Assembly: GCA_015068765.1 (NCBI GenBank)
Contig: SVJY01000006.1
Coordinates: forward strand, 1 to 60,683
Source: Oscillospiraceae bacterium
GTDB lineage: Bacteria; Bacillota; Clostridia; UMGS1883; UMGS1540
DNA: 60,683 nt
Direction of reading: 5' to 3'
Shown here: in pieces, positions 1 through 60,683 of the stretch
Layout of the letters: each line of letters starts with the position of its first letter
How positions within the stretch are numbered: the stretch's first letter is position 1
Position numbers and translations under genes: made by a program
The notes under the pieces: generated by a model
Seen by the model: the letters and a program-made list of their open reading frames with translations, nothing else
What the model was told of the DNA's origin: nothing
Database searches by the model: none

Positions 1-127
1 CATTGCCGACTATGCACTTCCCCACGTGAAGGCAATGATTGCCTCCGGTCTTGTAAAGGGTAATGCCGACGGCACCATAAACCCCAAAGGCAATACCACA
101 AGAGCAGAAGCGGCTGTGATTATGCAG
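1..127 (+). repeat. 127-bp exact direct repeat, copy 1 (copy 2 at 17289-17415)
   Basis: Base-by-base identity with 17289-17415, followed by synonymous divergence (cgt atc gta aac vs aga att gta aat). Confidence 0.95.
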
Positions 128-145
128 CGTATCGTAAACCGATAA
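2..145 (+). CDS. 3' end (partial) of a C-terminal SLH-domain protein
   Basis: Frame 2 reads IADYALPHVKAMIASGLVKGNADGTINPKGNTTRAEAAVIMQRIVNR-stop, an SLH motif (TRAEA). Peptide is identical to the end of 14191..17433. Confidence 0.9.
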   Translation: MADYALPHVKAMIASGLVKGNADGTINPKGNTTRAEAAVIMQRIVNR

Positions 146-190
146 AAGCAATACAGACAACGGAAACGTAATGGAAAGGAAAGAAAGAAA

Positions 191-2887
191 ATGAGACAAA
201 AACTTCTGATGATTCCCCTGATTCTTGCTCTTCTGCTGGGCTGTATTTGCCCGGTGCATGCGGCATTTGGAGACACGGCAGGTCTGCCGTGCGAGAAAGC
301 GGTGGAAAAGATTGCGGCATTAGGGCTTGTGGAAGGTAGAGAGGATGGCACGTTTGCACCCGATGAAACCTTAACGAGAGCAGAAATGGCAACCATCGTA
401 CTCCGTCTTCTGAATCTGACGGCGAGTGAGACACAGCAGATTTTCACAGACGTACCCTCCACACACTGGGGCTTTGCCGCAGTGGGCTCGGCATATAAGG
501 CAGGTATCGTCAACGGTACAAGTGCGACGACCTTTGCACCGGACGCGGCAGTCACCTATCCCCAGGCTGTAAAAATGCTTGTGGGGGCCCTCGGATACGG
601 CGTGAAGGCAGAGGCGGCAGGCGGCTATCCTACAGGATATCTGTCCGTGGCGTCCCAGATCGGCCTTCTGGCAGGCGTGGCGAATGCAGACGGTGCAATC
701 ACACGTGGCACCATGGCACAGCTTGTCTCGAATGCCGTGGAAATTGACATTTTAGAACGTACTGGCTACGGTGCTGATTACAGCGTGGCGATCCGTGAGG
801 GAGATACTGTCCTTTCGACGTATCTTCACATCAATAAATACGAAGGCAAAATTACAGCAAACGGCGTGACGACGCTGGAGGGCGTTGCCGTCCGGGAAAA
901 CCAGATTGCCATGGGCGAGAAGGTATTTGAAGTAGGCGAAACAGCGGCGGCTTCTTTCTTAGGCAGAAGAGTCTCCCTGTATGCAAAAGAAGAAAACGAT
1001 ATAGAAACAGTACTGTATATTGAAGCCAAAGCCTCGTCGGACAGCCTGACGGTGGATGTATCGGATATTCTGCCGAAGTCCACGCCGGCAACGCTGTACT
1101 ACGAAGTAGAGAACAAGGAATATGCGGTGGACATTGCCCCCGGTGCCGTCTGGATTTATAACGGCGTTCGGAAGACGGATATGACTCCGACAGACCTCCT
1201 GTTTGCTACCGGTACCGTGGAGCTGATTTCCACTAACGGAAAGACAGCGGAGACCGTTCTGATCCGCTCCTTCCAAAACGTGGTTGTGGACAGCGTCCGT
1301 CCGGAGGAATATAAGCTTATCTTTAAAGACAGAAGTGCAGAACTGACAACACTTGTACTTGACCCGACAGACACCTCCTACCGCTTCACCTTCTTAAACG
1401 AGGACGGCTCCGCCGCCGCGGTAGAAGCGTGTGCAGAATGGGATGTGCTTTCCGTAGCTGTCAGTGAGGACGACCGCGTAATGGAGGTTATCCGCAGCAC
1501 AAGAATTGCCGCCGGCAAGGTGGAGGAAATGGGTACCGAAACAGTCACGGTAGCCGGCACCTCCTACGAGGTTGCGGCAAACCTTCGCAGTGAGACCACA
1601 GAGCTTAAAAAGCCGGAGCTGGGCATGGAAGCAAACTTCCGCCTCGACTTTACCGGCAAGGTGGCGGCAGTGGATAACGAGAACTACCGGAACACCAGGT
1701 ACGGCTGGCTGGTTGGCGGTCAGAAGGCAAAGGGTATTGACGGCACGACACAGCTGAAGATTTTCACCGAGGACGGCATAATGAAGCTGTTCACTGTTTC
1801 GGATAAATGTAAGGTAAACGGAAATCCCTCTACGGATGTTTTAGGCGAAAGTGTCCTGCATACCGGCACGGCGATTATCGAACAGCTGCTCTTATTCCAA
1901 GCTACGGCAGAGGACGAAATTGTAGAGATTGAAACGGCTGTGGAAAATACAGATTTTTCCCTGCGTGAGGAAGAACGGCTTGCCAAATTTTCCAGAGACT
2001 TTTACAGTGACAGAATCGGTATTATCGGCTATGAATCCAAAATCTTTGCAACCCGGTATCTGATTCGCGACATCAGCAAAATCTTTATCGTTCCGAATCA
2101 GTACACCGGCGACGATAAGCTCTATTCTGTAAGAAACTGGGCTGACGTGGGCCACGTGGGTGCAGGCGGTACCTATAACGGCCTTTCCCTGTACGACATC
2201 AATGAGGATAACATCGTTTCCGCGATGGTTTCCCGTGATACGGTCAGTGCGATTCCCACAGGGGACCCGGGCGTCATTACGCATATTGCCCAGACGATTA
2301 CAGAGGACGGCGAACCGGTTATGAAGCTGACGCTGGAGAGAAAGAACGATACAGCTACCGTACTTGTAAAGGAAGACCTGGCAGTTATAACGGAGAACGT
2401 GCTGTCCGACCCGGCAAAAGACCCGGCGGCAGTAGAAGGCGTTCTGCCTGCAAGCCTGAAGCCTTCCCAGCTGGAGCGTGGTGACGTGGTGCAGTACGAT
2501 ATGTCCACGATGACCGGTGAAGCTACGGCGATGCGTGTGCTTTTAAGAAGCGGTTCCCGCCTGGCGGGTGAACGTGCCAACAATGAGGGCGGCCAGAATG
2601 CCACCGGCAATTTGACGGCAGACTCGGATTATATCGGCAGCGTGTACGCCTATGCACAGACGGATAAGGTTTCCGAATACGGTGCCAGAATTTACGTGAC
2701 ACATGAAAAACGGACAGGACCGGAAACCTACGAGCGTATCCGGCACTTTAACGGACCCAAAATCGTACTGTATGATTCCCAGCGGGATACCTTCAAAACC
2801 ATTACAAGTGCCGAAATTTATGACGGCGACTGGATTTTTGCCTATAAAATGAATGCAACAGAACGTATTATCGTTGTTTACCGATAA
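191..2887 (+). CDS. S-layer-type protein with signal peptide and N-terminal SLH domains
   Basis: Signal peptide ending VHA-A; SLH motifs FAPDETLTRAEMA, FTDVPSTHW and FAPDAAVTYPQAVKM; long beta-rich acidic body. RBS GGAAAGGA upstream. Confidence 0.85.
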   Translation: MRQKLLMIPLILALLLGCICPVHAAFGDTAGLPCEKAVEKIAALGLVEGREDGTFAPDETLTRAEMATIVLRLLNLTASETQQIFTDVPSTHWGFAAVGSAYKAGIVNGTSATTFAPDAAVTYPQAVKMLVGALGYGVKAEAAGGYPTGYLSVASQIGLLAGVANADGAITRGTMAQLVSNAVEIDILERTGYGADYSVAIREGDTVLSTYLHINKYEGKITANGVTTLEGVAVRENQIAMGEKVFEVGETAAASFLGRRVSLYAKEENDIETVLYIEAKASSDSLTVDVSDILPKSTPATLYYEVENKEYAVDIAPGAVWIYNGVRKTDMTPTDLLFATGTVELISTNGKTAETVLIRSFQNVVVDSVRPEEYKLIFKDRSAELTTLVLDPTDTSYRFTFLNEDGSAAAVEACAEWDVLSVAVSEDDRVMEVIRSTRIAAGKVEEMGTETVTVAGTSYEVAANLRSETTELKKPELGMEANFRLDFTGKVAAVDNENYRNTRYGWLVGGQKAKGIDGTTQLKIFTEDGIMKLFTVSDKCKVNGNPSTDVLGESVLHTGTAIIEQLLLFQATAEDEIVEIETAVENTDFSLREEERLAKFSRDFYSDRIGIIGYESKIFATRYLIRDISKIFIVPNQYTGDDKLYSVRNWADVGHVGAGGTYNGLSLYDINEDNIVSAMVSRDTVSAIPTGDPGVITHIAQTITEDGEPVMKLTLERKNDTATVLVKEDLAVITENVLSDPAKDPAAVEGVLPASLKPSQLERGDVVQYDMSTMTGEATAMRVLLRSGSRLAGERANNEGGQNATGNLTADSDYIGSVYAYAQTDKVSEYGARIYVTHEKRTGPETYERIRHFNGPKIVLYDSQRDTFKTITSAEIYDGDWIFAYKMNATERIIVVYR

Positions 2888-2902
2888 GAAGGGAGGACGT
2901 GT

Positions 2903-5900
2903 ATGCGTTTTAGAAAGCTTACGTCGCTTGTTTGTGTGCTCATGCTGTTATGCGGCATGGGGCATGGGGCAGCGGCGGCAGAAGCACCGTATAATCGGGA
3001 AGAGATTACGGCACACACGCTGGTGCATGACGAAAACGCCACGGAGCTTATAGTAAACGGCGGCTTCGAGGTTTTGGAATCGGAAACGAATCTCCAGGTA
3101 TGGGCGCTGTCAACCGGTACGCTCCGTGCAGGCGAAGCAGAGCGGACAGAGGATGCCCACAGTGGGATGTATGCCCTCCGCCTTTCAGCCGACGAGGAAA
3201 TACACCTTACCCAACAGGTGGGAATCAGCCGTCTGAAAAGCGGGAAAATTTGCGAGCTTTCTCTTTGGGTGAAGCCCCAGACGAACGAAAGCAGCCTGAC
3301 GCTTACGCAGTCCTTTGGTATTCGTAACGAGCAGATTCAGGATGAGGTGCTTACAGAAACGAATACGATAGAGTTTGCAGATGCCCGGGCAGGGGAGTGG
3401 ACACAAAAGATTCTACGCTTCGTTGTTCCCGAACGCATCACCTATACCTTGCTGGATATTTCCCTGCATAAGGATGAAGCAGTGCTGATAGATGATGTAT
3501 CCCTTCTTCTGGAGGGTGCACCGCCGGAGCCGGAAAAGCCTACCAAAAAAGAACCGGTTTTAGAAGACTATGAAATGGTGAAGAACGGCGGCTTTGAGGA
3601 GGGCACGGCAAACTGGGGCGTGGAGCCCGGGCAGTGGAATGATTTTATCAGCATTGTACCCGGCGGCGTGACCGGCAACTGCGTCAAGATTTTCAAGGAA
3701 CCGGACAACAGCAATAAAAACCCCCAGCTCCTTCAGCACATTTCCGGCTTTGAGGAGGGGGCGGAATACCAGATGCATTTCCGCTTGAAATCGCCGGGCG
3801 TTGATATGCTGGAATCGATTTCCTACGGCTTCCGCTGGGGTACAAACGGCGTGCGTATGGGGCACGACAAAACGGGCAACATGGTGCTTTTGCAAAATGA
3901 CAACTGGATAGATGTGTATCTTGACAGCGTCTGCCCGCCGGGTGCAAACACCTGCATGATTGACTTTCGTCACTTTGCAAAGGTTGGCTACTATATGGTT
4001 GACGATATAAGCGTGTATATGACGAAAAGGGCACCCTATGCCGAGGTGGAAACCGATGAAATCTTCTATTATACGGAGTGGAAGACGGGCGAGGTGACCG
4101 TTCGCGACAGAACGAAGACCGGTGCACTGCAAAACGGACGCTTCGTGCTGGAAATCCGTGACGGCGAAACGGCTGTCTTTACAAAGGAAGGAACGATGGC
4201 CGGTACGGTGGGTACACTGGAATTTCCCCTGACCGTTTTAGCGGAAAAGGGAAAGGAATACAGAGCCCACACTGCCGTATATGACGAAGCGGGTACGCTT
4301 TTAGAGGAATACGACAGTGCAATCTACCGCTACGACAGACCCACATACCTCGGGGCAGACGGTGTATTCCGTAAGCCGGACCGAAACGGCGTGATGCAGG
4401 AGTACAATGTTGTCCTCGGTAACGGTGTAACGAATCCGAGAATCAGCATCGTTGCCCCTTGCGGCGTTACCGTAGCACAGCTTGTTGGCGGGGCGTCCCT
4501 GCCGCTGAAGGAACGGCTGGATATGGTCGAAAAGGAAGGACTTTTAGCACAGATTGTTCTTTACAGCGGAAAAATGAGTGGCGGCCACCCGGAGATGCTG
4601 CCGGCAACAATAGACAAGGTTATGGCAGTAAAGGATCACCCTGCACTGTTCGGCTATAAAATTCAGGATGAGCCCATGCAGAAGGGCAATTCGGACGAGG
4701 AATTGGCACTGGCCTATAAGACCATTCGCGACCTCGATCCCCACCACCCGATTTACACCGTAGACTCCGGCGAAGCAAGCTACGAGCGTATGGGTAAGTT
4801 CTGCGACCTTATGGATATTGACGTATACCCCGGAAATGATCCGGAGCGTGCCTCCTTACTGGGCGAAAAAATCGAGGCGGCCGTCAAAGCGGTCAAGGGA
4901 CGAAAGCCCGTAGGCCTTCTGCAGCAGGCATTTGAACTTGGTGGCACGTTCCCCACAGCCGATGAATTCCGGCACTACGCCTATCAGGCACTGATGTCGG
5001 GTGCTTCCGGCTTTGGCTATCATTCCTTCGGGGAATCGACCACGCCCATAAGCCCCGAGCATTCCTCGTGGCCGGGCCTTGTGGAGATGGCCAAGTGGGA
5101 GCAGGGCTTTATGTTCGACAGCCTTGTAAAGGCGAAGAATCCCATGCTGAATGAGGAAAAAACAGAAAAAGTATGGTGGCGTACCTACGTACTGGACGGT
5201 AAAATTTACGCCATTGTCTTAAACCGACAGCTGGAGGAAAATACGGCGACGGTGACCCTGACGGGTGTGGACGGCGGCTACGGTGCCGAGGGCTATACCG
5301 CAAGGCGGATAGCAGGCGGCGAAGAAGAAACCGCTTTCGTAGACGGCACCACCTTTACGGCAACGCTTATCCCCCAAGCGGCGTATCTCTATGAGATTAC
5401 ACCGAATACGCCTGTGGATTTCAGCACCCTTCCCACCATGAAATTCCGGGATCTGACGGGGTATAACTGGGCACAAACCGCCATTTCTGCCATGGAAAAT
5501 GCAGGCGTAGTAACGGGTACAACCGTGTATCTGTTTGCACCGGGCGAGAAAATCACCCGCGGCGACTTTGCCTATTTCCTGCTAAACGCCTTGGGGCTTA
5601 CGGGCGAGGAAACCGCTTCCTTTGCGGACGTTCCTGAAGATGCCTATTATGCGAAGGCGATTGCCGCAGGGAAGGCGGCAGGTATCTTGCAAGGCATAGG
5701 CGATAACCGCTTTGACCCCGAACGGGAAATTTCACGCCAGGATATTATGACCATTACGGCACGGGGCGTAAAAGCATTCAAATCGCTTCCGGAGGGCGAC
5801 ATGGCAGTGCTTGATCGCTTTACGGATGCGGGGCAGATTGCAGAATACGCACGGCAGAGCGTAGCAGATATGACAAATGCCGGGCTGATTCTCGGTAACG

Positions 5901-5992
5901 GTGACGGCACCGTAAATCCCTTAGGCAGCACAACAAGAGCAGAGGCGGCAGTAATTGCAAGCCGCGTCTACCATATGCCGGTCGGTGCATAA
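2903..5992 (+). CDS. Secreted multidomain putative glycoside hydrolase: 2x CBM4/9-like, Ig-like, TIM barrel, 3x SLH
   Basis: Signal peptide; NGGFE...IDDV jelly-roll repeats; HPALFGYKIQDEP, RDLDPHHP and DIDVYP; C-terminal SLH motifs (ITRGDF, ISRQD, TTRAEAA). RBS GGAGG. Confidence 0.75.
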   Translation: MRFRKLTSLVCVLMLLCGMGHGAAAAEAPYNREEITAHTLVHDENATELIVNGGFEVLESETNLQVWALSTGTLRAGEAERTEDAHSGMYALRLSADEEIHLTQQVGISRLKSGKICELSLWVKPQTNESSLTLTQSFGIRNEQIQDEVLTETNTIEFADARAGEWTQKILRFVVPERITYTLLDISLHKDEAVLIDDVSLLLEGAPPEPEKPTKKEPVLEDYEMVKNGGFEEGTANWGVEPGQWNDFISIVPGGVTGNCVKIFKEPDNSNKNPQLLQHISGFEEGAEYQMHFRLKSPGVDMLESISYGFRWGTNGVRMGHDKTGNMVLLQNDNWIDVYLDSVCPPGANTCMIDFRHFAKVGYYMVDDISVYMTKRAPYAEVETDEIFYYTEWKTGEVTVRDRTKTGALQNGRFVLEIRDGETAVFTKEGTMAGTVGTLEFPLTVLAEKGKEYRAHTAVYDEAGTLLEEYDSAIYRYDRPTYLGADGVFRKPDRNGVMQEYNVVLGNGVTNPRISIVAPCGVTVAQLVGGASLPLKERLDMVEKEGLLAQIVLYSGKMSGGHPEMLPATIDKVMAVKDHPALFGYKIQDEPMQKGNSDEELALAYKTIRDLDPHHPIYTVDSGEASYERMGKFCDLMDIDVYPGNDPERASLLGEKIEAAVKAVKGRKPVGLLQQAFELGGTFPTADEFRHYAYQALMSGASGFGYHSFGESTTPISPEHSSWPGLVEMAKWEQGFMFDSLVKAKNPMLNEEKTEKVWWRTYVLDGKIYAIVLNRQLEENTATVTLTGVDGGYGAEGYTARRIAGGEEETAFVDGTTFTATLIPQAAYLYEITPNTPVDFSTLPTMKFRDLTGYNWAQTAISAMENAGVVTGTTVYLFAPGEKITRGDFAYFLLNALGLTGEETASFADVPEDAYYAKAIAAGKAAGILQGIGDNRFDPEREISRQDIMTITARGVKAFKSLPEGDMAVLDRFTDAGQIAEYARQSVADMTNAGLILGNGDGTVNPLGSTTRAEAAVIASRVYHMPVGA

Positions 5993-6004
5993 AGGAGGGA
6001 TAGC

Positions 6005-9000
6005 ATGAAACTGAAAAAAATATGTGCACTCCTTTGTACCTGCCTAATACTGTGCGGCATGGGCTTTTCTGCACAGGCGGCGGCGTATCCCTTTACGGAA
6101 ATTGCCGCCCACACACTGGTGGACAAGGTGAATGCACAGGAGCTTTTAAAAAACGGTGATTTTTCCACACCGGAGAGTGACACCAAGCCACTGGGCTGGG
6201 GGATAAACCCCGGCACCTTCGGCGAAGGGAAAACGGCAGAGTATATCCGCGGCGACGCATCGTATGTAAAGCTGAATTACCCCGGTACAGGGTATGCGGC
6301 ACTTTCGCAGGCTTTGAGCGTGCAGGACGCGGACGGAAAGAAATGCCAGCTCTCCGCACGGGTGAAGGGCGAAAACACAGAATTGGACATTCGTATCCGT
6401 GTTGCCTTTACCGTTTTGCAAAACGGTGCGGAAGTGGAGCTTGCCGACGTTCTCAATGTATATTTTACAGACCTAAGCACCAATAGCTGGACGCAAAAAA
6501 TTGTCGAGTTTACGTTGCCGGAAAATATCCGGAGAATTACACTGCGGTTCCAGCTGCACAGCGACCTAGAGGCGTATGTGGACGACATTTCCCTTCGTAT
6601 GGAGGGGCTTGCCGAAGACGCAATAGCGGAAAAACCGCCGGTGCTGGAGGACTACGAGATGCTTGAAAACGGCGATTTCTCGGAAGCGAGTGCGGACGGT
6701 CTTACGGTTGCGGCATGGCGACCGGAGCCGGGAAAGGGCGGTACCTTTGACGGCCGGGGCGCGGTTTTGGTAAAAGACGGTGGCGTACAGGGAAATTATG
6801 CGAAGGTTCTTTCCGGGGAAACATTTCCCCAGCTACGGCAGACTGTCAGGGGGCTCATGCCCACGGCGGAGTACCGTCTGATCTTCAAATACAAAAACCC
6901 GACCGCGGATGCCGTAAGCTTTTCCTGCCAGATGCAGTACACGAAGGGCGGTACGGATGCGGAGCTGGACGGCACAAAAAACATGATGGCGTATTACAGC
7001 GACACGTGGCAGGACGGATTTTTCGATTTTGAATGTCCGGAAGAGGTGGACGGCTGCCTTGTCAGCTTCCGAAACCTTTCAGCCGCAGGCGAGCTTTGTA
7101 TTGACGATGTCAGCCTCTATATGACGAGAAAGCCCTACCGTGCCCTTGTGGAGACGGATGAACGGTTTTATTATACCGAGTGGAAGACCGGATTCGTTAC
7201 GGTAGAGGACAGAGGAAACGGAGAATCTCTTGCCGGCGGAAAGGCTGTTTTCACTATTTTGGATGGCGATACAGCGGTACTGATGCCGCAGGAAAAGACG
7301 CTGACAGAAGAAAAGACCGTATTTGAATTTTCCACGGAGAAGGTGTTCTCTGAAAAGGGAAAGGAATATACCTCCGAGGTGAAAATTTACGATGCAGATG
7401 GAGAGCATGTAGAAACCCAGCGCCATCCGGTCTATCGGTACGACCGCCCCACCTATCTGGGAGAAGACGGCGTATTCCGTAAGCCCGACCGAAACGGAAA
7501 AATGATAGAGAAGAACATTTCTATCGGAAATAACGTACCCTTTACGCTTATCGATAAGGCGGGAGATGAGATAAGCGACCTTGGCATCACCGTGGTGCAG
7601 ATGGGTACAGATACAGAAAACCGCACGCTTTTAGAGCGTATGGATGCGGTGGAAGCGGCGGGTCTGCACGTGCTTATCTCTCTTTACAACGATAAGAAGA
7701 GCGGCGGACACCCCGATATGCTGGAAAACACCGTGCAGACGGTAAATACGGTTAAAAATCATCCCGCCCTGTTTGGCTATAAGGTACAGGATGAGCCGAT
7801 ACAGAAAATGAATACGGAGGATGAGCTGGCAACGGCCTATAAGCTTATCCGCGATCTCGACCCCCACCATCCTATTTATCTGGATGATTCGGGGGAGGGC
7901 TCCTATAAACGCATGGCCCGTGTCTGCGACATTATGGACATTGACCACTATCCGTCAAAAGGTGCCTACAGAGCCTCCGTCATCGGTGAAAAAATCGAGG
8001 CGGGCGTGGCGGCAGTAAAGGCCAGAAAGCCGGTATCGCTCCTCCAGCAGGGCTTTGAGATCGGCGGAGAGATGCCGACGGCGAATGAATTTCGCCACTA
8101 TGCGTATCAGACCCTATTTTCCGGCGGCTCTGCCGTAGGGTATCACTCCTTCGGCGGCGAGCCGGGGCATCTGGCACCGGCGCTTGATGAATGGGATGGT
8201 TTATGCGAGTTTGCCGAATGGGAGCTTACCTTCCTGTTTGATGCCACCGTCAACCGCAAGTATCCCATGCTGAATGAAGAAAAAACGGATACCGTTTGGT
8301 GGCGTACCTACGTAAAAGACGGCAAAATCTATGCGGCGATTCTAAACCGCCGGGTAGAAGCAACGAACACGGCAATCGTAAGCCTTTCCGATTTTGACGG
8401 CGGACATACGGCCGCAGGATATACGGCAAAGCGGATTGCCGGCGGCACGGCGGAAACCGTAGAGGTCACCGACAGCATTTTCCGGAAGGACCTTGAAGGC
8501 ATGGCGGCATACCTCTATGAAATCACGCCGAATAATACCGTAGATTTCAGCGACCTGGAAACGACGAAATACAGAGACCTTACCGGATATAACTGGGCAT
8601 ACACTGCCATCTTGGCAATGGAAAAGGCCGGGGTTGTCAATGATAACACAGCGGTAAGCTTTGCACCCGGCAAAAATATCACACGCGGCGACTTTGCCTA
8701 CTTCCTGATTCGGGCACTGGGGCTCACATCGAATGCAAGCGAGAATTTTGACGATGTGCCTTTAGATGCCCCGTACGCAAAGGAAATTGCCGCAGGGAAA
8801 AAACTCGGAATATTAAACGGGGTTGGAGAAAATCTGTTTAATCCCGAGGGCGAAATTACCCGTCAGGACCTTATGGCAATCGCGGCCCGCGGTATGCGAA
8901 TTTGCCTGGAGCTTGACGAAGGGAAGGAGGAGGATCTTGCGGGCTATGCCGACGCCGGTCTGATTGCAGAGTACGCAAAGCTGGATATTGCCGCAATGGT

Positions 9001-9118
9001 GCGTGCCAATATCGTAAAAGGCAATGCGGACGGCACGGTAAACCCCCTTGGCAACACAACGAGAGCCGAGGCGGCGGTAATTGTAAGCAGAATCAGAGAC
9101 TGGCAGAAGGACCCGTGA
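6005..9118 (+). CDS. Tandem paralog: secreted CBM-CBM-Ig-TIM barrel-SLH protein
   Basis: Same architecture as 2903..5992 (HPALFGYKVQDEP, YRYDRPTYLG.DGVFRKPDRNG, TTRAEAAVI). RBS AAGGAGG. Confidence 0.75.
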   Translation: MKLKKICALLCTCLILCGMGFSAQAAAYPFTEIAAHTLVDKVNAQELLKNGDFSTPESDTKPLGWGINPGTFGEGKTAEYIRGDASYVKLNYPGTGYAALSQALSVQDADGKKCQLSARVKGENTELDIRIRVAFTVLQNGAEVELADVLNVYFTDLSTNSWTQKIVEFTLPENIRRITLRFQLHSDLEAYVDDISLRMEGLAEDAIAEKPPVLEDYEMLENGDFSEASADGLTVAAWRPEPGKGGTFDGRGAVLVKDGGVQGNYAKVLSGETFPQLRQTVRGLMPTAEYRLIFKYKNPTADAVSFSCQMQYTKGGTDAELDGTKNMMAYYSDTWQDGFFDFECPEEVDGCLVSFRNLSAAGELCIDDVSLYMTRKPYRALVETDERFYYTEWKTGFVTVEDRGNGESLAGGKAVFTILDGDTAVLMPQEKTLTEEKTVFEFSTEKVFSEKGKEYTSEVKIYDADGEHVETQRHPVYRYDRPTYLGEDGVFRKPDRNGKMIEKNISIGNNVPFTLIDKAGDEISDLGITVVQMGTDTENRTLLERMDAVEAAGLHVLISLYNDKKSGGHPDMLENTVQTVNTVKNHPALFGYKVQDEPIQKMNTEDELATAYKLIRDLDPHHPIYLDDSGEGSYKRMARVCDIMDIDHYPSKGAYRASVIGEKIEAGVAAVKARKPVSLLQQGFEIGGEMPTANEFRHYAYQTLFSGGSAVGYHSFGGEPGHLAPALDEWDGLCEFAEWELTFLFDATVNRKYPMLNEEKTDTVWWRTYVKDGKIYAAILNRRVEATNTAIVSLSDFDGGHTAAGYTAKRIAGGTAETVEVTDSIFRKDLEGMAAYLYEITPNNTVDFSDLETTKYRDLTGYNWAYTAILAMEKAGVVNDNTAVSFAPGKNITRGDFAYFLIRALGLTSNASENFDDVPLDAPYAKEIAAGKKLGILNGVGENLFNPEGEITRQDLMAIAARGMRICLELDEGKEEDLAGYADAGLIAEYAKLDIAAMVRANIVKGNADGTVNPLGNTTRAEAAVIVSRIRDWQKDP

Positions 9119-9127
9119 AAGGAAAGG

Positions 9128-9697
9128 ATGCGCGATGTAGTATCCGATGCAGAGTACCTTGCGGCCGAGGAACGCACAGTTTTCTATGATATGCTGATGA
9201 CGGAAGGCGGTACATATGACGGCAATGTGTGGCGAACGTCTCGTGTGGAGAACGGCACCACGTATTATCTCTTCGTCAACAGCGGGCAGACGGCTTTTTC
9301 GGCGAACGTAGAGGGTGCATATGCAAGGGAAATAGTAACGGAGAACGGCAGCAGTGTTTCGGACAGGGCAAGCGGCGGCTTTACCGCTACGCTCCCGCCG
9401 AGAAGTAGTCTCTTTTTCTCCACCGGGGACACAGCATTGCCCGGTCTATACGTAGGCAATACCTTAAAAAACAGCTTTGCAGAGGGTATCGTACTTCGCA
9501 CAGCCGGCGCATACGAAATGGGAGCACTGTACCAAAGGTACGGCAACGCATGGGAGCTGGTTCGCGTATATGCGGATGGCGATTCTGTCACGGCAGGAGA
9601 AGGAACCTACAAATTCAAAACCTTTTTATGGGATGCGGCACTCTCGCCGCAGCATCCTGCGATCAGCGTAGGAAGCAAAACGAGGGTAACAAAATAG
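9128..9697 (+). CDS. Hypothetical protein matching only the C-terminal region (post-barrel beta domain plus W-P tail) of the paralog family
   Basis: VWRTSRVENGTTYYLFVN resembles VWWRTYVKDGKIYAAILN of its neighbours. Ends GALY...YKFKTFLWDAALSP. No signal peptide; AAGGA upstream. Confidence 0.6.
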   Translation: MRDVVSDAEYLAAEERTVFYDMLMTEGGTYDGNVWRTSRVENGTTYYLFVNSGQTAFSANVEGAYAREIVTENGSSVSDRASGGFTATLPPRSSLFFSTGDTALPGLYVGNTLKNSFAEGIVLRTAGAYEMGALYQRYGNAWELVRVYADGDSVTAGEGTYKFKTFLWDAALSPQHPAISVGSKTRVTK

Positions 9698-9739
9698 GAT
9701 TGCCCCTTCGGGGCGAAAAGAATGAAACAGGAGGAATAA

Positions 9740-11311
9740 GTGAATATGAAAACGAAAATTTTGGTTTTAGCACTGGTTCTGGTAATGATTGGCACATGTA
9801 TGCCCACGATGGCGGCGCAGCCGACGGGCGATAATCTGATTACAAACGGTTCCTTTGAGGATGGGCTTACGGGCTGGAAGCTTGCCCAGGGTGTAAGCGG
9901 TGAGCCGGCGCTCACTGTGTCTTCCGGTACAGTGGTAACAGATCAAAAAACGGATGGAAATAGCGCTGTCATGCTAACCGGCACAAGCGACGAGAGAACG
10001 GTACTCCGCCAGTTCCTGCCTGCCGGCACGCTGGAAGAAGGCAAGCAGTATGAACTTTCTGCCTACATCAATATTATAGCCGGCACGGGTGCAAGAATCG
10101 CCCTTCGCGAAGAGGATACTTATAACGGTGAAGAGGTGTGTGATTTAATCGGAACGACGCCGTCTGGTGCTAGCAGTAAATTCAGCTCGGCAGCAACGAA
10201 CGAATGGGTCCGTCTCTCGACGGTGTTTACCTGCAAGGAATCGACAGCAACAAACGGTTGCTCCTTCATTGTAGATATAAACAAAAGCGCGCTTACTCTC
10301 TATATCGATGATGTGCAGCTTCGGGAAACGGATACGGGCCTTTTAGCCGACAACGGTGAATTTGAGACCTTTTCAACGGATTTTAAGCTTCTGACCTATG
10401 ACCAGCATACAACATGGCTGGGTCGCAGAGCAGATCAGGGCTTCCCGCTTGATATGTCCCTGGTTCGCACAGAGGATCACGGTACAGCAATTTGCTTAAC
10501 CGGTAGAGGATCGGCAAACAGCACAATCTTTGTTCGTTTTGACGCCGCAAAGCTTTCAGCTCTCACTGCAGATACTACAATAAAATTGAGCTACCGTATG
10601 AAGGTTATCAAGGAGACGGTCAGCGAAGGCGATGCAGTGAATACATCTATCGAGCACAGGTCAGCGAGCCCCGCTCCAGGACGGTTTGCAAATACTGTTA
10701 CAGTACCGGGCGAATATTTCGATCAGTGGATTACCGTAGAGCATTGGTTTACCTACAGACCGGTTGCCGATCAGGTGTATAGAATTAATGCCGGAACACA
10801 TGCAAGTGACACAAAGATATTGTTTGACAGCTTCACAGCTAAGGTAGAGAGTGCCCCGGCTGTTGCGGGCGGGAAAACCATCAGCTGTACAGAAGCGGAG
10901 GTAGATACAACACGAAACAATGATGACGGATATGCAACGACTGCACCGACTACCTTTGTTACTACCCGCATAAGCGTGGACGAAGCGTATACGGTGGGCG
11001 AAACGGCTTCTCTGTATGTCCATTACCCCACGCTGGAGGAAACTGCACAGTCCGGCACAGTCGTCTGTGCAGTATACAGCGAAAGCGAAAATAACCTGAG
11101 AACATTGGAAACAGTGAAAACAGCTGATATTACCGCCATTCGGAGAGGTGAAAGCGGCACAGTGGTTGACTTCCCCTTGACCGGCATTACCATGCAGGAT
11201 GGCAAGACCTATACACTGGAGGCTATGGTATGGGACGGCGTTTCCGGTCTCAGACCGCTGGCAGGTGCTGCAAAGCTGGTTATGCCCATCGTAGAAGCGG
11301 CAACAGAGTAA
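9740..11311 (+). CDS. Secreted non-catalytic protein with 2 CBM-like modules and C-terminal W-P tail
   Basis: Signal peptide; NLITNGSFE...YIDDVQL and LLADNGEFE...LFDSF; ends CAVY...YTLEAMVWDGVSGLRPL. RBS AGGAGG. Confidence 0.7.
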   Translation: MNMKTKILVLALVLVMIGTCMPTMAAQPTGDNLITNGSFEDGLTGWKLAQGVSGEPALTVSSGTVVTDQKTDGNSAVMLTGTSDERTVLRQFLPAGTLEEGKQYELSAYINIIAGTGARIALREEDTYNGEEVCDLIGTTPSGASSKFSSAATNEWVRLSTVFTCKESTATNGCSFIVDINKSALTLYIDDVQLRETDTGLLADNGEFETFSTDFKLLTYDQHTTWLGRRADQGFPLDMSLVRTEDHGTAICLTGRGSANSTIFVRFDAAKLSALTADTTIKLSYRMKVIKETVSEGDAVNTSIEHRSASPAPGRFANTVTVPGEYFDQWITVEHWFTYRPVADQVYRINAGTHASDTKILFDSFTAKVESAPAVAGGKTISCTEAEVDTTRNNDDGYATTAPTTFVTTRISVDEAYTVGETASLYVHYPTLEETAQSGTVVCAVYSESENNLRTLETVKTADITAIRRGESGTVVDFPLTGITMQDGKTYTLEAMVWDGVSGLRPLAGAAKLVMPIVEAATE

Positions 11312-11331
11312 ACAACGAGAGGTAAGACAAA

Positions 11332-12114
11332 ATGAAATTACGTGATAAATTATGGCTTTGGGGGCAGACGGAGGGCTCGCACCATATAAACGATGCCTTC
11401 AAATTGCCGGGCATGAGCCGCATGACCCCCCTAGAGGGTGCCTACTACTTCGGCATCCGTAATATGTGCCGCGTCGTTATGATGGGGCTTCCGAAGCTCC
11501 CCTTCGACCAGGACCAGATGGTGCTGGATACGATGGAAAACGTGGTCTGGTCCATTATCGGTGACGGCACAAGCGGCAAGGCAGACTATACAGACGAAAT
11601 TATTCGTTTAACGCACCAATATCCGAACATCACGGGTGTAATCATGGATGATATTATGCGTCTGCCGCGAATGGAAATCTTCTCGCCGGAATCCTACCGG
11701 GTTTTCAAGGAAAAGCTGAAGGATGCGGCACGGCCGATGCCGCTGTGGTGCACCATCTACACCCATCAGCTGACAGAGGAGCGTATTCCCTACATTGCGG
11801 AATGTGACGTTCTCACCTTATGGACCTGGCATCAGGAGGATTTGCCAGCTATTCGTGAAAACCTAGCGAAGCTCCGCACGCTCTCCGGCGACCAGCCGAT
11901 CTACGGCGGCCTGTATATGTGGGACTATGGCAACAAAAAGGAAATCAGCGATGATTTGATGCAGCTACAGCTGGATACCTACTACGAGCTTCTTCGGAAT
12001 AAGGAGATCGCCGGTGTAATCGTCTGCTCGAATTGCTGTGCCGATGTGGGACTTAGGTCCTCCGTCATGGTACGGGATTGGATTCGTTTGCACGGGGATG
12101 AAGAGATAGAATAG
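11332..12114 (+). CDS. Uncharacterised cytoplasmic protein, probable (beta/alpha)8 barrel, possible glycoside hydrolase
   Basis: Alternating strand/helix pattern with WLWG, SRMTP.EG, YPNITGVIMDD, LTLWTW and YMWDYG. RBS GAGG. Confidence 0.55.
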   Translation: MKLRDKLWLWGQTEGSHHINDAFKLPGMSRMTPLEGAYYFGIRNMCRVVMMGLPKLPFDQDQMVLDTMENVVWSIIGDGTSGKADYTDEIIRLTHQYPNITGVIMDDIMRLPRMEIFSPESYRVFKEKLKDAARPMPLWCTIYTHQLTEERIPYIAECDVLTLWTWHQEDLPAIRENLAKLRTLSGDQPIYGGLYMWDYGNKKEISDDLMQLQLDTYYELLRNKEIAGVIVCSNCCADVGLRSSVMVRDWIRLHGDEEIE

Positions 12115-12122
12115 CTGAATTT

Positions 12123-12175
12123 TCGCCCGCAAATCGGAGGGGTATTGGAGGGAGCCCCGGTTGATTTGCGGGCGA
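12123..12175 (+). other. Intercistronic stem-loop without U-tract
   Basis: Perfect 13-bp stem TCGCCCGCAAATC/GATTTGCGGGCGA between two co-oriented genes. Confidence 0.7.
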
Positions 12176-12205
12176 TGCAGCCTCATTTGAAAAAAGGAGA
12201 GGACA

Positions 12206-14155
12206 ATGAAAAAACTAAAAAGAGGCATACATATTGATTTTCATACGCTGCCCGGCATTTATAATTTTGGGGAAGGCTTTGATGCCGAGGTGTTTGCCGA
12301 ACGGCTGAAAAATGCCAATGTGGAGATTATCAATGCATTTTTTCAGTGCAACATCGGTCATGTGTATTATCCGACGAAAATCGGCGTGCCCTACCCGGAT
12401 ATGCAGGGGGATATGTTCGGTGATATAGTCCGGGAGTGCCGAAAAAGGGACATTCGCGTCGTGGGATATACGAATACGGCCATAAACCATGTCCAGGCGA
12501 TTTTGCACCCCGAATGGCAGAGAGTGGACAGCGAGGGAAGAGTTTTGCAGCATGAGAGGACAATAACCAGTAGCTTTTTCCGCACGATGTGCTATAACAG
12601 TGACGGATACCGCAAGTATTTATCTTCCCTCATCCGCGAGGTGATGGAGCTGTATGATATCGACGGTATTTTTGCCGACTGTATGACGCCGAGCCCCTTC
12701 TGTCATTGTCCGAAATGCACACGGGAAATGATAGAAGAGGGACTGGATGTTACAAATGAAAACCACGTGCGGTATTTTGCCCATAAAAAGTTTTTTGAAT
12801 TTGCCCATATGATTCGCTCAGCCGTGCCCGAAGGGAAGCTGGTACAGCAGACCGGCGTCCCCTTTGACTGGGACGGGGCACAGAATGTAAGCACGCACGG
12901 AGAGCTGGAATGCCTCCCGGCAGGAAGATGGGGGTACGACTTTTTCGGACCGCAGGTCGCCTATATGCGGAAATGCCGTGACCAGATTCTGTATATGTCC
13001 GGTCGTTTTCACTATAACTGGGGCGATTTCGGCGGCTATAAATCCATAGCCTCTATGGAAAATGACTGCTTCGATGCCCTTTCCCAGGGCGTACAGGTTT
13101 CGATTGGTGACCATATGCACCCGGCAGGCAATTTGGATAAAAAGCTGTATGAGGATATCGGTGCGCTTTTCGAGCGTGTAAAAGCATATGAGGAATGGAC
13201 GGATGATGCCGTATACCGTTCGGAAATCGGTATTCTCAATGATAAAACCGTAGTTACGAAGGATGAAATGCGTGGCGGCCTTGGGCGAAACCCCTCGGTA
13301 CGCGGTGCGGCAAGAATGCTGGCGGAGCTGAAATACGGCTTCGATATTTTAAATGAGGATATGGACTTTTCACCGTACAAGCTGCTGCTTTTACCGGATG
13401 ATTTGTACATGTCAGAAAATCTGCGGAAAAAGCTTTCTGCCTTTTTGGCGGACGGCGGCAAGGTGATTTCCTCCGGCAGTGCAGGGCTGAATAACGAAAA
13501 AACCGATTTTGCATGTAAGGAATGGGATTTCATCCGCTTCGACGGCATAGATGAGCATAATGTTTCATTCTTTACCGATGCCCTTCGTCAAAGACCCATT
13601 GCCATGTACAGACCGGGCATACGGATGACCTCCGCATACAAAACGGCAGACTATATAAAGCCGTATTTTAACCGCCACTTTGACGGCATACACGGCTATC
13701 GGTACGTACCGCCGGAAAAGACAACGGGACAGGCGGCACTGGCGGAAAAGGACGGCGTGTGCCATATCTGCTTCCGTATTTTTGAAAGCTATTATTTTGA
13801 GGCGTATGCCTTGCATAAACAGCTTCTGGATAAAATTATAAAGCGTTTTATGCCTGCACCGCTTCTGAAGGCAGAGGGAATCCCCTCTACCGCACGGGTG
13901 ACGCTGACGGGCACAAAAGCCTATGAGCTTCTCCATATAAAGACGAGCTTCCCGGAAAAAAGAGGCCACGCCATGAGCGTGATTGAAGAGCATGTAACGC
14001 TTCCGGCGGGACAATGTGTTTCGGTAAAGGGAAGCTATAAAGCGGCGTACCGTTTGCCGGAAAAGACCCCTGTTTCGATTGAAAAAGACGGCACGTACAC
14101 GAAGGTGTTCCTGCCTGAAATCGAAGGCTATGCCATGTTTCTCTTAGAAAAATAG
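12206..14155 (+). CDS. GH151-like (GHL6) alpha-L-fucosidase with beta-galactosidase trimerisation-like domain
   Basis: N-terminal IHIDFHT...FDAEVFAERLK...GHVYYPTKIG, DGIFAD, C.C..C, RFH..WGDFGG.K and SIGDHMHP, recognised as GH151-type motifs. No signal peptide. Confidence 0.7.
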   Translation: MKKLKRGIHIDFHTLPGIYNFGEGFDAEVFAERLKNANVEIINAFFQCNIGHVYYPTKIGVPYPDMQGDMFGDIVRECRKRDIRVVGYTNTAINHVQAILHPEWQRVDSEGRVLQHERTITSSFFRTMCYNSDGYRKYLSSLIREVMELYDIDGIFADCMTPSPFCHCPKCTREMIEEGLDVTNENHVRYFAHKKFFEFAHMIRSAVPEGKLVQQTGVPFDWDGAQNVSTHGELECLPAGRWGYDFFGPQVAYMRKCRDQILYMSGRFHYNWGDFGGYKSIASMENDCFDALSQGVQVSIGDHMHPAGNLDKKLYEDIGALFERVKAYEEWTDDAVYRSEIGILNDKTVVTKDEMRGGLGRNPSVRGAARMLAELKYGFDILNEDMDFSPYKLLLLPDDLYMSENLRKKLSAFLADGGKVISSGSAGLNNEKTDFACKEWDFIRFDGIDEHNVSFFTDALRQRPIAMYRPGIRMTSAYKTADYIKPYFNRHFDGIHGYRYVPPEKTTGQAALAEKDGVCHICFRIFESYYFEAYALHKQLLDKIIKRFMPAPLLKAEGIPSTARVTLTGTKAYELLHIKTSFPEKRGHAMSVIEEHVTLPAGQCVSVKGSYKAAYRLPEKTPVSIEKDGTYTKVFLPEIEGYAMFLLEK

Positions 14156-14190
14156 ATTGTTTTAATCCGAGAAAAAAAGGAGACGATACT

Positions 14191-17100
14191 ATGAAAAAGA
14201 CAATAGCAGCCATGTTAGCAGTTCTTTTGCTATGTTCCGGTGTTCTATCCGTTTCGGCAGAGGAAAGGGAGTACCCTTTTAGGATTTCCCCCACGGTGGA
14301 AATGCGGGAGGATGGGGAAGCCTATTCAATCAAGGAGCGTCCGATAAAAGAGGGCGATTATAAAATCCAAACCTTGACAAAGCATACAAAGACAGCAGGG
14401 AAAAACGGCGATGAAAATATTTTCCCGGACGGTGGCTTTGAAAATGCGACAGAAACCTTTCTTACGGGATGGAGCGGAAACGGCGTTGAAGGCGGCGTAA
14501 TCGGTGAAACCAACGCCTTTATTGTGAATGATGCCCAAGAGGGCAAAAAGGCACTCAAGCTATCCGGACCGGAAGGAAAGAACGTACACGGCGTACAGGT
14601 TTTTACGAATATGATACCGGGCGAGGAATATGAGTTATCTGCTTGGTGTAAACGAATTTCCGGTACAGCCAATATTTCCTTAGGCTTTGGTTATGTTGAG
14701 CCGGAGACAGATATGAGTATGGAATACGGCAATCGGGTAAACCTAAGCTTTTCGGATGCCCCTGCCAATACCTGGACGCAGAAAATTATTCAGTTTACCA
14801 TGCCGGAGGATGCCAATAAAGCAACGATAATGGCTCGCCTTATGGGCGGCGGTGAAATTTATTATGACGGCATTATGCTTCTCGGGCCCCAAAAGCCGGT
14901 AGAAATTGCGGCAATGCCGGAATATGTAAAGCCCGGAGAGGGTACGGAAAACATCTTCAAAAACGGGGGCTTTGAAGAGGAAACGGAAGTCACGCATATC
15001 AAGCACGGCACAGAATATGAAGGCGTTTGGTTTGACCGTGACGACGATGTTATGAAAGGGCACTTTACCTATTCGGATGCGGAAGCCCATTCGGGTAAGC
15101 AGTCCATTCATTTAAAGGGCGATAATTTGAATATGCCCTGGCTGGGGCAGGTCATCAAGGTTGAGCCGGAAACGACCTACCAGATTTCAGCTTGGGTAAA
15201 GGTAGTAGACCCCCGAAATGTGAATTTCCGCTTCCAGGGTGACGGGTATAAAAATTCCCCGGAGCAGACAGAAGAAAACTATATATCGGATGCACGTACC
15301 ACCGTTCATCCCGGCATAGACCCGAAAAACCTTGAGTGGCAGCAAATTGTCGGCAACTTTACAACCCACCAGGATGCGGAGTATTATTGCTTTATGCTGC
15401 GTGGTGGTGATAAGATACAGGATATGTATTTTGACGATATAGAGCTTTACCCGCTCGCAGGTCTCAGCAAAAAGCTTCGCAGCTTTATTCCGGACGATGT
15501 GTTCTACTATTCCGATTATGAAGGAAACGGGTATGCCGACCTTACCACCTACAGAAGCACCACCGACGAAAATCAGCAAGTGCGTTTTCGCTTCTATGAT
15601 GCGGATAAGGTAGTCAAGGAAGAAATCGTAACGCTTCCTGCGGACGGTACATATCGTTTCTATTATCCCTTAGAGCTTCTGGCGGAAAAGAAAAAGGAAT
15701 ATAAGCTTGAAGCTATGATTTTGGGTCCAAACGGCGAGGAAACGGACGACACGATGGAGCGTTTCATTTATAAATATGATCGCCCCACCATGCTGAATGA
15801 AGCCTTGGAGCTTATGACGAGTGATGGAACGAAAATTGAGAATTACATACTGGCACAGGGTACAACGCCGGCGGTCATGTGGCAAATTCCCGAAGTCGGT
15901 GCGACCATCGGCCGTGCAATCGGTACCTGGCGAACAGATAGAATCGAACGACTGGATGTCGCATACGAAGCCGGGATGTATGCTACCGTTACCCTCTTTA
16001 ATCACGAGGACATCCGTGACCCGGAGGTGTATGCCGACGTGGTAAATACGATTAATATGGTAAAAGACCATCCGGCACTGATCGGCTGGTATTTATGGGA
16101 AGAGCCGAAATTTGCAGAGTCTACCTATGACCTACAGGAAAACATCCGCATCGGTGCGAAGCTGATTCGTGACATGGACCCAAAGCATCCTCTTTTCGGC
16201 GTTGTTTCTCAGCCGCTCCATGCAGGAGAGCTTGGTAAATTCTGCGACATCTTAGATATGGACATCTATCCGGCACAAACGTATGATGGACAGCGTGGTA
16301 TGCGTATTGCAGAGGCAATTTCCATGGGTCTGGAAAGTAACGATTGGCAAAAGGTTGTTTCCATCATGACCCAGGCCTTTGAATGGTTTGAATTCCAGCC
16401 CACCTGGAACGACCTTAGAAACTATATTTATATGGCCATGTTTGAAGGTGCCGGCGGCTTCAGCTTCCATACCTTCGATAAAGTAGACGGTATTGCTGAA
16501 AACGGTACGGGTGTTCAGCCCGGCGACGAAAGATGGAATGGTATGGTGAAGGCATCAGAGTGGGAGTATGACTTTATCTTTGACCACTTTGTAAACCAAA
16601 AAGCGCCCCTATTTAACGAAGGCAGAACAGAGGATGTCTGGTGGAGAACGGTTGTCCGTGACGGGGAGCTTTACGCCATTGCCGTAAACACCTGGGAAAC
16701 GAAGGAAAGCACGGTAGATATTCCTCTCGTTGACTATACGGGTACAATTAAAATAAACGGTGCAAAGGCGGAGCTTATAGAGGGCGGCGAAGCGAAAACC
16801 GTCAATATTTCCGGCGATACCTTCCGTGTAGAGCTTGAGAAATTCCAGTCCGCTATCTTCAAGATTACCCCCAATGAAGCGGTAGATTTCTCGAATGTAA
16901 AGGTTACGCGGTTCCGTGACCTGCAGCACCACGTCTGGGCAAGAGATGCCATTATTGAAATGGATGAAAAGGGCATTGTAAACGACCTTTCTGCGGTTGC
17001 GTTTGCACCGGGCAGAAATATTACCCGTGGCGACTTTGCTATGTTCTTAGTGCGTGCACTCGGTCTTACCGGTGACGGCTCCAAGGTAAGCTTTGACGAT

Positions 17101-17433
17101 GTTTCTCCCAAAAGAGAGTATGCGGAAGCCCTTGCCATCGGCAAAGCGGCGGGCATCTTAAACGGTGTGGGCGAGAATAAATTTAACCCGGATGCGGAAA
17201 TTTCCCGCCAGGATATGATGACGATTATCAGCCGTGGTATGGCACTCTCCGGGGATAGCGATTTATCGGCATTTTCCGACAGCGGCCTCATTGCCGACTA
17301 TGCACTTCCCCACGTGAAGGCAATGATTGCCTCCGGTCTTGTAAAGGGTAATGCCGACGGCACCATAAACCCCAAAGGCAATACCACAAGAGCAGAAGCG
17401 GCTGTGATTATGCAGAGAATTGTAAATCGATAA
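14191..17433 (+). CDS. Secreted CBM-CBM-Ig-TIM barrel-SLH paralog
   Basis: Signal peptide; DGGFE/NGGFE modules; HPALIGWYLWEEP and DILDMDIYP; C-terminal SLH repeats. RBS AAGGAG. Confidence 0.75.
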   Translation: MKKTIAAMLAVLLLCSGVLSVSAEEREYPFRISPTVEMREDGEAYSIKERPIKEGDYKIQTLTKHTKTAGKNGDENIFPDGGFENATETFLTGWSGNGVEGGVIGETNAFIVNDAQEGKKALKLSGPEGKNVHGVQVFTNMIPGEEYELSAWCKRISGTANISLGFGYVEPETDMSMEYGNRVNLSFSDAPANTWTQKIIQFTMPEDANKATIMARLMGGGEIYYDGIMLLGPQKPVEIAAMPEYVKPGEGTENIFKNGGFEEETEVTHIKHGTEYEGVWFDRDDDVMKGHFTYSDAEAHSGKQSIHLKGDNLNMPWLGQVIKVEPETTYQISAWVKVVDPRNVNFRFQGDGYKNSPEQTEENYISDARTTVHPGIDPKNLEWQQIVGNFTTHQDAEYYCFMLRGGDKIQDMYFDDIELYPLAGLSKKLRSFIPDDVFYYSDYEGNGYADLTTYRSTTDENQQVRFRFYDADKVVKEEIVTLPADGTYRFYYPLELLAEKKKEYKLEAMILGPNGEETDDTMERFIYKYDRPTMLNEALELMTSDGTKIENYILAQGTTPAVMWQIPEVGATIGRAIGTWRTDRIERLDVAYEAGMYATVTLFNHEDIRDPEVYADVVNTINMVKDHPALIGWYLWEEPKFAESTYDLQENIRIGAKLIRDMDPKHPLFGVVSQPLHAGELGKFCDILDMDIYPAQTYDGQRGMRIAEAISMGLESNDWQKVVSIMTQAFEWFEFQPTWNDLRNYIYMAMFEGAGGFSFHTFDKVDGIAENGTGVQPGDERWNGMVKASEWEYDFIFDHFVNQKAPLFNEGRTEDVWWRTVVRDGELYAIAVNTWETKESTVDIPLVDYTGTIKINGAKAELIEGGEAKTVNISGDTFRVELEKFQSAIFKITPNEAVDFSNVKVTRFRDLQHHVWARDAIIEMDEKGIVNDLSAVAFAPGRNITRGDFAMFLVRALGLTGDGSKVSFDDVSPKREYAEALAIGKAAGILNGVGENKFNPDAEISRQDMMTIISRGMALSGDSDLSAFSDSGLIADYALPHVKAMIASGLVKGNADGTINPKGNTTRAEAAVIMQRIVNR
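17289..17415 (+). repeat. 127-bp exact direct repeat, copy 2
   Basis: Identical to 1-127. Confidence 0.95.
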
Positions 17434-17455
17434 GAACGCAGCTCACGAAACGCTG

Positions 17456-17490
17456 AAAGGCCTGTGACAAGTTTTGTCACAGGCCCTTTA
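17456..17490. terminator. Rho-independent terminator between convergent genes
   Basis: GGCCTGTGACAA-GTT-TTGTCACAGGCC hairpin with A/T flanks. Confidence 0.75.
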
Positions 17491-17532
17491 TGTTCCTCCC
17501 TTTACGCAAGGGATGCGGTTGCATGTTTTTGT

Positions 17533-18843
17533 TTATCGCTTTTTGTCCTTTTGAAACGCTTGTACGGCTTCGTATACTTCGCCCAGCATATAGAGAGACC
17601 CGAAGGCCAAAATCACGTCCGGCTTCTCGGCATATGCCGCCGCCACTGCCGCCGGAATCGAAGGTGCCGCTGTGACGTTCTGATGATACGGCATCGCCGT
17701 CTCCGCCAGCTTTTCTGCCGATAGTGCACGGGGAGAGGGAACAGTTACGGTAATCAGCTTTTCCGAAAGACCACCGGTTTTCTCCATAGCCTTTCCGTAT
17801 TCCTTATCTGCAAGCATTCCGGCAATGAGAACGATTTTTTTTCCGCCAAACATTCCGTCCACCGCCCGGCAGAGGGCGTCAATTCCATCCAGATTATGGG
17901 CACCGTCTAAAATAAACAGCGGATCCTCCGCCACCGTCTCCAGCCGTCCCCGGTGGCGTACGCTACGGAAGCCTTCGTATATGGCTTCATCGGGAACAGA
18001 AATGCCTTTTTCTCGGAGCACGCGTATAATTTCTAAGGTTACGCAGGCGTTTTTCGCCATATGCTCTCCTGCGAGGGGCAAAAACAGGTCGTGGTAGCCA
18101 CCGGCGGAGAAGATGCTCCCCCGATACCCGGCTTCCCGGATTTTCGGGACATCTGCCATGCGCATTGTCGCCTTTTTTTCCGCACATGCCGCCCGAATGA
18201 CCGCCAGTGCCTCCTCCGGCTGCTGGCCATAGACCACTGCCGGCACGCCCTCCTTTAAAATCCCGCACTTTTCGGCGGCGATTTCGGAAAGGGAGTTTCC
18301 CAGATACTGCATATGGTCAAAACCGATAGAAGTGATTGCGGTGCAAAGAGGGTTTTCGATGACGTTGGTGGCATCCAGCCTGCCGCCGAGACCAACCTCC
18401 AGCACCACATAGTCGCACTTTTCCTCGGCGAAGCAGAGGAAGCCCACCGCCGTGACAATTTCAAATTCCGTGGGGTGCGGCAGTCCCTCTGCCACCATGG
18501 CCGCACAGGTTTCCTTGACCCGGAGGGTATTTCTGGTCAGGCTATCGTCCGCAATTTCTTCGCCGTCAATCTGAATCCGTTCATTGAAACGGAATACATA
18601 AGGAGAGGTGTAGGCACCTACCCTGTATCCGGCGGCAGACAGCACTGCCGCCAGAGAAGTGGTTACTGTACCTTTGCCGTTTGTACCGGCAATATGGATA
18701 CACTGCACCTTATCCTGGGGGCGGTCCAGCCGCTGCAGGAGCTCCCGGATGTTGGAAAGCCCCAGCTTTGAGCCCAGCTTCAGGGCACCATGAATAAAAT
18801 CCAGTGCATCCTCGTATGTGAAAGATTTATTTGAATGCTTCAA
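17533..18843 (-). CDS. folC: Folylpolyglutamate synthase/dihydrofolate synthase
   Basis: [14 protein letters not shown]...[18 protein letters not shown] and LDGAHN; directly downstream of valS. TTG start is uncertain. Confidence 0.95.
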
Positions 18844-21442
18844 TGCTTGCCAACACCTTTTCCAGCATTTCTTCGTATTTTGCTTTCTTTGCCTTTTCTT
18901 CCTCTACCAGCTTTGCCGGTGCCTTTGCCAGGAAGCCTTCGTTTGAGAGCTTGCCGCTCGTACGGCGGATTTCGCTTTCCAGATTTGCCTTTTCTTTTTC
19001 CAGACGGGCAATTTCCTTTTCTTTATCGATCAGCTGGTCGGTGGGCATGAAGAGCATAGCACCTTCCACAACCACCGTCAGGCATTTTTCACAGTCTGCA
19101 TCCTTCTCTGCCTTTACGGTAACCTCGGAAGCACCGGCCAACTTTTTGAAGAACTCTTCACAGCCGGTAAACAGCGCGGTCTTATCCGTTACCGCATACA
19201 GGCTTGCACGCTTGGAGGGCGGAATCTGCATTTCGGCTCTGGCATTTCGGATGCCGCGGATGGCATCGCAGATGATTTCCATTTCTGCTTCTTCCTTGGG
19301 GAAGGACAGTGCACCGTCAAAGGCAGGCCACTGGGCAATCATGATGCTGTCATCCCCTGCCGGCAGTGCGGAATAAATTTCATCCGTCACAAACGGCATA
19401 AAGGGATGCAGAAGCTTTAAGGTGCCTGCCAGCACATAGCACAGCGTGTTCTGGGCATCCTTCCGGCTGGGGCAGGCCTCGTCATAAAGGCGGGGCTTTG
19501 TCAGCTCAATATACCAGTCACAATATACATCCCAGATAAAGTCGTACACCTTACCCAGAGCAATGCCGATTTCGTAGTGCTCCAGATTGTCAGTAACTTC
19601 CTTCACAAGGGCGTTGTATTTCGACAGAATCCACTTGTCCTCCAGCTGGGGATTTTCGGGCAGTGCTACCTTGTCAATATCCAGATTCATCATCACAAAC
19701 CGTGCCGCATTCCACAGCTTATTGGCAAAGTTACGGCTTGCCTCTACTCTTTCCATGTAAAAACGCATATCGTTGCCGGGGGAGTTACCCGTGGCAAGCG
19801 TGAAGCGGAGTGCGTCGGCACCGTATTCTTCGATTACCTCTAAGGGGTCAATGCCGTTTCCGAGGGACTTGGACATTTTCCGTCCCTGGCTGTCACGGAC
19901 GAGACCGTGCAGGAATACGTGTTTAAAGGGCTCTTTTCCCATATGCTCCATGCCGGAGAAAATCATACGGGCAACCCAGAAGAAGATAATATCGTAGCCT
20001 GTGACGAGTACACTGGTGGGATAGAAATATTCCAGATCCTCCGTCTTATCCGGCCAGCCTAAGGTAGAGAAGGGCCAGAGGGCAGAGCTAAACCAAGTGT
20101 CCAGCACATCGTCCTCCTGCCGCATTTTGCCGCCGCATTCGCAGGTGTGTACATCTTCCTTGGAAACCACCATCTTGCCGCACTTGTCGCAGTAAAATGC
20201 CGGAATCCGGTGTCCCCACCATAATTGACGGGAAATACACCAATCATGGACATTTTCCATCCAGTTCATATAGGTTTTGGAGAAGCGGCCGGGGATAAAT
20301 TCAATCGTGCCGTCCTCCACAACACGCATAGCTTCCTTGGCAAGGGGCTCCATTTTCACAAACCACTGCTCACTGGTCAGCGGCTCTACCGTTGTGCCGC
20401 AACGGTAGCAGGCACCCACGTTGTGGCTGTGCTCCACGGTTTTTATAAGGAGACCTTCTTTTTCCAGGTCTTCGATCATTGCCTTCCGTGCTTCATAACG
20501 GTCCATGCCCTGATACTTGCAGGCGAAGGAAATTTTCGCATCGTCATCCATAATGCGGATTTGCTCCAAATTATGCCGGAGCCCTACCTCAAAGTCGTTG
20601 GGGTCATGGGCGGGGGTGATTTTTACCGCACCCGTTCCAAACTCTTTGTCTACATATTCATCTGCCACCACGGGAATTTCGCGACCGACAAGGGGCAGAA
20701 TCAGCATTTTTCCTACCAGATGGGCGTACCGTTCATCCTCGGGATTTACGGCAACAGCCGTATCGCCGAGAAGCGTTTCCGGACGTGTGGTTGCAATTTC
20801 CACAAAGCCGTCCTCGCCCTTGATGGGGTAGCGGATGTGCCAGAAATGACCGCCCTGCTCGCTGTATTCCACCTCGGCGTCGGAGAGGGCTGTGCGGCAC
20901 TGGGGACACCAGTTGATAATCCGGTTGCCTTTATAAATCAATCCTTTTTCGTACAGGTTTACAAACACCTCACGCACGGCACGGCTACAGCCCTCGTCCA
21001 TGGTAAAGCGTTCTCTGGACCAGTCACAGGAGCTGCCCAGACTTTTCAGCTGATTGATAATCCGGTCGCCGTATTGGTTTTTCCAATCCCAGACGCGCTC
21101 TAAAAACTTTTCACGGCCCAGGTCATGGCGGGTCAGCCCTTCCTCTTTTCGGAGATTTTCTTCCACCTTAATCTGGGTAGCAATACCGGCATGGTCTGTG
21201 CCCGGTACCCACAGAGCACTGTAGCCCTGCATGCGGCGGAAACGGATTAAAATATCCTGTAATGTTTCGTCCAGTGCGTGACCCATATGCAGCTGCCCCG
21301 TTACATTCGGGGGCGGAATCACGATACAGAAGGGTTTTTTGTTCTTGTCGGGACTGGCTTTGAAATAGCCGTTATCCTGCCATTTCTTATACAGCCGTTT
21401 TTCTACTTTTTGCGGTTCGTAGGTCTTATCAATGTTTTGCAC
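18827..21442 (-). CDS. valS: Valine--tRNA ligase
   Basis: [13 protein letters not shown] (HIGH motif), [27 protein letters not shown] and a C-terminal coiled coil. Confidence 0.98.
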
Positions 21443-21454
21443 TATACTTTCCTC

Positions 21455-23086
21455 CTATTTACTGCTCCGTAAGGCGTTACGGGTTATTTTGCCCGAAGTG
21501 GTTTTCGGTAATTCGGTTACATACTCAATTTTCCGGGGGTATTTATAAGGTGCCGTCATTTTCTTCACATAGGCTTGAAGCTCCTTCGTCAGCTCGTCCG
21601 AGGCTTCAAAGCCCGGTGCCAGCACCACAACGGCACAGACAATTTGTCCGCGAATTTCATCCGGGCGACCGATGATGGCACATTCCTTAACCGCCGCGTG
21701 GGTGTTTAAAATACTTTCAATTTCAAAGGGCCCGATGCGGTAGCCGGAGCACTTAATCATATCGTCATTTCGTCCCACATACCAGTAGTATCCGTCCTCG
21801 TCCTCGTAGGCGATATCGCCGGTATGGTAGATGCCATCTTCGATGGGGTTGATTTTTTCGCCGTCCTGATAATAATAATCCAAAAGCCCTACCTGCTTGC
21901 CGTCCTTGACGAACATAACCACCTCGCCCTCGTCGCCTGCCGGACAGCGGTTGCCGTCCTTATCAATCAGAGCCACGTCATAAAGGGGAGAGGGTTTACC
22001 CATGGAGGAGGGGCGGATGTCCAGCCACTGGAAGGAGCAGGTAATGGGCGTACCCTCACTCTGCCCGTAGCCCTCGTGGATATAGTGACCGCATAGGTCA
22101 TAAAATGCACTGTTTACCTCGCCGCTTAAGGGCTCGCCTGCGGTGGCAAACCACCGGATGGACTCCAGGTGCTCACGCCGAACACCTGCTTTCAGAAGGA
22201 AGCGGTACATGGTGGGCGGAATACACAGGGAAGTGGGCTTAAATTCCTTCATATGCTCCATAAGCTGTTCCGGGTCGAAGCGAATGGGATCGTAGCCTAA
22301 AATCGCACTGCCGCAAATCCACTGTCCGTAAATGTTGCCCCAGCCGAACTTTGCCCAGCCGCTGTCAGACTGCGTAAGGTGCAGGCCGTTATTTTGCACG
22401 CACTGCATATATTTCGCCGTCATGATATGCCCTAGGGGATAGGTGCGGTTATGCACCGCCATTTTCGGATAGCCCGTTGTGCCGGAGGTGAAGTACAGAA
22501 GCATCTGGTCCTCGTTCTTCCCTTCGTCCGGTTCTGCATAAAGATCGCAATTTTCGTATTCTGCATTGAAGTAAGGATAGCCCTCCACCGGCTCGTCCCC
22601 GGCAAAAATCGCCGTACATTTGGTGCGGAGAGATGCTACCTGCTGGCAGACAAAATCATCCTTCACGGCGATGACATAGTGGGCGTCTGCCTGGGAAAGG
22701 CGGTAGTCAATGTCCTTTGCCCGAAGCTGGATGGATGCCGGAATGAGCACCGCACCGATTCTGTGCAGTGCCACGGCGATAATCCAGTACTCGTACCGGC
22801 GACGCAGAAGGGTGAGCACGCGGTCGCCCCGGCGAATCCCCATTTCCGTAAAATATGTTGCCGCTTTTTTGGAAAGCACCGAAATATCCGTAAAGGTAAA
22901 GGTTCTGGAAAAGCCGTTATCATCACAATAAACCAATGCACGCTTGTCCGGCTCCAGTGCCGCCCATGCATCCACCACGTCTCTGGCAAATTCAAATTTT
23001 TCCGGCACCTCCAGCTGAAAATTTTCTCTGAAATCCTCATAGCTTTCAAATTCCGAACGCTTTAAAAATCGGTTTAACAGTTCCAT
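21455..23086 (-). CDS. AMP-binding acyl-CoA synthetase (short/medium or branched-chain acid-CoA ligase)
   Basis: YFTSGTTGYPK P-loop, YGQSE, YHTGD, GRNDD.IK.SGYRIGP.EIE and LPKTTSGKI. Start moved to the ATG after AAGGGAG. Confidence 0.9.
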   Translation of the reverse strand: MELLNRFLKRSEFESYEDFRENFQLEVPEKFEFARDVVDAWAALEPDKRALVYCDDNGFSRTFTFTDISVLSKKAATYFTEMGIRRGDRVLTLLRRRYEYWIIAVALHRIGAVLIPASIQLRAKDIDYRLSQADAHYVIAVKDDFVCQQVASLRTKCTAIFAGDEPVEGYPYFNAEYENCDLYAEPDEGKNEDQMLLYFTSGTTGYPKMAVHNRTYPLGHIMTAKYMQCVQNNGLHLTQSDSGWAKFGWGNIYGQWICGSAILGYDPIRFDPEQLMEHMKEFKPTSLCIPPTMYRFLLKAGVRREHLESIRWFATAGEPLSGEVNSAFYDLCGHYIHEGYGQSEGTPITCSFQWLDIRPSSMGKPSPLYDVALIDKDGNRCPAGDEGEVVMFVKDGKQVGLLDYYYQDGEKINPIEDGIYHTGDIAYEDEDGYYWYVGRNDDMIKCSGYRIGPFEIESILNTHAAVKECAIIGRPDEIRGQIVCAVVVLAPGFEASDELTKELQAYVKKMTAPYKYPRKIEYVTELPKTTSGKITRNALRSSK

Positions 23087-23104
23087 GTTCATCTCCCTTT
23101 CAAC

Positions 23105-23372
23105 AAAAAAATCATCCGCCCGCATTAGGACGAATGATTCGTGGTACCACCTAATTTCACTCCGTGCTCACACACCGGAGCCTCTCCCGGCACACTTCCA
23201 TGCCGTATCCCATTTTACGGTCGGACTTCCGTCGAAGTCTACTCAAAGGCATACGCCTTTTTTCGGTCCGCAGCTCCGAGACTACTTCCCTGCCCTTCCG
23301 CCGAAACGCTTCCACCATCCGCTTCTCTCTATAGGTTTTGGTGACAGATACTCCTTCTCTTCATTGCCTTTT
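23105..23372 (-). ncRNA. T-box riboswitch leader, valine specifier (GTA)
   Basis: Minus strand shows GA motif/AGTA, AGAGA and GGTGGAA stem I elements, specifier GAA-GTA (GTA at 23283-23285), T-box AATTAGGTGGTACCACG, then the AATCATTCGTCC/GGGCGGATGATT terminator and a U-tract. Confidence 0.9.
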
Positions 23373-23389
23373 CCATATTCATTTTCTAC

Positions 23390-23418
23390 AGTATACACGT
23401 TTTTTTTCTGTTTGTCAA
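23390..23418 (-). promoter_or_regulatory. Sigma-A promoter of the T-box leader
   Basis: TTGACA-17 nt-TATACT. Confidence 0.8.
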
Positions 23419-23452
23419 GCTTTTTTTCCAATTTTTTAAAAGTTTTCGCAGA

Positions 23453-24331
23453 TTATTTTCCTAAAATATCGGAAAGGTTCGCCTGAATTTTTTCCGCCAC
23501 GTCCGGCTTATTCATGGAATAGACGTGGACATTGGTGATGCCGTTAGCATATAAATCAATCATCTGGTCCGTGGCATAGGCAATGCCGGCCTGCTTCATT
23601 GCCGCCGGGTCTTTGCCGAATTTATCCACAAGGCTCTTAAATCGCTGGGGCATAAACGAGCCGGAAAGCTTTATGGCCCGTTCCACTTGATTGGCGTTTG
23701 TAATGGGCATAATGCCCGGAATGACCGGGACGGTGATGCCGGCCTCACGAATTTTGTACAGGAAATTATACAGAAGGTTATTATCGAAAACCATCTGGGT
23801 GGTAAGGAAGGAAACGCCTGCATCCACTTTTTCTTTCAGATGAAGGATATCCTCCTTCTGGTCTGAACTCTCCGGATGGATTTCCGGATAACAGGCCGCT
23901 CCGATGCAAAAATCCGCATCTACCTCCCGAAGCTCCCGCACAAGCTCCACTGCATAGCGGTACGCCCACGTACTACGATCCTCTTGTTCCTTTTCTGCCG
24001 GAATATCGCCCCGCAGTGCCATGATGTTCCGGATGCCTGCCGCCCGTATATCCTCAATCTTCTGCCGTACCGTTTCCTTTGTGGAGGAAACGCAGGTCAG
24101 ATGTGCCAGCGTGGGTACGCCGTACAGCTCCTTAATATTCTTTGCAATATTCAAGGTGTACCGGCTGGTGCCGCCCCCTGCCCCATACGTCACACTCATA
24201 AAGGCGGGTTTTAGCTTCGCAATCTCCTCGGTGGCGTGCTTTACGCTTTCAAAGCCGGTTTCCGTCTTGGGCGGAAACACCTCAAAGGAAAGAGAAAGCT
24301 TGTCACTTTTTATTACATCAATTAACTGCAT
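23453..24331 (-). CDS. metF: 5,10-methylenetetrahydrofolate reductase
   Basis: SFEVFPPK, SVTYGAGG, HLTC, ALRGD, YPE.HP and TQMVFD. Start taken at the ATG after GGAG. Confidence 0.95.
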   Translation of the reverse strand: MQLIDVIKSDKLSLSFEVFPPKTETGFESVKHATEEIAKLKPAFMSVTYGAGGGTSRYTLNIAKNIKELYGVPTLAHLTCVSSTKETVRQKIEDIRAAGIRNIMALRGDIPAEKEQEDRSTWAYRYAVELVRELREVDADFCIGAACYPEIHPESSDQKEDILHLKEKVDAGVSFLTTQMVFDNNLLYNFLYKIREAGITVPVIPGIMPITNANQVERAIKLSGSFMPQRFKSLVDKFGKDPAAMKQAGIAYATDQMIDLYANGITNVHVYSMNKPDVAEKIQANLSDILGK

Positions 24332-24336
24332 TCTAA

Positions 24337-25266
24337 TCACTCCATTTCAAAAAGCGGTGTAGACAGATATCTGTCCCCGCCGTCCGGCAGAAGGACGACG
24401 ATGGTTTTCCCTTCGTTTTCTGCCTTTCCGGCAAGTTCTATTGCCGCATAAAGTGCCGCACCGGAGGAAATACCCACCAAAATGCCCTCCTGCCGGCCGA
24501 CCGCACGCCCGATGCGGAAGGCATCCTCGCCGGAAACTGGGCAAACAGTGTCGTAAACCTCCTTCTTTAGCACCGGCGGTATAAAATTGGCACCGATGCC
24601 TTCGATTTTATGCGGTCCTGCGGTGCCGCCGGAAAGGAGGGGCGAATCCGCAGGCTCCACAGCCACCACCCGGATGGCCGGATTTTTCGATTTTAAATAG
24701 GTGCCGACGCCGGTGAGCGTTCCGCCCGTGCCCACGCCTGCAACAAAAATATCTACCTTTCCGTCCGTGTCCCTGTAAATTTCCGGACCGGTGGTTTCCT
24801 CGTGTATCTTCGGATTTGCCGGGTTTGAAAACTGCCCTGGAATGAAGCCGGAGGGGATTTCTGCCGCCAATTCCTCTGCCTTTTCAATCGCACCTTGCAT
24901 ACCCAGGGCACCCTCGGTAAGCACAAGCTCTGCCCCATACGCCGCCAGAAGCTTCCGCCGCTCCATACTCATCGTATCGGGCATGACAATAATCGTCCGA
25001 TACCCCCGTGCACTGCCCACTGCCGCAAGACCGATACCGGTGTTCCCGGAAGTGGGTTCAATAATGACGGAGCCCAGTCCGATACGTCCGGTTTTCTCCG
25101 CCTCGTCCAGCATGGCTTTTGCCACCCGGTCCTTGACGGAGCCTGCCGGATTCATGAATTCCAGCTTTGCAAGCAGTTTCGCTTTGAGACCATAGGTTTT
25201 TTCTATATTTCTAAGCTCCAGAAGCGGCGTAGAGCCGATTAAGGCATCCGTAGAAGTATACAGCAT
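24337..25266 (-). CDS. cysK: Cysteine synthase A
   Basis: NPAGSVKDR (PLP lysine), [19 protein letters not shown] and HKIEGIG. Confidence 0.95.
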
Positions 25267-25302
25267 AAAAAGACCGGACTCCTTCCTGTATGATATGCAA
25301 AT

Positions 25303-25332
25303 AGTATACCCCTTTTTCACCCCCTTTGTCAA
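25303..25332 (-). promoter_or_regulatory. Sigma-A promoter of cysK-metF
   Basis: TTGACA-18 nt-TATACT. Confidence 0.6.
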
Positions 25333-25392
25333 GAGCTTCCGGGTAATTTTCTTCGTGCTGTAAACTCAATGAAAAAGCCGCTAACTTTTCAC

Positions 25393-25421
25393 TTGACACT
25401 AATATGGCGGTGTGTTACTAT
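25393..25421 (+). promoter_or_regulatory. Sigma-A promoter of the GH36 gene
   Basis: TTGACA-17 nt-TACTAT with an extended TG. Confidence 0.65.
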
Positions 25422-25465
25422 ATAAATTGTTGTCAGTATGATTAGAAGTTTTTGGGAGGAATAGT

Positions 25466-27628
25466 ATGTTGAACCGCGATACTGATTATGTAAATGTTTT
25501 TTGCCGTAACCTGCCTGAGCCTGTTTATGGGTATAGAAGCGGGCTTACCGTGTATGAAGAACGTTTTTTAAACGATACGCTTATTGCCGGGGGATGGAAC
25601 GCCGCCGGTTATCCGCTGGATGTGCTTTCAAGCGGTCGTACATTCATAGATCATACGTTATTTAAATGGGTGGAAATTTGTGACCCTTCGGTGTTTCACG
25701 TTGAACTGGACGGACAATGTGTTGACTACATGCTTGAAATAAAGGACTTTCAAACGGTCGAAATGGAAAATGGCAGTAAGGAGAGTATCCTTACGCTGAA
25801 AAGCAAGATCATGCCGGCCGAAATTGAGGTGCATACTCTCCTTGACGGCACGCCGGTGCTTACCAGATGGCTTGCCATTAAAAATAACGCTGACCGCCCG
25901 ATGCGGCTGTCACGTCTCTCGGTATTTTGCGGTGCCTTGCAGCAGATGAAAAGAATCCGCGAAAAGAATCCGGAGGGCTTTTCGGATGATATTTACGAAA
26001 TAGGATATTTTGATGATCCCGAAAAGGAAAAGGAAGGGGATATTGTCTGGAAGCCACTGCCTCGTAACAAAACCGCCATCGGCGGGCGTTTTTCGGAGGG
26101 TCGCTTCCGTCACCCTGCCTTCTTCCTCAAAAACAAACTAAACGGAGAGATTTTCTTCGGGCAGATGGAATGGAGCGGCGGTTATGAAATCAGTATCGGA
26201 AACCTAGTTTATCAGTCCTGCTCCGATGTAACCATTACCCTTGATATGGCGATAACGGGCTTCAGCCCCTTAAGAGTTATCGAACCGGGAGAGTACTTTG
26301 TTTCCCCCCGGGTATGTATTGGCTCGTTATTCGGTACGGTCGATGATGCGGTAAATGCCATGTACGACCATATCCGAAAGAGCGTTCTGAATTTGCCCGA
26401 GGCGAGCGGGGATGCATGTCTTGTAGGCTCCGGCATGGGCCCGGAGCACGATATGAGTGTTGAGACAACCAAGCGTTTTGTCGATCAGATGGCAGACTGC
26501 GGTGCGGAACTGTTTATCGTGGACGCAGGATGGTTTTGTCCGCCCGGACAGCATCGTGGATGGTTCCCGAAGGTTGGTAACTGGTATCCCGATCAGGACC
26601 GTTATCCGAATGGAATTAACGAAATTGTAGACTACGTACATGGTAAGGGTATGAAATTCGGACTGTGGATGGAGCCGGAACGAATCGGATGTGAAGCCCC
26701 CATTTATGAAGAGCATAAGGACTGGTATGTCACCACACCGTTTTGGGGTGAATCCGGCGGTTTTCTGGATATGACGAATCCGGATGCCGCCGCGTGGGCA
26801 GAAGCAGAAATTGTAAGGGTGATTGAATCCTATAAGCTTGACTTATTACGTATTGACTATAACCTCCCTTCCGTCTATAATTTTTACTTTAACAACAATG
26901 CCATTCCCGAGGGCGGCGGTGTGAAGCATTTTGAAGCCGTGTATGCGATGTATGAGAGACTAAAGAAGAGATTCCCGAAGGTTATCTTTGAGGGCTGTGC
27001 CGCAGGCGGCGGACGCACAGACCTCGGCTTTCTCAAATACTTTAACCACACCTGGGTTTCCGATTGTCAGATTGCCCCCCGTTCCTTGTATATCACAAAC
27101 GGTATGACGATGGCACTTCCGCCTGAACGGGTTGACCGTCTTGTCGGCGGTATGGGCTCTCACGCCCACGCATCGTTGGATTTCCAGATGCGAAACGCCA
27201 TGTTTGGGCACATGACATTAAATGTATTTTCTCCTGCCGCCGCAGAGTGGAACACGCAGCAGCTCGGCTTTATCAAACACAGCGTAAAGCTTTATAAAGA
27301 TTTTATCCGTCCGATGTTGCCGACCGCACGTATGTATCATCACACTATCGATACAAAGACGGCACGCAGGGAGACAAAGCTTATTATGGAGCTTGCATCC
27401 CGCGAAAGAGATAAAGCGGTAATAGGCGTATTCGCACTCCCGAATGCCGAAACCAAATCTATCACTGTGTATCCACGGGGCATTGATTTTTCAAGGGAGT
27501 ATACGGTTACCTTTGATAATACGGGCGACAAGCTTGTGATTAGCGGGAGAGAGCTTATGTCACGCGGCATCACCACGCTGCCCCTCTCTGCAATGACCAG
27601 TGCGCTTATCCTGATTGAAGCTGTCTGA
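25466..27628 (+). CDS. GH36 alpha-galactosidase-like glycoside hydrolase
   Basis: FIVDAGW, GMKFGLWMEPE, RIDYN (nucleophile Asp), EGCAAGGGR and WVSD (acid/base). No signal peptide. Confidence 0.88.
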   Translation: MLNRDTDYVNVFCRNLPEPVYGYRSGLTVYEERFLNDTLIAGGWNAAGYPLDVLSSGRTFIDHTLFKWVEICDPSVFHVELDGQCVDYMLEIKDFQTVEMENGSKESILTLKSKIMPAEIEVHTLLDGTPVLTRWLAIKNNADRPMRLSRLSVFCGALQQMKRIREKNPEGFSDDIYEIGYFDDPEKEKEGDIVWKPLPRNKTAIGGRFSEGRFRHPAFFLKNKLNGEIFFGQMEWSGGYEISIGNLVYQSCSDVTITLDMAITGFSPLRVIEPGEYFVSPRVCIGSLFGTVDDAVNAMYDHIRKSVLNLPEASGDACLVGSGMGPEHDMSVETTKRFVDQMADCGAELFIVDAGWFCPPGQHRGWFPKVGNWYPDQDRYPNGINEIVDYVHGKGMKFGLWMEPERIGCEAPIYEEHKDWYVTTPFWGESGGFLDMTNPDAAAWAEAEIVRVIESYKLDLLRIDYNLPSVYNFYFNNNAIPEGGGVKHFEAVYAMYERLKKRFPKVIFEGCAAGGGRTDLGFLKYFNHTWVSDCQIAPRSLYITNGMTMALPPERVDRLVGGMGSHAHASLDFQMRNAMFGHMTLNVFSPAAAEWNTQQLGFIKHSVKLYKDFIRPMLPTARMYHHTIDTKTARRETKLIMELASRERDKAVIGVFALPNAETKSITVYPRGIDFSREYTVTFDNTGDKLVISGRELMSRGITTLPLSAMTSALILIEAV

Positions 27629-27704
27629 TCCGAAGACGGATACAAAAAGCATACAAATACCGTAATGTTGTTTTCAGACATTCAATGGATTACCTCCATG
27701 ACTA

Positions 27705-27750
27705 GCGGCTACAGAGATTCTACGTACAGGATTCTCTGTAGCCGTTTTTT
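27705..27750 (+). terminator. Rho-independent terminator
   Basis: CGGCTACAGAGA/TCTCTGTAGCCG stem followed by TTTTTT. Confidence 0.8.
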
Positions 27751-27777
27751 ATCTGCACAGTTCTCTCCTTTCCGGTA

Positions 27778-27806
27778 TTGACAAATCCGGAAAAATATCG
27801 TATAAT
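27778..27806 (+). promoter_or_regulatory. Consensus sigma-A promoter
   Basis: TTGACA-17 nt-TATAAT. Confidence 0.85.
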
Positions 27807-27830
27807 GAATCTATAAGGGAGGCACAGGAC

Positions 27831-28394
27831 ATGGAAGAAATCAAAAAAGCGGTTTCCGCAGCAGTGGAAGCCTTGATAGAAGAAGCGGCACTTTGCCCGG
27901 GCGAAATTCTCGTAATCGGCTGTAGTACCAGTGAGGTGGCAGGCGAAAAAATCGGCAAAGGCTCCGTATATGCACTTGGCGAAGCGATTATAGAGGCGGC
28001 ACTGTCCGTCACAGTACCCCGGGGCATTTATCTTGCCGCCGGATGCTGTGAGCATTTAAACCGTGCGGTGATTCTGCCCCGGGCGGCGGCAGAAAAATAC
28101 GGTTTTGAGATTGTGTCCGTTGTACCGGCTCCCAAGGCAGGGGGCAGTACGGCGACAGCCGCATACCGCCGCATGGACGATGCGGTGGCAGTGGAGTTTG
28201 CCAGGTGTCACGCCGGCATGGATATCGGTGATACGTTTATCGGGATGCACCTGCGGCACGTGGCTGTTCCGGTGCGTTTGCCTATTACGAAAATCGGCGA
28301 GGCTCACGTTACCTATGCGAAAACAAGACCTAAATTTATTGGTGGTAGCCGGGCGGTCTATTCCCTGGAGGACAGCGAAAACCTGATGCCATAG
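27831..28394 (+). CDS. TIGR01440/DUF436 (YwlG-like) protein
   Basis: GCSTSEV.G..IG, CCEHLNRA, AGGS and DIGDTFIGMHL.HVAVP.R. Confidence 0.9.
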   Translation: MEEIKKAVSAAVEALIEEAALCPGEILVIGCSTSEVAGEKIGKGSVYALGEAIIEAALSVTVPRGIYLAAGCCEHLNRAVILPRAAAEKYGFEIVSVVPAPKAGGSTATAAYRRMDDAVAVEFARCHAGMDIGDTFIGMHLRHVAVPVRLPITKIGEAHVTYAKTRPKFIGGSRAVYSLEDSENLMP

Positions 28395-28554
28395 TGCAGT
28401 AAGACTCGAACACAATGTGCCATAAACTTGCTAAATTTCAATCTTTTTGATTTGTCGGTTTTGCAGGGCGTTGGCGTATATTTGCAGGATTTTCTGCAGT
28501 ATTATGATGAATTTATGTTTTTAAACCATATTGAGTTCAAGTCTTACTGCACTA
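28392..28554. repeat. 163-bp segment bounded by 28-bp inverted repeats (MITE-like or invertible element)
   Basis: TAGTGCAGTAAGACTCGAACACAATGTG (28392-28419) vs reverse complement of 28527-28554, TAGTGCAGTAAGACTTGAACTCAATATG: 25/28 identical. Confidence 0.85.
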
Positions 28555-28570
28555 ACGAAGGAGAAAACAA

Positions 28571-29272
28571 ATGAAGAAACGAATTGCTTTTCTGACTGCG
28601 GCACTGCTTCTGGTGCCCACAGTAGCGGCGGCAGAACCAAATGCGGTGGGAGCGGTGGACGCCACGTCCCTAAACGTCCGCTCTGCCCCCCGGATGGATG
28701 CCCCGGTGCTCGGACAGCTTTATAGCGGTCAACAGATGAATATTATTACGAAAACCGGCGGTCTTTGGTTTAAAATTGAATTTGAAGGGGGAATCGGCTA
28801 CGTCCACTCCGGCTATGTGGTGGACCGCCGCAACGGCACGCCTGTGGTATATGATAAAACAGCCGATATGTCCATTCAGTCCCTGGAGGGCTCGGAAAAG
28901 GGGCAGCTTGTGGTGGCAACCGCCTCCAAATATCTGGGGATTCCCTATGTCTATGGCGGTAGCTCTCCTGCAGGCTTTGACTGTAGCGGCCTTGTGCAGT
29001 ACGTCTTCCGGGAGCTGGGCGTTTCCTTAAACCGTGTGGCGGCAGACCAGACAGCACACGGTATTCCCATTACCAAAGAAGACCTTCTGCCCGGCGACAT
29101 TGTGTTTTTCCATAACACCAATAAATATACCCGTATTAACCATGTGGGCATCTATGTGGGTGACGGAAACTTCATTCACGCCCCACAAACCGGCGATGTG
29201 GTAAAGATCACTACGCTGGAATCGGGATACTACGCAGGTACCTTTGTAACGGCACGGCGTATCTTTGAATAA
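28571..29272 (+). CDS. Secreted SH3b + NlpC/P60 peptidoglycan endopeptidase
   Basis: Signal peptide; LNVRSAP...GYVHSGY (SH3b); YLGIPYVYGG...FDCSGL, HVGIY.G.G.FIHA. Confidence 0.93.
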   Translation: MKKRIAFLTAALLLVPTVAAAEPNAVGAVDATSLNVRSAPRMDAPVLGQLYSGQQMNIITKTGGLWFKIEFEGGIGYVHSGYVVDRRNGTPVVYDKTADMSIQSLEGSEKGQLVVATASKYLGIPYVYGGSSPAGFDCSGLVQYVFRELGVSLNRVAADQTAHGIPITKEDLLPGDIVFFHNTNKYTRINHVGIYVGDGNFIHAPQTGDVVKITTLESGYYAGTFVTARRIFE

Positions 29273-29301
29273 CGGGGAAGATAGACTTTCATGAAGACCT
29301 T

Positions 29302-29344
29302 GGGGGTGTAGCAAAAGAATTGCATTGCTGCATCCTCTTTTCTT
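29302..29344 (+). terminator. Rho-independent terminator
   Basis: GGGGTGTAGCAA/TTGCTGCATCCT stem (with G-U pairs) followed by a T-rich tail. Confidence 0.65.
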
Positions 29345-29422
29345 GTGTATCAGAAAAACAAAAAGGCGGTAAGGTTTTTATAGAGTTTTGTATATTTATG
29401 AAAATAAAAGCATCGCTTCTTA

Positions 29423-29451
29423 TTGATTTTTAGGGAAAAAAATGCTATAAT
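29423..29451 (+). promoter_or_regulatory. Sigma-A promoter (extended -10)
   Basis: TTGATT-17 nt-TATAAT with TG at -15/-14. Confidence 0.7.
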
Positions 29452-29566
29452 TAGTATATGAGAAATTTTATGGTTTAAAATTCTTTGGCACGATGACTCT
29501 CATCTGTAATTGGCGGCGTCACAAAAGGATGCGTATATAAAACCTGCTTTGATAAAAGGAGCTATT

Positions 29567-30271
29567 ATGAAAGACAAAGTTTGTATTCTGACGGGAGCCG
29601 GGGGCGGTATTGGCTCTGCAATTGCAGAAGCCCTTTTTTCCTGCGGCTGTAGGCTTGTGCTCATGGGAAGAAATGAAGAGAAATTAAAAAAAGTGGCAAA
29701 TGGGAGAGCGTGCCTTATCCTTCCCGGAGACATTTGTGATGAGGAATACATAAGGGAAACTGTAGGGACAACCGTTTCTACCTTCGGCGGCATTGATGTT
29801 TTAATCAATAATGCCGGTATTGCACAATCAAAAGCATTTGAAGAGATTTCCATGGACGAATATGATAGGATTATGAACACGAATGCAAGAGCACCCTTCC
29901 TGATGTGCCGGACAGCACTTCCCTATCTTAAAAAGTCTGCCCAGGGCACCATCATCAATATTGCTTCTGTTACGGCACACCATGGGTATGCACTGCAAAG
30001 CGTATATTCTGCTTCAAAGCATGCCCTCTTAGGGCTTAGTAAGGCACTGGCCAAGGAATACTACCAAAAGGGCGTAAGAGTGCATGTGATCAGCCCCGGA
30101 GCCGTATTTACGGATATGGTCAGAATCTCCCGTCCGGACCTGACAGGCGAGGGAATGATTCTTCCCGAGGATGTTGCCAGAACTGTTTTGTATCTCTTAG
30201 AAATGCGTGATTGTGGCGCTGTGGCAGATGAAATCCAGCTGCACAGGGAAACGAAGGAACCGTTTATGTAA
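29567..30271 (+). CDS. SDR family oxidoreductase
   Basis: TGAGGGIG, NNAG and YSASK. Start at the ATG after AAGGAG. Confidence 0.92.
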   Translation: MKDKVCILTGAGGGIGSAIAEALFSCGCRLVLMGRNEEKLKKVANGRACLILPGDICDEEYIRETVGTTVSTFGGIDVLINNAGIAQSKAFEEISMDEYDRIMNTNARAPFLMCRTALPYLKKSAQGTIINIASVTAHHGYALQSVYSASKHALLGLSKALAKEYYQKGVRVHVISPGAVFTDMVRISRPDLTGEGMILPEDVARTVLYLLEMRDCGAVADEIQLHRETKEPFM

Positions 30272-30308
30272 GAAAGAAAACATAAATTGATAGAAAGTGA
30301 GAAGGACT

Positions 30309-31580
30309 ATGCAACCACTTGCTGACAGAATCCGTCCCCAAATCCCCGGCGAGGTGGTGGGACAGCGGCACCTTCTGGGCGAAGGGAAGCTACTGGCAAA
30401 TATTTTAGAATCCGGCAACATTCCCAATATGATTTTTTACGGACCTGCCGGAACGGGCAAAACCACGCTGGCAAACATTGCGGCACAGCGGGCAGGCAAG
30501 CGGCTGTATAAGCTGAACGCCACCCACGCCTCCGTGTCGGACATCAAATCCATTGTCAGCGACCTGGAGGGCTTCGCCGGCATGGGCGGTGTGCTTTTGT
30601 ATCTGGACGAAATCCAGAACTTTAATAAGAAGCAACAGCAGTCCCTTCTGGAATTTATAGAGGACGGACGGATCACCTTGATCGCCAGTACCACAGAAAA
30701 CCCTTATTTTTATGTATATAACGCCATTTTGTCCCGCAGTACGGTGCTGGAGTTTAAGCCCGTTGAGCCGGAGGATGTGGCGGAGGCAATCCGGCGTGCG
30801 GTGGAGATTCTGCAAAAGGAGGGGCTGCCGCTGGAAATAGAGGACGGCGTTTGTGCGTATATGGCAGAGGCCGCCGGCGGCGATGTGCGGAAAGCCATTA
30901 CGGCTCTTGAGGTTGCGGCACGCTCTATTCCCATGAATGCGGAGAAAAAAATTACGGTTACGGCAGAACGGGTCCGGGAATGTTTGGGCGGACGGGGGAT
31001 GCGGTATGACCGGGATGGGGACAGCCATTACGATATTTTAAGTGCCTTTCAAAAGTCGATTCGGGGGAGCGACCCGGATGCGGCGGTGCATTATCTGGCA
31101 CGGCTTGTAGCAGGGGGCGATTTAATCAGCATCTGCCGCCGGCTTTTAGTGATTGCGGCAGAGGATATCGGTCTTGCCTACCCCCAGGCAATTTCCATCA
31201 CAAAGGCCTGCGTGGACAGTGCCCTGCAGCTCGGGTTTCCGGAGGCACGGATTCCGCTTTCGGAAGCGGTGCTGCTTCTGGCAACGGCACCGAAATCCAA
31301 TAGTGCCATCTGTGCCATTGATGCGGCTCTTGCCGATGTGGAAAAGGGCAGGTGCGGCGATATTCCTGCCCACCTGAAAGATGCCCACTACGGCGGGGCA
31401 GAAAAGCTGGGGCGAGGGCTGACCTATCAATATCCCCACAATTATCCGGGGCACTATGTCCGGCAACAGTATCTGCCGGATGCCTTAAAGGATGCGGTTT
31501 ACTATACACCGGGGGACAATAAATTTGAAAGTGCCACCCGGCTTTTTATGGAAAGCTTAAAAGGAGAGAAAAATGGGTAA
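30309..31580 (+). CDS. rarA: Replication-associated recombination protein A (MgsA/RarA AAA+ ATPase)
   Basis: PLADRIRP, GPAGTGKT, DEIQ.F.K.QQ, TTENPYF and SAFQKSIRGSD. Alternative GTG start at 30297. Confidence 0.95.
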   Translation: MQPLADRIRPQIPGEVVGQRHLLGEGKLLANILESGNIPNMIFYGPAGTGKTTLANIAAQRAGKRLYKLNATHASVSDIKSIVSDLEGFAGMGGVLLYLDEIQNFNKKQQQSLLEFIEDGRITLIASTTENPYFYVYNAILSRSTVLEFKPVEPEDVAEAIRRAVEILQKEGLPLEIEDGVCAYMAEAAGGDVRKAITALEVAARSIPMNAEKKITVTAERVRECLGGRGMRYDRDGDSHYDILSAFQKSIRGSDPDAAVHYLARLVAGGDLISICRRLLVIAAEDIGLAYPQAISITKACVDSALQLGFPEARIPLSEAVLLLATAPKSNSAICAIDAALADVEKGRCGDIPAHLKDAHYGGAEKLGRGLTYQYPHNYPGHYVRQQYLPDALKDAVYYTPGDNKFESATRLFMESLKGEKNG

Positions 31581-33726
31581 AACGGTAGTGCTTGCGGAAA
31601 AGCCCTCTGTCGGCCGGGAACTGGCGGCAGTGCTGGGCTGTAAAAAGAAGGAAAAAAGTGCGTTTATAAGCGATAAATACATTGTAACCTGGGCACTGGG
31701 ACATCTGGTCACCCTGGAGGACCCGGTGCATTATAATCCGGACTATAAGACCTGGTCCATGGAAACCCTTCCCATGCTTCCGGAGAAAATGGCACTGAAG
31801 GTTATTCCCCAAACGAAGGGACAATTTGCGGCGGTGAAGGCGTACCTTAGAAGCAGTGAAGTCACAGATGTGATTATTGCCACCGATGCCGGACGGGAAG
31901 GAGAGCTTGTGGCCCGGTGGATTTTAGAAAAGGCCGGTTGCAAAAAGCCCATACGCCGGCTGTGGATTTCTTCCCAGACGAAGAAGGCAATCGAGGAAGG
32001 CTTTCTAAACCTTGCCCCCGGGGAAGACTATGACAGTCTTTATGCGGCGGCACAGGCACGGGCAGAAGCGGATTGGCTTGTGGGACTCAATACCACAAGA
32101 GCACTGACCTGTAAGTTTGGTGCCCAGCTTTCTGCCGGACGCGTACAAACCCCCACCCTTGCCCTGATTGCGGCGAGAGAAAAGGAAATTCGGGAATTTC
32201 GCCCCCGGGACTATTATACGCTCCGGGCGGACCTTGGGAATTTCTTTGTCAGCTACCGAGATAAGGACGGCCAGGCATCGATTTTTGAGAAGGAAAAGGC
32301 AGAGGCACTGGCAAAGAAAATACAGGGGGCAACCTTTACGATCACGGACTTGAAAACCACGAAGAAAAACGTACCGCCCCCACTTTTATATGACTTGACG
32401 GAGCTGCAACGAGACGCCAACAAAGCCTACGGCTTTTCGCCGAAGGAAACCCTGCGGCTGATGCAGTCCCTCTATGAGCACCATAAGGCACTGACCTATC
32501 CCCGTACCGATTCCCGGTATCTCACCGAGGACATCGTGCCTACGCTTCCTGAGCGGCTTCGGGCATTGGATGTGCCGTCCCTTCGCCCCTTCGTGAGCGA
32601 AATCCGGAAGAACGGCTATACGATCCATAAGGCTTGTATCAATAACGATAAGGTCAGCGACCACCATGCCATTATTCCCACGGAGGAATATATTGACATA
32701 TCTGCCCTTTCGGCGGACGAAGCCAAAATTTATATGCTGGTTGTGAAGCGATTTGTCGCCTGCTTTTTCCCTGCCTATACCTATCTGTCCGTCAAAACCG
32801 AGGCGGAATGCGAGGGTGAGCATTTTGTTGCCACGGGCAGAGAGGTGACGGAAATGGGCTGGCGAGGGGTGCAGAATCTGGCAGAGGAGGAAGAGGAAAG
32901 CGAGCAGAATCTGCCCAAAATTGAAAAAGGGGCTACGTTTGTTTGCCGTACGTACCAGCTGAAGGCACAGAAAACCACGCCGCCGGAGCGATACACCGAG
33001 GCAACCCTTCTGTCTGCCATGGAAAATCCGGCAAAATTCATCGAAAACAAGTCCATGCGTGCCTTTGTGGGAAACGGCCTTGGCACACCGGCCACAAGAG
33101 CCGATATTATTGAAAAATTATACACAACCTTCTATATGGAAAAGCCGGACGGCAAGCATATTGTTCCCACGGCCAAGGGAATGCAGCTGATTGACATTGT
33201 GCCGGCAGACCTTAAGGAGCCTCTGCTCACTGCCGAATGGGAGCAGAAATTAGAGGATATCCGAAGCGGAAAACTAAAAAAGAAAGCCTTTATCGGGGAT
33301 ATCCGCACCTATGCGGCCTCACTTGTGGGAGCGGTGAAGGACAGCGAGGCTGTATACCGGCATGAAAACCTTACCCAGAAACGTTGCCCCGATTGCGGTG
33401 AGCGAATGCTGGAGGTGCAGGGCAAGAAGGGGAAAATGCTTGTTTGCAGTGACCCGGAATGCGGCCACAGAGAAAATCTGAGTATGCAGTCAGGTGCACG
33501 CTGTCCCCAGTGCTCCAAAAAACTGGAAATTTTCGGTGCAGGCGAAAAGAAGCTGTACGTTTGCAGATGCGGCTTTCGGGAAAAAGCCGAAACCTTTGAA
33601 AAACGTTTGGCAGAAAACCGGGCGAGTCGGGTAAGCCGTAAGGATGTACAAAAATATATGCAAAAGCAAAATAATGATACAACAACCATGGCGGATTTAC
33701 TCCGTCAGGCAATGGAGGGGAAATAG
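31573..33726 (+). CDS. topB: DNA topoisomerase III
   Basis: AEKPS, ATDAGREGE, GRVQTPTL, TYPRTDS (catalytic Tyr), GLGTPATRA and C-terminal Zn ribbons. Confidence 0.92.
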   Translation: MGKTVVLAEKPSVGRELAAVLGCKKKEKSAFISDKYIVTWALGHLVTLEDPVHYNPDYKTWSMETLPMLPEKMALKVIPQTKGQFAAVKAYLRSSEVTDVIIATDAGREGELVARWILEKAGCKKPIRRLWISSQTKKAIEEGFLNLAPGEDYDSLYAAAQARAEADWLVGLNTTRALTCKFGAQLSAGRVQTPTLALIAAREKEIREFRPRDYYTLRADLGNFFVSYRDKDGQASIFEKEKAEALAKKIQGATFTITDLKTTKKNVPPPLLYDLTELQRDANKAYGFSPKETLRLMQSLYEHHKALTYPRTDSRYLTEDIVPTLPERLRALDVPSLRPFVSEIRKNGYTIHKACINNDKVSDHHAIIPTEEYIDISALSADEAKIYMLVVKRFVACFFPAYTYLSVKTEAECEGEHFVATGREVTEMGWRGVQNLAEEEEESEQNLPKIEKGATFVCRTYQLKAQKTTPPERYTEATLLSAMENPAKFIENKSMRAFVGNGLGTPATRADIIEKLYTTFYMEKPDGKHIVPTAKGMQLIDIVPADLKEPLLTAEWEQKLEDIRSGKLKKKAFIGDIRTYAASLVGAVKDSEAVYRHENLTQKRCPDCGERMLEVQGKKGKMLVCSDPECGHRENLSMQSGARCPQCSKKLEIFGAGEKKLYVCRCGFREKAETFEKRLAENRASRVSRKDVQKYMQKQNNDTTTMADLLRQAMEGK

Positions 33727-33727
33727 G

Positions 33728-34525
33728 TTGGATTTAAAGCAATTTGTAAACTGGGATGAAAACGAAAAGCCTTTGGAGAATATTGTGACGGATGGTGGCT
33801 ATGTGGGCATTTTCCGCACCATCGCCTGTATCGGGGACAGTCTTTCCTCCGGTGAGTTTGAGAGCACAAGGGAAGACGGGAAGATCGGCTACCATGACTA
33901 TTATGACTATTCCTGGGGCCAGTATCTGGCCAGGATGGCAGGCTGTACCGTGAAGAATTTTTCCATGGGCGGCATGACGGCCAAGTGCTACTGCGAGGCC
34001 TTCGGCCCGTGGAACGGGTATATGGATAAAGAACGGAAGGGACACGCCCAGGCGTATATTATTGCACTGGGAGTAAATGATATTCTTAACTGCAAAATGG
34101 AGCTTGGCACCACGGCGGATATCTGCCGGGAGGATTGCACGAAAAACAAGGATACCTTTGCCGGCTATTACGGGCGGATTGTACAGCAGGCACTCAACAT
34201 GGAGCCGCGGGCAAAGTTTTTCTTTGTGACAATTCCGGACCACGGGGGTGGTGGGGAACGGGAGAAGCTGGCGGACGGCCATGCGGCACTGATGCACGAT
34301 ATGGCGGCGTTTTTCCCCAGTGCCTATGTTCTTGATATCCGGAAATACGGGCCGGTATACGATGAGGCGTTCAGGCAAAAGTTTTTCCTGGGCGGGCACA
34401 TGAATGCCGCCGGCTATTTGCTGACCGCCCGGATAATCGCTTCCTATATGGACTATGTCATCCGTCACAATATGGAAGATTTCGCCCAGGTGGGCTTTAT
34501 CGGCACACCCCATGAGAGAAAATAA
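33728..34525 (+). CDS. SGNH/GDSL hydrolase family protein
   Basis: IGDSL (block I), GG, LGVND (block III) and GGHMN..GY. Probable TTG start after GGAGGGG. Confidence 0.8.
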
Positions 34526-34546
34526 AAGCAAAGAAGGAAACGCAAA

Positions 34547-37375
34547 ATGCAGGATAAAATTATCATTCGCGGTGCGAAGGTAAATAATCTGAAAAATATA
34601 GATATCACTATCCCCAGGGACAAGCTGATTGTCTTCACGGGTCTTTCCGGCAGCGGAAAAACGTCGCTTGCCTTTGACACCATTTATGCCGAAGGACAAA
34701 GGCGATATGTGGAGAGCCTTTCCTCCTACGCCCGGCAGTTTTTGGGGCAGATGGAAAAGCCGGACGTGGAATATATTGAGGGGCTTTCCCCTGCTATTTC
34801 TATTGATCAGAAAACCACCAGTAAAAACCCACGCTCTACGGTGGGGACTGTAACGGAAATTTATGACTATCTTCGTCTTTTATATGCCCGTGTGGGTGTG
34901 CCCCATTGCCCCAAATGCGGCATGGAAATTAACAAACAGACGGTAGACCAGATGATAGATGCCATTATGGCGATGCCGGAGGGGACGAAAATTCTGCTTC
35001 TGGCACCGGTCATCCGTGGAAAGAAGGGAGAACACCAAAAGGTATTTTCCACAGCCAGAAAGAATGGCTACGTCCGGGTGCGGGTGGACGGAGAAATGCA
35101 CGAGCTGGAGGAAGAGTTCAGTTTAGATAAAAAGAAAAAGCATACCATAGAGATTGTGGTGGACAGGCTGATTATCCGCCCAGATTTACACGCCCGATTG
35201 GCAGATTCTCTGGAAACCGCCTTAAAGCTTTCCGACGGGCTTTGCATTGTGCAGGTGGTGGACGGCGAGGAAATCACCTTCAGCCAGAACTATGCCTGTC
35301 ACGTGTGCGGTATTAATATTGAGGAGCTGACGCCCCGTTCCTTTTCCTTTAACAGCCCTTTCGGGGCCTGCCCCACCTGTGCGGGCCTGGGCTTTATCAA
35401 GCAGATCGACCCGAAAATGGTGCTCCGCTACCCGGAACGCTCCATAAACGAAGGGGCTTTTGTTGCCGGTGGCTGGGCAGTGGGCGACCACGGCAGTATG
35501 GCAATGATGTATTTCAGAGGGCTTGCCGCCCATTACGGCTTTAGCCTGGATACACCGGTTCGAGAGCTTCCACCGGAGATTTTGAATATTCTCTTATACG
35601 GAACAGGAGAGGAAAAGCTGGAGTTTGCCTATGAACGCGCCTACGGCAGCGGCAAATTCATGACGGCATACGAAGGCATCATCAATAATCTCCAGCGGCG
35701 ATACCGGGAAACCACCTCCGAATGGGCCAAATCAGAGATCGAAAGCCTTATGCTGGACCGGGAATGCAGCGACTGCCACGGGGCAAGGCTTCGCCCGGAA
35801 ATCCTCGCCGTTACGGTGGGCGGACGCAATATAAAAGAGCTGACGGATTTATCCGTGGAAAAAACATTGGAATTTTTTGATAGCCTTACGCTTTCCGAAA
35901 AAGACAGTGCCATTGCGGCACAAATCATTAAGGAAATCCGTGCCCGGCTGGGCTTTCTCTATAACGTGGGACTTTCCTACCTGACCCTTTCCCGGGCGGC
36001 AGGCACGCTTTCCGGCGGTGAGGCACAGCGAATCCGCCTTGCCACCCAGATCGGCTCCGGGCTTATGGGGGTTTTGTATATTCTGGACGAGCCCAGTATC
36101 GGCCTCCATCAACGGGACAACCAGAAGCTTTTACATGCCTTGAAAAACCTTCGGGACATGGGCAATACCCTGATTGTGGTGGAGCATGACGAGGAAACCA
36201 TGTACGAGGCGGACCACATTGTGGATATCGGACCGGGTGCCGGGGTACACGGCGGAGAAATTGTGGCACAGGGTACGGTGGAGGAAATTAAGGCAAATCC
36301 TTTTTCTGAAACAGGGCTGTACCTGTCCGGCAAGAAAAAAATCCCTGTGCCGGACAAAAGACGTAAGCCGGACGGCCGTTTCCTGACCGTTCGTGGTGCA
36401 AGACAGAATAATTTGAAAAATATTGATGTGGAAATTCCCCTCGGTATGCTCGTTTGCGTAACCGGCGTATCCGGCTCCGGGAAAAGCTCCCTCGTCAATG
36501 AAATCCTGTATAAAGCGCTGGCGGCAAAGCTGAATCGGGCACATTGCATACCGGGAGACCATGACGGCATCGACGGCGTGGAAAGTTTAGATAAAATTAT
36601 TGCGATTGATCAATCCCCCATCGGCAGAACACCACGCTCCAATCCTGCTACCTATACGGATTTGTTTACGGATATACGGAATGTTTTTGCCACTTCTAAT
36701 GAGGCAAAGGCAAGGGGGTACGGTCCCGGGCGGTTCAGCTTCAACGTAAAAGGCGGCCGGTGCGAGGCGTGCTCCGGGGACGGTATTATTAAGATTGAAA
36801 TGCATTTTCTCCCTGACGTGTATGTGCCCTGCGAGGTCTGTAAGGGCAAGCGGTACAATCGGGAGACCTTAGAGGTTACCTATAAGGGAAAAAACATTTT
36901 TGATGTGCTGGATATGACGGTGGAGGAAGCGCTGGGATTTTTTGAAAACCACCCACGAATCCGCCGAAAGCTCCAGACGCTTTATGATGTGGGGCTCGGC
37001 TATATCAAGCTGGGACAGCCCTCTACGCTCCTTTCCGGTGGTGAGGCACAGCGTGTCAAGCTGGCCACGGAGCTTTCAAAGCGGAGCACCGGCAAAACCG
37101 TGTATATTCTGGATGAGCCGACAACGGGCCTCCATATGGCGGATGTACACCGCCTTGTGGAGCTTCTCCGGCGGCTTGTGGAGGGCGGCAACACGGTAAT
37201 CGTTATAGAGCATAATCTGGACGTAATTAAGACGGCAGACTATATTCTGGATATGGGGCCCGAGGGCGGCGATGGCGGCGGAAGGCTGATTGCTGCCGGC
37301 ACGCCTGAGGAGATTGCAAAAAGTAAAAAATCCTTTACCGGACAGTTCTTAGAAAAAACATTAGAGAATCAATAA
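34547..37375 (+). CDS. uvrA: Excinuclease ABC subunit A
   Basis: Two P-loops ([16 protein letters not shown]), LSGGEAQR twice and zinc fingers. Confidence 0.98.
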
Positions 37376-37419
37376 TAAAAGGAGGCTGTAAACCGATTTT
37401 ACAGCCTCCTTTTATTATT
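37371..37419. terminator. Bidirectional terminator
   Basis: Perfect 22-bp inverted repeat AATAATAAAAGGAGGCTGTAAA/TTTACAGCCTCCTTTTATTATT spanning both convergent stop codons. Confidence 0.88.
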
Positions 37420-38212
37420 TAAAGTTTTCACAAAACTCTTCAGGGGAAAGAAGTGTTACCCCTGTTTGCAGTTCCCTGACCGCATCAAAAGCGTGGCAAA
37501 GGCCATTTTCTTCATGGGCGTCACCGGAGAGGATCACCCGTCCGCCCCCACTGGCGATATACCGGAGCTGATCCTGTGCAGGGTAGGGGGCAGTCCTGAG
37601 ACCACGGTACATGGCACCGGTGTTCACCTCAAAAGGAATCCCGGCGGGCAAAAGGGCTTCCAGTGCCGCCTGCCATGCCGCTATGTACCGGGGATGGAGG
37701 GGGTCAAAATACCTTCCGTTTTCGTTGAATTTGGAAATCAGATCAAAATGACCGATGATATCCGGTCTTACCACCGCCGCCACAGTGCCCACCGCGGCAA
37801 AATAACTTTCGGCGAAGGCGTAATAATCGCCCCCAAACGCGTCCCGGCAAACCTGCTCGAAGGTGGCGGCATCATTATCCACCGGATAAAAGCGGCCGCC
37901 CTTTTTCACATAATGGACAGAGCCAATGCTATAATCGAAATCCGCCGTCCCTTCGGCGGAATATACATCCTGCTCCACGCCGCAGAAAATACGGATTTTT
38001 CCGGCGTATTCTTTTTTTAAAGCACCGATCTCCTTCTGATAGGCAGGGATACGGTCTTTTTTTATGCAGTAGGTTTCGTCAAAATACGTGTAGGCATGTA
38101 CGGAAAAGCCAATGGCACAAAGCCCCTTATCTACGGCGGCCTCTACCATCCCACGGGGTGAAGAGGCACCGTCGCAATAGGTGGTGTGCACATGAAAATC
38201 TGCTTTTCTCAT
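37415..38212 (-). CDS. Histidinol-phosphatase, PHP (HisJ/HisK) family
   Basis: DFHVHT.YCDG, IGSVH, GHFD, EVNT and GDAH; last gene of the his operon. Confidence 0.85.
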
Positions 38213-38859
38213 TTTGTCATTTTCTCCTGTTTTACCTTGTGATCAATCACATGACGGGAGGCAAGCTCGGTGTGGATATCGGAAAGGGAAATGCCCATTT
38301 CCACCATAAGCACCATAACATGGTAGGCAAGGTCGGCAATTTCGTAAACCGTTTCCTTTTTGTCGTCCGCCTTACCGGCGATAATAACCTCCGTACATTC
38401 CTCACCCACCTTTTTCAGGATTTTATCAATACCCTTTTCAAACAGGTAGGTGGTGTAAGAGCCTTCCTTCTTTTCCAGCTTCCGTCCCACGAGAAGGTCG
38501 TAGAGCCCGGCAAGGGAGAAGGCACTCCGTTCCTCGTTTTCAAAAACAGGTGCCGTAAAGCAGGAATCCGTTCCCTCGTGGCAGGCAGGGCCTTCCTTAT
38601 CCACCAGTACCACCAGTGCGTCCCTGTCACAGTCCGCCGTAATGGAGACAATGTGCTGGAAGTTGCCGCTGGTTTCGCCCTTACGCCAAAGCGACTGCCG
38701 GGAACGGCTAAAGAAGCAGGTTTTCTTCTCTTTGAGGGAAATTTCCAGACTCTCCCGGTTCATATACGCAAGGGTCAGAACGTCCTTGGTTTCTGCATCT
38801 ACCACAATGGCAGGAATCAATCCCTTTTCGTCAAATTTCAGTTCTTCAATATTCAGCAT
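38209..38859 (-). CDS. hisIE: Phosphoribosyl-AMP cyclohydrolase/phosphoribosyl-ATP pyrophosphatase
   Basis: SRSRQ.LW.KGETSG, DCDRD, ACH.G..SCF, KVGEE and ADLAYH. Confidence 0.95.
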
Positions 38860-38869
38860 AGTCTTCCTC

Positions 38870-39628
38870 CTATAACCGCACCGGAATGTTTTCTCCGGCA
38901 AGCTTCTTTTTTAAATCCGGTATCGCCACCTCACCAAAGTGGAAAATGGAGGCGGCAAGCCCTGCGTCCACCTTGGGCAACGTCTTAAAGAGGGTAGTAA
39001 AATCCTCCATACAGCCTGCACCGCCGGAGGCAATGACCGGCACCTGTACCGCGTCGCATACGGCGGCAAGCATCTCAAGGTCAAAGCCGTTTTTCACGCC
39101 GTCCGTATCAATGGAGTTGACAACCACCTCGCCGGCACCCATGGAAACGCACTTTTTGATCCATTCGATGGCTTCCATACCCGTGTTCTCCCGGCCGCCC
39201 TTGGCAAACACCCGGAATACGCCGTCTACACGCTTAATGTCCGCCGAAAGCACCACGCACTGGTCGCCGTACTTTTTCGCCGCTTCATAAATCAAATCCG
39301 GATTCCGGATTGCACCGGAGTTTACACTGACCTTATCAGCACCGCATTTGAGTACCCGGTCAAAGTCTTCTACGGTGTTAATACCGCCGCCCACGGTGAG
39401 GGGAATAAAAATCGTCCGTGCCACCTCGCAGAGAATATCGGTAAAGAGGGCACGGCCCTCCGCAGAGGCCGTAATGTCGTAAAAAACAAGCTCATCCGCA
39501 CCGCAGCGGCTGTAATACTGTCCCAGCTCCACGGGGGAAGAAACATCAGCGAGCCCTTCAAAGTTTACACCCTTGACCACTCTGCCGTCCCGCACATCCA
39601 GGCAGGGAATTATTCGTTTTGTAATCAT
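38870..39628 (-). CDS. hisF: Imidazole glycerol phosphate synthase cyclase subunit
   Basis: [21 protein letters not shown] and ASGGAG. Confidence 0.97.
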
Positions 39629-40338
39629 TTTGCCACCTCGATTGCTTCCTCCAGGGAGATTGCCCCCGTATAATATGCCTTGCCGATAATCGCACCGTAA
39701 AGCCCAAGCCCGGCAAGATGCCGGATGTCCTCTATAGTGGAGACACCTCCCGACGCTACAATCTGCATAGCATATTTTTGGGAAAGGTCACGGTACAGCT
39801 CCCGGTTCGTGCCCTGCATGGCACCGTCCTTTGAAATGTCGGTACAGATCAGGGTTTTCACACCTAAGGTTTCCATACGCCGGCAGAAGGAAAAGGCGTC
39901 CTTATCTGATTTTTCTGTCCATCCCCGGACGGCAATAAACCCGTCCTTGATATCGGCACCCACGGCGATTTTTTCGCCGTATTTTTCCACCGCACGGGTG
40001 AGAAAGGTCTCGTCCTCCACCGCCGCCGTGCCGAGAATGATCCGGTCCACGCCGATGGAAATGTATTTGTCCACTGTCTCCATATTGCGGATGCCGCCGC
40101 CGATTTCCGTAAACAGGGACGAGCGTGCCGCAATTTTTTCTACCACGTGTATATTCGGGGTCGTCCCCGCCTTCGCACCCTCCAAATCCACCAGATGAAT
40201 ACAGCTTGCCCCTGCCGCCGCAAAGTCTGCGGCAATTTCGGGGGGATTCTCGCTATATACAGTCATCTGGTCATAGGCACCGCGAAGAAGGCGGACGGCC
40301 TTGCCTTCATATAAGTCAATCGCAGGAAAAATCAGCAT
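39625..40338 (-). CDS. hisA: ProFAR isomerase
   Basis: PAIDL..GKAVRL, HLVDL.GA, GGGIR and TDISKDG. Confidence 0.96.
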   Translation of the reverse strand: MLIFPAIDLYEGKAVRLLRGAYDQMTVYSENPPEIAADFAAAGASCIHLVDLEGAKAGTTPNIHVVEKIAARSSLFTEIGGGIRNMETVDKYISIGVDRIILGTAAVEDETFLTRAVEKYGEKIAVGADIKDGFIAVRGWTEKSDKDAFSFCRRMETLGVKTLICTDISKDGAMQGTNRELYRDLSQKYAMQIVASGGVSTIEDIRHLAGLGLYGAIIGKAYYTGAISLEEAIEVAK

Positions 40339-40958
40339 TTTTCCACCTCCGCATCACAAAAGGCTTTGAGAATACTAAGCCCCACTTCGCCGCTTTTTTC
40401 CGGGTGGAACTGACAGCCGAAAACATTCTTGCTTTCCACCGCCGCCACCAAAGGGGCACCGTACTCTGCCGTGGCAATCACACTCTCATCACAGTGCATA
40501 CCGGAAAAGGAGTGGACGAAGTATACAAAATCCCCGTCTTTGATATATCGGAAAAGACGGGAGGGCTTTTTCGTAAATTGCAGTGCATTCCAGCCGATGT
40601 GGGGAATCTTCAGTCCGGCAGGAATCTGGCTTCGGATGGGGCAGATTTCGCCGGGGATCAGTCCGAGGCCTTCATGCTCTCCGTATTCATAGCTTTTTTC
40701 AAAAAGGAGCTGCATACCGAGGCAGATGCCGAGTAGTGGCTTGCCCCGTCCGGCTTCGGCGGTTACCACCTGTGCCATACCGCAGTCCCGGAGCTTTGCG
40801 GCCGCGTCACCGAAGGCACCGACCCCCGGGAGCACAATTTTATCTGCCGCCGCAATTTCGGCAAGGTTTCGGCTGACGAAGGCATCTGCACCAATGGCGG
40901 CAAAGGAGCTTTTCAGAGAAAACAGATTGCCTACGCCGTAGTCAATAATGGCGATCAT
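40332..40958 (-). CDS. hisH: Imidazole glycerol phosphate synthase glutamine amidotransferase subunit
   Basis: IDYG.GN, PGVGAF, GICLGMQ and QFHPEKS. Confidence 0.97.
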   Translation of the reverse strand: MIAIIDYGVGNLFSLKSSFAAIGADAFVSRNLAEIAAADKIVLPGVGAFGDAAAKLRDCGMAQVVTAEAGRGKPLLGICLGMQLLFEKSYEYGEHEGLGLIPGEICPIRSQIPAGLKIPHIGWNALQFTKKPSRLFRYIKDGDFVYFVHSFSGMHCDESVIATAEYGAPLVAAVESKNVFGCQFHPEKSGEVGLSILKAFCDAEVEKC

Positions 40959-41545
40959 GAGAGCACTCCCTTTGTAGAAGGAATTTCGTCAGCAAAATCC
41001 GGGTCAATTTTCACGGCTGTCCGTAGTGCTCTGGCCGTTGCCTTGAAGGCGCCTTCTATAATGTGGTGGGAATTTTGACCGGCAAGGGAGCGAAGGTGAA
41101 GATTTAAGGCCGCCTCTCTCGTAAACGCCAGCCAGAACTCCTCTGTCAGCTGGGTATCAAAGGTACCCACCTTTTCTGTGGGGATATCCAGTGCATAGCC
41201 GAGGAAGCTTCTGCCGGAAAGGTCACAGGCGGCAAGAAGCAGGGCTTCGTCCATAGGGATGGTGGCACTGCCGTAGCGGACGATGCCCCGCTTTTCGCCC
41301 AGTGCCTGCCGAAACGCCATACCCAGGCAGATGCCCACATCCTCCACAGTGTGGTGGTCATCCACTGCCGTGTCCCCGTTGCAGGTCACAATCAGGTCAA
41401 ACCTGCCGTGCCGTGCAAACAGCGTCAGCATATGGTCTAAAAAACCGCACCCGGTGGCAATTTCGCTTTTTCCCGTCCCTTCCAGAGACAGGGCGATATA
41501 GATATCGGTTTCCTCGGTTTTTCTTTTTATTTCTGCAGTTCTCAT
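40955..41545 (-). CDS. hisB: Imidazoleglycerol-phosphate dehydratase
   Basis: FLDHML, DDHHTVED, NSHHIIE..FK and PSTKG. Confidence 0.97.
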   Translation of the reverse strand: MRTAEIKRKTEETDIYIALSLEGTGKSEIATGCGFLDHMLTLFARHGRFDLIVTCNGDTAVDDHHTVEDVGICLGMAFRQALGEKRGIVRYGSATIPMDEALLLAACDLSGRSFLGYALDIPTEKVGTFDTQLTEEFWLAFTREAALNLHLRSLAGQNSHHIIEGAFKATARALRTAVKIDPDFADEIPSTKGVLS

Positions 41546-42606
41546 TTTTGTTCCTCCAGTAATTCCGTAATGGTTTTGATCAGGGCCTCCATGTCTTCGC
41601 GGCTACCCACAGTAATGCGGTTATAGTCTGCAATGCGGGGAAGCGTGAAGTGGCGAATTAAGATGCCCCGTTCCCGGAGCTTTTTATAAAGAGTATCACC
41701 GGGAAAAGCCGGATGCTTTGCAAACAGGAAGTTGGCACGGCTGTCGGTTAGGGTAAAGCCCAGGGCGGAAAGTGCCCGCTTCGTATATTCTCGGTTTTCC
41801 ATCACGGTTTGGCAGTTTTCGGTGAAGTAGTCCGCATCGGACAAGGCACCCAGCCCTGCTGCCATCGTCATGGTGTTGATGTTATAGGGGTTCGTGGAAT
41901 ATTTGATTGTGTTTAAATCCTGTATCAGTGCCCGGTTTCCCACGCCGAAGCCGAGACGTGCACCCGCCATGGAACGGGATTTGGAAAAGGTCTGCGTCAC
42001 CAGCAGATTATCGTATTTCCGGATAAGGGGCACACAGCTTTCCGCACCGAAATCCACGTACGCCTCGTCCACAACCACCACCGTGTCCGGATTGCTCTTT
42101 AAAATCTTTTCGATTTCAGAGGGGGGCAGGAAAAGACCGGTGGGGGCGTTGGGGTTGGCAATAAAAATCGTCTTGTCCACGCTCAGATAATCCCGGATGC
42201 CAATAGAAAAATCCTCCCGGAGCGGAATTTCCGTATAGGGAATATGGTTAATTTTCGCAAAGACCGGATAAAACCCGTAGGTGATGTCGGGGAACACCGC
42301 CGGGTGGTTTTGGTCACAGTATGCCATAAAGGCGAAGTTTAAAATTTCGTCCGAGCCATTTGTGAGAAGCACCTCGTCAGGACGGACACCCAATGCCGCC
42401 GCCACCGCCTCGGTCAGAAGACGGCATTCCGGGTCTGGATACAGCTGGAGATTTGCCGCCGCCTCTAATGCCGCACGCTGTGCCTTCTGTGAAGGGGGGA
42501 AGGGCGATTCGTTCGTGTTCAGCTTGATAAACTGCCTGTCCTTCGGCTGTTCGCCGGGGGTATAGGGGACAAGGGACGAAAATTTGTCACTAAAAAATCG
42601 GCTCAT
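41542..42606 (-). CDS. hisC: Histidinol-phosphate aminotransferase
   Basis: KLNTNESP, NGSDE, NPNAPTG, DEAY and TFSK...AGAR.G. Confidence 0.96.
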   Translation of the reverse strand: MSRFFSDKFSSLVPYTPGEQPKDRQFIKLNTNESPFPPSQKAQRAALEAAANLQLYPDPECRLLTEAVAAALGVRPDEVLLTNGSDEILNFAFMAYCDQNHPAVFPDITYGFYPVFAKINHIPYTEIPLREDFSIGIRDYLSVDKTIFIANPNAPTGLFLPPSEIEKILKSNPDTVVVVDEAYVDFGAESCVPLIRKYDNLLVTQTFSKSRSMAGARLGFGVGNRALIQDLNTIKYSTNPYNINTMTMAAGLGALSDADYFTENCQTVMENREYTKRALSALGFTLTDSRANFLFAKHPAFPGDTLYKKLRERGILIRHFTLPRIADYNRITVGSREDMEALIKTITELLEEQK

Positions 42607-43883
42607 GCTTTATCCTCCGTGCGAATGCGTGCACTCCTTGCATGGGCAGTCAGTCCTTCCTGCTCTGCAAAGAATGCCACATCCTCCGCAATACGGGAGA
42701 GTGCCTCCCGGGTAAAATAGGTATACTGGGTTTTCTTAATAAAGTCATCCACGGAAAGGGGACTTGCAAACTTCGCCGTGCCGCTGGTGGGCAGGGTGTG
42801 ATTGGGACCTGCCATATAGTCGCCAAGGGCTTCGGGACAATTTTTTCCGAGGAAGATACTGCCGGCATGGCGGATGGCATCCAGATAGTCAAAGGGATTG
42901 TCCACACAAAGCTCCAGATGCTCCGGTGCCAGCTCGTTGGCAATATCGATAGCCGCCGTAAGAGAATCGGCAACAATGATTTTTCCGTTTTCATCAATAG
43001 ACGTCCTGGCAATTTCCGCCCGGGACAGAGAAGGAATCTGCCGCTCCAGCTCTGCCTGTACGGCGGTGGCAAGGGCTATGGAATCGGTAACCAAAACTGC
43101 ACTGGCAAGCCTGTCATGCTCCGCCTGGGAGAGAAGGTCTGCCGCAATGGCGGCAGGGTCGCCGGTTTCATCTGCCACAATGAGGATTTCACTGGGTCCG
43201 GCAATCATATCAATGGAAACCTGGCCGAAAACCTGCTTTTTCGCTTCTGCAACAAAGGCGTTGCCGGGACCTACAATCTTGTCTACCCGGGGCACACTTT
43301 CCGTACCGTAGGCAAGGGCGGCAATGGCCTGTGCACCGCCGATTTTGAAGATTTTATCTACGCCGGCGATGTATGCCGCCGCTAAAATGACCGGCGAAAC
43401 CGAGCCGTCACCGGAAGGGGGCGTCACCATCACCACTTCGGGACAGCCTGCCAGCTTTGCCGGAATGGCATCCATCAGCACTGTGGAGGGATAGGAAGCT
43501 GTGCCGCCGGGCACATAGAGACCTGCCCGATCCACCGGGATAATTTTCTGCCCCATTACGATGCCGCTTTCGTCGTTAATCATAAAGCCGGCACGTACCT
43601 GTTTAGAGTGGAATTTCCGGATATTTTCCGCCGCACGGCGAAGCACCTCCAAAAACCGGGGCGAAACTGCCCCGAGCGCCGCTTCGATTTCCGCACCGGA
43701 TACCCGAAGAGAGGAAAGACGGGCACCGTCAAACTTCTCGCAGTAATCAAAGAGTGCGGCATCGCCCCGCTTTCGCACATCGGCAATAATGGCGGCAACG
43801 GTGGCGGAGACGTCCGTCTTCGGCTCAACCCGGGCGAAAATTTCTCCGCCGGACACCTTACCGTATTCTAAAATTCTAATCAT
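42603..43883 (-). CDS. hisD: Histidinol dehydrogenase
   Basis: YVPGG.A.YPS, GPGN.FV, AGPSE, SQAEH, PEHLE and GPNHTLPT. Confidence 0.97.
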   Translation of the reverse strand: MIRILEYGKVSGGEIFARVEPKTDVSATVAAIIADVRKRGDAALFDYCEKFDGARLSSLRVSGAEIEAALGAVSPRFLEVLRRAAENIRKFHSKQVRAGFMINDESGIVMGQKIIPVDRAGLYVPGGTASYPSTVLMDAIPAKLAGCPEVVMVTPPSGDGSVSPVILAAAYIAGVDKIFKIGGAQAIAALAYGTESVPRVDKIVGPGNAFVAEAKKQVFGQVSIDMIAGPSEILIVADETGDPAAIAADLLSQAEHDRLASAVLVTDSIALATAVQAELERQIPSLSRAEIARTSIDENGKIIVADSLTAAIDIANELAPEHLELCVDNPFDYLDAIRHAGSIFLGKNCPEALGDYMAGPNHTLPTSGTAKFASPLSVDDFIKKTQYTYFTREALSRIAEDVAFFAEQEGLTAHARSARIRTEDKA

Positions 43884-44505
43884 TTTTCCCTCCGTCTGCG
43901 GCCAGTGCCGCTGTGAGCGTTTCAATCTGCCGGGACTTAAACTTAAAGCCTGCCTTATTGGCAATCAGCCTTGCACTGATGGGTACGATGGTCTCTATGA
44001 CTTCCAGATTGTTCTCCTTTAAGGTGGTTCCCGTTTCCACGATATCTGCAATCACATCGGAAAGCCCTAAAATGGGGGCAATTTCAATAGAGCCGTTTAG
44101 GTGGATAATATCAATATCCCGTCCTCGGGAGGCGTAATAGTTTTTCGTAATATTGGTAAATTTCGTGGCAACCCGGAGCGTTTTCCGCGGATCGTCCCGA
44201 AACCCGCGCATGGCGGCAACCGCCATACGGCATTTACCGATATCCAGATCAAACAGTTCATATACATCCGGGGCGTATTCCAGTAAAATATCCTTCCCGG
44301 CAACACCGATATCCGCCGCACCTCGTTCTACATAAATTGCAACATCGGAGGGCTTGACCCAGAAGTACCGCACGCCCTTTTCGGGATTTTCAAAAATCAG
44401 CTTCCGGCTGTTTTCCCGAATGGAGGGACAGGCAAAGCCTGCCTTTTCAAACATGGAATATACCTTTTCGCCCAGCCGCCCTTTCGGCAGGGCTATATTA
44501 AGCAT
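43876..44505 (-). CDS. hisG: ATP phosphoribosyltransferase, short form
   Basis: ALPKGR, ATKF, GSIE.AP and DIVETGTTL. Confidence 0.96.
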   Translation of the reverse strand: MLNIALPKGRLGEKVYSMFEKAGFACPSIRENSRKLIFENPEKGVRYFWVKPSDVAIYVERGAADIGVAGKDILLEYAPDVYELFDLDIGKCRMAVAAMRGFRDDPRKTLRVATKFTNITKNYYASRGRDIDIIHLNGSIEIAPILGLSDVIADIVETGTTLKENNLEVIETIVPISARLIANKAGFKFKSRQIETLTAALAADGGKND

Positions 44506-45610
44506 TGTTTTCAATGATTTCCACCCCTCTTTCCTGCAAACGCAAAAGCTGCTTGTAGCGGATTTTTTCCGGCACACTCCGCTGTGCCATAACACGCTTG
44601 CCGCCTGCGGTGAGGAGACCGATTGCCTCCGTCAGTGCGTGCATATTGGAATCTCCGTCATAAAGGAGCACCGTGTCCACATCATAGTCCGCCGCCTCGG
44701 AGGGGAGCTGCTCCAGCATATCCAGATACAGTGCAAAGCCGATTGCACCGGCTCGCCTTCCCATTTTCGCCATCAGCGTGTCATACTGTCCGCCGGACAA
44801 AATGCCGGCGGCAAGCCCCTGAATGAAGCCGCGGAATACAAAGCCGTTATAATAGTTCATATCGTTTATCACGGAAAAGTCAATGTGGATTCGACTTCCG
44901 AAGCCGCATTTTTCCAGCGTTTCCATCACGCCCGTCAGCTCGTTTATTGCCGCTTCGGTTTTCGGGGTGCGAAGGGCATCTAAGCGGGGCAGAACCGTTT
45001 CCGAATCGCCGTAGGTGGTCACCAAGGCACAAAGTTTTTCGCTGTCCAGATTCTCCGCCCGGCACACCGCCATAATCCCGTGGACGTTTTTCTCGCCGAT
45101 GCATTTTAAGATTTCCGCTCTTGCGACTGGGGAAGCCTCCACCTCGTCTAAAAGAGAGGAAACGATTCCCATATGGGAAATATCCAGGACAAAATCCTCA
45201 GAAATGAAGGCAAGGCTTTCCGCCGCCAGCATCAACACCTCGCTGATACAGTAGGTATCGGTTTTGCCGATGCACTCCAGACCCAGCTGCATAATTTCCC
45301 GGAACGTGCCGCCGGCATCCGTGCGGTACACATTCTCGTTATAGTACACCTTCTGTACAAATTCCGTGGCCTCCGGCGTGTTTTTGATAATCGAAAGCGT
45401 CACGTCAGGCTTTAGTGCCATCAGTCGTCCGTCGGCATCGGTAAAGGTAATGATATTTTCGGAAACGAGAAAGTCCTTGTTCCGCACATACAGGTCATAC
45501 GGCTCGAACTTGCTCATTTTAAACTGGGAATACCCGTATTTTTGGTACAGCTCCCGCAGGCCCAGAATGGCCTTTTCGTCGTTTTTCAAAACGGCACTGC
45601 TGATTTGCAT
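44498..45610 (-). CDS. hisZ: ATP phosphoribosyltransferase regulatory subunit
   Basis: HisRS-like motifs (LKPDVT, Q.G.E, YYNG..F, GGQYD, AIGFA); precedes short hisG. Confidence 0.9.
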   Translation of the reverse strand: MQISSAVLKNDEKAILGLRELYQKYGYSQFKMSKFEPYDLYVRNKDFLVSENIITFTDADGRLMALKPDVTLSIIKNTPEATEFVQKVYYNENVYRTDAGGTFREIMQLGLECIGKTDTYCISEVLMLAAESLAFISEDFVLDISHMGIVSSLLDEVEASPVARAEILKCIGEKNVHGIMAVCRAENLDSEKLCALVTTYGDSETVLPRLDALRTPKTEAAINELTGVMETLEKCGFGSRIHIDFSVINDMNYYNGFVFRGFIQGLAAGILSGGQYDTLMAKMGRRAGAIGFALYLDMLEQLPSEAADYDVDTVLLYDGDSNMHALTEAIGLLTAGGKRVMAQRSVPEKIRYKQLLRLQERGVEIIENNA

Positions 45611-45631
45611 GGTTTTCGCCCCTTTGTTTTT

Positions 45632-45677
45632 TGCTTTATCACTTTAGTATGATAACACAGCACATCGATAAAGTCAA
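45632..45677 (-). promoter_or_regulatory. his operon promoter with overlapping HisR-like operator repeats
   Basis: TTGACT-17 nt-TATCAT; CTTTA half-sites 8 nt apart (GCTTTATCACTTTAGTATGATAA) and a TAAAG half-site. Confidence 0.55.
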
Positions 45678-45703
45678 GTATAAAATCAATATTTTTTAAA
45701 ATT

Positions 45704-47518
45704 TTATTTGCTGTTTTTCTTGGCACGCAGGCTGTTATCGAGAATACGCTTGCGTATGCGGAGGGAGGAGGGTGTGACCTCAAGTAGCTCATCGTCCGCT
45801 AAAAATTCAATAAACTGCTCCAGACTCATGTTCCGGGGCGGTACAAGACGGAGTGCCTCGTCCGAGCCGGAGGCACGCATATTCGTCACGTGCTTCCGCT
45901 TGCATACGTTGACCACGATATCCTCTGCCCGGCTGTTTTCGCCCACAATCATGCCCTGGTACACCTTTGTGCCGGGGCTAATGAACATCGTCCCTCTGTC
46001 CTGGGCGTTGAAAAGACCGTAGGAAACTGCCTCGCCGTCCTCAAAGGCAACGAGAGAGCCACGGGTACGGGTGGGAAGATCGCCCCGGTACGGCTCAAAG
46101 GAATCAAAAACGTGGTTCATCACGCAGGTGCCTCGTGTTTCGGTTAGAAGCTGACTCCGATAGCCTAAAAGTCCCCGTGCCGGAATTCTAAATTCCAGAC
46201 GGGAATACCCCTGGGCACCCGGTGCCATATTCGTTAAGGTCGCCTTCCGGAGCCCGGCACTTTCAATGACAGCACCCGTGTATTCATCCGGCACATCAAT
46301 CATTAGATATTCAATCGGTTCGCAGAGCACGCCGTCAATGGTTTTCGTGATAACCTTGGGACTGGAAACCTGAAATTCATAGCCCTGCCGCCGCATATTT
46401 TCAATTAAAACCGAAAGATGCAATTCGCCTCTGCCGGAAACGGTAAAGGCCTCCGTGGAATCCGTATCCTCCACAGAAAGGGAGATGTTGGATTCGAGCT
46501 CCTTATAAAGACGGGCTCTGAGATGCCGGCTTGTTACATAGGTACCGTCCTTACCGGCGAAGGGGCTGTCGTTTACCGAAAAGGTCATAGAAAGCACGGG
46601 CCGGTCAATTTCCACAAAGGGAAGAGACTCCGGCACCTCTACGGCACAAACGGTTTCGCCGATATTGATGTCGGCAATGCCGGAAATAGCGGCAATGTCA
46701 CCGGTGGAAACGACTTCGGCATCCGCCTTCTGGAGACCGGCATAGGTATACAGGGTGTTGACCCGTGCACGCCGCACGCCCTCCTGACCCTGGCAGCATA
46801 CGGAAACAGTGTCTCCCAGCTTCACCTGTCCGCGCTGAATCCGGCCGATGGCAATTCTGCCGGTATAGGGGTCATAGTCGATGTTGGAAATCAGCATCTG
46901 CAAAGGTCCGTCCTCGTCCCCCTCAGGGGCAGGGATGGTGGAAAGAATCAAGTCAAACAAAACCTTAAGGTCTGTACCGGGGGTATGCGGGTCGGTGCTT
47001 GCCCAGCCGTCCCGACCGGAAGCATAAATGAAGGGGGCTTCCAGCTGGTCATCGTCCGCACCAAGGTCAATAAGAAGGTCCAGCACCTCGTCCGCCACCG
47101 CCTCCGGGCGTGCGTTAGGCCTGTCCGACTTATTGATGACCACAATGGGGCGAAGATTTAAGGCAAGTGCCTTTTTCAGCACAAAACGGGTCTGGGGCAT
47201 ACAGCCCTCAAACGCATCCACCAGAAGCAGAACGCCGTCCGCCATTTTCAGACCGCGTTCCACCTCGCCGCCGAAATCGGCGTGTCCCGGTGTGTCAATA
47301 ATGTTAATTTTTACATCTTTATAGAAAAGAGCCGTGTTTTTCGCTAAAATGGTAATGCCTCGCTCCCGTTCAATGGCATCCGAGTCCATAACGCGTTCTG
47401 CCACCTGCTCGTTTTCCCGGAACGTGCCGCTTTGCCTGAGCATTGCATCCACCAGCGTGGTCTTGCCGTGGTCAACGTGGGCAATAATGGCAATGTTCCG
47501 AATGTTTTGTTGTTCCAT
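45704..47518 (-). CDS. typA: Translational GTPase TypA/BipA
   Basis: [26 protein letters not shown] and GRGELHL. Confidence 0.97.
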
Positions 47519-47548
47519 GATGTGTCATCTCCTGTAATTTTGTCTGGA

Positions 47549-48574
47549 TTATATAAATTGGTACGCCGTCACGGTATCGTATTTTTCCCCTTTTTTCAGC
47601 AGGGTGTCCGGGAAATGGGAGAACCGGGGGGCATTTGGGAACATCTGTGTTTCAAAGCATACGCCGGAATACGGGCCGTAGACTTCCCCGTCCTTGCCTG
47701 CAAGGCCTTCTGTAATCATGTTACCGGAATAAACCTGCATCCCGACCCGGTCTGTATAGATATCCATGGCAATACCCGTTTTGTCACCCGTAAACCGTGC
47801 CACCTTCCGGTAGCCCCGCCCGTTTAAAATGAAGTTGTGGTCAAAACCCCGAAACTTCCGGACTTGCGGAAAATCGGCAAACAGCCGTTCCTCCAGCCGG
47901 GCGGGAGACGAAAAATCAAAGGGTGTACCCGATGTGCGGTGTACCTCCCCGGTGGGAATACAGTCGTCGCTGTTTGGCGTATAAAAATCGCTTTCCATAA
48001 AAAGCGTGTGGCCGGATACCGCACCACTGCCGTGCCCGTTTAAATTGAAGTAGGCATGATTCGTCAGGTTCAGAACCGTATCCCGGTCAGCTTCTCCCGT
48101 ATAATGGATTTTCAGGCTGTTGTCCGCCGTCAGCGTATAGGTTACCTGCACCGTCACCGTTCCGGGGAAGCCTTCCTCGCCGTCCGGGCTTACAAGGGAC
48201 AAAAGGAGAGAGGGCTCTACGCCGTCTGCCACCGTAACGTCCCAGATTTTTTTATCAAAACCGACCTCGCCGCCGTGCAGATTGTTTTTTCCGTCGTTTT
48301 GGCAGAGGGTATAGGTTTGTCCGTTTAATGTAAAGACGGCGTCGGCAATGCGGTTAGCGTTCCGACCGACCAGTGCACCGAAATAGGTGGGATTACCGGG
48401 ATATTCTGCGAAGGTGTTATACCCAAGCACCACGTCCACGCCCTTATAAATGAGCCGGCGAAGGATGCCGCCGTAGTTTAGTATTTCGGCACGAAGGCCT
48501 CTTCCGTTATCCAGGGTGTAGGCATATACCTCGCGGTCGCCCAGTGTTCCGAATGCAGATTGTGTAATCGCCAT
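47549..48574 (-). CDS. galM: Aldose 1-epimerase (galactose mutarotase)
   Basis: GR.ANRI, NNLHGG, NLTNHAYFNL, FDHNF and CFETQ. Start at the ATG after AAGGAGG. Confidence 0.93.
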   Translation of the reverse strand: MAITQSAFGTLGDREVYAYTLDNGRGLRAEILNYGGILRRLIYKGVDVVLGYNTFAEYPGNPTYFGALVGRNANRIADAVFTLNGQTYTLCQNDGKNNLHGGEVGFDKKIWDVTVADGVEPSLLLSLVSPDGEEGFPGTVTVQVTYTLTADNSLKIHYTGEADRDTVLNLTNHAYFNLNGHGSGAVSGHTLFMESDFYTPNSDDCIPTGEVHRTSGTPFDFSSPARLEERLFADFPQVRKFRGFDHNFILNGRGYRKVARFTGDKTGIAMDIYTDRVGMQVYSGNMITEGLAGKDGEVYGPYSGVCFETQMFPNAPRFSHFPDTLLKKGEKYDTVTAYQFI

Positions 48575-48710
48575 CGTTTTCCTCCTTTTCGGGATAAGCC
48601 CCCTGTTAGGTAGAAACCCATCCAAATCGTTGGTTCCTGCCGTCAGCGGATATGTATCCTTTTGACAAAACCTTTCTTTTATATATAAAGAGAACATAAT
48701 ATAACAATTT

Positions 48711-48794
48711 ATATTACCATATCCATAGCGTAATGTCGATATCCACTTTCACAAAAGAGCAATATATGCAAACATAAAACGCAATATTCGCAAA
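48711..48794 (-). promoter_or_regulatory. galM promoter plus upstream direct repeats
   Basis: TCGACA-17 nt-TAATAT (with TG); GCAATATATGCAAA and GCAATATTCGCAAA 22 nt apart. Confidence 0.55.
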
Positions 48795-48828
48795 AGAAAG
48801 AAGGCTGCAAAAAGTTACAGCCTTCTTC
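48795..48828 (-). terminator. Rho-independent terminator
   Basis: AAGAAGGCTG/CAGCCTTCTT stem with a T-rich tail on the minus strand. Confidence 0.7.
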
Positions 48829-48854
48829 CAAAAAACTTTTTTTTCTTTCCCTCG

Positions 48855-51800
48855 CTATTTTAATATACGCTGCATAATCACAGCCGCTTCTGCCCGGGTG
48901 GTATTCCCCAGGGGATTTAAGGTACCGTCCGCATTGCCCTTCACAAGACCCTTTTTAATCATGGCTTTCACATGGGGAAGTGCATAATCTGAAACCATGT
49001 CACTGTCTGAAAAAGCCTGCAGGTCGATGTCACCGGATAGCTCCATGCCGCGGGCAACGATGGTCATTAAATCCTGCCGCGTGATTTCGGCCTCCGGATT
49101 GTATTTATTATCGCCTACGCCGTTTAAAATACCGGCGGCACGTCCGATGGCAATATCCTTGGCGTAATGGGCGGAAGGATCAACGTCTGCAAAGTTTTCT
49201 GTTGCCTCGCCGGAAAGCCCCAAGGTCCGCACCAGGAACATGGCAAAATCGCCGCGGGTAATTTTTTCGCCCGGACGGAATTTATCCCGCACCGGATCGT
49301 AGGTGATACCTTTTTCACGCATGAGCTCTGCCGCATTTCTCGCCCAGCCGTATCCGTTCATATCAAAGTAGGTAAAGGGAACGGATACACTGAAATCAAC
49401 CGTACCGGAAGGCGTGATTTCCCAAAGCTGTGCAGCACAGGGCTGCAGTGTAGCCTTTAAAATTCCGTTGCCGGAATAGCTTCCCTTGCCGCCGGAAACG
49501 ATTTTACCGGAAAATGCACCGACCGAGACAGAGCCGTCAAAGCTTTCCAGCTTGATTTCAACCTCTCGCTCCTCCTCATTACTGCGATTGAGAATGACCA
49601 CATACAATTTGCCGTCCTTTTCCCAGCTTCTGTACCAGAACGTATCGTTTCGCACATCGTTAAAGGTGGGGATATCTTTGCCGGCAAATACACGAAATGC
49701 CATATCGTCCTTAAGGTCCACTGCCATAAATTCTTTTATGGCAGGCCAAAGGTCCGTTTCATTCAGCGGAATCGTTTTGCCGTCAATAATTCTGGCATCG
49801 CCGAAGGCAAAATAGCCGAAGGACTGTGCACCCTCAAATAAACTCTGATATAGACTGCTTCTCAGCTGATCCTGGCTGGGGAAGATGCCGCCTTCGTAGG
49901 TTTGTACAATGGGACAGATCATTTTATCCCCTCTTGCCGCCTCGCGCATATTAGCCGTCTGGGTAGCAATAAAGGTGGCCGGATCGTGCTTGGAAGTGGG
50001 ATAGGGGTCAGTTGCCAGAATATCTACGTACTTACTGGTTTCATAGAAGGTGCTTGCCGCATTGTCCAGTGTGTATACCGGTTTTTCCGGATCAATTCGA
50101 CGGATAAAGGCATAGGAATTGCAAAGCTGCTCGATGACTTCATCGTAAGAGCCGTGGATAAAGGGTTCGTCCTGTACCATCCAGCCCAGCACCATGGGAT
50201 GATCTTTAAAGTCCTCAATTACATCTGTATTAGTAGCAATGTTGTCCGGATGGGCGGCGGGCTTGCCGTTAAAGTACAGGCATACAAAGGCGTAAATATT
50301 GTATTTTTCACAAATAGCAAGCTGTTTTTCAAGGCCGGAAACATTTCCGCCGAAATGAAGCTGAATCGTGTTGATGCCGCCCTCTACCAGTACGGGTGCC
50401 GCATCCTCGCCGGTAGAATGGTACGCAATAATCGGATAAAATGGTGTGGTTTTGTTGAGAAGGTATACGCCGTCCTCTCGGATATAGGGGGAACGCTCGA
50501 ACATATAGACGTTCCTGGACCGTTCCTCCAGAACCGCACCGGAAGCGTCACGAAGTGTGGCGGTCACGGTATAGGTTTTTGCCATTTCCGTAAAGAGGGA
50601 GGTGGGGTAAACGAAGCTGACCTCTTCTTTTCCGGAAACAGGAATATTGTCCTTTTTGAGAAGAACATTTTTCCCGTCCTTGAAAGCAAAGGAAACTGTG
50701 GTATTTTCTTCCGTCAGGTCGGCAGTGGGAATAACTTTGGCAACACCTTCCTTGTAATCCGGATAATATACGCCCCAGTCCGTATCCAGACTGAATTTAG
50801 AGGGCGCTGTCAGCTGATACATTTCCATGTCGTCAAAATAGACCACCCCGGCACCGCCCAGACGGGCATAAATCGCAAGACCGTTACACTCAATGCCGGC
50901 TGCCACCTTTGTGACAAGCTTTTTCCACCCGTCCGAAGGAGAGTTGGGTTCTACAATGGTTTCGGATGCAGTTGCACCGTCCAGCACCGTTTTTGAGGGG
51001 TTTTTCGGATCGCCGTAGGGTTCCATTTTGATGTAGGCACCACTACTATTGACCAGCTCTTTGTCCAGGGATTCAATGTAATACCAGACGGAAACCACAT
51101 ATTCCACACCCGGTTTTACGTGCATCATCTGGCTGACCCAGGGGTTTTTGCCCACTTCGGAACTTTGAATTTTAATAGCAGAATTGCCGGTACGTACTTT
51201 TTCCGATGTAATGGAAACATATGGGTTCGACGAAGAAAAGTTTTGGTAGGCGGTCCAGCCGGAGACGCTGACGCCGTCGTGCTCCTCAAAGCTGGTATTA
51301 TTGACAAGGTTCGTACTGGTTTCCGGAATCACAATCACTTCCGGCTTCACCTCGGTCACCTTTTCAAAGCTGCCGTTTATATCAAGGTCTGTGCCTTCGA
51401 TGACCACATCGTCCCAGTAAACGGTACTGCCTTCCAGCACAAGACCGGTGTCCAGACAGAGAATCAGCCGGTTTTTATCCTTGGGATAAATAAATGTAGC
51501 CGTCAGCTTTGTCCAGCGTTTATTTGTGGAGGAAATCCGGTCAGAATAGGCAATGGCCGCACCGGCACCGTCCTTATAATTTCCCGTAATACGGAGAACT
51601 GCCCCGGCCTTGTCCGGCAAATTCTTGCCGGCGATTTTCACCATAACGCTGGCTTTATACGTTCTGCCGGGCTCAAGTCCCTTGATTCTTGTCCAGATTC
51701 TTGTGTTGTCCTCCAGGCTGTTCCACACCTTCATGGAATACGTACCGCTGTTTGCGTCTTCGTCTGTTACGGCGGCTTCGATTCCTTTTTCAGTTGTGTA

Positions 51801-51920
51801 TGAGGACCAGCCGGTGTCCCAGCCGTCAGCCCAGATATACTCGACGGCTTCCTCTGCCAGAACAGGCAAGGTGGGAAGCATGAGTAGCATTGCCAGAAAA
51901 CATACGAGCAGTTTTTTCAT
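48855..51920 (-). CDS. Secreted CBM-CBM-Ig-TIM barrel-SLH paralog
   Basis: Signal peptide; YWDDV/YFDDM modules; HPMVLGWMVQDEP and DILATDPYP; SLH motifs ITRGDF, ITRQD, TTRAEAA. RBS AAGGAGG. Confidence 0.75.
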   Translation of the reverse strand: MKKLLVCFLAMLLMLPTLPVLAEEAVEYIWADGWDTGWSSYTTEKGIEAAVTDEDANSGTYSMKVWNSLEDNTRIWTRIKGLEPGRTYKASVMVKIAGKNLPDKAGAVLRITGNYKDGAGAAIAYSDRISSTNKRWTKLTATFIYPKDKNRLILCLDTGLVLEGSTVYWDDVVIEGTDLDINGSFEKVTEVKPEVIVIPETSTNLVNNTSFEEHDGVSVSGWTAYQNFSSSNPYVSITSEKVRTGNSAIKIQSSEVGKNPWVSQMMHVKPGVEYVVSVWYYIESLDKELVNSSGAYIKMEPYGDPKNPSKTVLDGATASETIVEPNSPSDGWKKLVTKVAAGIECNGLAIYARLGGAGVVYFDDMEMYQLTAPSKFSLDTDWGVYYPDYKEGVAKVIPTADLTEENTTVSFAFKDGKNVLLKKDNIPVSGKEEVSFVYPTSLFTEMAKTYTVTATLRDASGAVLEERSRNVYMFERSPYIREDGVYLLNKTTPFYPIIAYHSTGEDAAPVLVEGGINTIQLHFGGNVSGLEKQLAICEKYNIYAFVCLYFNGKPAAHPDNIATNTDVIEDFKDHPMVLGWMVQDEPFIHGSYDEVIEQLCNSYAFIRRIDPEKPVYTLDNAASTFYETSKYVDILATDPYPTSKHDPATFIATQTANMREAARGDKMICPIVQTYEGGIFPSQDQLRSSLYQSLFEGAQSFGYFAFGDARIIDGKTIPLNETDLWPAIKEFMAVDLKDDMAFRVFAGKDIPTFNDVRNDTFWYRSWEKDGKLYVVILNRSNEEEREVEIKLESFDGSVSVGAFSGKIVSGGKGSYSGNGILKATLQPCAAQLWEITPSGTVDFSVSVPFTYFDMNGYGWARNAAELMREKGITYDPVRDKFRPGEKITRGDFAMFLVRTLGLSGEATENFADVDPSAHYAKDIAIGRAAGILNGVGDNKYNPEAEITRQDLMTIVARGMELSGDIDLQAFSDSDMVSDYALPHVKAMIKKGLVKGNADGTLNPLGNTTRAEAAVIMQRILK

Positions 51921-51934
51921 GGGGAATCCTCCTT

Positions 51935-54646
51935 TTATTGTGATAGGGTTTCTGCACAGCCGATGGGCGAATAGTTTTTGTCCCAGAGATAGGCGGCCAG
52001 CGTATAGCCGGTGCCGGGAACGGTAATGGAAACCTCGTCTGTTTCTGCTGTACAGGGCGTAAAGGTAAATGCCTCTAGCCTTTTGATTTCGTTTACTGTT
52101 TTATAAAGAGCCAGATAAAGAGTTTTGCCGTTTGAAGGCCTTGTCAGCCGTGCGGTTACCGTGCCTGTTGGTAGGCTGAACACACGCTGCTCGCCCTCAT
52201 AAAATGCCACGGGAGCCGTTGACATTTCAGAAGAAATATCCAGAAGTATCGCACCGCAGGCCGGTAAGGAAACATATAGTGCTTCGTCTGCCGGATAGGC
52301 AGTACCGCTACCGGATACAAGGGAAACGGTATTTGCCCAGACCGGGAGTATATCCGTTACCGCCTCGCTCTTGTTTTTGCTGATGACCGCCAGATAGCTT
52401 CTGTCCCTGTAGGTAATCCGGGTATACCGGCAACGGTCAGTTTCCTCTTCGTAGCCGGAAGAGGCCGAGAAAACAGGGATATCAGTGGCGGAAAGTGTAT
52501 GCAGCGTCTGCCAGAGCTCCGTTTGGTAAAGAGGCTGGGTTGTGCCACTGACGACCCGTGCCGCACCGATGCGGAAATAGCCGACAGCACTTGCCCCGGC
52601 CAGATAAGACTGGTACACCATGGAACGCATCTGATCGTCATTGGGGAAGAGATCATAGTAATCAAACGCCTGCAAAATAGAATATACCGGCTTTTGTCCC
52701 TTTGCCGCATCGCAGGCCGCCCGGATTCTGGAATAGACGTAGCCGGCCGTGTCGTGGGAAGAGCCCGGATAGGGGTCAGTAGCTAAAATATCCACATATT
52801 TTATGCTTTCGGAAAACGTGGTGTCCTGGTTATCCAGGGTATACACAGGATGCTCCGTATCAATGGAGCGAATTAGTTTGTAGGATTCACGGAGTCCCTC
52901 CACCGCCTCATGATAGGGATAGTTGCCGAAGGGCTCATCCATGATCATCCAGCCAAATACGGCAGGATGATTTTTAAACCGGGAGAGTACGTCCACGGTT
53001 TGCTCCAGATTGGCGGGATGGCAGGGCATATTTCCACCGGAATACAGAGCCACAAGCCCCATCAGATTATATTTTTGTGCTTCATTCAGCCGGTTTCGCA
53101 GATCTTCATAATCGGAAAAGATAATCTGCACCACGTTGATACCGGCCTGTGCCATTTTTTCAAAATCAGTATAACCTACCTGATAGCCGATAACCGGATA
53201 AAAGGGCTCGGTTTTATTTTTAAGATACACGCCGTCTTCTTTTCGGATATAGGGGCTCCGCTCATACCGGTAAACCGGCGTCTCGCGTGTGGAGAGAACT
53301 TGCCCATTCTTTTTAAGAGAAGCGGTAAGCGTGTATTCCTTCCGGATTTCCGGCAATACGGAAAGGGGGAAGCTCCATTTCGCCGTATCACCCGAAAATC
53401 CGACATTTTCCCGGATGGCTTTGACCGAAGCCCCGTCCTTCAAAGCAAAATCAACCGTACAGCCGGTGTAATCCTTGCCCACAAGCTTTGTCACGGTCGC
53501 CGTTCCGTCGGCAATATCCTCGTAATAGAAAACGCCGTCGGTGGATAGCTCGAAGGCCGCCTCGCCCTCCTTGTAAAGGGTCACATCGTCATAGTAAATC
53601 AGGCCGCTTCCGGAAAGCCGGGGAAGAATTGCCAGTCTGGTACAATCCCGTACAGTGTAAATCCGCTGGCGGATTTCTACCCATTCACCATTCGTTGAAT
53701 CGTAAACGGCTTCGGAGTTAAAAAAGCCCACAGGGGTCCCCACGCTGTCATAACATTCAAATTTGATGACCGCAGCGTCGGACGCTGATTCCACCCGGAC
53801 ATAGGCGGACAGGATATAATGGGTAAGCGGTTCCACTGTGACAGAACGGCTGGTGAAGGGATTGGAAACGGTATCAGAGGAAGAAATCTGCACGGCATAA
53901 TCTCCCGAACGGGTGACCTCCCGGGTGAGAGAAACGTAAGGGTTATCAGACGTATAACCGCCGCCATAGGCATTCCAACCGTCAGGAGAGATGCCGGTCA
54001 CATCTTCAAAGCCGGGATTTTCCACCAGATTAACCGCATTTTCCGGTATGGCAGGAATTTCGGGAGCCTTTATAAACTGTCTGGTCTCCACGGTTTCAAA
54101 ATCGCCACCTAAGTTTTCGTAGTCACTGAGGGTAATATCGTCCCAATAAACGGCACCACCGGAGGGGATTTTGCCTGCATCCAGCAGGAGTGTGGCGTAC
54201 ACAGTGTCTTCCGGTTGGGTAAAAGAAAGCGAAACCTCTACCCATCGTCCCACGTCGGTTTTGATATTTTGCGACATGGACCAACAGGCACTCTGCCCGC
54301 TTTTATAAGTGGGGGCAACGCGCATCCGTGCCCCCGTATCACTGCTGATTTGGTGTGTAAGATACACAAAGCCTCTTGCGGTATACGTTTTGCCGGGCGT
54401 AAGATTTTCCGCCTCCAGCCAAATGCGGATATTAGAGGCAGTGTTATTGAAAAGCTTCATGGAATAGGTGCCCGAATGAGCTTTTTCATTTGTGGCGACA
54501 GCCTGCGTACCCTTATGGGTTTCATACCCCCAAACCCCGGTCCCCACCTTTTCTGCCCAGAGGTAGGAATCGGTTTCCGCCGCTTCTGCCCCGAAAAGGG
54601 GCAGAAGCAACAGCATGAGTATCAATGCAGTCAGTTTTTTCATCAT
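51935..54646 (-). CDS. Secreted CBM-CBM-Ig-TIM barrel paralog with W-P tail in place of SLH
   Basis: Colinear with 48855..51920 (HPAVFGWMIMDEP, VYTLDN, KYVDILATDPYP) but ends LALY...YTLAAYLWDKNYSPI with no SLH. Confidence 0.75.
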   Translation of the reverse strand: MMKKLTALILMLLLLPLFGAEAAETDSYLWAEKVGTGVWGYETHKGTQAVATNEKAHSGTYSMKLFNNTASNIRIWLEAENLTPGKTYTARGFVYLTHQISSDTGARMRVAPTYKSGQSACWSMSQNIKTDVGRWVEVSLSFTQPEDTVYATLLLDAGKIPSGGAVYWDDITLSDYENLGGDFETVETRQFIKAPEIPAIPENAVNLVENPGFEDVTGISPDGWNAYGGGYTSDNPYVSLTREVTRSGDYAVQISSSDTVSNPFTSRSVTVEPLTHYILSAYVRVESASDAAVIKFECYDSVGTPVGFFNSEAVYDSTNGEWVEIRQRIYTVRDCTRLAILPRLSGSGLIYYDDVTLYKEGEAAFELSTDGVFYYEDIADGTATVTKLVGKDYTGCTVDFALKDGASVKAIRENVGFSGDTAKWSFPLSVLPEIRKEYTLTASLKKNGQVLSTRETPVYRYERSPYIRKEDGVYLKNKTEPFYPVIGYQVGYTDFEKMAQAGINVVQIIFSDYEDLRNRLNEAQKYNLMGLVALYSGGNMPCHPANLEQTVDVLSRFKNHPAVFGWMIMDEPFGNYPYHEAVEGLRESYKLIRSIDTEHPVYTLDNQDTTFSESIKYVDILATDPYPGSSHDTAGYVYSRIRAACDAAKGQKPVYSILQAFDYYDLFPNDDQMRSMVYQSYLAGASAVGYFRIGAARVVSGTTQPLYQTELWQTLHTLSATDIPVFSASSGYEEETDRCRYTRITYRDRSYLAVISKNKSEAVTDILPVWANTVSLVSGSGTAYPADEALYVSLPACGAILLDISSEMSTAPVAFYEGEQRVFSLPTGTVTARLTRPSNGKTLYLALYKTVNEIKRLEAFTFTPCTAETDEVSITVPGTGYTLAAYLWDKNYSPIGCAETLSQ

Positions 54647-54649
54647 AGG

Positions 54650-56254
54650 TTATTCTCCCAGGCTGAGGGTTACCGGATCAACAAGGGAGGTAAACCCTAC
54701 CATGGGGGATTCATACAGGAAGGCTTTCACCTCGGTGTCTTCGCTTGTGAAGGGAACGGATTCGGTAAAGGACGTAAAGTTCTTCGTGCTTACGGAATCA
54801 CTTTCCAAAATGGTCAGGCCGGTAATTCGTTTTATGTCGCCGGTTACCTTATAGGTGGCAAGCACCAGTGTTGCCTTTTGGGCAGAGGCCTTTCCGTTAA
54901 TGTACTCTACGGATGCGGTCACTGCATTTTCGCCCTTGGAAAGGGATACGTTCGTTTCTGTAACGGAAATATCGTCCCAATAGAGGCTGCCCCCTTCGCT
55001 GAGTGCACCGGAGAAGAGCTGTACATAGCCGTAGGTGAATTTTGCGTCCGGCACAGTGAACACAATGGAGATTTCCTTCCAAGTCTCTGTGGAAGGAACA
55101 ACCGTTCCATAGTACCAGTTCTGGTTCATACTGCCGATGTAGGAAGGACCAATGGCGATGCGGCAGGTGCCGTCGGTAGAGCCGTCAATTTTTGCATACG
55201 CAGTCAGCTTATAGGTTTTGCCACCCTCCAGACCGGGAACAAACAGGTGTGCAGATCTGCACGCCTTGTAATACCCTTTGGTGGAAGCGGATTTCATCTG
55301 GAGAGAATAGCTGCCGGTTCTGGCTTCAGCAGTAGAAGCATTCATATCATCTGCCAGACCGCTCTGGGTGTAGAACACGCCAAGCCCCAAACCGGTGGGC
55401 CAGGCAACAGAGCTGGTTTCGTCAATCTTCTGGGTGGAGACGGATTCAAAGCCGCCGTTGAAGGTGTCGGAAAAGTCACCGTTGAAGCTGTTGATCTGGC
55501 GGACCAGTACATCATCATAATAATAGGTTACCAGACAAGAATTTAAGTAGCCGGTTTCAAAAACAAGGTATGCGGTGGTTGGATCATATAGACCATCCTC
55601 GTCCCAGGCGGCAGGCTGCTGCCAGCGGACCATAATCTGGGACCATTTTCCGTATGTGTCAATCAACGGACCGTTACCATCTCCGCCAAGGCCGAGATTG
55701 AATTGGGCGTGCTGGTCGGTAGAAGAAGCAATCCAGCCATTGTTAACAAAGTCGGGGTTATAACCGCCGTTTTCAGAACGGCCGATGCGAACCTCTGCAC
55801 CCTGTACGTTATAGCCACCGTAGTTGGTGGTTTCGGTGGGCGGCACTGCCTTTACCCAGACGGAGGCTTCGTACCAGCTGCCCGGTGTGAGATTGGTCAG
55901 CTTCTGCCAGAGCCGTCTTTTGGAGGCTGCTTCAGAGATCATCTTCATCGCATAGTCGCCACTATGAACGTTGGCAGGCTCGTCGGTGCTGTTGACGAGG
56001 TAAGCATCCACGCCCTTGTCGGTATAGGTGTACAGACCTTGTCCTTTAACATCCCATACTTCCTTTTCATCTGTACCTAAAGAGGGCCAGAGGTAGGTTT
56101 CGTCCCCGGAGAGCGTTCTCGTCTCTGTCGATTCAAAACCGGGATTGAGGGCAAGATTTCCTGTGCCGTTTGCAAATGCAGGCACAGCAAAAAGCATACC
56201 TGCCAAAAGGGCAGTTGCCAGGAACATTGCCATTGTTTTCTTCGTCAGTTTCAT
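54650..56254 (-). CDS. Secreted non-catalytic protein with 2 CBM-like modules and C-terminal tail
   Basis: Signal peptide MKLTKK...PAFA; NLALNPGFE...YYDDV and FNGGFE...YWDDI; ends LATY...EVKAFLYESP. Confidence 0.7.
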   Translation of the reverse strand: MKLTKKTMAMFLATALLAGMLFAVPAFANGTGNLALNPGFESTETRTLSGDETYLWPSLGTDEKEVWDVKGQGLYTYTDKGVDAYLVNSTDEPANVHSGDYAMKMISEAASKRRLWQKLTNLTPGSWYEASVWVKAVPPTETTNYGGYNVQGAEVRIGRSENGGYNPDFVNNGWIASSTDQHAQFNLGLGGDGNGPLIDTYGKWSQIMVRWQQPAAWDEDGLYDPTTAYLVFETGYLNSCLVTYYYDDVLVRQINSFNGDFSDTFNGGFESVSTQKIDETSSVAWPTGLGLGVFYTQSGLADDMNASTAEARTGSYSLQMKSASTKGYYKACRSAHLFVPGLEGGKTYKLTAYAKIDGSTDGTCRIAIGPSYIGSMNQNWYYGTVVPSTETWKEISIVFTVPDAKFTYGYVQLFSGALSEGGSLYWDDISVTETNVSLSKGENAVTASVEYINGKASAQKATLVLATYKVTGDIKRITGLTILESDSVSTKNFTSFTESVPFTSEDTEVKAFLYESPMVGFTSLVDPVTLSLGE

Positions 56255-56336
56255 GTTTATCATCCTTTCAGTTTTTGGTTTTCGTTCCAAACAGAGAGTA
56301 AGGCAGATCCTTCCGTTTGAACTATTGTACAAATTG

Positions 56337-56365
56337 ATTATACTAAAAGTCGCTTTTTTTTGCAA
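56337..56365 (-). promoter_or_regulatory. Sigma-A promoter of the CBM/GH three-gene unit
   Basis: TTGCAA-17 nt-TATAAT. Confidence 0.7.
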
Positions 56366-56436
56366 TAAGGTACAAAGCAAAAAGTGCAATTCGTCAACAG
56401 AAAAGTAAAATACGCAAAGAAAAGCAAAAAAAACGG

Positions 56437-56445
56437 TGCTATAAT
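56437..56445 (+). promoter_or_regulatory. Extended -10 promoter of the aminotransferase operon
   Basis: TGCTATAAT with no recognisable -35. Confidence 0.5.
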
Positions 56446-56499
56446 TAAAAACATAAGGCAAAAGTGCCTTGCGAAAAAATACGAGTAGGAGATATAGTC

Positions 56500-57690
56500 A
56501 TGGAAAAATTAGCAATTCATGGTGGAGAAAAAGCGAAAACCGTTCCCTATGGTAGCGGAAAGCGTTTCGGACAGGAAGAGCTGGTACAGCTGCAGGAAGC
56601 ACTGGAGCAGAACACACTGTTTTATTGGACGGGAAACAAGGTAAAAATGCTGACGAATAAATTTGCAGAGCTGTACGGTGCAAAATACTGCGTGGCGGCG
56701 TCCTCCGGCACGGCTGCTATTCATGTAGCACTGGGTGCCCTCGGCATCGGCGAGGGGGATGAGGTTATCACTTCACCCATTACGGACATGGGCAGTATCA
56801 TCGGTATCCTGTATCAAAAGGCTATCCCGGTGTTTGCGGACCTTGACCCCCATACATATAATATGGATGCAAAAGCCATCGAAGCAAAAATAACAGAGAA
56901 GACCAAGGCCATTGTTGTTGTGCATCTTGCAGGGAATGCGGCAGATATGGATGCGATTATGGAGGTTGCCAACCGACATGGCATTAAGGTTATTGAGGAC
57001 TGTGCCCAGAGCTATCTCTGCTACTATAAGGGCCGTCTTGCCGGTACAATCGGTCATATCGGCTGCTTTAGCCTCAATGACTTCAAGCATATTTCTGCCG
57101 GTGACGGCGGTCTCCTCATTATGAATGATGAAGAAACATATAAGACAGCTTTCCGTTTTGCGGACAAGAATTACAACCGCTTCGGCGGCAAAATGCGTGA
57201 AATCAAAACGCTGGCGCCGAACTATCGCATGAACGAGCTGACGGCGGCAGTCGCCCTTGCCCAGCTGGAGAAATTACCCATGATATGCGGAAACCGAAAC
57301 GCGTTCGGCGATGCACTTACAGAAGGCATTAAGGACTTGCCGGGTATTCATCCCCACAAGGTAATCGAGGGCGGTAAGAGCTCCTATTGGTTCTACCTGA
57401 TGCGTCTGGATGAAGAGGTGCTTGGTGTAGACAGAAAGGAATATGTGGAGGCACTTCTTGCAGAAGGCGTAGCTTGCAGCTTCGGCTATATTCCCGAGCC
57501 TGTATATGACTATGAAATCTTCCGGGACAATCCGAACTGCTATCCCGGTGCTTGCCCGGTGGCGGAAAAGGTGATTGTTGACAGCGTCAAGCTCCCCGTC
57601 AATGAATTCTACACAAAGCAGGATGTGGAAGAAGTCATAAAGGGTATCCGCAAGGTAACGCAATACTTTTTGGACCGCAAAGCAAAATAA
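56500..57690 (+). CDS. DegT/DnrJ/EryC1/StrS family PLP-dependent sugar aminotransferase
   Basis: SSGTAAIH.AL.A.GI..GDEVI, VHLAG, EDCAQ, FSLN.FKH...GDGG and NYRM.E. Confidence 0.92.
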   Translation: MEKLAIHGGEKAKTVPYGSGKRFGQEELVQLQEALEQNTLFYWTGNKVKMLTNKFAELYGAKYCVAASSGTAAIHVALGALGIGEGDEVITSPITDMGSIIGILYQKAIPVFADLDPHTYNMDAKAIEAKITEKTKAIVVVHLAGNAADMDAIMEVANRHGIKVIEDCAQSYLCYYKGRLAGTIGHIGCFSLNDFKHISAGDGGLLIMNDEETYKTAFRFADKNYNRFGGKMREIKTLAPNYRMNELTAAVALAQLEKLPMICGNRNAFGDALTEGIKDLPGIHPHKVIEGGKSSYWFYLMRLDEEVLGVDRKEYVEALLAEGVACSFGYIPEPVYDYEIFRDNPNCYPGACPVAEKVIVDSVKLPVNEFYTKQDVEEVIKGIRKVTQYFLDRKAK

Positions 57691-57701
57691 GGAGACCTAA
57701 A

Positions 57702-58601
57702 ATGTACTTAGACGTTCATGCCCATCTGTATAAATATCCGTACCCGAGACCCTGCTCCACCGCTATGGATGCACGGGGCTATTTCGAGATGTTTTTAAAT
57801 GAGGAACAGCTGATTCGCCGGCATGACGAGCTGGGGATAGACAGAGCAGTGCTTCTGCCCCTTGTCAGTGCCGAGGTGTATGTGCCGCAGTCTGTCGGGG
57901 AGATTATCGACATCTGCAATGCTTCCGGCGGTCGGTTCATCCCCTTTTGTAATCTCGACCCCAGAGTGCTGTATAACACAAGCGATGCACCCATCGGTTT
58001 CCTAATGGAGCATTTTAAAAAGCTGGGATGCCGGGGAATCGGAGAAGTGCTCCCCAACATGGCATTTAATGACCCCAAAATGCAAAACCTGATGAAGTGT
58101 GCCGAAGAGGTGGGCTTCCCGTTCCTCTTTGATTTAACGGCATTTCAGGACTACCAGTTCGGGCTGTATGATGATGCGGGCCTGCCCCAGCTGGCGGCAT
58201 GTCTGGAAAAGTACCCCAATCTGATTTTTGTGGGCCACGGCTCTGCCTTCTGGGCGGAAATGGGCACACTTCGGAAGGAAGAGGATCGGTACGGCTATCC
58301 GGACTACCCCATTGACGAAGAGGGAAGCGTTCCGGCACTGTTACGCCGCTATCCCAATTTGTGGGTGGATTTATCGGCGAAAAGCGGCTATAACGCACTG
58401 AATCGGGACAGAGCCCATGGGGTTAAATTCTTGCAGGAGTTCCAGGATCGGATCATGTTCGGCACGGATTTATGCTATATGGCTGAAGAAAACCATCTCC
58501 CCGCCCTTTTGGAAGGACTCCGGGACAGTGGCGAGATTTCAGAGACGGTATTTGAAAAAATAGCGTTCAAAAATGCAGAGAGACTTCTGGGCCTGGCGTA
58601 A
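57702..58601 (+). CDS. Amidohydrolase-2 family metallo-hydrolase
   Basis: DVHAH, GIGE, FVGH, VDLS, IMFGTD and NAERLL. Confidence 0.85.
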   Translation: MYLDVHAHLYKYPYPRPCSTAMDARGYFEMFLNEEQLIRRHDELGIDRAVLLPLVSAEVYVPQSVGEIIDICNASGGRFIPFCNLDPRVLYNTSDAPIGFLMEHFKKLGCRGIGEVLPNMAFNDPKMQNLMKCAEEVGFPFLFDLTAFQDYQFGLYDDAGLPQLAACLEKYPNLIFVGHGSAFWAEMGTLRKEEDRYGYPDYPIDEEGSVPALLRRYPNLWVDLSAKSGYNALNRDRAHGVKFLQEFQDRIMFGTDLCYMAEENHLPALLEGLRDSGEISETVFEKIAFKNAERLLGLA

Positions 58602-58627
58602 TGCCAAGGCTTTCCGGGAATAAACAG

Positions 58628-58656
58628 TTGACTTTTCTGCCTGTTTTCGCTATAAT
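58628..58656 (+). promoter_or_regulatory. Sigma-A promoter of the AraC gene
   Basis: TTGACT-17 nt-TATAAT. Confidence 0.75.
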
Positions 58657-58727
58657 ATACTGTAGAGAAATTAGGGCGTAAAATTGCCTGTTTTTAAAGG
58701 AGAGAACCCGGTTTTTCGGGAACAGCA

Positions 58728-59651
58728 ATGATGAAAGGAAAACCAGACAGACAAATTGATCCATATAGGGTGTTTACCATTAATGATAATGGAAACGGTC
58801 TGCCGTTTTTTGTGGCTAAGTACGATTTGGCAAAAAAACGGAAGGCTCCCCATGAGCACGATTTCATTCAGATTAACTATGTCTATAGCGGCCGAGCGAT
58901 CCATATTATAAACGGCAAGGAATATGAAATCATCAAGGGCGATATTTTTATCATTCCGCCCAGAGTACCCCATAATATGGTGCTGAAGGACGATGAAAGT
59001 GCTGTTATTTTTGAATTTGAGTTCACGCCGGAATTTATCAACCAGAACTTCCATGATATGAGTGAAGCGGATGTTTTCGTTGATTTTGCCTATATCAAGT
59101 CGTTTCTGGTTTCCCAGGACCTTGTCAAACCCCGTTTTAACCTGGTGGGAAGCGTACAGACGGCGGTGGAAAGTATTCTGCATGATGTGTATACGGAGTA
59201 TACGAAACAGAATACAGGCTTTGAGCTTTTGATTCGTGCACAGCTTTTGCGGCTTTTGGTCATTGTGGGCCGGGAATTTTCCCAGCATCTGAATGCTTCC
59301 AAAACAGAACGCACCTATAAAGCACAGAAGGAATGCATTCTAAATGCAGTTTCGTATATTGAGGATAATTATTTTGAAAACCTGACGGCGGACATCGTAG
59401 CAAAGAAGTTCATGCTGTCCCCCTCGTATTTCAGTTATCTTTTTAAGTATTTTACGTCCAAGACCTTTACGGAATATCTGACGATGATTCGTATCGCCAA
59501 GGCACTGGAGCTGCTGGTCGATACGGATAAGAAAATTATGACCATTTGTTATGAAGTGGGCTTCAACAACGTAAACCACTTCAATCGGATTTTCAAGCGG
59601 GAGATGAGCATGTCTCCGAATGCCTACCGTGCAAAAAAAAGACAGGAATAA
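58728..59651 (+). CDS. AraC family transcriptional regulator (cupin sensor + HTH)
   Basis: PHEHDFIQI.YV.SG cupin; SPSYFS..FK and VGFNN..HF.R.FK...SP..YR. Confidence 0.93.
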   Translation: MMKGKPDRQIDPYRVFTINDNGNGLPFFVAKYDLAKKRKAPHEHDFIQINYVYSGRAIHIINGKEYEIIKGDIFIIPPRVPHNMVLKDDESAVIFEFEFTPEFINQNFHDMSEADVFVDFAYIKSFLVSQDLVKPRFNLVGSVQTAVESILHDVYTEYTKQNTGFELLIRAQLLRLLVIVGREFSQHLNASKTERTYKAQKECILNAVSYIEDNYFENLTADIVAKKFMLSPSYFSYLFKYFTSKTFTEYLTMIRIAKALELLVDTDKKIMTICYEVGFNNVNHFNRIFKREMSMSPNAYRAKKRQE

Positions 59652-59711
59652 ACGGTACGTTTTAGCTCCAAAAATCAATTCTTAAAATATTATATAAAGG
59701 AAGGTATTTTT

Positions 59712-60683
59712 ATGAAGAAGGGACTTACACTTTTGCTTGCATTTGTGATGGTTATCACATTGCAGGCAGGCCCCGTTTCCGCACAGACCTTTGCGGATAC
59801 CACGGGCACAAATTGCGAAACCGAAGTAGATGTTTTATCGGCACTCGGTATCGTGGAAGGCAAGGCGGAAGGGGCATATGAGCCGGACAGCGCTTTGACG
59901 AGAGCAGAAATGGCAACCATACTCCTTCGTGCGATGAACATGGCAGAAAACGCCATGGGACAGGATGTTTTTACCGATGTACCGTCCTCGCACTGGGCGT
60001 ATGCCAATATTGCCGCCGCATACCAGATGGGTATTGTAAACGGCACAAGTGCAACGACCTTTGCACCGGATGCGTCCGTCACCTATGAACAGGCTGTTAA
60101 AATGGTTGTGGCGGCACTGGGGTATACCGTGCAGGCAGAGGCAATGGGCGGTTATCCCTCGGGCTATCTTTCCAAGGCGGCACAGCTGGATGTACTGCGT
60201 GGCGTAGATGTCGGCGGCGAGATGACACGCGGCAATATGGCAATCCTTCTCTATAACGCACTGGACAAGCCGCTTTTTGAAAAGACCAGCTACGGTGAGG
60301 ATAGCTATACATACGATGCAAACGAATCCGCCACCCTTCTCTCCCGTTATTTGAAGGTAGAGAAGATGACCGGCAAGGTAGTCGAGACGCCTATGGCGTG
60401 TGCGGAGCTTGTACCGTCCAAGGTTTTATCGGACGAGGTGCGTGTTTCCGACGGCACAGCTTCGACGGTTATGAAGAAGGGTGACACCGATGCCCAGGCA
60501 CTTTTAGGCGTGCGTGCAGACGTTTTCTACCGCGAGGATGATATCACCGACACCCCCGTCATCGTAGCCATTGTGCCCCGTGCGGCTTCCAAATCCGTGG
60601 AAATTGTTGCAAAGGATGTCGTGGGCGGCAATACCACGGCACAGACGCTTGTGTATATGGAAGACGGCGAAGAGAAAGAAGCC
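59712..60683 (+). CDS. S-layer-type protein with N-terminal SLH domains (3' truncated by the window; absent from the ORF track)
   Basis: MKKGLTLLLAFVM...VSA-QTFADTTG..., LTRAEMATI, FTDVPSSHWA and GIVNGTSATTFAPDASVTY; paralog of 191..2887. Confidence 0.88.
   Translation, partial: MKKGLTLLLAFVMVITLQAGPVSAQTFADTTGTNCETEVDVLSALGIVEGKAEGAYEPDSALTRAEMATILLRAMNMAENAMGQDVFTDVPSSHWAYANIAAAYQMGIVNGTSATTFAPDASVTYEQAVKMVVAALGYTVQAEAMGGYPSGYLSKAAQLDVLRGVDVGGEMTRGNMAILLYNALDKPLFEKTSYGEDSYTYDANESATLLSRYLKVEKMTGKVVETPMACAELVPSKVLSDEVRVSDGTASTVMKKGDTDAQALLGVRADVFYREDDITDTPVIVAIVPRAASKSVEIVAKDVVGGNTTAQTLVYMEDGEEKEA

Follow-up and report, generated by a model that had tools for sequence, protein, structure and literature searches.

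The window analyzed here, a stretch of 60,683 nucleotides, carries two of ∼14 loci that are built from recurring parts and that would together form a genome-wide cell-surface system. The preferred interpretation, to which we assign a probability of roughly 0.6, is that a C-terminal tail domain acts as a surface-retention module within this modular system and that one subfamily of its enzymes gains the tail by UGA readthrough. The host would be an uncultured monoderm gut Clostridium in which secreted clan-GH-A-like barrel proteins, together with many non-catalytic CBM4_9-like proteins, are kept at the surface by C-terminal modules that recombination has swapped behind the enzyme β-sandwich. The modules available would be three SLH repeats, SLH followed by a 680-residue body, or an Ig-like tail of ∼90-110 residues, and in one subfamily SLH would be followed by a second β-sandwich and the tail.

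The first locus lies on the forward strand and begins with A898 (191..2887), in which a signal peptide and N-terminal SLH repeats (Pfam, 80.7 bits) precede a ∼680-residue body that has no family name. B1029 (2903..5992) and C1037 (6005..9118) share one architecture, consisting of a signal peptide, two jelly-rolls (CBM4_9/NTTRR-F1-like), a GH-A-like barrel, a β-sandwich and three terminal SLH repeats. The stop codon of C1037 is an in-frame TGA (9116..9118; CCG TGA AAG, Pro-stop-Lys), the proposed site of programmed readthrough, behind which a 192-codon extension (9119..9697, containing the ORF 9128-9697) encodes two helices, a domain X that is a copy of the enzyme C-terminal β-sandwich, and a D-type tail. 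E523 (9740..11311) combines a signal peptide and CBM4_9-like jelly rolls with a tail at ∼10949-11281 and has no catalytic domain. Two ORFs without signal peptides (11332..14155) encode a 260-residue protein of no family and a 649-residue protein with GHL6 and GH42M-like regions, both probably cytoplasmic. H1080 (14191..17433) is again a CBM-CBM-barrel-sandwich protein with three SLH repeats.

The second locus contains three reverse-strand genes. I1021 (48855..51920) has the CBM-CBM-barrel-sandwich arrangement and three SLH repeats, J903 (51935..54646) belongs to the same enzyme family with a tail (∼51941-52246) in place of SLH, and K534 (54650..56254) carries a signal peptide, CBM4_9-like domains and a tail (∼54680-54976). 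The ATG at 56254 yields the signal peptide of K534, which the listed TTG start of a 603-residue frame does not. On the forward strand, S324 (59712..60683) is an A898 paralogue with N-terminal SLH that is cut by the contig end. The 31 kb separating the two loci holds housekeeping genes and no sugar transporter.

All of the ORFs listed in an earlier note on this DNA were recovered in place, and its proposal that the two loci share the same parts was borne out on a larger scale than reported, with ∼14 such loci in the genome rather than two. Its class of CBM-CBM-barrel proteins ending in SLH comprises four mutually homologous ORFs (2903-5992, 6005-9118, 14191-17433 and 48855-51920; 30-49% identical in blastp alignments of 920-1122 columns), each with three terminal SLH repeats (Pfam, 88-98 bits). 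A second class, the same family or its C-terminal part with a tail for SLH, was upheld for 51935-54646 (37% identical to 48855-51920 over 822 residues by blastp) and, as to its domains, for 9128-9697. The latter is nevertheless rejected as a separate gene, since it continues the frame of 6005-9118 past a single TGA. The catalytically empty tailed proteins 9740-11311 and 54650-56254 are as described, each matching CBM_4_9 and no catalytic family. The two S-layer-like proteins, 191-2887 and 59712-60683, are 44% identical over 318 residues and both bear N-terminal SLH repeats.

SLH (PF00395) scored 80.7-98.1 bits against a cut-off of 20.8 in 191-2887, 2903-5992, 6005-9118, 14191-17433, 48855-51920 and 59712-60683. 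For CBM_4_9 (PF02018, cut-off 25.9 bits), scores of 46.9 (9740-11311), 41.4 (54650-56461), 57.0 (51935-54646), 62.4 (48855-51920) and 73.6 (14191-17433) were obtained; 6005-9118 fell under the cut-off at 24.2 bits, and 2903-5992 gave no match. By these Pfam matches the CBM4_9-like domains are predicted sugar-binding modules.

Inspection of the 1.73-Mb, 77%-complete assembly (G000) revealed that 10.7% of it is taken up by parts of these surface-module families, with copy numbers of 32 for the barrel enzyme, 45 ORFs for SLH, 13 for the S-layer-like body and 27 ORFs for the tail. The enzyme family was found with SLH (14 copies), tail (6), SLH and body (4), SLH and tail (3), or no further module (5). 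The two ends are thus swappable but not exclusive, so the idea of one enzyme family with two interchangeable anchors stands as regards interchange and fails as regards strict alternatives: three proteins carry SLH and then the tail on a single chain, and in another two, one of them 6005-9118 plus 9128-9697, an in-frame TGA stands between SLH and tail, which weakens a simple either/or anchor model. The synteny is marked. A tail gene adjoins an SLH gene in 16 of 27 cases, whereas 2000 permutations of G000 gave 1.7 on average and never more than 8, which agrees with the co-occurrence that the tail-SLH relationship had been expected to show. Body-module genes and tail genes share a locus in ∼10 of the ∼14 loci.

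The catalytic capacity of the barrel family is less certain. Searches of PDB sequences with the family profile returned a GH158 chain (E = 1e-12, across profile positions 475-601 only), GH2 β-glucuronidases (1.7e-10) and GH5 (6e-7), so that the likeness to clan GH-A barrels (GH2, GH5, GH42) and GH158 extends over part of the barrel only. Pfam GH2_C exceeded its cut-off of 21 in 51935-54646 only (22.3 bits), and GH42 scored 20.3 against a cut-off of 21. Members of clan GH-A have an N-E-P acid/base glutamate after strand 4 and a nucleophile glutamate after strand 7. In the present family the glutamate of a D-E-P motif is invariant in 31 of 31 paralogues and stands at the clan's acid/base place, with aspartate for the usual asparagine in 29 of them. 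By contrast, the aligned β-7 nucleophile position (Q-A-F-[E]) is not conserved, with glutamate in 5 paralogues, aspartate in 4 and neither in the remaining 22. Hydrolase activity is therefore only putative. Homologues of the family numbered only 18 among 5.8 billion proteins.

SLH repeats bind pyruvylated secondary cell-wall polymer, and a CsaB-like pyruvyl transferase (PF04230) was present over cut-off in four of four genomes; wall-polymer binding by the repeats described here is a prediction from sequence. The body module (A898 residues 216-898) recurs in 13 G000 ORFs and directly follows SLH in 12, the thirteenth being cut by a contig end. Matches of A898 to PDB sequences were confined to its SLH part, and in the Atlas the body was found only in unnamed Bacillota clusters.

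The tail is an Ig-like β-sandwich with the signature A-x-Y ... K-x-F-x-W ... P, as predicted by AF2 (pLDDT 76.5). The four window tails (D, E, J and K) do not detect one another by blastp at E = 1e-3. Profile comparison with hhalign paired E-K (97.5%), E-J (96.4%), D-E (90.7%) and D-J (90.3%), with two weak pairs among the six (J-K, 44.6%; D-K, 0.5%), consistent with a single superfamily. A combined HMM identified the 27 tail ORFs of G000. In each of these the tail ends 0-10 residues from the C terminus, and 25 have a signal-peptide-like N terminus, the remaining two being TGA-separated pieces. Public clusters yielded 815 representatives at E ≤ 0.001; among the best 149 of these the tail is terminal in 148, and an internal position, which had been named as evidence against the proposed role, is almost never seen. 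Of 87 genomes from the order, 44 encode the tail, and five of them have expanded sets of 23, 33, 30, 14 and 11 copies.

These properties suggest that the tail serves neither catalysis nor spacing but surface retention, with either a wall glycan or a protein of the surface as its ligand. The principal alternative is an Ig-like domain of an ordinary kind, either carbohydrate-binding or structural, that would direct the protein to its substrate or cap it without helping to hold it on the cell; the SLH-less carriers would then be released enzymes and lectins. The modeled fold does appear to be a generic Ig-like sandwich: structural matches (VIA Z ∼10) were to Ig domains of transglutaminase, GH66 and GH2, a porphyran-binding CBM (8wae) was among them (Z 9.1, TM 0.52-0.58), and Foldseek returned no match at E ≤ 0.001. 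For this reason a substrate-binding or purely structural role keeps some weight, as it does from the concentration of the tail on CBM4_9-like proteins, which make up 39 of the 84 public carriers, other families being scarce, and from its presence behind SLH on proteins that are already anchored. Such CBMs and spacers are, however, commonly internal or tandem, whereas the tail is terminal in almost every public and every G000 copy; in one enzyme family it stands where other members have SLH; and the match to a characterized CBM or spacer that would have spoken for this alternative was not obtained in Pfam or NCBIfam, where no CBM model matched. We regard the alternative as unlikely, although it retains real weight.

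The nature of the partner is a separate matter. The earlier suggestion of docking to the S-layer paralogue has a single hint in its favor, the co-location of body and tail genes, and a wall-glycan-binding role fits equally well. The latter would resemble that of CBM37 of Ruminococcus albus, described in PMC4081043 as a ∼100-residue, mostly C-terminal module with 51-102 copies per genome. The same paper describes its carriers as GHs, CEs, PLs and non-catalytic proteins, reports that it attaches enzymes to the cell surface in the place that dockerins hold in a sister species, and gives it as unique to R. albus, with internal and tandem occurrences also (13-18 tandem cases per strain). As far as such descriptions can be compared, the tail is likewise a many-copy, ∼100-residue C-terminal module on enzymes and non-catalytic proteins, but it differs in being terminal and almost never tandem; moreover, most of the enzymes here are SLH-anchored, those of R. 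albus being without that anchor.

The X-plus-tail extension was examined in 15 short frames from G000, G006, G008 and G010. All 15 continue an upstream SLH frame across a single stop with no spacer, the stop is TGA in 15 of 15, the following base is A in 15 of 15 and the preceding residue is proline in 12 of 15, counts that come from paralogues, are not independent and so overstate the statistics. By comparison, long ORFs in G000 end in TAA (708), TGA (218) or TAG (183), and Pro-TGA-A was found in 5 of 273 TGA-ended ORFs, two of which are these junction genes. The frames downstream of the TGA are open for 161-192 codons under purifying selection, with dN/dS of 0.14-0.33 (0.20 for the window extension against its G008 orthologue) and pN/pS of 0.44 across the first 28 codons. 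The window extension itself gave an AF2 model with pLDDT 82.6 and a tail HMM E value of 1.3e-14, and X matched the enzyme-family C-terminal β-sandwich (hhalign 95.6%, E = 1.3e-8). A tree of 27 full-length copies (median tip length 1.08) shows TGA-bearing and fused genes intermingled, with TGA dividing the SLH part from the sandwich and tail in 15 of the 27. The window TGA sequence was identical in contigs of three metagenome runs.

From this pattern we infer programmed UGA readthrough at the junction, its occurrence and its efficiency alike being read from sequence. It might instead be supposed that 9128-9697 and the other frames past the TGA either encode small proteins that are translated on their own or are gene-fusion leftovers, and that their in-frame layout has no function. 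Public gene callers do list 26 clusters of stand-alone “hypothetical proteins” of 114-189 residues for this module, chance alone puts about one-third of neighboring genes in the same frame, and G000 has many long in-frame extensions. Three codons past the TGA of the window copy there is an ATG accompanied by a purine-rich stretch, so separate initiation could occur there. Set against this, no consistent start exists across the junctions, at which the first possible start falls anywhere from codon 1 to codon 37 (37 in L037, 31 in L024, 21 in L031), and amino-acid conservation begins at the first codon past the stop. The dN/dS values, maintained over deep divergence, exclude decay of the downstream frame. 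The module lacks its own signal peptide although every other tail carrier is secreted, and the fused homologues L023 and L039 have Trp-Lys exactly where the others have TGA-Lys. Independent translation or vestigial fusion is on this evidence quite improbable.

Selenocysteine insertion was also considered and found no support: tRNA-Sec (RF01852) gave no match over cut-off and SelA (PF03841) no match in five genomes. RF2 is present in five of five genomes. G008 encodes 43 tRNAs, including one normal tRNA-Trp(CCA) and none with a UCA anticodon, and neither a dedicated suppressor tRNA nor a tRNA-Trp with a 4-bp anticodon stem (cf. PMC13092985) was found; the tRNA-Trp of the 77%-complete G000 is not in its assembly. 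No conserved RNA structure was found 3′ of the stop. The proposed mechanism is that Pro-UGA-A forms a weak termination context in which near-cognate tRNA-Trp reads UGA. Each TGA gene, 6005-9118 plus 9128-9697 among them, would then be translated mostly into the enzyme that ends in SLH and to a lesser extent into a longer product that also bears the tail. A C-terminal proline slows termination and release, according to PMC7246954 (citing Hayes 2002 and Pierson 2016), and prokaryotic genes with in-frame stops under purifying selection are described in PMC7918605. No paper linking readthrough with SLH proteins was found in the literature.

Leaky UGA decoding has precedents. The A1 protein of phage Q-beta is a minor, C-terminally extended form made through a leaky UGA, and low-level decoding of UGA as tryptophan in Bacillus subtilis was reportedly described by Lovett in 1991. 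The present case, known from sequence, shares with them a proposed minor extended form of a surface protein and tryptophan insertion by a near-cognate tRNA; it differs in being chromosomal, multi-paralogue, found in at least four species, placed at a domain boundary and set in a fixed Pro-UGA-A(A/G)G context.

The tail also recalls the C-terminal domains of the Bacteroidota T9SS, outwardly C-terminal β-sandwiches of ∼90-110 residues on many secreted proteins, but that it is a sorting signal recognized and removed by an export or attachment machine is very improbable despite its strictly C-terminal place on dozens of secreted proteins per genome: NCBIfam sorting-domain models did not match four tail carriers at E ≤ 1, Omp85 was absent from four of four genomes, so that there is no outer membrane to cross, sortase (PF04203) had no match in the 77%-complete G000, and the carriers have ordinary signal peptides with no candidate machinery identified.

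With other SLH-anchored glycoside hydrolases and S-layer proteins of Bacillota the system shares three C- or N-terminal SLH repeats on secreted enzymes, an SLH region that matches Bacillus anthracis Sap among PDB sequences, and the CsaB-like transferase. It is set apart by scale, with its 45 SLH ORFs combined with one 32-member enzyme family, by the 680-residue body behind SLH and by the further module reached through a stop codon. Cellulosomes and amylosomes follow a similar logic, with one small terminal module common to the catalytic and the binding subunits and with genes for SLH-bearing scaffold-like proteins alongside. Unlike those systems, G000 has no match to cohesin (PF00963) or dockerin (PF00404) in its 77%-complete assembly, as the earlier note had anticipated from the window for these, for sugar transporters and for sortase-type anchoring; the tail is a β-sandwich and not a calcium-binding helical pair, and no repeated receptor module was identified. 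A more ambitious reading, which we consider doubtful, is that Pro-UGA-A is a programmed switch by which a fixed minority of the enzymes, bearing the sandwich and tail, become wall-fixed docking points for SLH-less carriers. The tail would then be a new surface-docking module of monoderms, docking tail-to-tail or tail-to-partner, and the result would be a surface enzyme complex assembled without cohesins, in which translation fixes the ratio of the parts.

The tail, the 680-residue body and the 32-member GH-A-like family are without names in Pfam or NCBIfam, and names for them would allow hundreds of public protein clusters to be annotated better, the tail by itself accounting for 815. Gene callers at present break TGA-junction genes in two, listing an enzyme and a separate “hypothetical protein.” The junction may offer a clear and testable example of stop-codon readthrough conserved on bacterial chromosomes, in a short, defined context. 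The lineage, known from metagenomes only, invests more than a tenth of its genome, as assembled, in this one modular system of the surface.

Domain assignments and a blastp comparison bore out the earlier account of the parts of two loci in the window, and of their order. The window forms the whole of contig C2 in an assembly of 1.73 Mb and 57 contigs (G000; 77% complete, 0.09% contamination). Locus 1 extends from 191 to 17433 on the plus strand and opens with A898 (191-2887), in which an N-terminal SLH region precedes a 680-aa body. Three proteins, B1029 (2903-5992), C1037 (6005-9118) and, at the far end, H1080 (14191-17433), each combine a signal peptide, jelly-roll domains, a barrel, a beta-sandwich and three SLH repeats. 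B1029 terminates with TAA, and C1037 begins 12 nt later without a change of frame (5990-6005). Downstream of C1037 lie D189 (9128-9697) and E523 (9740-11311), the latter consisting of CBM4_9-like domains and the tail, a C-terminal "W-P" beta-sandwich of ~90-110 aa. Two further plus-strand ORFs inside the locus lack a signal peptide: one of 260 aa matched no Pfam or NCBIfam model (11332-12114) and the other is GHL6 plus GH42M-like (12206-14155). Their products may serve in the processing of imported products.

Locus 2 (48855-60683) encodes, on the minus strand, I1021 with an SLH end, J903 with a tail end, and K534, a CBM-plus-tail protein; only the start of S324, an A898 paralogue, is included. 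Genes for a DegT/EryC1-type aminotransferase, an amidohydrolase and an AraC-family regulator, the last a candidate regulator of this locus, lie between K534 and S324 (56464-59651). The listed ORF at 54650-56461 encodes 603 aa from a TTG, and an alternative ATG at 56254 would give 534 aa. The shorter coordinates of the earlier note are the better gene model, because this ATG opens a clear signal peptide and nothing signal-like precedes it. The 31 kb separating the two loci is filled by housekeeping genes (ValRS, the his operon, UvrA, topoisomerase, GH36 and others). By blastp, B1029 is 49% identical to C1037, 32% to H1080 and 30% to I1021; I1021 and J903 share 37% over 822 aa, and A898 and S324 share 44% over 318 aa.

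The profile of the barrel enzyme family matched a GH158 chain (E 1e-12, part of the barrel only), GH2 beta-glucuronidases (1.7e-10) and GH5 enzymes (about 6e-7), and its N-terminal domains matched CBM22- and CBM4-type modules. The Glu of a D-E-P motif is present in 31/31 paralogues and the preceding Asp in 29/31, while the position aligned to the strand-7 nucleophile is Glu in 5/31 and Asp in 4/31. From these partial family matches and the invariant Glu with a variable strand-7 position, a clan-GH-A-like barrel of no named family is predicted. The strand-7 pattern could reflect either a non-classical mechanism or a misaligned strand; speculatively, the Asp-Glu pair and the variable strand-7 position would suit substrate-assisted catalysis. 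Homologues of the enzyme numbered only 18 among 5.8 billion proteins and carry names such as 'MAG: Ruminococcaceae bacterium', 'Oscillospiraceae' and 'Clostridia bacterium'; the sequencing runs containing the stretch are animal feces metagenomes, and none of those listed is an RNA run.

The observation that both loci draw on one set of parts was confirmed and enlarged to the whole of G000, where 32 barrel, 45 SLH, 13 body and 27 tail ORFs were counted. Five of the barrel ORFs lie in the window: B1029, C1037, H1080, I1021 and J903. These genes jointly occupy 184.8 kb, or 10.7% of the assembly. Barrel (GH) ORFs end in SLH (14), in the tail (6), in SLH and body (4, about 1700 aa) or in SLH and tail (3), or stand alone (5); the remainder comprise tail alone (18), SLH plus body (8), SLH alone (16) and body alone at a contig end (1). 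The earlier interpretation is partly supported, in that a single enzyme family carries either SLH or tail and tail genes lie near SLH genes, but the three ORFs with both ends show that these are not strict alternatives. The body lies directly behind SLH in 12 of its 13 ORFs, the thirteenth being truncated by a contig end, and in four copies it forms the C-terminal third of the ~1700-aa GH-SLH-body fusions. With 19 invariant columns over the 13 copies (loci L082-L093 and residues 216-898 of A898), the module is conserved, and it belongs to no known family.

An SLH gene directly adjoins 16/27 tail genes, whereas 2000 label shuffles averaged 1.7 and reached 8 at most; this statistic overstates independence because the cassettes are paralogous. 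The statement that neither cohesin nor dockerin is visible held across G000, at its 77% completeness, and sortase families were likewise absent. Omp85 was not found in four genomes and a CsaB-like pyruvyl transferase was present in 4/4, which indicates a monoderm cell predicted to possess the usual means of binding SLH.

The four tails of the window did not match one another by blastp at E 1e-3, and profile iteration over six-frame ORFs of G000 was needed. This yielded an E-type family of 18 ORFs (K534 included at 8.9e-5), a D-type of 5 and a J-type of 3. The three groups were joined by hhalign at 90-97%, the weak pairs being J-K (44.6%) and D-K (0.5%). All matches of the merged HMM to its 27 ORFs end 0-10 residues from the C-terminus, and 25/27 ORFs have a signal-peptide-like start, the exceptions being two pieces separated from an upstream frame by TGA. 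In a 24-row alignment (A1), the Tyr of A-x-Y is invariant, one Leu is near-invariant, and the end reads K-x-F-x-W ... P. An AlphaFold2 model shows a six-strand beta-sandwich (pLDDT 76.5).

Searches of Pfam and NCBIfam with the tails returned no model, only sub-threshold noise, and neither the tail nor the tail with its preceding sandwich had a Foldseek match in the PDB at E<=0.001. A VIA wide search retrieved generic Ig-like sandwiches only (transglutaminase barrels, GH66 and GH2 Ig domains; Z about 10). ESM Atlas matches for tail and body were unnamed Bacillota clusters, and six matches of the tail profile to longer proteins bore uninformative names. Among 1.84 billion representative proteins, 815 matched the profile at E<=0.001, of which 51 also passed E<=1e-10. 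When the best 150 of the 815 were re-scored, 149 contained the tail domain, which ended <=15 residues from the C-terminus in 148; one carrier had an extra internal copy and two had tandem copies. The earlier note had named a match to a characterised CBM or Ig spacer and an internal position as findings that would count against its reading of the tail; no such match emerged from Pfam or NCBIfam, and an internal position is very rare. A domain scan of 84 of the best 150 carriers (250-1400 aa) revealed CBM_4_9 in 39 and little else. The tail is present in 44/87 genomes of the order, with expansions in G000 (23 copies) and its relatives G008 (33), G006 (30), G010 (14) and G012 (11).

The tail is strictly terminal and sits on dozens of secreted proteins; within one enzyme family it stands where other members have SLH, and its genes are tightly linked to SLH genes. 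From this we infer a function connected with the cell surface, not a catalytic one. As it also lies behind SLH on some chains, it is no mere stand-in for SLH. Of the modules in the literature, CBM37 of Ruminococcus albus comes closest, going by its description in PMC4081043. The earlier proposal was that the tail attaches SLH-less proteins to a surface scaffold, possibly the S-layer paralogue. Genes for the body of that paralogue and for the tail share about 10 of about 14 loci; complex prediction pairing the 683-aa body of A898 (13 alignment rows) with the 123-aa tail of E523 (24 rows) scored 0.00 without controls, which speaks neither for nor against binding. The beta-sandwich that precedes the tail in some proteins (X) is ruled out as an obligatory receptor of E-type tails, because some genomes have the tail but lack X+tail (6/22 family genomes with X+tail versus 16/21 relatives, plus G000, with the tail).

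C1037 (6005-9118) and D189 (9128-9697) share one frame and are separated by a single TGA (9116-9118), which is flanked as CCG TGA AAG. A paralogue pair on contig C20 has the same arrangement (CCG TGA AAA), and in three more G000 paralogues (1210, 1158 and 1219 aa) SLH is followed by X and tail without a stop. By hhalign (95.6%), X is a homologue of the beta-sandwich at the C-terminus of the enzyme family itself, and the AlphaFold2 model of the 192-residue extension (pLDDT 82.6) has two helices right behind the stop, then two sandwiches. The interrupted and fused genes therefore resemble a GH-sandwich-SLH gene with a J903-like sandwich-tail end attached. Gene callers list the module publicly as 26 clusters of stand-alone hypothetical proteins of 114-189 aa. 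The in-frame position alone is no evidence of readthrough, because long in-frame extensions are common in G000 (85/746 TAA-ended ORFs have >=150 open codons behind them).

Within the 6/22 family genomes that carry X+tail, 15 short frames were compared (G008, 10; G000 and G006, 2 each; G010, 1), two G002 frames at contig ends being left out. All 15 run upstream into an SLH-domain end across one stop, which is TGA in every case and is always followed by A (next codon AAG in 10, AGG in 3, AAA and ATA in 1 each). The preceding codon is Pro in 12/15; the remaining three have Leu, His or Tyr there. Long ORFs of the genome end in TAA (708), TGA (218) or TAG (183), and Pro before with A after occurs in just 5/273 TGA-ended ORFs, two of these five being C1037-type genes. 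Another two of the five, on contigs C4 and C16 of G000, have a junk-like translation and are probably shadow ORFs.

Thirteen tabulated downstream frames span 161-192 codons and end in TAA (10), TGA (2) or TAG (1), with the first ATG, GTG or TTG at a variable position between codons 1 and 37. The amino-acid sequence is conserved from the very first codon behind the TGA. Across five G008 paralogues, pN/pS over the first 28 codons was 0.44; over the whole extension dN/dS was 0.14-0.33 (best-resolved pair dS 0.62, dN 0.17). Two fused G010 homologues, one of them the orthologue of the window copy (clade support 100/99), read ...S-W-K... and ...L-W-K... at the exact position of the stop-K elsewhere. 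In a tree of 27 modules, TGA and fused states are intermingled, requiring three or more changes, and the median tip length is 1.08 substitutions per site; the stop has therefore been retained through deep divergence. The TGA was identical in contigs of three feces metagenome runs, DNA that shows presence only; one of these runs may be the source sample.

Several means of decoding the TGA were weighed. Single-sequence z-scores for an RNA fold after the stop ranged from +1.1 to -5.1. A long hairpin is possible 10-80 nt past the TGA in L034, L037 and L041 of G008 (z -5.1, -4.4 and -2.5), without covariation support, and is absent from the window copy (z +0.47). The consensus fold of the five G008 paralogues had a positive covariation term and compensatory changes in 2/28 pairs, giving no conserved RNA structure. 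A tRNA-Trp with a 4-bp anticodon stem is not the explanation in G008, whose single tRNA-Trp(CCA) has the normal 5-bp stem, nor is a UCA suppressor, none being found among the 43 tRNA genes of that genome (92% complete). Selenocysteine was rejected, as in five genomes SelA is absent and no tRNA-Sec scored over the cut-off. Loss of RF2 is ruled out by its presence in 5/5 genomes tested, which makes TGA a true stop.

What remains is leaky termination, which would be driven by the context of the stop. For UGA, A is a weak base in the fourth position. Proline at the C-terminus is described in PMC7246954 as slowing peptide release, and PMC7918605 gives a general account of in-frame stops that are under selection in prokaryotes. 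Literature searches found no paper combining 'stop codon readthrough' with 'S-layer homology'. As read from these genomes, the conserved Pro-TGA-A junction, a putative site of readthrough, is the new and most testable element of the system.

Follow-up and report, generated by a model that had tools for sequence, protein, structure and literature searches.

Among described C-terminal modules, the SLH triplet (PF00395) occupies the same place, on the same kind of secreted CBM/glycosidase-like proteins, as the domain reported here. SLH modules are helical and bind pyruvylated wall polymers. Dockerins, which offer a second comparison, are small Ca-binding helical modules. A third is the T9SS CTD, a beta-sandwich of 80–100 aa with which many otherwise unrelated secreted proteins of a genome end; T9SS is not known to occur in Bacillota. 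In addition, Ig-like domains are common accessories of glycosidases (GH2 Ig-like, GH66 dextranase N-domain, CGTase domain D), and these, together with CARDB, have the general fold of the domain described below.

A different type of precedent is relevant to one gene of this locus. The Q-beta A1 protein is produced by readthrough of a UGA stop codon by tRNA-Trp. TGA has been described as the leakiest stop codon in E. coli, read for the most part as Trp, and Pro or Gly at positions −1/−2 as raising termination error (PMC11126739).

The window analyzed here is a stretch of 60,683 nucleotides from a Clostridia MAG (G000; 1.73 Mb, 77% complete). An earlier note had proposed that four SLH-less proteins encoded in the window end in one shared, unnamed, beta-rich domain that serves in anchoring, secretion or assembly. 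Our results confirm this proposal in part and change the interpretation of one of the four tails, which lies in frame behind an SLH protein and past a TGA codon.

A C-terminal domain family of secreted proteins

The four tail motifs that had been quoted are all found in the translations, and each terminates its own ORF (9128, 9740, 51935 and 54650). Pairwise likeness among the four tails is weak, with a best BLASTP E value of 3e-4 in a four-sequence database. With a cut-off of domain E<1e-3, an iterated HMM search of the six-frame ORFs of the genome identifies 27 ORFs, and in 27/27 the match ends 0–9 residues before the end of the ORF. Because the search recovers this many ORFs and all matches are C-terminal, the resemblance is not a product of chance. 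The tails of ORFs 9740, 51935 and 54650 belong to a single family with a length of ~90–125 aa. Thus the proposal of one shared tail holds for these three, whereas the tail of ORF 9128 is of a shorter and divergent subtype.

Most tail ORFs (25 of 27) have a signal-peptide-like N-terminus, as judged by a heuristic and by eye, and the tail-bearing proteins with signal peptides carry no other anchor. The bodies to which the tail is joined differ and include CBM-only, TIM-barrel-like and Big_2 proteins.

A profile search of 1.84e9 proteins produced 1272 representatives at E<=1e-3, and a longer search with alignment A2 produced nine proteins only. Among 154 fetched relatives, a set that still includes the two spurious entries P0010 and P0027, 146 carry the domain no more than 15 aa from the end. 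The other eight carry it internally, and three of those eight end in SLH x3. Terminal position is therefore not obligatory. P0010 and P0027 (16 and 14 stretches, respectively) are not relatives, but instead reflect the summing of insignificant repeats.

The domain is present in 29 of 31 related genomes, at 0–41 matches per genome, and in 3 of the 301 genomes of a phylum-wide sample. These tails are copies of a lineage-restricted domain found at the very end of many secreted CBM_4_9/glycosidase-like proteins in an order of small-genome gut Clostridia.

Fold of the tail and comparison with named families

The description of the tail as beta-rich is borne out by an AF2 model of the tail of the 9746–11311 protein, which is all-beta with seven strands (pLDDT 79.9). 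The domain is an Ig-like beta-sandwich, a fold that it has in common with CARDB and other Ig-like E-set domains. The model matches ~66 chains at Z>=8, and none of these is prominent. The glycosidase Ig-like accessory domains of 7op6, 5axg, 5t9a and 3wnk align at Z 9.4–10.1 (rmsd 2.9–3.5 Å over 102–109 residues), GH2 Ig-like structures at Z 9–10, and the CARDB structure 3idu is matched by Foldseek at E 1e-3. However, sequence identity to the glycosidase Ig-like domains and CARDB is 6–18%, and there is no HMM relation. Furthermore, the glycosidase domains lie inside a single enzyme architecture, whereas the tail is a mobile terminal module.

The claim that the domain is unnamed also stands, since the 27 tails yield no convincing match when scanned against NCBIfam at E<=1 and Pfam at E<=5. 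CARDB (PF07705) is not among the Pfam matches, the SLH model (PF00395) matches none of the four tail stretches, and the tail profile has no match among PDB sequences. An ESM Atlas match was not trusted, given recognition below a useful level and a top cluster with 12% SlaA-like members. A homodimer prediction for the tail (alignment A2, two copies) gave a score of 0.02 against a mark of 0.42, which supports no verdict either way.

Tail genes of the window and exchange with SLH

The earlier note had placed its tail at 10990–11311, an interval that falls within the tail of ORF 9740–11311 (plus strand). The domain spans 10955–11308, or aa 406–523 of this ORF (domain E 4.7e-23), and forms the first row of alignment A2. 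The gene extends from an ATG at 9746 to 11311, and a GTG at 9740 is also a possible start. Its product has a signal-peptide-like N-terminus and a Pfam CBM_4_9 domain at residues 32–178 (E 4.5e-12), and is identical to the 521-aa protein P0151. A search with residues 25–400 of this protein found four close homologues only.

Two further tail genes are located on the minus strand. Gene 54650–56263 (ORF 54650–56461) starts at 56263 or 56254, has a signal peptide at MINMKLTKK..., and encodes a tail at 54653–54967 (domain E 2.6e-18). Gene 51935–54646 encodes a protein with a signal peptide, two CBM_4_9 domains and a TIM-barrel-like region according to Pfam, and ends in a tail at 51938–52201 (domain E 2.5e-13). 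Next to it on the same strand, 48855–51920 encodes a paralogue that is 37% identical over residues 1–836 and then terminates in SLH x3. The homology of the 51935–54646 protein to this paralogue stops at residue 805, immediately before the tail. The same 800-aa body thus carries the tail in one of two neighboring paralogues and the SLH triplet in the other. The body does not need the tail, because it also occurs without one and with SLH directly after it. This exchange, together with the diversity of bodies described above, shows that the tail is an independent module.

The tail and SLH also share gene clusters. The tail hosts are CBM_4_9/glycosidase-like proteins within a sugar-utilization cluster, and an SLH ORF lies within 3 kb on the same strand for 18 of the 27 tail ORFs, against a genomic background of 51 SLH ORFs per 1.73 Mb. 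The two modules are otherwise dissimilar: The SLH triplet is ~180 aa of 44-residue repeats, whereas the tail is all-beta and ~100 aa, and their sequences are unrelated.

A tail module in frame behind an SLH protein

The gene at 6005–9118 (plus strand) encodes an SLH-anchored CBM/TIM-barrel-like protein, with Pfam matches to SLH x3 (E 2e-26) and CBM_4_9 and a weak match to Glyco_hydro_2_C. Its stop codon is a TGA at 9116–9118 in the context CCG TGA AAG, and contigs of three further runs span this TGA unchanged. The frame continues as a start-less module at 9119–9697 (alignment A3), which includes ORF 9128–9697. The module (AF2 pLDDT 85) consists of two helices, a beta-sandwich of the glycosidase type and the short tail subtype at 9419–9694, and Foldseek returned only weak rows for the model, the best with E 3e-3. 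The tail subtype scores domain E 7.8e-13 when it is in the training set and E=0.0021 with an HMM trained without its own subtype. Comparison of the subtype with the main tail family by hhalign gives a probability of 93%.

ORF 9128 had been taken for an SLH-less protein. This view fails, since the ORF is in frame with the SLH ORF 6005–9118, is separated from it by one TGA and lacks a signal peptide. In the paralogues C57_39385, C10_42362 and C33_17495, SLH and the extension module are joined within one ORF. The shorter subtype always follows an SLH triplet, either fused to it or past an in-frame TGA, and the statement that the tail never occurs on an SLH-bearing protein is consequently wrong for this subtype.

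The same arrangement is evident at every junction that could be examined. In 15/15 cases from four genomes, SLH x3 is followed by TGA, an A and 160–192 open codons. These junctions are paralogues and orthologues, and so are not independent events. Pro precedes the stop in 12 of 15, and AAG follows it in 10 of 15. By comparison, among 249 ordinary long ORFs that end in TGA, 38% have the A, 3.2% the Pro and 4.8% the AAG. The orthologue L034 has TCA TGG AAG at the junction, with TGG in place of TGA. The extension at 9119–9697 and its G008 orthologue have a dN of 0.33 and a dS of 1.73, for a dN/dS of ~0.19 in this one pair. Across the 15 loci, no start codon is found at a conserved position past the TGA, and no downstream module has a signal peptide. 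The ORF 9128 copy lies in frame past a conserved Pro-TGA-A junction and is under purifying selection, with neither a signal peptide nor a conserved start.

Selenocysteine insertion is not supported, because neither tRNA-Sec (at gathering score) nor the SelB wing domain was found in any of four genomes, where G000 is 77% complete and the other three are 92–98% complete. Genome-wide reassignment of TGA is inconsistent with the 249 long ORFs that end in this codon and with the ordinary genes that begin just past such stops. No special tRNA-Trp was found. In G002, G006, G008 and G010 the anticodon stem is 5 bp long, with U11-A24 in G010 and G002 and U11.G24 in G006 and G008, and the tRNA-Trp of the latter two genomes is canonical, which counts against readthrough. 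No tRNA-Trp is present among the 33 tRNAs of the 77% complete G000 MAG.

Readthrough or a separate gene

The best reading of the junction, judged from sequence comparison, is programmed UGA readthrough. A fraction of ribosomes would read the UGA of 6005–9118, probably as Trp, and the gene would yield a short form and a tail-terminated form that is ~190 aa longer. The same stop is retained across the loci, the downstream frame is open and selected, and it has neither a conserved start nor an export signal of its own. As with the Q-beta A1 protein and background readthrough in E. coli, a start-less coding sequence that is open and under selection lies past a UGA. The expected residue is Trp, as encoded by the TGG of L034, and a Pro at −1 is reported to weaken termination (PMC11126739). 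The system differs from that of Q-beta in that this is a chromosomal gene family for bacterial surface proteins, with a whole folded two-domain module past the stop. It also differs in that no stimulatory RNA structure is evident, which counts against readthrough; the alignment of the junctions contains zero conserved RNA pairs past the stop. No RNA runs were listed with the window stretch 8600–9900.

Alternatively, ORF 9128 and its 14 counterparts could be small genes in their own right, which are translated after reinitiation or have individual start sites, or else could be remnants in decay. We regard this as unlikely, though it is the strongest of the competing explanations. Reinitiation is possible in the window, because a good Shine-Dalgarno-like AAGGAAAGG is present with an ATG 9 nt past the TGA, and an in-frame ATG occurs within 15 codons at 7 of the 15 loci. 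However, the remaining eight have no early ATG, and homology begins right at the stop. A separate gene would also leave the module without a signal peptide, even though it is extracellular in the fused forms. Also against this alternative, 15/15 frames are open for 160–190 codons, and dN/dS is ~0.19 in the one pair measured. Furthermore, the stop is TGA at all loci despite the fact that TAA accounts for 63% of stops and TGA for 20% in G000, and L034 has TGG at the same place.

Possible roles of the tail

We tentatively suggest that the tail holds or organizes its host proteins at the cell surface, either instead of SLH anchoring or in addition to it. Its target would be a component of the wall or S-layer, or else a partner whose gene lies in the SLH-rich clusters of the tail genes. 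The earlier proposal of an anchoring or assembly domain is to this extent plausible but unproven; it fits the swap with SLH, the presence of the tail on signal-peptide proteins that have no other anchor, and the clustering with SLH genes. A strict alternative to SLH is made less attractive by the co-occurrence of the tail domain and SLH in some proteins. Charge does not point to wall binding, because the tails (median pI 4.69) match the remainder of their proteins in acidity; there is no contrast with SLH triplets either. The parallel with dockerins is conceptual, in that both are C-terminal modules by which CAZyme-type proteins could be held to SLH-anchored partners from neighboring genes. 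It does not extend to the domain itself, since the tail model is all-beta and no dockerin (PF00404, Dockerin_1) match was found among the 27 tails at Pfam E<=5. No partner resembling a cohesin was identified.

Another explanation is that the tail is a new CBM-like family that provides a second glycan specificity on freely secreted proteins, such that SLH paralogues would be cell-bound and tail paralogues released. The glycosidase-like and CBM_4_9 nature of the hosts, their sugar-utilization cluster, and the conserved aromatics of the tail (Y41 and the W/F of the FLWD motif) are compatible with this idea. Small beta-sandwich CBMs are also among the fold matches (8wae and 8wac, Z 8.7–9.2; Wzt CBD, 8.4), but they score no higher than dozens of unrelated Ig-like structures. 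Judging from conservation and the model, the arrangement of the conserved residues along the strands is that of a typical core, and a substrate-binding module would be oddly placed behind SLH, beside the wall. We therefore consider a CBM role doubtful.

It is improbable that the tail binds nothing itself, serves only as a structural element or spacer, and is terminal just by descent in one expanded family. The generic fold, the internal copies in a few relatives and the absence of a surface-charge signature are what such a domain might exhibit. This explanation does not account for a body that has SLH directly after it and no tail, for the attachment of the tail to unlike bodies, or for its near-constant terminal position in this genome and among the relatives.

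Finally, a T9SS-like sorting signal, recognized and perhaps cleaved off by an export or attachment machinery of its own, would suit a ~100 aa beta-sandwich at the very end of signal-peptide proteins with up to 41 matches per genome, but it is highly improbable given the internal copies, the subtype encoded behind an SLH anchor, the Clostridia host and the lack of any Por_Secre_tail, FlgD_ig or sortase-type match among the 27 tails at E<=1 to 5.

The explanation we favor, in which the tails are an unnamed Ig-like C-terminal domain with a surface role and the ORF 9128 copy is a UGA-readthrough extension, has in our estimation nearly an even chance of being correct in both parts. A more specific version, which is possible but which we hold with some reserve, is that SLH proteins of one gut Clostridia family undergo programmed Pro-UGA-A readthrough, with the tail as a surface-assembly domain and the long isoform as a docking point. 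Most chains would stop after the SLH anchor, and a minority would continue, with Trp at the UGA, into the ~190-aa beta-sandwich and tail. Fixed to the wall, the long isoform could then dock the tail-bearing proteins from the adjacent genes.

Implications

If the UGA is read through, these genes would be a rare bacterial example of programmed stop-codon readthrough on the chromosome, one that adds a whole folded module. Gene callers would split such proteins, leaving orphan "hypothetical proteins" of 160–190 aa without start signals. In a single genome, the tail domain itself marks as many as ~40 proteins that are secreted or displayed at the surface; the order of gut Clostridia concerned is poorly known, and Pfam and NCBIfam have missed the domain. 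A name and a binding partner for this domain would explain how glycan-binding proteins are arranged in these SLH-rich bacteria.

The tail domain and its distribution

Translation of the window recovered all four ORFs (9128, 9740, 51935 and 54650) with the C-terminal strings quoted in the earlier note. Coordinates 10990-11311 are the final 106 codons of ORF 9740-11311, whose start is probably ATG 9746, since that start gives a product identical to the 521-aa database protein P0151. The mutual resemblance of the four tails is weak. The best pairwise BLASTP E-value among them (database of four) is 3e-4, and no comparison of the ORF 9128 tail with the other three reaches 0.01.

The four tails were searched with phmmer against the 12,091 six-frame ORFs of at least 60 aa in the source genome (1.73 Mb, 57 contigs, 77% complete; the window is contig C2). 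Additional matches were found, nearly all located at ORF ends. After four rounds of HMM building the set settled at 27 ORFs with a domain E-value below 1e-3 (31 at E < 0.05), and in every one of the 27 the match stops 0-9 residues ahead of the stop codon. The consensus of these tails is ...a.l..AlY....g..L..v... ...v.vP...g.Y.vKaFlWds.sgl.P..., with Y41 invariant and P101 nearly invariant in the 27-row alignment. A signal-peptide-like N-terminus (M-K/R-hydrophobic-AxA, judged by a hydrophobic-window heuristic and by eye) begins 25 of the 27 ORFs; the exceptions are window ORF 9119-9694 and C20:22884-23372.

The tail is a real, unnamed and lineage-restricted Ig-like module. The N-terminal parts of tail proteins match Pfam CBM_4_9, Big_2 or, weakly, Glyco_hydro_2_C and the Glyco_hydro_42 TIM barrel; their tail regions have no Pfam match. 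When the 27 tails were scanned singly against Pfam (E ≤ 5) and NCBIfam (E ≤ 1), only scattered single matches appeared (best E 0.0037), and the profile of the 27-row alignment matched no PDB sequence at E ≤ 10. The description as an unnamed domain therefore holds. A 72%-identical homologue is named merely [quoted passage not shown] in one source. The AlphaFold2 model has seven strands and is all-beta (pLDDT 79.9, pTM 0.71), in agreement with the beta-rich character noted earlier. Foldseek and VIA-align returned a broad range of Ig-like sandwiches (top Z 10.6; 66 chains at Z ≥ 8), including arrestin-fold N-lobes, GH2 Ig-like domains, the GH66 dextranase N-domain, transglutaminase barrels, CARDB and small CBMs. 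None of these stands out, and thus the fold is ordinary and uninformative on a specific function. Less favored readings of the tail are a new CBM and an inert spacer domain.

Among 1.84e9 representative proteins, the profile has 1272 matches at E ≤ 1e-3 (architecture seen for 150) and 38 at E ≤ 1e-10. Two rows with 14-16 stretches are artefacts that reflect low-scoring repeats. The domain is mostly terminal: it lies within 15 aa of the C-terminus in 146 of the 154 retrieved proteins also matched by the HMM. This position would suit a sorting signal, an unlikely rival reading; the domain is internal in the other eight, and three of these (P0062, P0129 and P0149) end in three SLH repeats. Within three families of one order, 29 of 31 genomes have a match at E ≤ 1e-3 (0 to 41 per genome) and 23 at E ≤ 1e-5, and among 301 genomes sampled evenly across the phylum 3 have one at E ≤ 1e-5, the source genome being counted in each set. 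The tail family is specific to its lineage, in which it has expanded strongly.

Exchange of tail and SLH repeats

The 117 SLH matches of the source genome lie in 51 ORFs (C-terminal in 23, N-terminal in 17 and mid-protein in 11). Residues 1-805 of the 51935-54646 product share 37% identity with residues 1-836 of the product of its neighbor, 48855-51920. Past this shared body the former carries the tail, whereas the latter carries three SLH repeats, and thus the tail is a separable module in the position of a wall anchor. Tail and SLH are interchangeable, and the tail is found on secreted CBM and glycosidase-like proteins. The claim that the tail never occurs on an SLH-bearing protein fails for the ORF 9128 subtype, which follows SLH repeats either fused or behind a TGA.

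Both ORFs belong to one large paralogous family with 2903-5992, 6005-9118, 14191-17433 and five further loci of the genome (L002, L011, L016, L023 and L026). Its members, secreted proteins of 900-1160 aa, combine CBM_4_9 modules with a TIM-barrel region. This barrel, with sub-threshold Glyco_hydro_2_C and Glyco_hydro_42 matches (14-22 bits), possibly represents an undescribed glycosidase family of clan GH-A.

An in-frame TGA between SLH repeats and a tail-bearing extension

ORF 9128-9697 is probably not the SLH-less protein that it had been taken for. It lacks a signal peptide and continues the frame of SLH ORF 6005-9118 past a single TGA (9116-9118, context CCG TGA AAG). The genome holds a second such arrangement (C20:19152-22880 and 22884-23372), and paralogues C57_39385, C10_42362 and C33_17495 carry SLH repeats and a homologous module of ∼190 aa in one ORF. 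The extension is modeled as two helices, a glycosidase-type C-terminal sandwich and a short six-strand tail (pLDDT 85); a fold search with this model gave weak rows only. Judged by profile comparison, the ORF 9128 tail is related to the main family but divergent from it (hhalign probability 93%; E 0.0021 with an HMM trained without it). A profile of the extension also matches the C-termini of two SLH-less tail proteins, C36:17471-19717 and L072 of related genome G008 (C12:136218-139619), where sandwich and tail lie directly behind the enzyme body. This suggests that the extension arose when a tail-type paralogue contributed its 3' part to the end of an SLH-type gene.

Across 87 genomes of the order, the extension profile has 35 matches; these fall in 6 genomes, each a member of the window's own family. 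Seventeen of the matches occupy short open frames (126-192 aa), of which two are cut by contig ends. At all 15 junctions readable upstream (two in the source genome, ten in G008, two in G006 and one in G010), the third SLH repeat is followed by TGA and then A. Proline is at -1 in 12 and AAG at +1 in 10, counts that are not independent trials since the junctions are related by descent. Stops of long ORFs in the source genome comprise 788 TAA, 249 TGA and 215 TAG; the 249 ordinary TGA stops are followed by A in 38% and by AAG in 4.8%, and preceded by proline in 3.2%. TGA is a normal stop there because ordinary genes begin just past such stops. Three other public DNA runs, one possibly the source sample, have contigs that bridge TGA 9116-9118 unchanged. 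In the G010 orthologue L034 (56% identical), the exact junction position reads TCA TGG AAG in one continuous frame.

Between the window and its G008 orthologue, dN is 0.11 and dS 0.58 over 130 codons 5' of the TGA, and dN is 0.33 and dS 1.73 over 187 codons 3' of it; the comparison is of a single pair with saturated dS. A conserved in-frame TGA separates SLH repeats from a start-less module that is under selection and has a tail subtype at its end. A rival reading takes ORF 9128 as a separate reinitiated gene; in-frame starts past the stop have no conserved position, and an early ATG is absent in 8 of the 15 loci.

The reading that we somewhat prefer is that a fraction of ribosomes pass the UGA, most likely inserting tryptophan, which would give two isoforms. 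Neither a tRNA-Sec over the gathering score nor a SelB wing domain was found in the four genomes searched, and the junction set has no conserved RNA structure 3' of the stop. The tRNA-Trp found here is not of the 4-bp-stem kind, and tRNA-Trp(CCA) is canonical in G006 and G008. Its D stem has a U11-A24 pair in G010 and G002 (L076, L080) and U11.G24 in G008 and G006 (L077, L079). The classical tRNA-Trp mutant that suppresses UGA has the U11-A24 pairing.

In Escherichia coli, according to one study, TGA is the leakiest stop and is mostly replaced by tryptophan, and proline or glycine at -1 or -2 raises termination error (PMC11126739); the junction context is in accord with this. Bacterial tRNA-Trp variants able to read UGA are described in another (PMC13092985). 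A full-text literature search gave no paper joining readthrough, UGA and S-layer homology, and the titles listed for bacterial readthrough included nothing on SLH or surface proteins.

Genomic setting and possible role

An SLH ORF lies within 3 kb on the same strand of 18 of the 27 tail ORFs, and an SLH or another tail ORF lies within 3 kb of 25. The window clusters also encode a GHL6/GH42M-like enzyme, an aldose 1-epimerase and an AraC regulator. Two genes that separate the tail gene from the SLH gene after it, 11332-12114 and 12206-14155, lack signal peptides; one product is a 260-aa protein without a Pfam match and the other is GHL6 and GH42M-like. Both probably serve the same sugar pathway in the cytoplasm.

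Two window ORFs, 191-2887 and 59712-60683 (which runs off the end), have SLH repeats at the N-terminus, just after the signal peptide, and a long unassigned C-terminal part. Both products may be S-layer or scaffold proteins, and either could be a partner of the tail. Elsewhere in the genome, four ORFs of ∼1700 aa (C11:4827-9962, C23:16851-22007, C36:12442-17502 and C45:11097-16340) have a mid-protein SLH triplet (residues ∼680-870) with ∼850 residues beyond it, and three adjoin tail genes.

The tail is acidic, with no contrast to the remainder of the same proteins. Its exchange with SLH, the clustering and the sugar genes support a role at the surface or in glycan capture. An anchoring or assembly function is plausible, and we tentatively suggest that the tail may keep or arrange proteins at the cell surface.
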